From: a virus
DNA length: 35,961 nt
IMG/VR virus record: IMGVR_UViG_3300005825_000044
Location: 1 to 35,961 of that record
Reading direction: 5' to 3' (one strand)
In this document: positions 1-35,961 of the stretch, piece after piece
Numbering within the stretch: position 1 is the stretch's first letter
Layout of the letters: every line of letters begins with the position of its first letter
The notes under the pieces: generated by a model
The model's database searches: none
The model's input: the letters and a program-made list of their open reading frames with translations, nothing else
Told to the model about the DNA's origin: nothing
Made by a program: the position numbers and the translations under genes

Positions 1-1352
1 ATGAAGACCCGGCACGACGCGTCGGTCTGGAAGCGGTCGACCGCGGCCTGCCGGTCCTGCTGCGAGGTGTCGCCGGTCAGCGTGACTACCCCGTGCGCGC
101 CGAGCTTCTCCGCGAGCGCAGCGATGACCGCCTTGTGATGCGCGAAGATCACCAGCTTGCGTCCGTCGGCGAGCGCCTCCTCGCAGTGCTCAGCCGCGGC
201 GTCGACCTTCGCGAGCGCGGTCTCGTAGCGCGTCGCCGACATCTCCGTGAACGCCACGCTCGCACCGGCGCGGAGCCGTGCCACCGCGGCGTCGTAGTCC
301 GCAGCGTCGTCCGACGCGCGGCTCAGCTCGACCGCGGCGCGAAGCTCCTCGAGCTGCTCGTCGTACCGGTCCGCGGCGCCGCCGTCCGAGTAGCCGTCGA
401 CCGCAAGCTCCACGACCTGGCGACGCTTCGCCGGGAGGTCCTTCAGCACGTCGGCCTTGAGCCTGCGTACCATGCACGTTGTGCGGAGCCGCTCCTGCAA
501 CTCGGCAGCGTTGCTCGAGCCGGAGAAGTCCCAGCCGTACCGGCCCTGGAAGGCGCCGCAGTACTTCTTCGCGTACGTCATGAACCCTGCGCCGCTGCCC
601 TCCGCGCGAGCCGGGTACTTGCCCCACGCCGGCTTCGCCGGGTCCCAGCTCGCGGGGTCGATCATCTGCAAAATCGACCACAGCTCGATCGGCTTGTTCA
701 GCACCGGTGTGCCGGTCAACCCGACGCGACGGCGACCGCCTCCGATGATCTCCCGGACCAGCTTCGTACGCTGCGCCTTGGGATTCTTGCAGTAGTGGAT
801 CTCGTCACCGACGACGAGGTCCCACGCGCGGAGGAGCTGCGCCCTGTGCTTCTTCAGCACGTCGTAGTTGGCGACGACCCAGAGCGTCCTCTCGGTCTCG
901 TAGTCGATCGGCGGGCACTTCCCGTTGACGACCGCGACCTCGACGGGGCGCGTGCTCCAGCGCTCGATCTCGCGCTTCCAGTTCAGCTTCAGGCTCGCCG
1001 GGCAGATCACCAGCACGCGGCGAACCGTGTCGTCAGCGTTCGCGATCCCGATCGCCTGGACTGTCTTGCCGAGCCCCATCTCGTCGGCGATCAGCGTGCC
1101 GGTCCGCTCCAGCGCGTACGCGATCCCGGCGCGCTGGTAGGGCAGGTAGTCGAGACCCTCGGGGACCGGGACGTCGACGTCGGCAGTGGTGGCGCGCGAT
1201 GCGGCTACGACTGCGGCCGCTGCCTTGCCCTCCGCCGAGCACGCCGCGTGGTCGACACCGCGGACGCCGCGCACCCAGGAGACGCGGTCGCCCGCCGCGA
1301 TAGGACCGCCGCAGGTCTTGCAGCGACCGTCGTACTTGCTCGTGATGATCAT
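1..1352 (-). CDS. SNF2/HARP (SMARCAL1-like) helicase, 3' end outside the window
   Basis: Not in the ORF track (no stop in window); translated manually from ATG at 1352, which overlaps the upstream TGA. Motifs: [16 protein letters not shown]..., [17 protein letters not shown] (motif I), [15 protein letters not shown] (II), LTGTPVLN (III), [28 protein letters not shown]. Confidence 0.93.
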
Positions 1353-1885
1353 GACGCCACCGCCGCCGCGCGCTTCTCCTTGAGGTAGGCGTGGACCTGC
1401 GTGCTGACGCCGTCCAACTCCGCGCGAATCAGCGAGCGGGCCTCCATGTAGACCGCGAGGTCCTTGTCGTCGAGCGACGACCATGAGGGGAGCGCCGCGT
1501 TCATCGCCGCGCGGATCCGGGCGGCCTTCAGAGCGAGGTCTCGGTTGGTGTCCGCGGCAGCGACCGCGTCAGCGACGTCCTCCGTGTTCATGCTCGACCA
1601 CGCGACCATGACGCGCGTCGCGACACACGTGGCGTTCCCTTCGAGAGTCAGCTCGAAGCCGAACTTCACGCGACCACCCATGAACGAGCCGTCGCCGACC
1701 TCGCATTCGTAGCCGCCCAACGAAGACAGCATGGCGACGAGGAGCGGCTCCACACCGAGCGCAGCAGCGACCTCCCGCTCGAGCCGGGATCCTGGAACCG
1801 CGAGCGCCGCACCGGCACGCATCGCGGCGAGCAGCGCGTCGCTGACGTCCTTCGGGCTGTTGTCTCCGAGCTTATTCTTGGTCAT
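1349..1885 (-). CDS. hypothetical protein (178 aa), first gene after a sigma70-type promoter
   Basis: ATG at 1885 (MTKNKLG...) with strong SD AAGGAGG at 1894-1900; stop overlaps the helicase ATG. The longer ORF-track start runs through a promoter and another gene. Confidence 0.75.
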
Positions 1886-1927
1886 CCGGGAATCCTCCTT
1901 CGGTGGCGCATCGCCGACCGTGAGAAG

Positions 1928-1956
1928 ACTATAAACCCGGTCCCCGGGGATGTCCA
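1928..1956 (-). promoter_or_regulatory. sigma70-type promoter TGGACA-N17-TATAGT
   Basis: Near-consensus -35/-10 with 17-bp spacer and an AT-rich tract upstream (1957-1975). Near-identical copy at 19179-19207. Confidence 0.85.
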
Positions 1957-1977
1957 CACATTTAGAAAGAAAAGAGT

Positions 1978-2226
1978 CTAGCCCCCGGAAACGCCGCTCT
2001 TTCGGGCCAACCCCGCGGCGTAGCGCCGGACCGCGGCGTGCAGCTCGGGGTCGAGGTCGAGCCGCAGCACGGACGCCTTGCGGGGCCTGCCGCGAGTCAC
2101 ACCACGGGCCAGCACGCGCCGGACGTCGGACGGGAAGCACCCCGCGAGCCTCGCTGTCTCCTCCACTGTCTTCTTCTTCGAGAGCTTCCTGATCAGCTCG
2201 ACGTCGACCTTCTTCTTCCGCTTCAC
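1978..2226 (-). CDS. small basic DNA-binding protein (HTH-like + RGRPR + possible RHH)
   Basis: TVEETARLAGCFPSDVRRVL is HTH-like, RGRPRK is AT-hook-like, LRLDLDPELHAAVRRYA is RHH-like. SD GGAGG and overlapping start. Confidence 0.55.
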   Translation of the reverse strand: MKRKKKVDVELIRKLSKKKTVEETARLAGCFPSDVRRVLARGVTRGRPRKASVLRLDLDPELHAAVRRYAAGLARKSGVSGG

Positions 2227-2570
2227 GTTCCACCTCCGACGCGCTCTACCCTAGAGCCGTACCCACCGACAACGCGTTCCCGGTTCGCCTCGAGCGTGCC
2301 GAGAACGTAGATCACGTCGACGTGTCGAAGCATAGTGCGGTCGCGCGCTGTCCGGTTCGAGATCGCGTTCGCACCGTTGCCGGGCGTCGACCACATCGCG
2401 TGCACGACGCCGCTGCACCGGCACTGCCGCGCGACCGCTGGCGCGACAGCGTACGGAGAGTCGTCGTGGTAGACGATCAGATCGCTCCCGTGATCGCGCG
2501 CGAGCTTCTTCACCAGAGCACGCGCGCGGTTCCCGTCACCTCCGGCGCCACCGAGTATCGCGACGATCAC
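2223..2570 (-). CDS. hypothetical protein, possible SLOG/YspA (DUF2493)-like Rossmann fold
   Basis: GTG at 2570 overlaps the upstream TGA; N-terminal IVAILGG...R and later RDRTML...DVIYV resemble SLOG-family patterns. Confidence 0.4.
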   Translation of the reverse strand: MIVAILGGAGGDGNRARALVKKLARDHGSDLIVYHDDSPYAVAPAVARQCRCSGVVHAMWSTPGNGANAISNRTARDRTMLRHVDVIYVLGTLEANRERVVGGYGSRVERVGGGT

Positions 2571-3013
2571 GACAGCACCCTGGTCACCCTGTCGGTCGCG
2601 AGGCACTCGTAGACGCTGTCCTCGCTCGCGCCACTGACCCGGACCGCGACCGTGTCGCTTCCCTCCCTGACGATTGTCCAGTCGCGCAGCTCGCCGCGAC
2701 GCCGCATCAGCTCGGCCCTGATCGCCAAGCCCGTCGGCCCCACCCTGCCGAAGCGCTCCTTCACAGCATTGAGCGCCGCGACGTCGACCCGCTTCGCGCA
2801 GAGCACGATCAGATCCTCGGGACCGCAGACCATCGCCTCGACGAGGTCGGCGGCGTCAGACGTGACGTAGAACGGAAGACGGTCCCCGAACACCTCGCGC
2901 GCCAGTGCTTCGCGAGCGGACATCCCGCGCTCCTCAGCGAGTCTCCTGCCGAGCCCGACCATCACCTCGTAGTCACCCATACCCTCGAATACTACCCGCT
3001 CGGTACCGCTCAC
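2567..3013 (-). CDS. hypothetical protein (148 aa)
   Basis: GTGA overlaps at both ends; phage-like GC3 codon usage. Confidence 0.65.
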   Translation of the reverse strand: MSGTERVVFEGMGDYEVMVGLGRRLAEERGMSAREALAREVFGDRLPFYVTSDAADLVEAMVCGPEDLIVLCAKRVDVAALNAVKERFGRVGPTGLAIRAELMRRRGELRDWTIVREGSDTVAVRVSGASEDSVYECLATDRVTRVLS

Positions 3014-3729
3014 GGCCGCACTCCCGCGTTGTAGAGCCGTACCCGCTCCGCGCCGACCGCGTAGCTGGCGGGGTCCGCGTCGCAGCCGAACGAGCGCCTG
3101 CCGAGCTGCGACGCTGCTATCAGCGTGTGGGCGCCGCCGGCGCACGGGTCGGCGACGAGGTCGTTCGGCCTGGAGTAGTCGCGCACCAGCTCGCGCATCA
3201 GCCACAGCGGCTTGTGCCCGGTGAGCCCCCGCACGCCGAAGCTGTTCCTGTCGCGCTGACCCGGCGGCAGGATGTAGGCGCCGCGCAGCGTGCCCCACGT
3301 GGAGAACGCGCGGTGCCGTGGCCGCGCCGTCATGATGAAGCACGTCCACTGACTCGAGCCGTCGCCGACGCGACGGACCCTGCTACCGACGTCGACGTAC
3401 GGGATCGCTGGGAACGCGTAGAGCCCCGCCGCCCTGAACGAGCGCTTCCACGCACCGATCAACTCGTCGTCGCAGAACGCCACGATCCAACCCACGGTGA
3501 TCGGCGCGACCGTCTGCACGAACTCCTCGACGTCGGGCTCCGACCACGCCCCGTACCCGATCTCGGATCGGTAGTTGCCGTCGCCGACGAAGTCGCGCCC
3601 CGCGTTGTGGCCCAGCATCGTGACCGGGCTGTACGGCGGGTCCGTGATCACGCAGTCCAGCAGGCGTCCCCGCAGCGCGTCCTGGTAGCGGCCCCGCACC
3701 AGCTCCGGTTTGTGGAAGACGCGCCTCAC
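3010..3729 (-). CDS. DNA methyltransferase, N6-adenine/N4-cytosine, beta class
   Basis: TDPPY catalytic motif near the N-terminus; HKPLWLMRELV...S..NDLVADPCAGG SAM-binding motif near the C-terminus. GTG at 3729 overlaps the upstream stop. Confidence 0.88.
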   Translation of the reverse strand: MRRVFHKPELVRGRYQDALRGRLLDCVITDPPYSPVTMLGHNAGRDFVGDGNYRSEIGYGAWSEPDVEEFVQTVAPITVGWIVAFCDDELIGAWKRSFRAAGLYAFPAIPYVDVGSRVRRVGDGSSQWTCFIMTARPRHRAFSTWGTLRGAYILPPGQRDRNSFGVRGLTGHKPLWLMRELVRDYSRPNDLVADPCAGGAHTLIAASQLGRRSFGCDADPASYAVGAERVRLYNAGVRP

Positions 3730-4127
3730 GCCGGAACCTCGACGACCTCGGAGAACTCCCAGCCGTCGTGCGTCCAGCGCTCCACGCGGAAGCACTGGCC
3801 ACCGCTCCGGCGAGTACCCTGCACGAAGCCCCAGACCTCGATCGTGACCGCGGGCCGCAGGTCGGGGAACCCGCCGGCGACCTCCGCGACCTTCTTCTTC
3901 CGCGCGCTCATCGACCCGCGGACCGTGACCTGGATCATGCAGATACTCTTCGGCGCGCGACGGACCATCATCAGATCGAAGACCCCGAACAGGTCGTTGC
4001 TGTGGCTGAACCACTTCCCGTCGCGCGTGGTGTTCGTCTGCTGCGCGTGGTGGCCGAAGTAGCCGCGGGCCTCGAGCGCGCGACTTGCCTTCGTCTCCGT
4101 CGCCCTGCCGCTGCTACGCGTCGTCAT
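3726..4127 (-). CDS. PD-(D/E)xK nuclease, Hjc-like Holliday junction resolvase candidate
   Basis: GRATETKASRALEARGY...DLFGVFDLMMV...MIQV pattern typical of Hjc-like phage nucleases; lies in the recombination cluster. Confidence 0.6.
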   Translation of the reverse strand: MTTRSSGRATETKASRALEARGYFGHHAQQTNTTRDGKWFSHSNDLFGVFDLMMVRRAPKSICMIQVTVRGSMSARKKKVAEVAGGFPDLRPAVTIEVWGFVQGTRRSGGQCFRVERWTHDGWEFSEVVEVPA

Positions 4128-4302
4128 GGTCAGCAGCATCCCAGCCAGACTTGAAGAACGCCCAGGCGGATTGAAGCGCGCCGTACCCGTACTGTCGGTG
4201 CTTCATCTCCCGGACGAACGACGACCACGCAGGATGCCGCGTCCTGGTATCAGAACCGGCGCCGTCCCACCCGAGAACCTCGATCATCTCAGACTCGTTC
4301 AC
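4114..4302 (-). CDS. hypothetical protein (62 aa)
   Basis: Fills the gap between sbcC and the nuclease; start overlaps the sbcC stop. Confidence 0.55.
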   Translation of the reverse strand: MNESEMIEVLGWDGAGSDTRTRHPAWSSFVREMKHRQYGYGALQSAWAFFKSGWDAADHDDA

Positions 4303-6230
4303 TCGACCACCGCCCTCGACCTGTTGCCCTCGCGCATCACCACTACACGGTGCGGCAGCGCGTCCAGCAGCGCGGAGTCGTGGCTCACCACGAACGCCTG
4401 CTCCAGCCCTACCGAGCCGAGCATCCCGGCGAACGTCGCGCTGAGCGCGCCCCGTGCCTCGGCGTCAAGCATCCCGAACGGCTCGTCGACGCACGCCCAG
4501 CCGACAGGGGTCCCGGTAGACTCCCGGAGCACCGCGGCGGCCCCGAGCCGGATCGCGCACGCCACGACCGCGCGCGTACCACCGCTAGCTGCCCGCACGT
4601 CGTCCAGCTCGCCGCTGCCGTCCGCTACTAGGATCTCCAACTCGTCCGCCATCCTAGGGCCACGAGGGTCCCCGCACGCGGGGCACACCTTGACCCGGCG
4701 GCCCGGCCCGTACGAGGCGCCGCACCCGGAGCACGACAGCTCGAGGTCCTTGGTCGGCCGCTCCCAGGCGAACTCCACGCTGAGCCCGACGTCGGCAAGC
4801 AGCGCGTTCGCGGCATCCTCGAGCCGGAGCACGAGCCGGCGCGCGATCCTCGCCGGGGCTCCAGAGGGACCCACCACCTGGACGGCGCGCTGCACGGCAG
4901 CCAGGGCCGCCGTAGCGGCCTTCAGCGCGGCGCCGTGGCGCTCCGCGTCGCCGAGCGCGCGGTCGGACTCCTCGACCAGCAGCGCGCTTCCTGCGCGACG
5001 CTTGACCGCTGCCTCGTACTCCGCGCGGATCTCCGCGGCCGGGGGCTGCGCTGCCGCGGCCGGGGGCTGTGCCGCACGAAGCTCAGCGAGCGTCAGAGCG
5101 AGCCGCTTGCCGTCGGCAGCCACGACGCTGAGACGGTCCGACGCGCGCTGCCTGTCGCGCTCCGAGGCGCGCATCTCGGCGACAGAGCGCTCGAGCGAGC
5201 GGTGCTCCTCGAGAGCCACGTTGACCCGGCCGCGCGCCTCGGAAGCCCGCTCCTCCCCGTCACGGAGCTGGGCACGGACGCGGTCAGCGACGGGGCACTC
5301 CGAGCACGTGACCGGGCACTCCCCGCTGAACTCCGCTGTGCCGTCGACGAGCGCGAGCGCGTCACGAGCAGCATTCATCACGGAGCGAGCCTCGACGAGA
5401 CGCGCCACCTCAGACTCCGTGTCCGGGACCTTCCAACCCCGCAGCTTGTCGCGCAGCTCCCCGTACTCCTTACGCGCCGCAGCAGCGCTCTCCTCGCACG
5501 CGGCGACGTCGCGTTCCCAGCGAGCCCTCCTGTCAGCGGCAGCCGAGGCTTCTGCGGCTGCGTCGAGCCGCGCACGGGCGTCTGCAATGAACACGTCGTC
5601 GGCTTCGACGGATGCCAGCAGCGCGGCACGGTCGTCGTCGGAGAGCACGCGACTAAACGACGCGTCGAGCAGCGCGCGCTCCCGGTCCACTACGGCGCGC
5701 GCAGCCGCGAGCCGCTCCGCTCCGACCCTCTGCACGTCGGCCCAGTACCCGAGCCGGAGCCACCCGGAGACGACACCGCGACGCTTGCCGCTCGGCAGGC
5801 CGACGAGCGACTCGAGGTCGGCCTGCGAGAAGTTCACGGTCGCGTCGTAGTCGGCGAGCGAGATCCCGAGCACGCGCGCGACCTCGTCCTCCGCAGCGGA
5901 GCCCTCGTAGCTCTGCTCGTCCAGCGTGGCGACTACACGTGTCGGTCCACCGCGAGCCCGCGAGCGCTCCACGACCAGGTCGCCTACCGAGACGCGCACC
6001 CGCACCGACTTCGCGTCGACGTGGATGATCGAGTCCTCGAGCCGCTTCCGGTGCGCGCCGAACAGGCACCACCGCACAGCCTCGAGCAGCGACGTCTTGC
6101 CGCTCCGGTTCGACTTCCGCTCGTCGCCGTCCCGGACACCGACCACAGCGATCGGCCCGGCAGGGACGTCCAGACCGACGCCGTCGAAGAACGGCATCCA
6201 GCCCTCGACCGCGACGCGCTCGATCCTCAC
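4299..6230 (-). CDS. sbcC: SbcC/Rad50 (T4 gp46-like) ATPase
   Basis: Walker A NRSGKTSLLEAV, Q-loop FSQ, long coiled coil with central Cys motif (CPVTCSECPV), signature SGG, Walker B/D-loop VDEPFGMLD, H-loop VVSH. Confidence 0.92.
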   Translation of the reverse strand: MRIERVAVEGWMPFFDGVGLDVPAGPIAVVGVRDGDERKSNRSGKTSLLEAVRWCLFGAHRKRLEDSIIHVDAKSVRVRVSVGDLVVERSRARGGPTRVVATLDEQSYEGSAAEDEVARVLGISLADYDATVNFSQADLESLVGLPSGKRRGVVSGWLRLGYWADVQRVGAERLAAARAVVDRERALLDASFSRVLSDDDRAALLASVEADDVFIADARARLDAAAEASAAADRRARWERDVAACEESAAAARKEYGELRDKLRGWKVPDTESEVARLVEARSVMNAARDALALVDGTAEFSGECPVTCSECPVADRVRAQLRDGEERASEARGRVNVALEEHRSLERSVAEMRASERDRQRASDRLSVVAADGKRLALTLAELRAAQPPAAAAQPPAAEIRAEYEAAVKRRAGSALLVEESDRALGDAERHGAALKAATAALAAVQRAVQVVGPSGAPARIARRLVLRLEDAANALLADVGLSVEFAWERPTKDLELSCSGCGASYGPGRRVKVCPACGDPRGPRMADELEILVADGSGELDDVRAASGGTRAVVACAIRLGAAAVLRESTGTPVGWACVDEPFGMLDAEARGALSATFAGMLGSVGLEQAFVVSHDSALLDALPHRVVVMREGNRSRAVVE

Positions 6231-6589
6231 AGGCCGGCCTCGTCGAAGAACGACATCGCTTGCTCGAGCGCTGCCGGCTCGTCAGCAAGCATCGCGCGGA
6301 CCTCCTCCCGAGGGTCGACCCGGTCCGACGAACCGGCAGCGCGGGCGGCAGACTCGTCGGGAACGAAGCGGGGCAGCACGGAGACCGACAGCGCGCCGAG
6401 ACCGAGGAGCCTCTTCTTGACCGCAGCGACGTCGACGGTACCGCGCTCCGAGCGCCGCAGCAGAGGGGTCACCTTCACGTGGGCCCCCGCCACCCCGATG
6501 CTCGGCTCAAGCTCGTCGGTCACGACGAGCCGCGGGGTCGGCACGCTCACGAACTCGACCGCTGACTTCGTTACCCTCTTGCGAGCCAC
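6227..6589 (-). CDS. probable C-terminal (capping/SbcC-binding) part of a split SbcD
   Basis: Begins 1 nt after the phosphoesterase stop; V.GAHVKV...V...L...GA..V and DPREEVRAML patterns resemble Mre11/SbcD C-terminal regions. Confidence 0.5.
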   Translation of the reverse strand: MARKRVTKSAVEFVSVPTPRLVVTDELEPSIGVAGAHVKVTPLLRRSERGTVDVAAVKKRLLGLGALSVSVLPRFVPDESAARAAGSSDRVDPREEVRAMLADEPAALEQAMSFFDEAGL

Positions 6590-6590
6590 C

Positions 6591-7322
6591 TCACACCTCC
6601 GCGATCAGAAATCCCTTGTCAGTCTCGTCGCCGTCGAACGAGAACGAGCACGGCGATCCCGGTACCTCGACGGTGAGACCACCGACGCTCACGGTCTGCC
6701 GCCTGTGGTAGTGGCCGTTGACCACGAGCGACGGCTCGAGCCGCTTGATCGTATCCACAGGCAGTAGCTGGTCATCGCCGCGCGCCATCTCCGAGGACTC
6801 GTTGCCGAGCACGGCGCCGGGCACCGTGAGGTGGGAGACGACGACGCACCCCTTCGCGGCGTCGACGAACGCGTCGCGAGCGGCGTCGATGTACTGCCCC
6901 GAGAGGTATACCCGCTTCGAGACGTACGGCAGGCAGAGGACGTTGACCCGCTCGAAGTACCGCGGCAGCTCCGCCACGAAGATCCCCGCACCGTGACGAC
7001 TCCAGTGGTCGTACTCAGCGACGCGCGCGAGCGGGCTCATCGTCGTGACGACGCGCGAGCTGTGCAGCACTCCGTGGTTACCGGGGATCGCGACGAAGTT
7101 GACGCCGCGCGCCACCACGTCGATCCCAAGCGCGATGAACCGCGACACGCTGCGCAGCACGTCGCGCGAGTCGACGTCGCAGAGGTCACCGCTGAACACG
7201 ACCGTGTCGATCCCTTCGAGGGACCCGAGGATCTTCCCGTAGAACTCCTCGACCTCGGGCTCCCGGGGGACCCCGTTCGTCACGGAGTCGTCGTGCACGT
7301 CGCTGAATAACAGGTAACGCAT
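6591..7322 (-). CDS. sbcD: SbcD/Mre11 (gp47-like) metallophosphoesterase nuclease domain
   Basis: SDVH, GDLCD, GNH, SH and GHYH calcineurin-like motifs, then PGSP...SF; just upstream of sbcC. Confidence 0.88.
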   Translation of the reverse strand: MRYLLFSDVHDDSVTNGVPREPEVEEFYGKILGSLEGIDTVVFSGDLCDVDSRDVLRSVSRFIALGIDVVARGVNFVAIPGNHGVLHSSRVVTTMSPLARVAEYDHWSRHGAGIFVAELPRYFERVNVLCLPYVSKRVYLSGQYIDAARDAFVDAAKGCVVVSHLTVPGAVLGNESSEMARGDDQLLPVDTIKRLEPSLVVNGHYHRRQTVSVGGLTVEVPGSPCSFSFDGDETDKGFLIAEV

Positions 7323-7324
7323 GG

Positions 7325-7546
7325 TCAACCCTTACCGGTCAGCACACCGAGAGCGGTCCCCGGAGACGCACACGCCGACCGCAGGAGGGTTCGGACGACG
7401 TCGGCCCGCGTGTAGCGGACACCGACGTCGAGACTCGCGCGGAGCCTGAGGTCCTCGAGCGCGGCGTCCAGACCGGGCTCGACCCTGACGAATAGTACGC
7501 GGGTCAACCCGTCCTCGTGCTTCCGCGGAGGTCGTCCCCTCTTCAT
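7325..7546 (-). CDS. ribbon-helix-helix (CopG/Arc-like) DNA-binding protein
   Basis: KRGRPP basic arm, beta strand VLFVRV, helix LDAALEDL, second helix TRADVVRTLL. Confidence 0.65.
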   Translation of the reverse strand: MKRGRPPRKHEDGLTRVLFVRVEPGLDAALEDLRLRASLDVGVRYTRADVVRTLLRSACASPGTALGVLTGKG

Positions 7547-8652
7547 CGCCCGGCTCCGCTATCGATAGCAGCGCTCACCGCATCCGTGAGGGACGCCAGC
7601 AGCTCGGGGCTCTTGTTCAGCGCGCGCACCGCGCGGGACTCTCCCTGCCACCGCTTCTTGCCCCACGACAGCCAGGAGCCCGACGCCTTGATCAGCCCGA
7701 GCGACTTGCCGACGCTCACGAGGTCGCGCGCTGTATCGAACCCGGCAGGTCCCTGCGCGCCGTTGGAGAGGTGGAAGAACGTGTCAGTCCAGCGACCGTC
7801 CATGTGACCGACCTTGGACTTGTAGACGCGTACCTTGTGAGCGAACCCGATGATGCGGCCCTCTTTGTTCGGCGGGTCGCGCATCGGCATGCTCTTGCTG
7901 ATCCGCATCAGCAGAGAGGAGTCGAACAGGATCCCGGTACCACCCTTCGGCCGGTACTGGATCTCGCCCCTGTCGTCGCGCTGCTCGCGCTCCTGCACGA
8001 CGATCAGCATCGCGCAGTTGGCAGCGTCGAGCTTCGGCGTGATGTGGTCGAGCCACGCCTGGTTCAAGGCGGCGCGGTAGCGACCGTGGTGACCCTTCGC
8101 GACCTCGTCGCCACCGCCCTTGACCACGTTCGCAAGCTCGCGCTTCGGCGACAGCTTCGTCAGCGAGTCGACCACGCACAGCGAGGCGATCCCGGGCTCC
8201 TGCTTCCGCTTCTTCGCGACGTGGTCGAGGTACTCGTCGACCCCGTCGATCGTGTCCTCGTAGCTGTCCGGCAGCATCCCGAAGAAGCGGTCGCTGTCGA
8301 GCTGGTCGCCGAGCAGCTCGCGGCCGAACTCCTGCGGCGTGGAGCGCTCCGCGTCGACCAGCGCGGCGTAGTGACCGCCGAGCAGGAACGACTTGATCAT
8401 GCCGAGCACGAACGCGCTCTTGCCGCCGTGGGTCGCGCCGTGGACGGTGTGCAGCCGACGCGTGGGGAGACCGCCGACGCGGACCCCGAAGTTGAAGCTC
8501 GGGAAGATCGTGCGCACCGACGTGACGCGCTGCAGCGCGTCGGTGCCGCGCTTCCACCCCGGGACGTCGACGTCCTTCCGCCGTATCGGCGGGGGGATCT
8601 TCCCTGCCGATACGGGGTCGTCGCTCACCCTCTGCTTGCGCTTCCTGGCCAT
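7543..8652 (-). CDS. recA: RecA/UvsX-like recombinase
   Basis: GGLP, Walker A GATHGGKS, VDAE, Walker B VVDSL, Q.RE, PKGG.G..F.SS..R, K.KV and GSW motifs. Confidence 0.9.
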   Translation of the reverse strand: MARKRKQRVSDDPVSAGKIPPPIRRKDVDVPGWKRGTDALQRVTSVRTIFPSFNFGVRVGGLPTRRLHTVHGATHGGKSAFVLGMIKSFLLGGHYAALVDAERSTPQEFGRELLGDQLDSDRFFGMLPDSYEDTIDGVDEYLDHVAKKRKQEPGIASLCVVDSLTKLSPKRELANVVKGGGDEVAKGHHGRYRAALNQAWLDHITPKLDAANCAMLIVVQEREQRDDRGEIQYRPKGGTGILFDSSLLMRISKSMPMRDPPNKEGRIIGFAHKVRVYKSKVGHMDGRWTDTFFHLSNGAQGPAGFDTARDLVSVGKSLGLIKASGSWLSWGKKRWQGESRAVRALNKSPELLASLTDAVSAAIDSGAGR

Positions 8653-8853
8653 CTAGTCGTGGTCCTGTCCGATGCGCACCACAAACTCACCGACACCGTC
8701 GACGTGAACCGAGCACTCCTCGCGCCCGGGGTTCACGTCTTCCACCGTGCAGAACGAGAGGTACTCGTACGCCGCGAGGCTAGCCGCGGAACGGGCGACT
8801 CTCTCGTCGTCCGTTCCCGGCACCTCGAACTCGCAAAGGATCTTGACCCTCAT
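8653..8853 (-). CDS. hypothetical protein (66 aa)
   Basis: Exactly fills the intergenic gap and abuts the recA start. Confidence 0.6.
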   Translation of the reverse strand: MRVKILCEFEVPGTDDERVARSAASLAAYEYLSFCTVEDVNPGREECSVHVDGVGEFVVRIGQDHD

Positions 8854-8862
8854 GCCGGACCC

Positions 8863-10197
8863 CTAGAACGGGAAGTCGTCGCCCTGCTCGAGACCACACT
8901 TCACGCAGCGGCCCTCTTCGACGGCGCCGCTGCACGAGAAGCACTTCCCGTCGGCCGCGCCGTCAGCAGCGGGCCCCTCTGCGGCAGCCTCACCGGCACC
9001 GCCGGAGTCAGCGACGTCCGTGTCCAGCTCGTACTCGGTGCCGCAGCTCGGGCACTTCTGGGCCGCGGCCGGCATCGGCTTGCCGCACTCGTCGCAGTCG
9101 ATCATCTCGACCTCGGGCTCCTTCTTCTTCTTCGGGGGCGGGGGCGGGTCCTTCTTGACCACGCGCCGGCGCCCGCGCGGGGCAGGCTTCTGCTCCTCGT
9201 CAGCGTCGTCGTCCTCGGGCTCCTTCTCCTTCGCGGCTGCCGGCTTGCCACCGCCGCTGTACCGCGCCCGCTTCTTGCCGGCCGCGCCGTCAGGACGCAT
9301 CACGCTCGCGCGCTCCTCGGGGTCCTCGCTGAAGATCCGGTCGAGCGGCAGCTCGACCACAGCAGCGGCCTCCATCAGCGCGCGCACCTTCACGAGGTCG
9401 TCCTTGCCCGGCTTCGTGTACTGCACGACGTCGGGGTACTCCTCCGCGGAGATCGCGGCCTCGATCTCTTCCGTGAGCCGGCACTTGCGCGGGTCGAGCC
9501 GGAAGACCTTGTACATGTTCATCGGCGACTCGGTCTTGTCGAACGCGAATCGCAGCGCGTACGGAGAGACCTGCGGGTCGCCCTCCTCCTCGCCGAGACT
9601 CTCCATCTGGTTGCCGATCTCCTCGGAGATCAGGTCGCCGAGCATCTTGGTGGCCGACAGGATCCGGGGCCCGTCACCGGGCCTGTCGTTGTCGACGACC
9701 ACGAGCAGGTCCTCGATCTTCGTGTCGAGAGATACACCGAAGTCGTTCCGGCCCCGCTTCTCGAGACCGCTCAGGATACCGCGCGGCCACACCACCTTCT
9801 GACGCTTCTTCGCGTCGTGCCACTCGAAGACAGGCTCATCCAGACCGATGTGGTCCGCGACGAGGCGCAGCCACTCCCGCAGCAGCAGGAACGGGTCGAG
9901 GTCCGGAGGCACGTTCAGGTACGTCTTCGTCTCGCGGTCGCGGAAGTACTGGTTGCGGTGAACGATGTCGGGGTCCGGCGAGATGAATCGGGGGTAGCGG
10001 AGGATCTTCTTCTTCCGTCCCTCGTCCTCGACCTCGTCCTCCGCCAGGAACTGGTGCGTGAACCGCGGCACGATCGGCGCCGTGCGGTGCAGCCAGACAT
10101 CGATCCGCTTCCGCTCCTTCCAGTCGGGGAGCCAGTCCGAACCACCACTCGCACCCTCACGACGGCGCTGCAGGAACTCTCGTACGCCCATGCCCAT
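8863..10197 (-). CDS. putative single-stranded DNA-binding protein with Zn ribbons and SSB-type tail
   Basis: Between the UvsY-like gene and recA; charged low-complexity linker; two C4 Zn ribbons; ends in GDDFPF, like the bacterial SSB tip DDIPF. Confidence 0.55.
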   Translation of the reverse strand: MGMGVREFLQRRREGASGGSDWLPDWKERKRIDVWLHRTAPIVPRFTHQFLAEDEVEDEGRKKKILRYPRFISPDPDIVHRNQYFRDRETKTYLNVPPDLDPFLLLREWLRLVADHIGLDEPVFEWHDAKKRQKVVWPRGILSGLEKRGRNDFGVSLDTKIEDLLVVVDNDRPGDGPRILSATKMLGDLISEEIGNQMESLGEEEGDPQVSPYALRFAFDKTESPMNMYKVFRLDPRKCRLTEEIEAAISAEEYPDVVQYTKPGKDDLVKVRALMEAAAVVELPLDRIFSEDPEERASVMRPDGAAGKKRARYSGGGKPAAAKEKEPEDDDADEEQKPAPRGRRRVVKKDPPPPPKKKKEPEVEMIDCDECGKPMPAAAQKCPSCGTEYELDTDVADSGGAGEAAAEGPAADGAADGKCFSCSGAVEEGRCVKCGLEQGDDFPF

Positions 10198-10208
10198 GTC
10201 GTTCTCCC

Positions 10209-10745
10209 TCAGGCCCGGTGACGGGCCAGCATGTGTGACAACTGACTGCAGCGATCCCTCCAGGACCGCTCAAGACCCTCGACGGACCGGAGCGCGGCGT
10301 GCATCTCCGCCTTGCGTCGCCGCAGCGAGACGACCTCGTCCGTGTAGTCCGCGAGGATGCGGTCCTCGACCTCCTGGAGGGTCGGTGGCTTGCCGGGGCC
10401 CGTAGGCTTCTTCCCAGCCTTCTCAGCCTCCTGGTCGCGTTGCTCCCGCTTCTCCTTCTCGAGGTCCTTCCGCGCCTGCGTGCGCATCACCTCGAGCCGC
10501 TCGTCGACCTCGCCGCCGACGCGCTCGTCCTCGAGCTTCGCGGCGCGGACGAGGCGGGAAGCCTCCCACGCGTTGCGAGCGCTCTCGTCCAGGGCCCGGA
10601 GCACGGGCCCGTACTCGGTAGCGTCGCTCCCCAGCGTGAGCTGGCCGACGAGCTTCCTGTAGGTCGACTCGACGTCGATTCGGAGCACGTCGTCCACGAC
10701 TGCGCCCCACGGATTACCGTCCTTCTTGACCACTCGCCTCTTCAT
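10209..10745 (-). CDS. helical protein, UvsY-like recombination mediator candidate
   Basis: All-helical; PTLQEVEDRILAD...coiled-coil pattern and position beside SSB-like and recA genes match UvsY-type loaders. Confidence 0.45.
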   Translation of the reverse strand: MKRRVVKKDGNPWGAVVDDVLRIDVESTYRKLVGQLTLGSDATEYGPVLRALDESARNAWEASRLVRAAKLEDERVGGEVDERLEVMRTQARKDLEKEKREQRDQEAEKAGKKPTGPGKPPTLQEVEDRILADYTDEVVSLRRRKAEMHAALRSVEGLERSWRDRCSQLSHMLARHRA

Positions 10746-10791
10746 GAAAGAACCGATACCCAGCCGGGGAAGAACGCGGACACAACCCGCG

Positions 10792-10815
10792 GCGTGTCTC
10801 CTCGAGGAGACACGC
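10792..10815. repeat. dispersed palindrome copy 1 (GCGTGTCTCCTCGAGGAGACACGC, perfect 24 bp)
   Basis: Read directly; immediately after the polymerase stop. Confidence 0.95.
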
Positions 10816-13596
10816 TCAGCGCTCCAGCACGACGGTTCCCGGGAACCGCTTCTCCAGGTCGAGCGCCGCAGTCGTGGATACTCGGGGCCCGTCCATCACG
10901 GCGACCTGCCCGTCGTCAGCCTCTACCCGGATCACGACGGGCACCGCGCCCGGAGCGGAGCCGAGCACGGCGTCCCTGAAGCGCACCATCGCGTCGCGGT
11001 CGTCGAACGCGCCGAACCCCGCGACGACCCGGCGCACGCCGGAGTCGGAGACATCCCCACCGAACAGCGGGAGGTCGTCGACCCTGCCGCGGTCCCTGGT
11101 CCTCTTCTCGTCCAGCTCGCGCGCCTTGCGCTGGGCCGCGGACTCCACCCAGACGAGGTCGGGATACACGACGTCGAGGATCCGCGCGCACGGTGGGTAG
11201 ACGCGGCTCTCCCAGTAGTAGACCCGGTCGATCTTCTCGAGCGCGCCCGGATCCCTCGCAGGCACGACCGCGTCTTCGTCGCGCACGATGCGAGTACCGC
11301 AGCCCCTGCACTTGCCGGCGCCCGACGGTACGGGCTCCCCGCACGCGGGGCAGTCCGGCGCGACCGTGAGGTACTCGACCCGTGTACCGGCCCTGACGTC
11401 CTCGCCGCGCTCCCGGAGTACGTGCGCGACCCTGACGTGCGCCGGCTGCTTCGCCACCTTGCGCGGGGTCTTGCACCTCGGGCACGCCTCGGGACCGTCG
11501 GCGACCGCCACGGAGTCGAACTCCCTCCCGCACTTCGCGGCGCCGCGACTACCGGAGCACTTCCGAGTCGTGTAGCGGAGCGCGTACTCGCCGAGGTCCT
11601 TCACGCTCTGACTCAGCACGACGTCGTCGACCTCCAGGTCACCCTCGAGCACACGTCGCTTCCAGCGCTCGACGAACCCCTGCATGGACTCCGCGAACGG
11701 GAGGTCGGGTTCCAGCAGCGCGGTGATCAACTCGTACTGCATCTCGCGCGCGATCCTGATCACGTCGCCGCGCTTGTACTCCAGCCCCTTGACCTCGGGC
11801 TTCATCTCGCTGCCGGCCGCCTTGCCCTTGTAGACCGCGAATGAGCCGGCGTACCGCTTCGCGGAGACCAGCACGAGCCGCTTGAACGACTTCTCGAACT
11901 CGAGCCTCACGTAGCTCCTGTCGCAGCCGTGCTCCGCGAGCAGCCGCGGCCACTCCTCGTTCAGGTCGTCGACGAGCCTCGCGAACTTCGCGCGGGTCCC
12001 CGTCACGAACACAGAGTCGGTGTCCCCGTAGAACGCCTCGAGCCCGGCCGCCCGGGACCGTGCAGCGACGAGCTTGATCAGGTGCGCCCCGGTCTTCGTC
12101 ACGGACTCCGCGACGGCGCGGTCGAAGTACCGCGTGTAGGGCGAGCCGAGGATCCCGTAGAAGCTGTTCGCGACGATCTTGAACGCCTGGCTCAGCCTCT
12201 TGAAGCGGTCGAACGTCGGCGAGCCGGGCTCCGCCGCGTCTGCCCTCTTCGTGTACTCGCCGCGCGTCGCGACGAGCCGGTCCAGAGCGAGCGGGAACAT
12301 ACCGCGGGGACCGACGCGGAACCGCGGCGCAGTCGCGGACTCGTAGAGCTGGCTGCACACGCCGACTCCTTCGGGGTCCGGCGCGCGCGCGTGAACGATC
12401 GTCTCCGGCGACATGTTCCAGCTCCGGATGATCGACGGGTACAGGCTCGCGAAGTCGCAGACGTGGACGTCGTCGATCGCGCCGAGCCGCGTCGGCTCCA
12501 TGACGTAGGCACCACTGTACTGCTCGAACAGCTCGGGCTTCGGCGGCTTCGTCGGCCAGCGGTGACCGTGCTCCACCCCGAGCCGCAGCAGGAACCCGTC
12601 ACCCTGCCGGCCGGCCTGGAGCGAGCGGGTGTCGGGGAAGCACCTCGTGATCGCGCACACCGCGTAGTGCAGCGCGGTGTACCCGGTCTTCTCCTCGATC
12701 GCTGGCATCAGCCTGGCGTCCTGCAGGTTGTACGCCGCGAGACGGGCGCGACCCTCGGCGCCGCTCTCCCAGACCTCCCACGTCCGACTCGCGTCGAAGT
12801 CGGTCTTGCCGCGGCCGAGAAGCACGTGCGCGACCGCGTTCAGCGCGAAGCTCTGCTTCTCCTCGCCGCTCTCGTGCGCGTGCGCGTTGTACTTCTTGTG
12901 CACCTCCATCTGGTCGAGCCAGTTCCACCGCTCCCACAGCGGAGGCTTGCCGCCGGGAGTGATGCGGAGCTTCGCCGCGCGCTCGGAGAGCACCGGGAAA
13001 TCGAAGCCGTCGCCGTTCCAAGCGAGCGCGACGTCGTACGGCCGCAGCCACTCCAGCAGGGACTCCAGCAGCGCGCGCTCCGCCGCGTCGGTGTCCGCCG
13101 CGAGGACCTCGACACCCTCCCTGCCGCGCTGGTCGACCGCCGCCCACGAGAGTATGCGAGCCTTGCCGGCACGCATCTCGTCGAACGTCTTCCGAGAGTC
13201 GACCTCGAGGTCGAAGTACGCTGCCAGCGGAGCGTCGGAGATCTTCAGCCCCCCGTTGTCGCTGAGCATCCTGCGCAGCGGGTCGACGTCGGCCTCGTAG
13301 ATCCGGGGACCCTGCTCTCCGGCCGCGCGCATCATCGACGCGGACATCTCGCCGAGGTTCCAGACCACGTCCTTGCGAGCCCAGCGGTTTCTGAAGTCGA
13401 TCCGCACGACGCCGTGCTCGTCGACGCTGAGCCCGCGCACCTCCCGGATCCTCTCCATCTCGCGACGGTCGTCGTCGTCGAAGCCGGAGAAGAACGCGGA
13501 CCACTTCGCGGGGAAGCTCCTGATCCGCGCGTCTTCTCCGGACCTCTCGATCAGGTAGACCCGATCGTCGTCATGCCACCCGCCGACGAGAGCCAC
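10816..13596 (-). CDS. polB: family B DNA polymerase with proofreading exonuclease
   Basis: ExoI FDLEVD, ExoII WNGDGFDFP, ExoIII YNLQDA; polymerase motifs DFASLYPSII, KIVANSFYG, YGDTDS, KRYA, KGLE. Confidence 0.97.
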   Translation of the reverse strand: MALVGGWHDDDRVYLIERSGEDARIRSFPAKWSAFFSGFDDDDRREMERIREVRGLSVDEHGVVRIDFRNRWARKDVVWNLGEMSASMMRAAGEQGPRIYEADVDPLRRMLSDNGGLKISDAPLAAYFDLEVDSRKTFDEMRAGKARILSWAAVDQRGREGVEVLAADTDAAERALLESLLEWLRPYDVALAWNGDGFDFPVLSERAAKLRITPGGKPPLWERWNWLDQMEVHKKYNAHAHESGEEKQSFALNAVAHVLLGRGKTDFDASRTWEVWESGAEGRARLAAYNLQDARLMPAIEEKTGYTALHYAVCAITRCFPDTRSLQAGRQGDGFLLRLGVEHGHRWPTKPPKPELFEQYSGAYVMEPTRLGAIDDVHVCDFASLYPSIIRSWNMSPETIVHARAPDPEGVGVCSQLYESATAPRFRVGPRGMFPLALDRLVATRGEYTKRADAAEPGSPTFDRFKRLSQAFKIVANSFYGILGSPYTRYFDRAVAESVTKTGAHLIKLVAARSRAAGLEAFYGDTDSVFVTGTRAKFARLVDDLNEEWPRLLAEHGCDRSYVRLEFEKSFKRLVLVSAKRYAGSFAVYKGKAAGSEMKPEVKGLEYKRGDVIRIAREMQYELITALLEPDLPFAESMQGFVERWKRRVLEGDLEVDDVVLSQSVKDLGEYALRYTTRKCSGSRGAAKCGREFDSVAVADGPEACPRCKTPRKVAKQPAHVRVAHVLRERGEDVRAGTRVEYLTVAPDCPACGEPVPSGAGKCRGCGTRIVRDEDAVVPARDPGALEKIDRVYYWESRVYPPCARILDVVYPDLVWVESAAQRKARELDEKRTRDRGRVDDLPLFGGDVSDSGVRRVVAGFGAFDDRDAMVRFRDAVLGSAPGAVPVVIRVEADDGQVAVMDGPRVSTTAALDLEKRFPGTVVLER

Positions 13597-13600
13597 GCTG

Positions 13601-14617
13601 CTACTTCGCCCGGACGAAGGACGCGACGAGACCGCCGAGCGTCTTGTGCTTGCCCTTGCCGTCGATCTTCAGCGCGATGTCGAGCACGACTTCCTTGCTG
13701 ATCGGGATCCTCACGTAGCAGTTGTCGACCACGATGTTGAACGAGCCAGCGTTCTTCAGCTCACGCCCGGTCTTCCCGCCGACGAACTTGTGAGTCTTCG
13801 GCTTGCCGTCGACCTTCGCGAGCAGCGTGATCTCCCCGTCCTTCTTCTTCTCGGGCACCGACGCCGCGGCCTTCGGCTTCTTCCCGAGCTTCGCGTCCCG
13901 CTTCTCCCTGACCTCTGCCGTGACCTCGCGCGCAGTCGCGCCGCCGCGAGCCTTCTTCGTCAGCTCCTCGCGCTCCTCTGCGTCAGACACCGTCGCGAGT
14001 GAGCGCAGCTTCTGGTAGCCGACCTCGTCGTAGTCCTTCCGAGAGAACCGGTCGGCGATGCTCATCAGGGAGTACATCGTGGTCCGCGCGAACGGCACCT
14101 CGTCGGACTCGCAGAACGCCTTGAACGTCTTGTGTCCCTTGCTCTTGTAGAGCTGCTTGTCGTGGATCCTCTTGACGATCACACCCATCTCGTAGCTGTA
14201 GCCGACCACTCCGCGTTTCATCTCGCAGAGCTTCTCGATCAGCGCGTCGAGCACTGCGGCGCCGTCGTTCGCGAGCGGCGCGTCCTGCTCAGGCTCCGGC
14301 TCAGGCTCGTCCTGCACGACCTCCGCGACGTGCTCCTCCCCGTCAGTGGTGATGACGTCGCCCCGCGACCCGCAGAACGGACAGAACTCCGTCGCGTCCG
14401 TGCTCCGCTCCCCGCAGTCCTCGCACTCGAGGTGGTCGTCCTCGGCGACCTCCGCGAGCAGCGTGCCGACGTGGGCCCGCACCGCACCGAGGACCTCGTC
14501 GTGCTTGTCCTTGCCGCGGGGCAGCTTCAGACCGACCGCCTTCGCGAACTCGCGCATCGCGTCGATCTTCGGGAGCGCCTTCGTTGATGTTTCCTTCTTC
14601 GCCTTCGCCACGTTCAT
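13601..14617 (-). CDS. Lys-rich putative DNA-binding protein with Zn ribbon and DUF3102-like segment
   Basis: CEDCG...CPFCG; YEMG..VKRI......YK..G..TF..FC......R.T.Y.LM.IA pattern. Confidence 0.55.
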   Translation of the reverse strand: MNVAKAKKETSTKALPKIDAMREFAKAVGLKLPRGKDKHDEVLGAVRAHVGTLLAEVAEDDHLECEDCGERSTDATEFCPFCGSRGDVITTDGEEHVAEVVQDEPEPEPEQDAPLANDGAAVLDALIEKLCEMKRGVVGYSYEMGVIVKRIHDKQLYKSKGHKTFKAFCESDEVPFARTTMYSLMSIADRFSRKDYDEVGYQKLRSLATVSDAEEREELTKKARGGATAREVTAEVREKRDAKLGKKPKAAASVPEKKKDGEITLLAKVDGKPKTHKFVGGKTGRELKNAGSFNIVVDNCYVRIPISKEVVLDIALKIDGKGKHKTLGGLVASFVRAK

Positions 14618-15213
14618 TCTCCTCTCGCTGCGGCGACGAACGCGTCGACCGCCTGTTTTCTCCTGCGCCGCTCACTGCGAACGGAGCCGTCGACCTTCCC
14701 TGCCGCGTACCGGGTGACCGTCGCGGCGTGACTCGCCGAGATCTTACCGAGCGCACGGTGATAGGCGCGCGACGCGTCGATGCGCTCATCCACGTCGTAC
14801 GACCGCCCGACGTCATCACCACTGATTAGTCGAACGCTCTCCGGTGATTGGTGATGACTGCTGTCAACCCTATTATTCCCGACCACGACGTCGAGCACCG
14901 GGGCACGCTCGACGAAGCGAAGCTCTCCGTGGAAACGCGTGTGCGAGCTGCGCTTCACTTTCAGCAGCTTGTACTGCCACCACCGCCCGACGTAGAAGCT
15001 CAGCTTCCCGCGCGTGGGATCCCACGAGTTGATCGTGTTCCACAGCTCGATCAGCAGCTCCTGCTCGATGTCCTCGATCTCGCCGTGGGCCACCCACGGA
15101 GCCGCGACCCTGCGGATCAGGCCGCGGTGAGCGCGCACCAGACAGTCGAAGCTGAGCGTCCCCGCAGCGACGGACTCGAGGTCGTCGTTCCACCGCTTCC
15201 AGCGGGGGCTCAC
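14614..15213 (-). CDS. sigma70-family (region 2) transcription factor
   Basis: GTG at 15213 overlaps the uvrD stop; LVRAHRGLIRRVA...EDIEQELLIELWNTINSWDPTRGKLSFY is a sigma region 2 signature. Region 4 is not clearly recognisable. Confidence 0.75.
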   Translation of the reverse strand: MSPRWKRWNDDLESVAAGTLSFDCLVRAHRGLIRRVAAPWVAHGEIEDIEQELLIELWNTINSWDPTRGKLSFYVGRWWQYKLLKVKRSSHTRFHGELRFVERAPVLDVVVGNNRVDSSHHQSPESVRLISGDDVGRSYDVDERIDASRAYHRALGKISASHAATVTRYAAGKVDGSVRSERRRRKQAVDAFVAAARGE

Positions 15214-18020
15214 GACGCACCCCCGGCGACCGCGTCGCGCGTCGCCAGCATGTCCGTGACAGGTTTCAGGAACGGGCTCGGTCCCAGCTCCACGACCTTC
15301 TCGCCGACGACGGCGCCCTCGACGTACGAGACCCAGAGCGCGTCGCGCGCTCGGGTCACGCCGACGTAGAACAGCCTGCGCTCCTCCTCGAGGTCCTCCG
15401 CTCGAACGTGCGGGAGGATCTTCTCGTTGGCCCCGATCACGTGGACGACGGGCCACTCCAGACCCTTGCTCTTGTGCAGCGTGGACAGCGTCACGGTCGA
15501 GCGCCGACTCCCGCGCCGCTTCGCAGCCTCCGCGCGCTCCAGCACGTCGTCGACGTGGTCGAGGAACCCCGTGACCGTGCCGAACCTGCCGGCGCACCGG
15601 ATCAGCTCGCGCACGTTGCTGACCCGCGCGTTCTCCACCGTCTCCTCGCCCTCGTTGCGGACGAGGTAACGCATGTAGTCGGTCTCCACCGTCAGCTCGG
15701 TGAGCAGGCTTTCCGGAGCGCGCTCGATCCTCTCGGCGAGCGAGTCGACGAGACCTGCCCACGAGACCGCGCTCGAGACCTGCCGCTGCTGCAGGCCCGA
15801 CCTACCACCCGCCGCGAAGGAGCGCGCCAGCGCCGCCCACTCCGGCCCGACTGCACCACCACCGGCACGCTCGAGCCCGTCAAGGAACGCCCTGCCGAGG
15901 TAGCGGAACGGGGTGTTGATGCACCGCCGCACGTCATCGAACCCACCGCGGCCCTCCGCTACCCGGATGTACGCGAGCAGGTCCTTGACCTCCTTGCGGT
16001 TGTAGAAGTTCGTGCCACCGACGACGAAGTACGGCACGTTCTCCGCGAGACATGCCTCCTCCACGGCTCGGCTCTGCGCGTTCGTGCGGTACAGCACCGC
16101 GAAGTCCTGCCACGACCGACCGTCGACCACAGCCTCCTTGATCAGCTTCACGACGGCGCGACCCTCCGCGTCGAAGTCGGCCTCGCGGAAGACCCCGACG
16201 CTGCCGCTCTCCTCCCGGGTCGCGCGCATCTCCGTCCCGAGCGTGGAGCCCGGGGCCATCGTGCGCATCACAGCGTTCGCGGCATCGACGATGGCGCCCG
16301 CCGACCTGTAGTTCGCGTCGAGTGCCACGACCCGGGCACCCGGCCACTCCCGCTCGAAGTGCGTCAGCACGTCCGACGACGCGCCGCGCCACCCGTAGAT
16401 GCTGTTGAGAACCACAACTCCGTTGGCCGCATACGCGTGATCTTTCTCGACATCCAACGAGTAGACCGGGCCGTCATACTGAGCCGTGTCATGGCCCGAA
16501 ACCGGAGCCCATGCGTTCTGAGCGTCAGGCAGCGGCAGCGACATCAGCTCGGGCAAAACGTTGGATGCGTACACCGCGAAGTACGTTCCGCGGACGTACG
16601 CCGCGTCAGGGTCGTCGGTTTGCGTTCTCGGGAACGGCCAAATCGGGTGGCCCGGTAAGAGCCCGTGATCGGACAGGCACCTACGCCCAGCAGCGTCATT
16701 GTTCTCACGCACCAGCCGGTGACCGAAGACCATGCCGATCGCGTCTGCGGTCTGGTGGGCGGCGCCCTCTACCGGCTCAAACGTGGCCGTGGGAATACCG
16801 TAGCCGGCAGCGATCACGCTCTCGTACACGCTGGCGTCGGTCCGCCCCGTATGGACAGCCAAGATCCACACACCGTCGGCCTTTTCGATCTTGGCGCGTT
16901 GGGCCAGATGAAAGCCGCGCGATCCGTCACCGCCGCCGGAAAAAAGCTTGCACCACCCGACTCGGTAACCGAACCCATCGCGGTGCATCAGGTAGGTGAC
17001 GCAATCGTCCACGCCGCGATCAGTCCACCGTGCCATGACCTTGTGGTTGGAGGTCATCGGAACCGAGCGGCCGCCGACAGAGATCGTGTGCAGCGTTCCC
17101 GTGTACGAGCGGCATTGGACGTTGATCACGCGTCCGCTGATCATCTTTTGCGCGTTGCGGTTCCAGCCGCGAACTCTGTCGCCATCGCGCAGGCGTTCGA
17201 TCGGAGTAACAACGCCCGGTTCGCTCTCGATCATGACCCCCGGCGGGTGACACTGCGCGGGGTCGCCAACGACCATGTAGCGACGATGGTCGCGCGCCAG
17301 CGACGACGCGATCTCGGTCTGCACCGGGCTCTCGTCCTGCGCCTCGTCCTGCAGCACGTGGTCCCACTTCGCGGCCCAGCGCTCTCTCACCTCGTCGTTG
17401 CGGAGCAGCACCGCGGCGTCGAGCAGCATGTCGTCGAACGTCAGCAGCCCCTTCGCGTGGCGGCCCTGCTCAGCAGCGGCGTACGCCATCCGCAGCAGCG
17501 TGGGGTCGCGCTGCAGACACGGCCGCTGCCTGTGGAAGTCGGCAGAGAACGGCTCGAGCCGGGGGTCGTCGTGAGCGATTCCGCGAGCCTTCGCGAGCCC
17601 GATGAAGTGCGACACGACCGTGGGGTCGCCGTTCTTCCAGTCCAACCCGCGGTACCCCAGCGCGTCCTTGACGACGATCCTGTACCTGTCGGAGTCGTCG
17701 ACCTCGTAGCCGCGGAGGTCGTGACGCTCCGCGCGCACCAGCTCGAGCGCGAGCGAGTGGAAGGTGCCGACCCGAGCGTCCTCCGCCCCGTACTCGTCGA
17801 GACGATCCAGCATCTCGCGGGCCGCGCGCTGACTGAACGTCACCGCGAGGATCCGTTCGGGGTCGACGCCGCTCTCGATCAGCCGCGCGATCCGCGCGAC
17901 GAGCGTCCGTGTCTTGCCGCAGCCCGCTACAGCGGGGACCGCGATCGGCCCGTCCGTGTGTGCCACCACCGCGAGCTGGTGCTCGTTCAAACCACGCATG
18001 TATCCGCCGTCTCCCGCCAT
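15210..18020 (-). CDS. uvrD: UvrD/PcrA SF1 helicase containing an intein
   Basis: LNEHQ, AVAGCGKT, VTF, TFHS, DEAQD, VGDPAQ|SIYGWRGA, NYRS, VLYRTN, TLHKSKGLEW, EERRLFYVGVTRA. ATG at 18020 has SD GAGGAGG. Confidence 0.95.
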   Translation of the reverse strand: MAGDGGYMRGLNEHQLAVVAHTDGPIAVPAVAGCGKTRTLVARIARLIESGVDPERILAVTFSQRAAREMLDRLDEYGAEDARVGTFHSLALELVRAERHDLRGYEVDDSDRYRIVVKDALGYRGLDWKNGDPTVVSHFIGLAKARGIAHDDPRLEPFSADFHRQRPCLQRDPTLLRMAYAAAEQGRHAKGLLTFDDMLLDAAVLLRNDEVRERWAAKWDHVLQDEAQDESPVQTEIASSLARDHRRYMVVGDPAQCHPPGVMIESEPGVVTPIERLRDGDRVRGWNRNAQKMISGRVINVQCRSYTGTLHTISVGGRSVPMTSNHKVMARWTDRGVDDCVTYLMHRDGFGYRVGWCKLFSGGGDGSRGFHLAQRAKIEKADGVWILAVHTGRTDASVYESVIAAGYGIPTATFEPVEGAAHQTADAIGMVFGHRLVRENNDAAGRRCLSDHGLLPGHPIWPFPRTQTDDPDAAYVRGTYFAVYASNVLPELMSLPLPDAQNAWAPVSGHDTAQYDGPVYSLDVEKDHAYAANGVVVLNSIYGWRGASSDVLTHFEREWPGARVVALDANYRSAGAIVDAANAVMRTMAPGSTLGTEMRATREESGSVGVFREADFDAEGRAVVKLIKEAVVDGRSWQDFAVLYRTNAQSRAVEEACLAENVPYFVVGGTNFYNRKEVKDLLAYIRVAEGRGGFDDVRRCINTPFRYLGRAFLDGLERAGGGAVGPEWAALARSFAAGGRSGLQQRQVSSAVSWAGLVDSLAERIERAPESLLTELTVETDYMRYLVRNEGEETVENARVSNVRELIRCAGRFGTVTGFLDHVDDVLERAEAAKRRGSRRSTVTLSTLHKSKGLEWPVVHVIGANEKILPHVRAEDLEEERRLFYVGVTRARDALWVSYVEGAVVGEKVVELGPSPFLKPVTDMLATRDAVAGGAS
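16404..17252 (-). mobile_element. intein (283 aa) in UvrD motif III
   Basis: Interrupts GDPAQ/SIYGWRG; begins with Cys (CHPPG), block B MTSNHKV, block F/G VYSLDVEKDHAYAANGVVVLN, +1 Ser; visibly more A/T-ending codons. Confidence 0.95.
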
Positions 18021-18113
18021 CGGGATCCTCCTCGTGTTGGGCGCATCGCCCAGGATTTCCACGTCTCCCCCGAACCCATACCCGGGCGCGGGGATCAAAG
18101 GACTACCGGAACC

Positions 18114-18623
18114 TCACCCGGTCTGTCCACTCTTTTCTGCAACTCGCGAGAGCACCTCCCGACGCCCCGAAGAATCGACGACTACGCGGAACCCGTAGAT
18201 GCCGCAGAGCCTCCGGCCGTTCGCGCTCAGCTCGGCGCCGTCGTAGAACGACTCGTCGCCCGACTCCAGCGCGGAGAAGACAGCGCTCTTGACGACGAGG
18301 TCTACAGCACGAAGCACAGCCGCGGGGAACACCTCCCAGTCCTCGCGATGAAACCGCTCGGCGAGCTTGAACGCGACGAGTTTTTCGCGCACGGCTTCAA
18401 GCTCCTCTGGAAGCGCTGCCCTGATCGACTTGTGGTTACTGAAACCCCGCTGACGCGGGTAGGAGTGGTGACCGTCGGGCGAGAACTTCTCTCCACCCTC
18501 GACCTCGACGAACGCGCGCATCACGCGTGTCACCACCACCACCCGCTCGGGTTGACGGTACACACCGCCACTGCGCCGGATCACCTGCTGACCCACCTCG
18601 AACACACTGCTTGTCGTTGCCAT
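18114..18623 (-). CDS. hypothetical early-type protein (169 aa)
   Basis: ATG downstream of repeat copy 1; SH3-like N-terminus FEVGQQV; lower GC. Confidence 0.7.
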   Translation of the reverse strand: MATTSSVFEVGQQVIRRSGGVYRQPERVVVVTRVMRAFVEVEGGEKFSPDGHHSYPRQRGFSNHKSIRAALPEELEAVREKLVAFKLAERFHREDWEVFPAAVLRAVDLVVKSAVFSALESGDESFYDGAELSANGRRLCGIYGFRVVVDSSGRREVLSRVAEKSGQTG

Positions 18624-18631
18624 CGTTCCTT

Positions 18632-18664
18632 GCTCTCTTTCCGGCCGTCTCGCGGCCTAGCCCT
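18632..18664. repeat. 33-bp intergenic direct repeat, copy 1
   Basis: GCTCTCTTTCCGGCCGTCTCGCGGCCTAGCCCT, identical to 18892-18924. Confidence 0.97.
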
Positions 18665-18884
18665 TCAAGATCTCGGCAGTGGCCGCCGAAAGCTCATGCA
18701 GCATCGCGACCACCCGCTCGGGGCGAGTGCCTTCGTCGAGGCTAAGCACCACGCCGAGCACGGCCGAGTCGACTAGACCGGCGCGCAGAGCAGGCGAGAC
18801 GTGATCCCAGCCGCTGCCGAGTTGCGCCCGTGCCTGGGCAACGCACCGCTTTGCAATGCCTGCGATTCGCGCATGTCGGTCCAT
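18657..18884 (-). CDS. hypothetical protein (75 aa)
   Basis: Lies between the two 33-bp repeats; its TAG is supplied by repeat copy 1. Confidence 0.7.
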   Translation of the reverse strand: MDRHARIAGIAKRCVAQARAQLGSGWDHVSPALRAGLVDSAVLGVVLSLDEGTRPERVVAMLHELSAATAEILKG

Positions 18885-18891
18885 CGTCCCC

Positions 18892-18924
18892 GCTCTCTTT
18901 CCGGCCGTCTCGCGGCCTAGCCCT
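18892..18924. repeat. 33-bp intergenic direct repeat, copy 2
   Basis: Exact match to 18632-18664. Confidence 0.97.
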
Positions 18925-19132
18925 ACCGGCTCCTCACGATCGAGACCTGAAACTCGGAGTCGCCGATCCGGACCACGAGCCCGGAGCTGCCACCAGCGAA
19001 CCCGCGCTCCTCAAAGGTCTCGACGCGGAGTCGCTCCATGGGCTCGAGCACGTCGTCGAACAACCCGTCCTCGTCTCCACTTTCGATCGCGTCCTTCAAG
19101 CACGACTCGAAATCGGTTTCGCTGATCTCCAT
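18923..19132 (-). CDS. small acidic hypothetical protein (69 aa)
   Basis: ATG at 19132 with SD GAGGAG, directly downstream of the promoter at 19179-19207; ...VETFEERG...GLVVRIGDSEFQVSIV. Confidence 0.75.
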   Translation of the reverse strand: MEISETDFESCLKDAIESGDEDGLFDDVLEPMERLRVETFEERGFAGGSSGLVVRIGDSEFQVSIVRSR

Positions 19133-19178
19133 CGTCGTTCTCCTCTTTCCGGGCCGGCTCATCGCCGACCATGTGAAG

Positions 19179-19207
19179 ACTATAAACCCAGCCCCGGGGG
19201 GTGTCCA
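19179..19207 (-). promoter_or_regulatory. sigma70-type promoter TGGACA-N17-TATAGT
   Basis: Twin of 1928-1956; AT-rich tract upstream at 19211-19224. Confidence 0.85.
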
Positions 19208-19234
19208 CACTTATTTTGAGAAATCGTACAAGCC

Positions 19235-20188
19235 CTACGTGTCCCCTCGAGGAGACACGGCGCCGAGTCCCCAGAGCGCTGCCCGGAGCGCGCTCTCCGG
19301 GGCGTCGTCCGGGGACTGCTCGAGCCGCAGCCGGACGACCTCGAGCCGCCGGCCCAGGGTCTGCTCCACCGCCCGGGCCGCGGCGTCACCGGCGTCGTCG
19401 GGGTCCGTCGCGACGACGAGTCTCCGGAACCTGCTCAGCACCGCGGCCTTGCCCGGGGTCACCGCGGATCCCAGCAGCGCGCAGGGGTTCACCGCGCCGG
19501 CGCGCTCCAGCGCGAGCGCCGACCACACACCCTCCGCGACGGTCGCTGTGTCGGCACCGTCGAAGCCGGGCTCTCCGAAGACCGCGAGGTCGTCGCGCGC
19601 GCCGTCGGAGCGACGCGCCATGTCGTAGCGCCTCGCGTCTTCGAGGTAGCTCCGCGCGCTCCACGTCCGGAGCGCGCCCGCGGTGTACACCGGCACGACG
19701 ACCCGGTGCTGCAGCTTGCCGCGCGTTGCGTAGCCGACACCCCAACGCAGGACCTGATCCCAGCTCGCGCGCCGCAGCACGTAGCGCAGCGCGGGCTCAA
19801 ACCACTGCCGCTGCTCGCGCGGGAACTCGACGCCGGCGGGAAACGCGAGGTGGGAGTGCCGCACCACGAGACGGGAGACGACGCGGGGCACCGACGCGTC
19901 GCGCGGGATGTCCTCACCGCGCGCGAAGCCACGAACGAACGCGCGGGCCTCGCGCACCGAGACGCCGCGCACCGCCGCGACGAGGTCCCAGAGCCCGCCG
20001 CCGAAGCCGCAGCTCTTGCAGAGGTGGAAGCCGTGCCGCTTCTCCCCGGGGTCGTCGCGCACAAACCAGCTCGGGTGCTTGTCGTCGTGGTCCGGAGACG
20101 GGCACCGCGCGAGCCACTTCGTGCGACCGCTACGCTTCGCGTCGATGCCGAGCGCCTCGAGCAGCGCGCCGACGTCAGGAGCCGGCAC
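19235..20188 (-). CDS. dnaG: DNA primase (CHC2 zinc finger + TOPRIM)
   Basis: CPSPDHDDKHPS...CKSCG zinc finger; TOPRIM AEG and DPDDAG; adjacent to dnaB. Confidence 0.9.
   Translation of the reverse strand: MPAPDVGALLEALGIDAKRSGRTKWLARCPSPDHDDKHPSWFVRDDPGEKRHGFHLCKSCGFGGGLWDLVAAVRGVSVREARAFVRGFARGEDIPRDASVPRVVSRLVVRHSHLAFPAGVEFPREQRQWFEPALRYVLRRASWDQVLRWGVGYATRGKLQHRVVVPVYTAGALRTWSARSYLEDARRYDMARRSDGARDDLAVFGEPGFDGADTATVAEGVWSALALERAGAVNPCALLGSAVTPGKAAVLSRFRRLVVATDPDDAGDAAARAVEQTLGRRLEVVRLRLEQSPDDAPESALRAALWGLGAVSPRGDT
19238..19259. repeat. dispersed palindrome copy 2 (CGTGTCCCCTCGAGGAGACACG)
   Basis: Encodes the last primase codons (VSPRGDT*); ~30 bp upstream of the -35 box. Confidence 0.95.
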
Positions 20189-21622
20189 TCAGTCCCTGCG
20201 CTCCCGGCGCGCGAGCTTCTTGCGGCCGGTCTTGATCGAGCTGACCGAGCGGACGTCGCCGTGCTCCTCCATCACCTGCTCGAGCCCGGGGTTGTAGGCG
20301 ACCTCGACGCCGCCGGTGATCCTCGATACCGAGGGCTGCCACTCGAACTGCACCGCCCAGTTGGCCGACGCGCCCTTGCGCTGCTTCAGGCAGATGACCT
20401 CGAACTTGTCGTCGTCGACCGCCTTGAACTGCGCGTCCCTGTGGCAGCCGAAGATCAGGTCGGGGATCTCGACGTAGCCGGCGCTGCCTTTGATCGCGTC
20501 ACGCGTCGGCCGCTTGTCGGTCCGCCGCTCCACGTCCTTGAGCGTGAGCTGCTGCACACCTACCCCGAACACACCGTACTCCCGCCACATCGCCTGCTGC
20601 CGAGTCAGCGCGCTCATGATCCCGTCCGGCGACGTGTCGATCAGCATCCGCTCGTAGAGGTCGCAGACGCATGCGTCGCACCCGCTCTCCGCGAGGTAGC
20701 CCTCGAACAGGTCGAGGCACCGGTCGTTGCCGCGCTCCCAGCGCTCCCGCTGCGAGCGGAGGTCGAAGAACGCGTTGTCCATGAACTTGACGCGCGACAC
20801 GAGCCAGCGCGTCGCGCGCTGGATCTGCCGGGCCTCCTCCGCGGAAAGCTCGCCGCGGATCACGCGCTGCACGTCGGTGCCGGTGAGCGCGCACGCCATG
20901 AGGTCGAGAATGTTCTCCGATCCCATCTCCCAGGGGCAGAACAAGACGCGCCTGCCCTGCTTCGCGAGGTTGATCACGAGGTTGACGACGAACGTGCTCT
21001 TGCCGCTGCCCGGCAGCCCCGTGATCAGCGCGAAGCGGCCCGGCATCGCTCCCTCGGCGAGCCTCTCGTCGAGCGCGGAGAACCCGGTCAGCCACCTCGG
21101 CCGCTTCTCCATCCGCGCGCGGAGGTCGGCCAAGTAGGCGCGCTCCAGCTCCTCGCCGCGACGCATGTGCCGGCGACCGCCGCCGCCCTGCACGGCCTGG
21201 AGCACGGCGCGCGCGGCAGCGACGACGCGGTCAGGCCCCGCCCTGCCGTCGCTCAGCTCCTTGAGCAGCTCCGGCACCGGGCCCTCGAGCGTCCGAGCCC
21301 GTGTCGCGTCCCAGCGCACCGTCTCGACGTGGTAGGCCAGGTTGGGAGCGACCCCGGCGTCCGCCGCGACCTCCTCGAAGTAGTCGCCGTCCTCGAAGCC
21401 CTCGGCCGCGAGCAGCAGCCCCATCGTCTCGTCGGAGTACTCGAGCCCGCGGTCGCTGAGCGCTCGCAGCGCTCTCCAGATCGCGCCGTGCGCGGGGAAC
21501 AAGAACTCGGACGCGCTGACCCCGTGCACCAGCGCGCGGCGCGAGTCGGCGTCAGCGATCGCTGCCCTGATCAGGACCTGCTCGTTCGCCGCGTCGACCA
21601 CCACGTCCTTTGGCTTCGCCAC
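20189..21622 (-). CDS. dnaB: DnaB-like replicative helicase
   Basis: N-terminal NEQVLI...F.FPAHGAIW, TGFSALD, Walker A GLPGSGKST, WEM, QQL...E.R.DKRP...IKGS, KQR.G. Confidence 0.92.
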   Translation of the reverse strand: MAKPKDVVVDAANEQVLIRAAIADADSRRALVHGVSASEFLFPAHGAIWRALRALSDRGLEYSDETMGLLLAAEGFEDGDYFEEVAADAGVAPNLAYHVETVRWDATRARTLEGPVPELLKELSDGRAGPDRVVAAARAVLQAVQGGGGRRHMRRGEELERAYLADLRARMEKRPRWLTGFSALDERLAEGAMPGRFALITGLPGSGKSTFVVNLVINLAKQGRRVLFCPWEMGSENILDLMACALTGTDVQRVIRGELSAEEARQIQRATRWLVSRVKFMDNAFFDLRSQRERWERGNDRCLDLFEGYLAESGCDACVCDLYERMLIDTSPDGIMSALTRQQAMWREYGVFGVGVQQLTLKDVERRTDKRPTRDAIKGSAGYVEIPDLIFGCHRDAQFKAVDDDKFEVICLKQRKGASANWAVQFEWQPSVSRITGGVEVAYNPGLEQVMEEHGDVRSVSSIKTGRKKLARRERRD

Positions 21623-22105
21623 TCACGACCTCCTGGAGCGAGACGCGGTCCGCTTCTGGTCGACCAGGTAGTCCGTGAAGAACGCCGCGCTGAACTGCAG
21701 CCGCCACGACATCCGGTTACGGGTGTTGCCGACGCGCTGCGCGTAGTCCTCCCTCCCCTTCTCCCGCTCCCAGCTCCACACCACGAAGCTCGCCATCGCG
21801 TCGGCGTCCCCGCCAAACCGGTCGCGCAGCATCGCGGACGCGACGCGCACCGCAGCGGAGAACAACCCGCGCTCTGCAAGCTCCTCCGGGACGACCCCGT
21901 GCGTGAGGTCGTGGCAGAACGCGTAGAGCCCGACGAACGTCGTCGCAGTCGAGCCCTCCCAGTCACCGCTCGCGGAGCGGCGCCGCGCGTCGTCCATCGC
22001 GGAGTCGATCGGCCGCAGCTTCTTCGCGCGCTCCCCGTGGTGAGCACGGCTCTCCGCCGCGTCACTCCTACGCCTGCGCACGAACTGGGACGCCGAACCC
22101 ATCAC
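21623..22105 (-). CDS. hypothetical protein upstream of dnaB
   Basis: Abuts dnaB; ATGA overlap with the upstream gene. Confidence 0.7.
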   Translation of the reverse strand: MMGSASQFVRRRRSDAAESRAHHGERAKKLRPIDSAMDDARRRSASGDWEGSTATTFVGLYAFCHDLTHGVVPEELAERGLFSAAVRVASAMLRDRFGGDADAMASFVVWSWEREKGREDYAQRVGNTRNRMSWRLQFSAAFFTDYLVDQKRTASRSRRS

Positions 22106-22350
22106 TTCCCCGCGAGGTCGCGCTCGAACTCCTCGACAGCGGCTCGACCGTGACGCTCAGCCCGAGCGCGCAGGAACGCGTAGACGCGCTCGTACTCCAC
22201 CTCGACGTCGTCGCCCTCCACGAGCTGCCGCGTGTACCAGGCACCACCGATGGTGATCGAGCTGTACGTGCCAGGCGGGCTGATCTTCTGCTCCGGGTAC
22301 TTCACGACGAGCGTGTCGCCGTCACGCGCAACCAGTTTCACCTCTGCCAT
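22102..22350 (-). CDS. hypothetical protein (82 aa)
   Basis: SD GGAGG before the ATG; overlaps its neighbours. Confidence 0.7.
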   Translation of the reverse strand: MAEVKLVARDGDTLVVKYPEQKISPPGTYSSITIGGAWYTRQLVEGDDVEVEYERVYAFLRARAERHGRAAVEEFERDLAGK

Positions 22351-23876
22351 CTGCGTTCCTCCTTCGGTTCAAACCGTACCCACTGGCCGGCGCGAAGGAC
22401 CTCGACGTCGCCGTCGTTCCACGCCGCGAGCTTCTTGACCTGGTCCGGGAAGACGTGCCGGTCCCAGACGTAGTACAGGAACGCGCGATCCTTGCCCGGG
22501 GCGCTGCGGCAGATCCTGCCGCGGACCTGACCGAAGAACTGGCGGTTATTACCGATCGGCGTCGCGCAGATCCCGGACCGGAGCCGCGGCATGTCGATAC
22601 CGACCCCGATCGCCTGGTAGGTGCCGGCCACGGCCTCGACGAGACCGCGCTCGACGAACGCGCTCGCCTCGTCAAAGCGGTCGGACTGCCCGCCGACCAT
22701 CACGCCGCAGCGCAGCCCGGCGTCGACGAGCATCCGCTCCACGTCGTCGACGTGCTCCCTGCGGTGCGAGAACACGAGCACGGGCGCGGCAGAGCCGTCG
22801 CCCCACTGGCCGCTGCTGCGCTCCCCGCCGGCGACGTCGCGCACCACGTCCCGGATCAGCGCGTCGCGCGCTCGATCTGCGATCACCTCGTCGACCAGGC
22901 GCTTGTGGTCCTTCTCGGCGCCGCGTGCGCGCCTGTACCACTCCGCCTCGAAGTCGCTCGGGACGACGCGGACCGTCACCGGCACGTTGAAGCCCGACTC
23001 GATCACGGCCGACCTGTCGATCTCGGCGATCACCGGGCCGAAGACGTCGTACGTCAGCCGCTCCTTGCCGTCGTTCCTGGTCTCGTCCGCGGAGAACCCG
23101 ACGCGGAGCATCGCGGGGAACGCGTCGACGATCTCGAACACGGTCCGCGCCGGGACCTCCTGGATCTCGTCGACGAGCACGACGTCGAAGTGCCGGACGA
23201 AGTCGACGAGCGGAAACCGCTTCGCCCACAGGCTCTGCTGCAGCGCCAGCGTGAGCCGCTCCCCGACGCGGTGCTTCTTCCCGCCGGCGATCACCCCGAT
23301 CTCGTCGGGCCGCAGACCGAGGTGGCGAACAGCCTTCTTGTGCCACTGCTCGAGCAGCTTCGCGGAGCGCATGATCGCGACGACCCTGCCGCGGCTCGCC
23401 GCAGCGAGCGCGAGCGCGATGTGCGTCTTCCCGCCACCGGTCGCGGCGCGGACGATCCCCTGCTGCTTCTCGAGGCAGACCCGGAGAGCGTCGCGCTGCA
23501 GCTCGAACAACTCCGCTGCGGGGTCGTCGGGGTCCGCAGTGAACGGCGGCCACTCAACGTCGGGGCCCCGGACTCGTCGGTCCTGCAGGCGCAGCGGGAT
23601 GCCGTGGCGCTTGGCAGCCGCGCGCAGTTTCGCAAGCGAACCACGGCCAAGCGTGAACACCCCGTCGTCTTGGTCGATCCGCCACGTCGAGAGCTTCGAC
23701 GGGAGGTGGCCGGTGTACCGGCCCATCGCCTTGAGCTTCGCGCGGTCCGGGTTCGCGTACGACGTCTCGGCCTTCAGCTCGGACAGGAACGGCGCGATGT
23801 CCGACGCGCGAGTGTACCCCTGCGGATCGACCCGGAGTCGGTTGTCGACGACGACGTTCGCGAACTTGTTCTGCAC
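22338..23876 (-). CDS. SF2 helicase (UvsW/ResIII/XPB-like)
   Basis: Q motif, ATGGGKT, VDEIQ, GFSA, GIDMP, QVRGRICR. Confidence 0.9.
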   Translation of the reverse strand: MQNKFANVVVDNRLRVDPQGYTRASDIAPFLSELKAETSYANPDRAKLKAMGRYTGHLPSKLSTWRIDQDDGVFTLGRGSLAKLRAAAKRHGIPLRLQDRRVRGPDVEWPPFTADPDDPAAELFELQRDALRVCLEKQQGIVRAATGGGKTHIALALAAASRGRVVAIMRSAKLLEQWHKKAVRHLGLRPDEIGVIAGGKKHRVGERLTLALQQSLWAKRFPLVDFVRHFDVVLVDEIQEVPARTVFEIVDAFPAMLRVGFSADETRNDGKERLTYDVFGPVIAEIDRSAVIESGFNVPVTVRVVPSDFEAEWYRRARGAEKDHKRLVDEVIADRARDALIRDVVRDVAGGERSSGQWGDGSAAPVLVFSHRREHVDDVERMLVDAGLRCGVMVGGQSDRFDEASAFVERGLVEAVAGTYQAIGVGIDMPRLRSGICATPIGNNRQFFGQVRGRICRSAPGKDRAFLYYVWDRHVFPDQVKKLAAWNDGDVEVLRAGQWVRFEPKEERRWQR

Positions 23877-23927
23877 CGCACCTCAAACGTACCGCCCCGC
23901 GACGCTTCTCGGATCCTGAGAGCAGCG

Positions 23928-23945
23928 TGTCTCCTCGAGGGGACA
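23928..23945. repeat. dispersed palindrome copy 3 (TGTCTCCTCGAGGGGACA)
   Basis: Read directly. Confidence 0.95.
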
Positions 23946-24014
23946 AACTTCCACGCCGCTCTCGGATCCGAGATCACACCACTCGTCGTCCGCGCGGTGC
24001 CCCACCGCGCGGTT

Positions 24015-24040
24015 ACTCCTTTCGCGTTAGCGAAAGGAGT
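24015..24040. terminator. perfect 11-bp hairpin ACTCCTTTCGC-GTTA-GCGAAAGGAGT
   Basis: Stem read directly; only a short T run on the plus strand, so terminator function is uncertain. Confidence 0.35.
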
Positions 24041-24227
24041 TTAGAACTAGATCAACCTCTGATCCGAATGAGGGATCTAGGAGGATCAACCTCAGTTAAC
24101 CCTACGGCCGGATCCGGCCGAGTTAAGTGATCCGGCCGGATCACGTTAATAGGCCCGGCGCGCGCGCGCGCGTCCTTATAACGTCAAGAATATAAACGAA
24201 GCCCTGACGTTTCCAAGCTTCTGGAAA

Positions 24228-24245
24228 TGTCCCCTCGAGGGGACA
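24228..24245. repeat. dispersed palindrome copy 4 (TGTCCCCTCGAGGGGACA, perfect)
   Basis: 3 bp after the stop of the last structural gene. Confidence 0.95.
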
Positions 24246-24248
24246 CCG

Positions 24249-25877
24249 TCAGTCGTTGCGCGGGCCGGGGTCGAGGATCGTCACACCGACCGCGTACACG
24301 GTATCGCCGACAGCGCCGGAGTTGACCACGGCGTCGTAGAAGGTCGTCTCGGTATCGATGTTGGTCTCCCCTGACGCACCGACGTTGACGTTCTGCAATC
24401 CGGTGCCGGACGTCGTGTCGCTGTTCTCGTTGCTCGTCGTCGGGGCTGTCGGAGTGGACCACGAAATGCCGGACCTCTTCTGGAGGTAGACGGTGCTCGG
24501 GTTGCCGCCGTCGGTCGCCAAGATCAGTACGTCGATCGCCTGGAGGGTGCAGCCGTACGGGATCCTCAGACCGAGCCGGAGCACCTTGTTGACCCCCGTA
24601 GAGACCCAGTTGCCGGAGCCGTCGAGCGCCCAGCCCCCCTCGTCGCCGTCCGCCCACGAGATCGGCACGATGTACCGAACGGATCGAGTCGGCGAGTATT
24701 TGTAGTGGCCGCCGGCGTAGTAGTTGCCGAACTGACCGGAGCCCGCGGTCGGCGTCTTCTGCCACGGGTCGACGCCCGCTGTAGCGCCGGGCTCCATGTA
24801 GTAGTTACCGAAGCTCCCAGTGGTCGCACCCAGCGTGGACCGGAGCATCTGACTCGGATACGTCGCGTACTCCTGGGACCACTCCAGCGCGGCGGGGTCC
24901 CAGGACGCGTTAAGCGTGAGGGCGAAGTGACCCAGAGTGTTGAGCGACCCGGCGTAGAGTCGGATCGTGACCCCGTTGTCTCCAGTCGGGAACCGGGCAA
25001 GCTCCTTCCACTTGTTCGTGGCCTCGGGGTCGTCGCCGGGTACCTTCGTCGTCTTGATCAGCGGGACGTCTGCGGCGTCGGTGTCGACGACCTGACCCGC
25101 AGTGAAGACGTTCGCGCGGTTCTGGTGGGCAGCGACGTCGTTCACGTGGGCGAGAAGCTCGGTGAACACCGCGAGCACGGTGCCCGACGACAGCGAGAGC
25201 GGCGCGTCCGTGATGCCGGCGACCGGCACGGTGCCGCCGCTGAACCCGTTCAGCAGGTCGAGGAACGCCTGCAGCACGTCGCTGAGCTTCCGCTGCCGAA
25301 CCTCGGTCGGTGACCCCGTCAGCGCGAAGATGACCTCGGAGCGGTCGGTGTGGATGTCGGAGTCCGCGATCGCTGTGATGCCGTTGGTCAGCAGGACGTC
25401 GGCGACCAGGATCTCGTCGCCGCGCAGCGGAGGTCGGGCGCCGGCACCCGTCGCGGCTTCCGCTGCCTGGACGACGTGGATCTCGTAGCTGTCGTTCTCC
25501 TCGAGGAAGACGTCGTCGCCGTTGCCGTCCTCGCGGGGGTCCGCGTACGTCTTCTTGAACGCGACGAAGATCGATACCCACTTCTCGTCGTCGCCGAGCG
25601 GCAGCGTCGCGACGCTGTCCTCGTCCACCGAGAGGTCGACGTTCTGGATCGACGCCCACCTGATCTGGTTGCCGACCTGGTCGTAGACCACAGCGGGCGA
25701 GGAGAGGTCGACCGTGAGGTTCTGCGGGGAGTGCTCCGCCGCAGCCGCCCCGACGGCGATCCCGACGTAGTCGAACGCCGCGACGAACTCCTTGAACGCG
25801 TTCTCCACGGCGTCGAACGCCGCGTTGAACTCGGAGTTTCTGAACTTGTGCTTGTAGTAGGTCCTGATCCGCTGCAT
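24249..25877 (-). CDS. putative tail fibre / receptor-binding protein
   Basis: Last gene of the baseplate module; G/S/T/N-rich beta-type C-terminus. Confidence 0.55.
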   Translation of the reverse strand: MQRIRTYYKHKFRNSEFNAAFDAVENAFKEFVAAFDYVGIAVGAAAAEHSPQNLTVDLSSPAVVYDQVGNQIRWASIQNVDLSVDEDSVATLPLGDDEKWVSIFVAFKKTYADPREDGNGDDVFLEENDSYEIHVVQAAEAATGAGARPPLRGDEILVADVLLTNGITAIADSDIHTDRSEVIFALTGSPTEVRQRKLSDVLQAFLDLLNGFSGGTVPVAGITDAPLSLSSGTVLAVFTELLAHVNDVAAHQNRANVFTAGQVVDTDAADVPLIKTTKVPGDDPEATNKWKELARFPTGDNGVTIRLYAGSLNTLGHFALTLNASWDPAALEWSQEYATYPSQMLRSTLGATTGSFGNYYMEPGATAGVDPWQKTPTAGSGQFGNYYAGGHYKYSPTRSVRYIVPISWADGDEGGWALDGSGNWVSTGVNKVLRLGLRIPYGCTLQAIDVLILATDGGNPSTVYLQKRSGISWSTPTAPTTSNENSDTTSGTGLQNVNVGASGETNIDTETTFYDAVVNSGAVGDTVYAVGVTILDPGPRND

Positions 25878-25920
25878 GGACCCGAGGCTACACCGCGCCG
25901 CGCCGCGTCGTCAGCCGCCG

Positions 25921-27663
25921 TCAGTGCATGATGAACTCGCCGCCCTGGCCGGGCCCGTCGCCGCCCATCTCGGAGAGCCCCATCACGAGGTGGTCGATCA
26001 CCTCCTGCGGGGTCTCGTCGACGATCCGGACGAAGGTCTCGTTCACCGCCTTCATCCGCAGGACGACGGTCTCCATCAGGCCGCGCAGCTCGTCGGAGAC
26101 CACCCCCGGCACGTAGACGGTGAACGAGAACAGACCCTCCCCGCCGCCGCCCATCGTCACGGGGTCGGTGTCGGACAGCTCGTAGGGCCCGCCCATCTCG
26201 TCGCCGTAGTCGGGGTCGTCGTCGCTGCCGATGTCCCAGCCGACGAGCTGGTGGACCTCTATCGCGGCCTCGATGTCGAAGAAGAACCGCAGCGCCGCGA
26301 TGATGCCCGGCGCGGTTCCCACGAGCTTGTAGAGGTCGACGAGCACCGTCACCAGCTCGCGGCGCTTCTCCGGCTCGAGCGAGCCCGCGGCGTCGAACGG
26401 GTTCCCGAGGTCGAGCAGCATCTCGTCGATCATCGCGTCGCTGCAGGTCAGCGGGTCCAGGATGTCGGTCCACGCGTCTGCGTCGCTCAGCAGGACGTTC
26501 GTGACCTCCTGGATCACGGCGAGGAACAGCCGGAGATCGGGGCTCTCCGAGCGGTTCATGCCTGGAACGAAGTCGGAGATCAGGAAGCGGCGGCCCTCCG
26601 GGAAGTCCGGGAGGTACCCGGTGAACGGGTGGAAGTTGTCGGGGCTCGGCGCCGACTCGTTCCCGTAGACGTCGAGCACGCCGTCGGTAACCACTGCGTA
26701 GTCGGCGCCGAACGTCATCGGGTCGGGCTCGACGACGAGGTCCACGGTGCGGTCGTCAACAGCCACGACGGACACGACCTCGAGCGCGACGCTGGGCTTG
26801 GAGACCCGCTCGATCAGGTAGGACGCCGGGTTCAGCGCGTCGCCGTCTGCCGTGGCGTCCAGCATCCGCATCGGCTCGTCCCAGGTCACGCGCACCACTG
26901 CTCGGTCGCGGGCCTCGACGGTGACGACGTCGGGCGCTGTGCTGTCCTCGACGTCGAACGACCACTGCTCGGAGAAGCCGGTCGCCGTCGCGCTGACCGC
27001 GACCGTGGCGTCGCTCGCCCACGCGCCAGGCGGGGTCAGCTCGACGCGCAGCGTCTCGGTGTCCGGGTTGCTAGACGACAGCGACCAGCCGGCCTGCGCG
27101 GATCCCCCGGTCAGCACTACCACGGTGTCCACGGTGACAACGACGTCTGCGATCGCGACGGCGCCGCCGACCTTCACCAGCTCGAAGTCGATCCTGGAGT
27201 CGGTCGGGACCTGGTCCTCGCCGGGGTTCGGGACCCGGTTCACGACGACCGTGTCGGTACCGGAGTCCGTGCCGGCGACCGCACCCGTGGGGAAATCGAA
27301 CGCGGTCGAGCCGCCGCCGAAGACTCCGGGCTGCGCCGTGACCTCGAGCGTGCTGCTGGCGCCGTACGTGAGGTGCCGCAGTACCAGCACGCCGCCCTCG
27401 TAGACCGCGGTAGCCCCGTGCGGTGCCAAGTCAGCGGCGATCTTCGCGGCGACCTCGTCTCCGGGAATCGCGGCGGGGTCGTCGTAGTTGTCGGCGTCGA
27501 AGACGACGTCGTGGGGGACGCCGTCGACCTTCACAGTCTGTACCCCGGCGTCCTCCACCGAGAACGGGCCGGTGTTGACGGACGCGATCTCGGCCAGAGT
27601 CGACTCGAGGAAATCCTCGACGACGTCGTCGAGCAGCAGGCTCGGCAGGCGGGTCAGCGTCAC
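25921..27663 (-). CDS. baseplate wedge protein (P2 gpI-like C-terminus, Ig-like N-terminal domains)
   Basis: GTG at 27663 overlaps the upstream stop; DPLTCSDAMIDEMLLDLG...RRELV...LYKLVGT..GI..ALR is a gpI-like motif. Confidence 0.75.
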   Translation of the reverse strand: MTLTRLPSLLLDDVVEDFLESTLAEIASVNTGPFSVEDAGVQTVKVDGVPHDVVFDADNYDDPAAIPGDEVAAKIAADLAPHGATAVYEGGVLVLRHLTYGASSTLEVTAQPGVFGGGSTAFDFPTGAVAGTDSGTDTVVVNRVPNPGEDQVPTDSRIDFELVKVGGAVAIADVVVTVDTVVVLTGGSAQAGWSLSSSNPDTETLRVELTPPGAWASDATVAVSATATGFSEQWSFDVEDSTAPDVVTVEARDRAVVRVTWDEPMRMLDATADGDALNPASYLIERVSKPSVALEVVSVVAVDDRTVDLVVEPDPMTFGADYAVVTDGVLDVYGNESAPSPDNFHPFTGYLPDFPEGRRFLISDFVPGMNRSESPDLRLFLAVIQEVTNVLLSDADAWTDILDPLTCSDAMIDEMLLDLGNPFDAAGSLEPEKRRELVTVLVDLYKLVGTAPGIIAALRFFFDIEAAIEVHQLVGWDIGSDDDPDYGDEMGGPYELSDTDPVTMGGGGEGLFSFTVYVPGVVSDELRGLMETVVLRMKAVNETFVRIVDETPQEVIDHLVMGLSEMGGDGPGQGGEFIMH

Positions 27664-28040
27664 GCGGAGCGCTCCAGCCTGTAGCGGATCGTGTTGGTAG
27701 TCGGGGGAGCGTCGGCGTCTGTCATCCGGATCGCGACGTCGTCGAGGACCAGGCTGCGCGCTCCGACGAACGTCCGGGTGTAGTGCACGGTGCCGTTGAG
27801 CGCCGCGGAGAACGTCCACTCCACACCGCTGCCGTCGTCGACGGTCTCGACCACGACGCGTGCCCTGACGAGCCTGCACTGCGACGCGAGCAGGAACTCC
27901 TGCTCGACGTCGTGCCGGTCACCGACGTCGAGCCTGACGTCGAGGTGCGAGCCGTGCCCGAGCTGGTAGCCGTACCCGGCACCGAACGGCACCCGCTGCT
28001 GGGTCGCACCCCTGCCTAGCTCGAAGACGCTCGCTGCCAT
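27660..28040 (-). CDS. hypothetical structural protein
   Basis: Within the baseplate operon. Confidence 0.65.
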   Translation of the reverse strand: MAASVFELGRGATQQRVPFGAGYGYQLGHGSHLDVRLDVGDRHDVEQEFLLASQCRLVRARVVVETVDDGSGVEWTFSAALNGTVHYTRTFVGARSLVLDDVAIRMTDADAPPTTNTIRYRLERSA

Positions 28041-28049
28041 GGCTCACCG

Positions 28050-28781
28050 TCAGATCTGGCGGATAGCCTCGACGCCGTCGACGAACGCGCGGCGCGCGAC
28101 GTCGTTCGACCAGAACCCGAAGCCCATCCGGCCAGCGGCGAACGGGGAGGAACCGGTGTTGACCGCGAGGCTGTCGTCGACGAACCCGCTGATCGTCGGG
28201 GCCTGCGGGCCCTCCATGCCGACGATCACCTGCCAGTCCGGAGTGCGGATGTCGTTCAGCGCGAGGTCCGAGAAGTAGCACTGCAGCAGGACGTCGCCGC
28301 TGCCCTGCAGGACGGCGTCGAGCCGGAGGTGCACCCACTCGTCGGGCCCGTACGTCGCGATCGATTTCATCAGGATGTGCTCGCCGCTCGCCGGCGCGAC
28401 TGCCTCGTCAGCGAGCCCCTCACTCAGCGCGCCCTTGCGGAGCACTACGTGCGAGGGGTCGCCGTCACCGAGTCCCAGCATGTACGCCTCGTCGTCGACC
28501 GAGCCGCCCTGCGCGCAGATGAACAGGAACGGCGCGAACCCAGTCTTGCCGGCGCTGGCCCCGCGCATCAGCGCGCCTCGGATCGAACCGCCCTTCGCGG
28601 TCGGTGCGAAGTTCGTCTGCGTGTTGTGCCGGGCCACAGCGCCGTCGACGATCTCCAGCGTGTGGAAGCCGTAGACGAAGATGCCACCGCCGTTCGGCTT
28701 CGTTGAACCCGCGGTCGGCCCGTTGTCGACCTTGTCGATCGCGAGCCCGTCTGTGAGGTACGCCCAGTTTGCTTCGGCCAT
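28050..28781 (-). CDS. hypothetical structural protein, possible beta-sandwich/lectin-like fold
   Basis: WVHLRLD...GRMGFG...FVDGV pattern; baseplate context. Confidence 0.6.
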   Translation of the reverse strand: MAEANWAYLTDGLAIDKVDNGPTAGSTKPNGGGIFVYGFHTLEIVDGAVARHNTQTNFAPTAKGGSIRGALMRGASAGKTGFAPFLFICAQGGSVDDEAYMLGLGDGDPSHVVLRKGALSEGLADEAVAPASGEHILMKSIATYGPDEWVHLRLDAVLQGSGDVLLQCYFSDLALNDIRTPDWQVIVGMEGPQAPTISGFVDDSLAVNTGSSPFAAGRMGFGFWSNDVARRAFVDGVEAIRQI

Positions 28782-28791
28782 GCAGCCGAGA

Positions 28792-29595
28792 CTACACCGT
28801 GGCCATGACGAACGACCACCACTCCTCGGGGTCTCGCTTCACGTAGTGCTTCCCGCTGCCGTCGTCGTCGAGCGCGATCGCGGCACCACCGACGTAGGCC
28901 GCGAGCTTGAACGTGAGCCCCGTGACGGGGACGTCGCGCGTGAAGTACAGCACGCCCTCGACGAGCGGGCTCGGCAGTGCTCCGCCGACGTTCGCGAGCA
29001 CTACCCCCTTGCCGGAGAACAGCATGGGGTCCGGCGCTTCCGCGAGGCTGAACACCTCCGACGACGAGTCCGCGCGGACCTCCACGGGGGCAGCGACCGC
29101 CTCGAAGTCCTCGAGACCGCCGTCAGACAGGATCGTGTTGGTGGCGTCGAGCCCGATGATATCCGACCAGTCGAACCACTCCTGCGCGACGCCGGTGAAC
29201 AGAGCGGCCGACGAGTTGTCCTCGTCGAGGTCGGCGACGTAGCCGCCCCACGCGTCGAAGTCCTCGAGCCCCAGCGAGTCGAACTGCGCGGCACCCGTCG
29301 CGGAGAGGTCGTCGAGCACCTGGCCCCACCCGACCTCGAAGTCCTCGCGGAGCGTCTGCCCGGCCCCGGCGTTGAAGATCGCAGCGACGGGGTCCACGAG
29401 CGCGCCGACGAACACGAGGTCACCGGAGACCGCCCAGCCTGCCTCGAACCCCTCGTACGTGAAGAGGTCGCTGCCCGACGGGTTGCCGTCGAACTCCGCC
29501 GCCTCCTCGAGGCTGCTCACGAACGACGAAGTCCAACCCGAGGCGAGCCACGCAGTAGCGCCGGCAGTCTCGAAGTCTCCGTTCTCGATCGCCAT
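28792..29595 (-). CDS. acidic hypothetical structural protein
   Basis: TGATG overlap with baseplate J; IENGDFE start and repeated E(D/G)FE motifs. Confidence 0.65.
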   Translation of the reverse strand: MAIENGDFETAGATAWLASGWTSSFVSSLEEAAEFDGNPSGSDLFTYEGFEAGWAVSGDLVFVGALVDPVAAIFNAGAGQTLREDFEVGWGQVLDDLSATGAAQFDSLGLEDFDAWGGYVADLDEDNSSAALFTGVAQEWFDWSDIIGLDATNTILSDGGLEDFEAVAAPVEVRADSSSEVFSLAEAPDPMLFSGKGVVLANVGGALPSPLVEGVLYFTRDVPVTGLTFKLAAYVGGAAIALDDDGSGKHYVKRDPEEWWSFVMATV

Positions 29596-31088
29596 CAGAT
29601 CTGCGCCCCGGTGATCGCGTTGATCAGAGTCACGGTGCCGAGCTGCGGGAACTCGTCCGCCTTGAGGTCGACGTCGGACGACGCCCCGTTGAGCTGGAAG
29701 TGCCCCGGCGCGTCGTCGATCTTGCGGACCCCCGTCGTGTCGCGCACCACGTCATAGACGTCGCTGTACGCGAGCGATCCGTCCATCAGGTAGCCGAAGT
29801 CGACGCTGTCGTTCTGCGAGCCGTCCTCGTTCTCGACAGCGAAGAACGCGACGAGACGCGCGCGGATGCTGGCGCTCAGCGTGGCGAGACGCGCTGTGGT
29901 CTGCCAGTCGCTCCGGGGGTGGACCCACGCGAGCACGTCGACGGTCTTGAACGTGGCGCCCGAGGCGTTGACCACGAACGTCGTCATGTGCGGGAAGGTC
30001 GTGCGGACCTGCTCCTCAGCCTCCGCGAGCAGCGAGTCGGACGGCGTGCCGCCGCCGCGCGGGATTATGACGAGCTTGCCCTGGTTGACCGCGACGCTCG
30101 GCTTCTCCGTGCGGCTCAGCATCAGCGCGCGGCCGACCGCGGTCAGCTTCAGCGCGTGCGCCTCGAAGTCGGGGCGCGCCACGCTCCGGCTCAGCGCGGG
30201 GACCGACGCCGGGGCGCGCTCCCGGATCGACTCCAGGCTCTGCCGGTCCGCGCCGGTGACGGTGCGGGTACCGTTCGAGACCGTCATCTTGACCGGGTTC
30301 GAGAGCGAGTCGGAGTACGACTTGTCGACGCGCTGCACAGAGCCGGGGTCGACGTTGCCGTCGGCACCGCCGCCGACCTTGTAGACCGGGACGATCGTCC
30401 CGCTCGGGATCACACCGGCGACCCCTGAGCCGAACGTCAGCGTGGCGCGCCCCGACTCGTCGACGCTGACCGTGACGTGCCGGTCGGTGGGTCCCGAGGT
30501 CAGGAAGTTCTTCTCCACCGTGAACGCGCCAACGTCGTCGCTGACCGACAGGCTCCCGTCGAGGAACGGGACCTCGGAGAGCACCACGGTCTGCCGTGGC
30601 CGACCCGTGGCCTGGAAGCTGTCCGTAGCGCTCCTGCTGTGCTCCGCCTCCACGATCATCGTGGGCGGGTCCATCGCTGCGGGGAACGTCACGTCGGCCA
30701 GCACCTGGAGCTTCACCGGGTCAGCGCCGAGGGTCGAGAACGTGTCCCCGGCCTGCACCGTGACGCTGCCGACCGGGGGGCTCGCCAGCGTAAGCGTGAT
30801 CTCGTGGAGTGCCGCGACCTGCCCGGCCGGGACGTAGCCGACGAGCCGCACCAGACCGAGCATCACCTTGCGGAGCTTGGCGGTGCCGATGCGGGCCTCC
30901 GCCGCTTGGTTGTCCTGGTAGTACAGCAGCACGTCGCCGACGAACGCGAACATGTCGAGGAGCATGTTCCCGAAGTTGACGACGTTCTCCTCGGTCCAGT
31001 CCGGGAACACCGACTCGATCAGGGAGCGGAGCCGCGCGCGCAGCGAGTCGAAGTCCTTGTCCGTGTAGTCAACACCGGGCCTGATCAT
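29595..31088 (-). CDS. baseplate J / gp6-like wedge protein
   Basis: DYTDKDFDSLR...WT...FG.ML...AFVGDVL.YYQD..A.E, FG.G..G.IP, GGG..GNV, R.V...DFE; SD GGAGG before ATG at 31088. Confidence 0.92.
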   Translation of the reverse strand: MIRPGVDYTDKDFDSLRARLRSLIESVFPDWTEENVVNFGNMLLDMFAFVGDVLLYYQDNQAAEARIGTAKLRKVMLGLVRLVGYVPAGQVAALHEITLTLASPPVGSVTVQAGDTFSTLGADPVKLQVLADVTFPAAMDPPTMIVEAEHSRSATDSFQATGRPRQTVVLSEVPFLDGSLSVSDDVGAFTVEKNFLTSGPTDRHVTVSVDESGRATLTFGSGVAGVIPSGTIVPVYKVGGGADGNVDPGSVQRVDKSYSDSLSNPVKMTVSNGTRTVTGADRQSLESIRERAPASVPALSRSVARPDFEAHALKLTAVGRALMLSRTEKPSVAVNQGKLVIIPRGGGTPSDSLLAEAEEQVRTTFPHMTTFVVNASGATFKTVDVLAWVHPRSDWQTTARLATLSASIRARLVAFFAVENEDGSQNDSVDFGYLMDGSLAYSDVYDVVRDTTGVRKIDDAPGHFQLNGASSDVDLKADEFPQLGTVTLINAITGAQI

Positions 31089-31101
31089 GTGGCGTACCTC
31101 C

Positions 31102-31121
31102 GTGTCCCCTCGAGGAGACAC
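31102..31121. repeat. dispersed palindrome copy 5 (GTGTCCCCTCGAGGAGACAC)
   Basis: Between the gp25 stop and the baseplate J SD. Confidence 0.95.
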
Positions 31122-31125
31122 CTCG

Positions 31126-31617
31126 TTACGAGCCGAGCGCTACCTCGGTCACGATGCCGGGGACGATTACACCGGCACCGCCGGGGGCCAGCAGGTCCCA
31201 GGTCACAAGGAGCCGCAGCGCGGTGTCGGTCTGCTCGACGCGGACCGCTCTGACACCGCAGCGCGGCTCGAACACGCGTAGCGGTCGGGCGACGAACGCC
31301 TTCGCCTGCTCCGCGAGCGTCGGCGAGTTGTTCCGGAACTTCAGCAGCCGGAGCCAGCTACCGATCGCGGGGTTCCACGGGCACTCCCCGCCGCTGTAGT
31401 CGTTCGCTGCGATCGTCCCGAGTACCTGCCCGACGTTCGAGACCACGAGGTCGGTGTCGGTCCCGGTCGCGACGTCGCCGTAGAGCCTGCGGAACGGCCT
31501 GACGATGCCGCGGGCCGACGTCGCGGCGCGACTCCTCCCGGTCTCCGCGGTCGTGCTGACCCGCGAGAAGATCACGGGGTTGTCGTCGTCGGGGACGAGT
31601 TGCCAGGCGTTCGCCAC
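31126..31617 (-). CDS. gp25/GpW-like baseplate (sheath initiator) protein
   Basis: PF...V...QVLGT...GE..WNP.IGS.L..LKF...L..FEPR pattern. Confidence 0.85.
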   Translation of the reverse strand: MANAWQLVPDDDNPVIFSRVSTTAETGRSRAATSARGIVRPFRRLYGDVATGTDTDLVVSNVGQVLGTIAANDYSGGECPWNPAIGSWLRLLKFRNNSPTLAEQAKAFVARPLRVFEPRCGVRAVRVEQTDTALRLLVTWDLLAPGGAGVIVPGIVTEVALGS

Positions 31618-31620
31618 GCG

Positions 31621-32322
31621 TCAACCGTACACCACCTGCGCGCGGGTCACAGCAGCGCCGGGGCCAATCATCACGGGCCGCAGCACGACGCGGGCGCCGC
31701 GCCAGCCCGTGGTCCGCCGCAGCACATAGTCCCAGCCGGCGCCGACGACAAGCTCCCTGCTCGAGCCCGGGGAGTACTCCGGCGCGAACTCCGTGCCGTC
31801 CCAGCCGACCTCGTACTCCCCGTCGCCGTACAGCACTCCTGCCCACTGGAGGCTCGCTGCGGGCTGCCCCGCTGTGAACGTGACGTGCCGTAGCCTCTCC
31901 ACCGCGACGCCCTCTGAGGGGCTGACGTCAGTGACCGCGAACGAGTTGCCGCCGTCGTCCGCCGCGACGACCACGAGGCTCGGGGCGTCGGGCCAGCCGC
32001 CGGTGCGCCGCAGCGTGAACCGGTACCCGCAGTCGACCACGGACCGCGTGCTGAGCGCCGCGTAGCGCGGGGCGAAACCGGCACCGTCCCAGACGACGTC
32101 GTAACCGGTGCCGTGGCGCAGCGCGATCAAGATCGCGGAGAACGCCCCGGTCGGCGAGACGACGTCGACCGTGACGGCCTCGCCGTCGACGAGCACTGAG
32201 CCCTGCGCCGGCGACACGACGTCGACGAGCACCGAGCCGTACGGCGGGCTCTGCCCGGTGCCGGCGGGCATCGTGCCGGCGGGACCTGTACCGGCGCCCC
32301 AGTTCTCGATGTCGCAGGACAC
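31621..32322 (-). CDS. hypothetical protein with tandemly duplicated domain
   Basis: Two homologous halves: VSP.(Q/E)G...Y(D/E)V.WDG..FAP.Y...S.R...LRRT.GW. Confidence 0.7.
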   Translation of the reverse strand: MSCDIENWGAGTGPAGTMPAGTGQSPPYGSVLVDVVSPAQGSVLVDGEAVTVDVVSPTGAFSAILIALRHGTGYDVVWDGAGFAPRYAALSTRSVVDCGYRFTLRRTGGWPDAPSLVVVAADDGGNSFAVTDVSPSEGVAVERLRHVTFTAGQPAASLQWAGVLYGDGEYEVGWDGTEFAPEYSPGSSRELVVGAGWDYVLRRTTGWRGARVVLRPVMIGPGAAVTRAQVVYG

Positions 32323-32334
32323 AGCGGCAGCGTA

Positions 32335-33051
32335 CTAGACCGGGATCGAGTCCCGGAAGTCGCGCAGCGGGTCGATCAGCGCTGCGATGTGATCGATCGC
32401 AGCACCGGGATCGCCGGGAACCTCGCTCCCGATCTCAGGCACGTGCCGGAGACCGGCGAGGTCGCAGAACAGGTTGACCAGCTCGATGACTGCGCGGATA
32501 GACGCGATCGCGCGCGAGAGGTTGTCCATGGTGGTCGCCGCGCTCTGCTCTCCGCAGTTGATCGGGGCGAGGAGCTGCGGGACGTTGCCGGCGACGAGCT
32601 TCGCGGCCGCGATCCTGTTCAGCAGCCGGACCACGGACTGAAGCTCCGAGATCATGCCGTCGAAGATCGCGATCAGGACGTCCAGGAGCTGGACGATCAT
32701 CAGCAGCACGCTCGCCGGCGGCAGCAGTGAGAGGAGCTTCTCGATCCGACGTACCAGCTCCGGCACGCAGTCAGTGAGCTTGCTCGGGTCCGGTGGCGGG
32801 CCCAGAGCGTCGGGGATCGCAGTGACGCAGTCCTTGATCGCTACGATGGCCTCGATGATGTCGAAGATCGGGGTCAGGGGAGCGAGCGCGCCGCTGGCCT
32901 GGGCGAGCAGCGATCGGGCGTGCTCGTACAGCGACGGTGGCAGCGTGCTCAGCGCGGCGCAGATCTCGGCACCGCCGGGAAGCACGACGCAGAGGTCGGT
33001 GGGGATCGCGTCGACCGACCGGCAGAACTCCTCGAGGTTCGGGAGCGGCAC
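32335..33051 (-). CDS. hydrophobic all-helical hypothetical protein after the spike gene
   Basis: Leu/Ile/Pro-rich with spaced Cys; baseplate context. Confidence 0.7.
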   Translation of the reverse strand: MPLPNLEEFCRSVDAIPTDLCVVLPGGAEICAALSTLPPSLYEHARSLLAQASGALAPLTPIFDIIEAIVAIKDCVTAIPDALGPPPDPSKLTDCVPELVRRIEKLLSLLPPASVLLMIVQLLDVLIAIFDGMISELQSVVRLLNRIAAAKLVAGNVPQLLAPINCGEQSAATTMDNLSRAIASIRAVIELVNLFCDLAGLRHVPEIGSEVPGDPGAAIDHIAALIDPLRDFRDSIPV

Positions 33052-33054
33052 GCT

Positions 33055-33591
33055 TCAGATCTCCCCGCCGGTGTCGCGCACCAGCCGGCCGTTGAGGAAC
33101 ACCTGGAGCCCCTCGATGTTCACGACGCCTACCGCGCGAATGAACACCGCAGCACTCCCGTTGACGATCACCCCGTGGTTGACCCCGTCCAGTTCGATGT
33201 AGTCGTCCGGGAAGTTCTTGTCGGAGAGCAGCAGCCGCTCCTGACCCTCGGTCTCGTCGATCAGCAGCCGCCACCGCGCAAGCTCGATCACCTTCGCGCC
33301 TGCGGGGTCCGGCCCGTCACGCAGCGGCGCCGGCGCGTCTGACTCTCCCCAGGCGCCGTACGTCCAGCGCGGGGAGTCCGGGTCGCCGCGGGTGAACTGC
33401 ACCACGACCTCGGCGCCGACGTCGGGGATGAAGCCGCCGCCGACACCGGTGCCGCCGCCACCCCAGACCCCGTAGGGCTGTGCCCACCCGGTGTCATCGA
33501 TCAGCCCGGGCACATTCACGCGGAGCCTGCCGGACCGCTTCGGGTCGGCGTTGTCGACCACGACCCCGTCGTAGATCCCGAGCAGCTTCAT
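33055..33591 (-). CDS. baseplate spike gp5/gpV (OB-fold)
   Basis: GVVVDNADPKRSGRLRV.VP...GWA.P...PDVG.EVVV.F..GD.DSP...G motif; probable start is ATG at 33591. Confidence 0.92.
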   Translation of the reverse strand: MKLLGIYDGVVVDNADPKRSGRLRVNVPGLIDDTGWAQPYGVWGGGGTGVGGGFIPDVGAEVVVQFTRGDPDSPRWTYGAWGESDAPAPLRDGPDPAGAKVIELARWRLLIDETEGQERLLLSDKNFPDDYIELDGVNHGVIVNGSAAVFIRAVGVVNIEGLQVFLNGRLVRDTGGEI

Positions 33592-33621
33592 CGGGAGCAC
33601 CCTACCACGTCGAGCGCGGCG

Positions 33622-34932
33622 TCACTGATCCCTGATACTCCGCTTCGACGTCCTGCTGGCGCCCGTGAAGAAGACGGAGTAGCTGCCGTCATCGAACCCA
33701 CTCTTCTCACCGAGCGGCGCCGGCGGGGAGCCCGGGGGCTTGTCGATCCCGGGGTTCCCCTTGGCAGGCTTCTTGTTCCGGCGGCCGGTCGTCGGGACAC
33801 CTGGCACGATCAGGTCGGCGCCCGTGACGCGTGACCGCTTCTCGTAGTCGGTCGCTGCACCGTCAGAGAGCACCTTCAGCGTGTCGACGTACCCGCTGCT
33901 GTCGATCGTGGTGGTGACCTCCTTCGCGTAGTAGTTCTGCGAGAGCCGCTTGCCGGCGTTCGAGAGCCGGACCACGGACTTCGCGAAGACGTTGGGGTCC
34001 CCGGCGGCCTCGAGCGTGAGCCGGAACGCGCTGTGCTGCGCGTGACGGAACTTCCCGGAGGTCGCTCGCTGCGCGGCAGCCTCTGTCTCGCTCGCCGCGA
34101 GACCTGCGCTCTCCTTCGAGAGCTTGCGGTACATCGCGACGAGCTTGCCGACGTCCGAGTTGGGGTCGACCAGGTCTGTGATGCCGGAGAGCACGTCGCG
34201 GGCCTGCTCGGAGTCGTTGCTGGCCTTCGTCTCGATCGTGCGGCGCTGCGACGGCGCGCGGACCGCGGCGCGCACCGCACCCGGGGTCACGATCACGTCG
34301 TTGTCGACCGTGACGCTCAGGAGGTCGCCCTCGCCGCCGCGCCACACGTACTCCTTGATCGGGTCCTGGTAGAGCGCGCGCTCGTGGAAGTGGAAGCCGT
34401 CCCAGTCGATGAACCAGACGAACCCCGCGCGCTTCGCGAGCCGCGTGATCTGCTGGCTGTCCGTGATCGTCGGCTGCAGCAGGAGCGGGAGCACGTCCTC
34501 GGTGTCCTGGATGTGGACGACCCGCGGGTCGGAGTACCCGTTCGCCGCTGCGATCTCCCGCACCACGTCGCTGATCCTGACGTTCTCCCAGGTCCTGCTC
34601 CGCCGGATCCCGTTCATCTCGATCTCGCGGCCGATGGCCGTGATCTCGAGCGACTCGAAGCCGGAGACCTTCCGGATCTGGCAGGTCCGTACCGGGGACA
34701 TGTTCCCGGGGTAGCCCCACGAGACGTCGAGCATGTTGCCCTTGCGCCACACCGGGTCGTCGAAGTGAGCGAGGTCGGCGTTGTCGATCTCCAGCGAGAG
34801 CTTGTCGGCCTTGGACTCGAGGTCCTGGTACTCGAGCCGGATCACGCGGTCAGTCATCTCGACGCGCTCAGTCGAGCGCGTGTCGCCGACGTGCACGGAG
34901 AGGTAGATCAGCGGCTCGCTTCGTGACGCCAC
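33622..34932 (-). CDS. baseplate hub, gpD/gp27/VgrG-N-like
   Basis: D.L.L.IDN, WGY, R.W....SDVV..IA, Q...TD......LA.R.GF, GDP motifs; lies between the LysM and gp5 genes. Confidence 0.85.
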   Translation of the reverse strand: MASRSEPLIYLSVHVGDTRSTERVEMTDRVIRLEYQDLESKADKLSLEIDNADLAHFDDPVWRKGNMLDVSWGYPGNMSPVRTCQIRKVSGFESLEITAIGREIEMNGIRRSRTWENVRISDVVREIAAANGYSDPRVVHIQDTEDVLPLLLQPTITDSQQITRLAKRAGFVWFIDWDGFHFHERALYQDPIKEYVWRGGEGDLLSVTVDNDVIVTPGAVRAAVRAPSQRRTIETKASNDSEQARDVLSGITDLVDPNSDVGKLVAMYRKLSKESAGLAASETEAAAQRATSGKFRHAQHSAFRLTLEAAGDPNVFAKSVVRLSNAGKRLSQNYYAKEVTTTIDSSGYVDTLKVLSDGAATDYEKRSRVTGADLIVPGVPTTGRRNKKPAKGNPGIDKPPGSPPAPLGEKSGFDDGSYSVFFTGASRTSKRSIRDQ

Positions 34933-34944
34933 GCCGGGCCCCCC

Positions 34945-35271
34945 CTACTCGCCGCCGAGGATGTCCGCGGTCAGCGTGCGCAGCGACGGGATCACGACCA
35001 CGGAGCCCGGCACGAGCTGGATCGTCGGGTCGTGTATCGGGTGCGGCTGGTAGTCGGCGATCGCCCACCAGTACCCGGCAGGCCGCGCGTCGACGCCGGC
35101 GAAGTAGCGGTGCGCGAGGTTCCACAGCGTGTCGCCCTGCTGCACGACGTGCCTGACGTCGTCGGACCTCCCGAGGTAGCCGACGGGCTCCCGCGGCGTG
35201 AGGTAGCGCCTGCCGTCTGCATCGACCCGCGCCTCCGTGCCGCTGTGCCGGCTGCCGACGAACAGCGTCAC
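34945..35271 (-). CDS. LysM / gpX-like baseplate protein
   Basis: HVVQQGDTLWNLAHRYF...WWAIADY...L.PG..V.IP. Confidence 0.9.
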   Translation of the reverse strand: MTLFVGSRHSGTEARVDADGRRYLTPREPVGYLGRSDDVRHVVQQGDTLWNLAHRYFAGVDARPAGYWWAIADYQPHPIHDPTIQLVPGSVVVIPSLRTLTADILGGE

Positions 35272-35777
35272 AGCCCGCTCCCGAGCCTGCCGCCGTAGTC
35301 AGCGGTGACCTCGGACTCCGTGAGACCGATGTCAAAGACCTCCTCGAACTGGCACGTCGCGGAGAACCGTCGCGACTTCCCGTTGGGCGCGAAGTGCACG
35401 TGCGAGAGCCGCGCGGAGATCAGGTTCACCGTGATCACGAGCATCCCCGGCCAGACCAGCAGGAGGTCGGGAGGGCCGCCGCCGGCAGAGTTGCGCGTCG
35501 CGCGCCGCGGGTAGGTCCAGGCGTGCAGGAGCTGCCGCGCCTCGAGGAGCCGCGCCTGCTCGTCGTCACCCATCGCCCGCCACCACAGCGTGAGGTCGAG
35601 CGTGAGGTTCGTGGTGTGGGAGAAGTGCCGCCGCACGCCGCCGGCGCCCCGCGGAGTGAGCCGGTTCCACTCCGTGCTCAGGACCTCGTCGAGCTGCTCC
35701 GGGTTGAACTGGCACTCCAGGTCCCTGCCGGTGCGGAGGTTCGTCAAGACGAGCCGCTGCGGAGCTTCGTGAGCCAC
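35268..35777 (-). CDS. CIS-tube-like tail tube initiator
   Basis: QFNPE.L......W and PP.LLL.W motifs typical of eCIS/phage tube-initiator proteins that precede LysM. Confidence 0.8.
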   Translation of the reverse strand: MAHEAPQRLVLTNLRTGRDLECQFNPEQLDEVLSTEWNRLTPRGAGGVRRHFSHTTNLTLDLTLWWRAMGDDEQARLLEARQLLHAWTYPRRATRNSAGGGPPDLLLVWPGMLVITVNLISARLSHVHFAPNGKSRRFSATCQFEEVFDIGLTESEVTADYGGRLGSGL

Positions 35778-35789
35778 CCCGTCAGCATA

Positions 35790-35961
35790 CTAGTCCTCGT
35801 CGCCCTCGTCGCCCTCGTCCTCGCCGGCGCGTGCCCGTGCCCGCCTCGCCGCCCTTTCGATGCCCCGGGCCATCACCTCGCCGTCCATCTTGAAGGTCGC
35901 GTTCACGGGGCGCCTCGACACAGCGTCGGCGAGCTTCTCGTAGTCGATCGGGAAGCTCGCG
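35790..35961 (-). CDS. C-terminus of probable tape measure protein (5' end outside the window)
   Basis: Manual translation ...PIDYEKLADAVSRRPVNATFKMDGEVMA...DEGDED*; position just before the tube initiator. Confidence 0.5.
   Translation of the reverse strand, partial: ASFPIDYEKLADAVSRRPVNATFKMDGEVMARGIERAARRARARAGEDEGDEGDED

What the first reader, a model, noticed from the sequence alone, without database searches (positions are those of the whole stretch)
10792..31121. 18-bp palindrome TGTCYCCTCGAGGRGACA marks five gene/operon junctions in both modules
Seen: core copies at 10795-10812, 19240-19257, 23928-23945, 24228-24245 and 31103-31120. Only the two symmetric positions (5 and 14) vary, and only as Y and R. 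Four copies sit within a few bp of a stop codon (polB, primase, fibre, gp25), and the primase copy is embedded in its final codons. Copies also lie next to a promoter, next to the baseplate J SD, and at both ends of the origin-like region. Inference: this is a phage-wide cis-acting system, probably the site of a dimeric protein (operator/stoperator-type repressor, parS-like or DNA-organising site). In-window candidates are the RHH (7325-7546), HTH (1978-2226) and DUF3102-like proteins. An RNA hairpin or processing site is the alternative: on the transcribed strand two copies are perfect (U-A versus C-G), two have a U-G wobble and one has a C-A mismatch. I do not recognise it as a known motif.
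Basis: partly seen in the sequence, partly recalled or inferred. Interest (0 to 1): 0.85.

Follow-up and report, generated by a model that had tools for sequence, protein, structure and literature searches.

The report
Genome-specific palindromes punctuating a phage
An uncultivated 100-kb lytic-type phage carries 17 near-identical copies of one 20-22-base DNA palindrome, mostly at gene ends and rather evenly spaced; each relative has its own version, so it is most likely the docking site of an unidentified paired DNA-binding protein, a kind of phage feature seen before but never explained.

Summary
All five copies are at the stated coordinates (0 expected by chance), and the 101.6-kb virus record holds 17.

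The core extends to CGTGTCYCC-TCGA-GGRGACACG. It is a property of a whole phage clade. Eight long relatives (PolB 35-57% identical) each carry 5-23 copies of their own dyad, with at least six different sequences.

What the copies share:
- They are enriched at gene 3' ends (P 1e-5 to 1e-7 in five genomes).
- They are spaced more evenly than random gene ends (combined P about 1e-6).
- Conservation is strictly symmetric, through the centre.
- None has a U-tract.
- Half-sites vary independently, giving C·A, G·A and U·C mispairs on the transcript.
- The asymmetric version in one relative occurs in both orientations.

This favours a double-stranded DNA site for a two-fold-symmetric protein (about 0.5) over an RNA hairpin (about 0.2).

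The reader protein was not found:
- The window's supposed RHH, HTH and DUF3102 candidates have no support.
- There is no ParB, RAYT or integrase.
- No phage protein tracks the motif type.

The host genome catalogue shows only chance-level matches.

The closest known cases are the unexplained 17-18-bp repeats of Cluster O and EG actinophages. This scan already reported the element on another window of this genome (e1-5344326) and similar ones in other phages.

The parts
10795..10812 (.). Palindrome copy 1 (22-bp dyad 10793-10814). It lies 3 nt after the PolB stop and about 49 nt before the ATG of the UvsY-like gene, and is followed by a GGTATCGGTT promoter-type box.
19240..19257 (.). Palindrome copy 2 (22-bp dyad 19238-19259). 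It is embedded in the last codons of the primase gene (reads VSPRGDT, stop at 19235-19237). Its pair is U-G on the minus strand.
23928..23945 (.). Palindrome copy 3, 60 nt (centre) upstream of the SF2 helicase start. It has a C-A mismatch on the minus strand, and the RNA hairpin is no better than shuffles (-8.7 kcal/mol, z 0.25).
24228..24245 (.). Palindrome copy 4, 3 nt after the stop of the fibre-like ORF, followed by a sigma-70-like promoter.
31103..31120 (.). Palindrome copy 5, 5 nt after the gp25-like stop, abutting the GGAGG/ATG of the baseplate J gene.
10816..13596 (-). Family B DNA polymerase. Its 3' junction carries a palindrome in G0, G1 and G6.
19235..20188 (-). DnaG-type primase (Toprim plus CHC2 zinc finger). 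The C-terminal tail that holds the palindrome is not conserved in orthologues.
22338..23876 (-). SF2 (ResIII/Helicase_C) helicase. A palindrome lies 27-160 nt upstream of its start in five of eight clade genomes.
23946..24227 (.). Non-coding, GATC-rich control or origin-like region, bracketed by copies 3 and 4.
24249..25877 (-). Fibre-like ORF with no family match. Its orthologue in G1 also ends at a palindrome.
31126..31617 (-). gp25-like baseplate wedge gene. Its orthologue in G3 also ends at a palindrome.
29595..31088 (-). Baseplate J-like gene, downstream of copy 5.
19179..19207 (-). Sigma-70-like promoter (TGGACA-17-TATAGT) feeding a leaderless ATG, 33 nt downstream of copy 2.

Best explanation
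The element is a 20-22-bp perfect dyad of double-stranded DNA. It most likely serves as the docking site of a two-fold-symmetric (dimeric) sequence-specific protein made or used during lytic growth.

About one site per 5 kb sits in the only unconstrained space of a tightly packed, one-directional genome. That space is just after a stop codon, or in the dispensable last codons of a gene. Several sites lie directly upstream of promoters.

I infer that the bound protein marks or insulates boundaries between expression units, or organises the chromosome. It may act as a roadblock or as a loading point for a regulator, in the way KorB uses its OB sites.

Shown here:
- The sites exist and are non-random.
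- They are biased to gene ends.
- They are evenly spaced.
- Their conservation is symmetric.
- Their half-sites vary independently.
- Their orientation does not matter.
- Every relative has its own version.

Inferred, not shown: that a protein binds, which protein it is, and what the binding does.
For: - Copy number. There are 17 copies in 101.6 kb against 0 expected. Conservation stops sharply and symmetrically at the dyad edges in seven genomes.
- Centre symmetry. The dyad is perfect through its centre (TCGA or CCGG). G0 and G6 share the arm GTCTCC but differ by a symmetric two-base change at the centre. A 4-nt RNA loop has no need for this.
- Half-sites. The variable position combines freely in G0: 9 T/A, 2 C/G, 3 U-G and 3 C-A on the transcript. 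In G3, 13 of 23 copies would carry a G·A or U·C mispair inside the stem. In G7, 16 of 17 copies are heterotypic, and they lie in both orientations with respect to transcription, 10-11 forward and 5 reverse.
- No terminator tail. Only 1 of 119 copies in seven genomes has 5 or more T in the 12 nt that follow.
- Clade-wide. All eight long clade genomes have a genome-specific dyad with 5-23 copies.
- Placement. Gene-end enrichment has P 3e-7 to 2e-5 in five genomes. Spacing has CV 0.45-0.70 against 0.92 for random gene ends, Fisher P about 1e-6.
- Conserved junction. The junction upstream of the helicase keeps a site in five of eight genomes although the site sequence differs.
- Promoters. 5 of 17 sites are followed within 90 nt by a promoter box (P 0.005).
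- Precedent. Cluster O and Cluster EG actinophage repeats were read the same way by their authors (PMC4351075, PMC7302621).
Against: - No reader protein was found. No ParB_N, DUF3102 or RAYT domain is present. XRE-type HTH proteins are solid only in G0 and G6.
- G3, G4 and G5 share an identical 16-bp core but share no protein specific to them.
- Candidates tested do not track the motif type: the sigma-r4 protein, the TerS-like protein, the UvsY-like protein, the helicase N-domain and a core 160-aa protein.
- Perfect copies would also make stable RNA hairpins, -16 to -23 kcal/mol.
- Sitting right after stop codons is what a terminator or 3' stabiliser does.
- Site positions mostly turn over between relatives (13 shared junctions against 8.9 expected). 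This also fits a mobile element.
Confidence: 0.5

Rival explanations
1. The element acts as an RNA hairpin on the long minus-strand transcripts. It would be a U-tract-less terminator or attenuator, a processing site, or a 3'-end stabiliser that punctuates polycistronic mRNAs.
For: - 11 of 17 copies lie within 45 nt of a stop codon, with similar fractions in relatives.
- Perfect copies fold at -16 to -23 kcal/mol, z -2 to -3.4.
- Some copies are followed by promoters, a terminator-then-promoter layout.
- Nearly all genes are on one strand.
Against: - No U-tract follows in 118 of 119 copies.
- The 9-bp stems are too short for RNase III-type sites.
- The sequence is invariant, including the self-complementary loop.
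- C·A is as frequent as U·G on the transcript in G0 and is the majority in G7. Copies with G·A or U·C are common in G3.
- Copy 23928 folds no better than shuffles.
- There is no Rfam match.
Confidence: 0.2
2. The element acts as a DNA structure (cruciform, or hairpin on single-stranded DNA) or as a sequence signal for replication or recombination. Possible roles are dispersed origins, primosome or helicase loading points, or recombination hot spots feeding T4-style recombination-dependent replication.
For: - Spacing is even, at about 4-5 kb.
- The most conserved location is just upstream of the helicase gene. In G0 a pair of sites brackets an origin-like non-coding region there. G1 and G6 also have a pair upstream of the helicase gene.
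- The phage encodes Mre11/Rad50-, RecA- and UvsY-like proteins, DnaB and a primase.
Against: - Most copies have no adjacent AT-rich unwinding region.
- 18-22-bp palindromes rarely extrude as cruciforms.
- Mismatched copies would weaken a structure-based signal.
- There is no evidence for a nickase or origin-binding protein, and the helicase N-domain does not track the motif type.
Confidence: 0.12
3. The element is a selfish miniature palindrome (REP/MITE-like). It would spread to neutral gene-end positions and be homogenised by copying, with no service to the phage.
For: - Positions mostly are not conserved between relatives (13 shared against 8.9 expected).
- Copies sit in tolerant places: intergenic gaps and non-conserved C-terminal tails.
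- Each genome has its own sequence.
Against: - There is no RAYT (Y1 transposase) in five genomes, no integrase or resolvase, and no flanking repeat beyond the dyad.
- Matches in 185,579 host-type genomes are at chance level.
- Spacing more even than random gene ends is not expected of a selfish element.
- The same 16-bp core persists across phages whose PolB is only about 36% identical. This argues for purifying selection.
Confidence: 0.08
4. The sites would be operators or stoperators of an immunity-type repressor, or a parS-like centromere, read by the small RHH or HTH proteins of the window.
For: - Many dispersed copies resemble stoperators and phiC31 conserved inverted repeats (the latter from my own knowledge).
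- In G0 a HicB-HTH gene (G000 88437-88895) is bracketed by two copies, one abutting its promoter.
Against: - No integrase, serine recombinase or ParB_N domain is found.
- Sites are symmetric and orientation-free, unlike stoperators.
- The window ORFs 7325-7546 and 1978-2226 have no family support and no homologues in relatives.
- HicB-HTH is found only in G0.
Confidence: 0.05

Closest known systems
17-bp dyad repeats of Cluster O mycobacteriophages (TGTTCGGNNNCCGAACA, more than 30 copies; PMC4351075)
   Same: - One invariant inverted repeat is scattered through a non-temperate phage genome.
- Many copies lie in short intergenic gaps and some in coding ends.
- Most are not tied to promoters.
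- Orientation is irrelevant.
- The motif is absent from host genomes.
- The authors inferred a dimeric protein and left the function unknown.
- The outer arms TGTTC...GAACA equal those of relative G1's motif.
   Different: - The sequence and length differ (even, spacer-less 18-22 bp here).
- The phage type differs (100-kb myovirus with PolB and T4-like recombination genes, against a siphovirus).
- No protein is shared consistently.
- Here the sites hug stop codons and are evenly spaced.
- Here relatives have switched to different motifs.
18-bp inverted repeats of Microbacterium Cluster EG phages (GATCAACCNNGGTTGATC, 8-10 copies; PMC7302621)
   Same: A conserved short dyad lies in short intergenic regions of an actinophage, and is kept although the flanking DNA diverges.
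   Different: The EG repeats are start-associated (14-22 bp upstream of start codons) and confined to one genome arm. Here the sites are stop-associated and genome-wide.
Stoperators of Cluster A mycobacteriophages (PMC6550527, PMC9283540)
   Same: There are tens of dispersed sites at gene boundaries. The site sequence differs between related phages. They provide a mechanism for blocking elongating RNA polymerase.
   Different: Stoperators are asymmetric 13-14-mers, oriented with transcription and read by a monomeric immunity repressor of temperate phages. Here the sites are symmetric and orientation-free, and no integrase or repressor was found.
KorB and its palindromic OB operators on plasmid RK2 (PMC11790492); more widely ParB-parS
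   Same: A dispersed palindromic site is read by a dimer that acts on promoters both near and far. The site density is about one per 5 kb (the RK2 copy number is from my own knowledge).
   Different: No ParB_N/CTPase domain protein is found in this phage at E<=1. The site sequence is unrelated.
REP elements with RAYT transposases
   Same: Short palindromes sit just after stop codons, and each genome has its own sequence.
   Different: REPs are imperfect, host-chromosomal and accompanied by a RAYT gene. Here the dyads are perfect, there is no RAYT and they are not found as repeats in host-type genomes.

Membership tests
Intrinsic (Rho-independent) terminator | G+C-rich hairpin in the transcript | tested here: met
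   Perfect copies fold at -16 to -23 kcal/mol. The C-A copy at 23928 does not.
Intrinsic (Rho-independent) terminator | U-tract directly after the stem | tested here: not met
   Only 1 of 119 copies in seven genomes has 5 or more T in the next 12 nt. The mean T count is at or below background.
Cluster A stoperator | Asymmetric site oriented with the direction of transcription | tested here: not met
   Sites are dyad-symmetric. The one asymmetric version (G7) occurs 10-11 forward and 5 reverse.
Cluster A stoperator | Temperate phage with an immunity repressor and integrase | tested here: not met
   No Phage_integrase or Resolvase match in five genomes. No conserved repressor-like gene.
Cluster O / EG type dispersed dyad repeats of actinophages | One invariant short inverted repeat, many dispersed copies, mostly at gene boundaries, absent from host | tested here: met
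   description in PMC4351075 and PMC7302621
Cluster O / EG type dispersed dyad repeats of actinophages | Same sequence motif or homologous phage backbone | tested here: not met
   The motif differs. phmmer of all clade proteins against the Corndog six-frame translation gives no consistent shared protein.
ParB-parS / KorB-OB | ParB_N (CTPase) domain protein encoded with the sites | tested here: not met
   PF02195 gives no match at E<=1 in G000, while the control genomes do match.
REP/RAYT | Associated Y1 (RAYT) transposase | tested here: not met
   PF01797 gives no match in five clade genomes.
REP/RAYT | Repeat family present in the host chromosome | tested here: inconclusive
   There are 24 matches in 185,579 species genomes, which is chance level. 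One unrelated MAG has a different composite repeat with the same core. The true host is unknown and may be absent from the catalogue.
DUF3102-docked palindrome arrays (lead from earlier scan finding e1-5357242) | DUF3102 domain protein in the phage | tested here: not met
   PF11300 gives no match at E<=1 in five clade genomes.
phiC31 conserved inverted repeats (repressor operators) | Binding by the phage repressor; temperate lifestyle | not testable with these tools
   The comparison rests on my own knowledge of Ingham et al. 1994 and Wilson et al. 1995, and those papers are not in the library. The absence of an integrase argues against a lysogenic repressor.
Known RNA families (Rfam) | Match at gathering score | tested here: not met
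   0 matches in the window.

The most novel reading that the evidence does not exclude
The palindromes are one instance of a widespread, undescribed way in which lytic phages punctuate their chromosomes. Evenly spaced sites, whose sequence switches quickly between relatives, would be read by a DNA-binding protein of no recognised family. Either way the sites would insulate or organise expression units across the whole genome. The same logic would explain the Cluster O and EG repeats and the several similar arrays this scan has met in unrelated phages.
Probability: 0.3. Interest if true: 0.8.

Novelty: new variant of a known kind. Interest (0 to 1): 0.62.

Why it matters
Dispersed dyad repeats in phage genomes have been on record since at least 2015 without a reader protein or a function.

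This clade offers a natural experiment. It has eight genomes with at least six motif sequences and one shared architecture, and one junction (upstream of the helicase) keeps a site while the site sequence changes.

That makes the reader protein findable by co-variation once more genomes are added. It also gives short, synthesisable probes for pull-down.

If the sites insulate transcription units or organise the chromosome, they are a general design principle of large lytic phages. They would also be a source of orthogonal protein-DNA pairs.

Tried and rejected
Readings rejected:
- Restriction-site explanation. CTCGAG is not avoided (168 copies against 144 expected).
- Host REP. Matches are at chance level in 185,579 genomes. 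The four contigs of MAG D_3_bin.27 carry an unrelated composite repeat, and viral contigs L005 and L006 are unrelated low-GC DNA.

Candidate reader proteins rejected:
- Sigma-70 region-4 small protein (G000 63789-64244). Its recognition helix (TRERVRQIE) is nearly identical in genomes with different motifs.
- HicB-HTH. It is found only in G0.
- TerS-like protein upstream of TerL. It falls into two unrelated families that do not follow the motif type.
- Window ORF 10209-10745. It is UvsY-like.
- SF2 helicase N-domain. G3 groups with G0, not with the motif-sharing G4 and G5.
- Core 160-aa protein 21623-22105. The model is confident and all-helical (pLDDT 85), but has no fold match.
- ThyX, dCTP deaminase and a methyltransferase are the only extras that G3 shares with G4 or G5 and that the other clade genomes mostly lack.
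- ParB_N, Y1_Tnp, DUF3102, integrase and resolvase are all absent.
- Corndog shares no consistent protein with the clade.

Searches that found nothing:
- Megablast against cultivated phages gave no match. The nearest PolB, 28% identical, is in haloarchaeal viruses.
- The metagenome scan for closer relatives returned only unrelated single-copy contigs. Insertion polymorphism therefore could not be examined.
- No paper contains any of the motif sequences in a relevant context.

A correction of my own: I first read G2 as lacking the system. That was wrong, because its dyad has an odd centre and escaped the even-palindrome count.
Full report
**1.

The pattern TGTCYCCTCGAGGRGACA occurs five times in the window, at the stated coordinates. 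None is expected in dinucleotide shuffles, and allowing three mismatches adds no further copy.

The window is the first 35,961 bases of a 101,615-bp IMG/VR virus record (68% G+C, CheckV 93% complete). That record holds 17 copies, 16 exact and one with a central C>T.

Read on the minus strand, which carries nearly all genes, most copies extend by CG on each side to a 22-bp perfect dyad.

- The PolB, fibre-like and gp25-like genes stop 3-5 nt before a copy.
- The primase reads through its copy (..VSPRGDT*).
- Copy 31103 abuts the ribosome-binding site of baseplate J.
- Copies 19240 and 24228 are followed by sigma-70-like promoters.
- Copies 23928 and 24228 bracket the non-coding region upstream of the helicase gene.

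**2. Context**

The window encodes a T4-style replication and recombination set:
- SNF2 helicase
- DNA methylase
- Rad50- and Mre11-like proteins
- RecA
- a UvsY-like protein
- PolB
- an ECF-like sigma factor
- a UvrD helicase with an intein
- primase, DnaB and an SF2 helicase

These are followed by tail-fibre and baseplate genes.

No cultivated phage is close. No integrase or serine recombinase is found in five genomes of the clade, so the phage looks lytic.

**3. The element belongs to a clade, not to one phage**

A PolB profile search recovered nine relatives, 35-57% identical. I fetched seven of these genomes whole. Each has its own dispersed dyad.

| Genome | Dyad | Copies |
|---|---|---|
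| G0 (this phage) | CGTGTCYCC-TCGA-GGRGACACG | 17 |
| G1 | TGTTCAC-CCGG-GTGAACA | 21, all perfect |
| G3 | GGAAAC-CCGG-GTTTCC | 23 |
| G4 | GGAAAC-CCGG-GTTTCC | 18 |
| G5 | GGAAAC-CCGG-GTTTCC | 17 |
| G6 (59% complete) | GTCTCC-CCGG-GGAGAC | 6 |
| G7 | GTGTCT-Y-CG-N-CG-R-AGACAC | 17 |
| G2 | ACGGATTAC-S-GTAATCCGT | 5, at 12.7-16.3-kb intervals |

I first misjudged G2 as lacking the system.

Other contigs carry many copies of the GGAAAC type.

**4. Placement**

I called genes with my own codon-usage gene caller. The centre of the dyad lies within 45 nt of a same-strand stop codon as follows, against a random expectation of about 12%.

| Genome | Copies near a stop | P |
|---|---|---|
| G0 | 11 of 17 | 3e-7 |
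| G1 | 13 of 21 | 1e-7 |
| G3 | 13 of 23 | 1e-7 |
| G4 | 10 of 18 | 7e-6 |
| G5 | 10 of 17 | 2e-5 |
| G7 | 5 of 17 | 0.03 |
| G6 | 1 of 6 | 0.56 |

Other placement results:
- Where a copy lies in coding sequence, it occupies a C-terminal tail that is not conserved in orthologues.
- Spacing is more even than for randomly chosen gene ends. The CV is 0.45-0.70 against 0.92, with P<=0.013 in G1, G3, G4 and G5, and Fisher P about 1e-6 over seven genomes.
- In G0, 5 of 17 copies are followed within 90 nt by a recognisable promoter box (P 0.005). The promoter classes used came from earlier notes of this scan.
- Positions are mostly not conserved between relatives, with 13 shared orthologous junctions against 8.9 expected.
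- One junction is conserved. A dyad lies 27-160 nt upstream of the SF2 helicase start in G0, G1, G3, G4 and G5, although the dyad sequences differ. This was noticed post hoc among four landmarks.

**5. DNA site or RNA hairpin?**

Six points favour a double-stranded DNA site:
- Conservation is strictly symmetric and ends at the dyad edges. There is no downstream box.
- There is no U-tract. Only 1 of 119 copies has 5 or more T in the next 12 nt.
- The dyad is perfect through its centre. G0 and G6 share an arm but differ by a symmetric pair of changes at the centre (TCGA against CCGG). A 4-nt RNA loop would not require this.
- The variable positions combine as independent half-sites and create mispairs on the transcript. 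G0 has 3 C·A against 3 U·G. G3 has 13 of 23 copies with G·A or U·C inside the stem.
- G7's dyad is consistently heterotypic (16 of 17, P 1e-4). It lies in both orientations, with the majority giving C·A. Its invariant central bases are therefore read irrespective of the transcribed strand.
- Copy 23928 folds no better than shuffled sequence.

Three points keep the RNA reading alive:
- Perfect copies would form stable hairpins.
- The stop-codon location is what a terminator or 3' stabiliser would show.
- U-tract-less terminators are debated in high-G+C Gram-positive bacteria (my own knowledge).

There is no Rfam match.

**6. Who reads it?**

This was not resolved.
- DUF3102, ParB_N and RAYT are absent.
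- The HicB-HTH gene bracketed by two copies is specific to G0.
- The sigma-r4 protein keeps the same recognition helix across motif types.
- TerS-like proteins, the helicase N-domain and a core 160-aa helical protein do not track the motif.
- G3, G4 and G5 share the same 16-bp core but share no specific protein, even in six-frame comparison.

The host catalogue shows only chance-level matches, 24 in 185,579 species genomes.

**7. Comparison with what is known**

The nearest described cases are the 17-bp repeats of Cluster O mycobacteriophages and the 18-bp repeats of Microbacterium Cluster EG phages. Both are unexplained and were read by their authors as probable dimer sites (PMC4351075, PMC7302621).
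- Stoperators differ. They are asymmetric, oriented and belong to temperate phages (PMC6550527, PMC9283540).
- KorB-OB is a functional analogue, but the ParB fold is not detected here (PMC11790492).
- No paper in the library contains these motif sequences in a relevant context.

This scan had already described the element on another window of this genome (e1-5344326). It has met similar arrays in other phages (e1-3293462, e1-5644863, e1-3443240, e1-5357242).

**8. Verdict**

This is a real, clade-wide, genome-specific dyad.
- It is most likely a protein docking site on DNA that marks gene-unit boundaries at regular intervals (0.5).
- An RNA hairpin role is the main rival (0.2).
- It is a new variant of a known but unexplained kind.

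Noticed in passing
whole genome G000, window included: The hexamer GAGCTC is completely absent (0 against about 70 expected). CAGCTG is depleted (6 against 39). CTCGAG and CCCGGG are not depleted. This looks like avoidance of SacI- and PvuII-type restriction by the host.
   Followed up: partly
L028:15992-16900 (relative G2, record 3300032893_000018, 35993-36882): There is a CRISPR-like array of 13 copies of a 36-nt repeat (CCATCAACAGCCGCGCGAGGCTTCGAGTATCGCGAC). The spacers are variable, and the repeat period is 62-80 bp.
   Followed up: partly
window 15210-18098 (-): This UvrD-type helicase is interrupted by an intein-like insert (Intein_splicing hit at residues 303-565). The terminase large subunit (G000 91676-94246) also carries a LAGLIDADG/Hint insert.
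   Followed up: no
window 14614-15213 (-); G000 87029-88423; G000 63789-64244 (+): There are three sigma-related genes: an ECF-like sigma conserved across the clade, a long sigma with extra C-terminal modules that contains a palindrome copy, and a region-4-only protein on the opposite strand.
   Followed up: partly
window 21623-22105 (-): A 160-aa protein is conserved in all eight clade genomes (37-50% identity). Its model is confident and all-helical (pLDDT 85), yet it has no PDB fold match and no Pfam or PHROG family.
   Followed up: partly
L068, L070, L072, L074 (MAG D_3_bin.27, about 50% G+C): An unrelated bacterial MAG carries a composite REP-like repeat. It begins with the same 18-mer (TGTCCCCTCGAGGGGACA) and is followed by a second hairpin.
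   Followed up: partly
L005:2998-3015 and 3324-3341: An unrelated low-G+C viral contig has two copies of ATTTGTCTCCTCGAGGAGACAAAT flanking one small gene. This looks like an operator pair with the same core.
   Followed up: no
window 10209-10745 (-): The ORF after PolB resembles the UvsY recombination mediator in language-model features and predicted structure. With the RecA-, Mre11- and Rad50-like genes it completes a T4-style recombination set.
   Followed up: partly
L027:73-330 and L031 end (relative G2): Collagen-like G-X-Y repeat genes (GGCGCGCAGGG units) occur at several places. The same sequence is found at both ends of the record, which suggests a terminally redundant or circularly permuted genome.
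   Followed up: no
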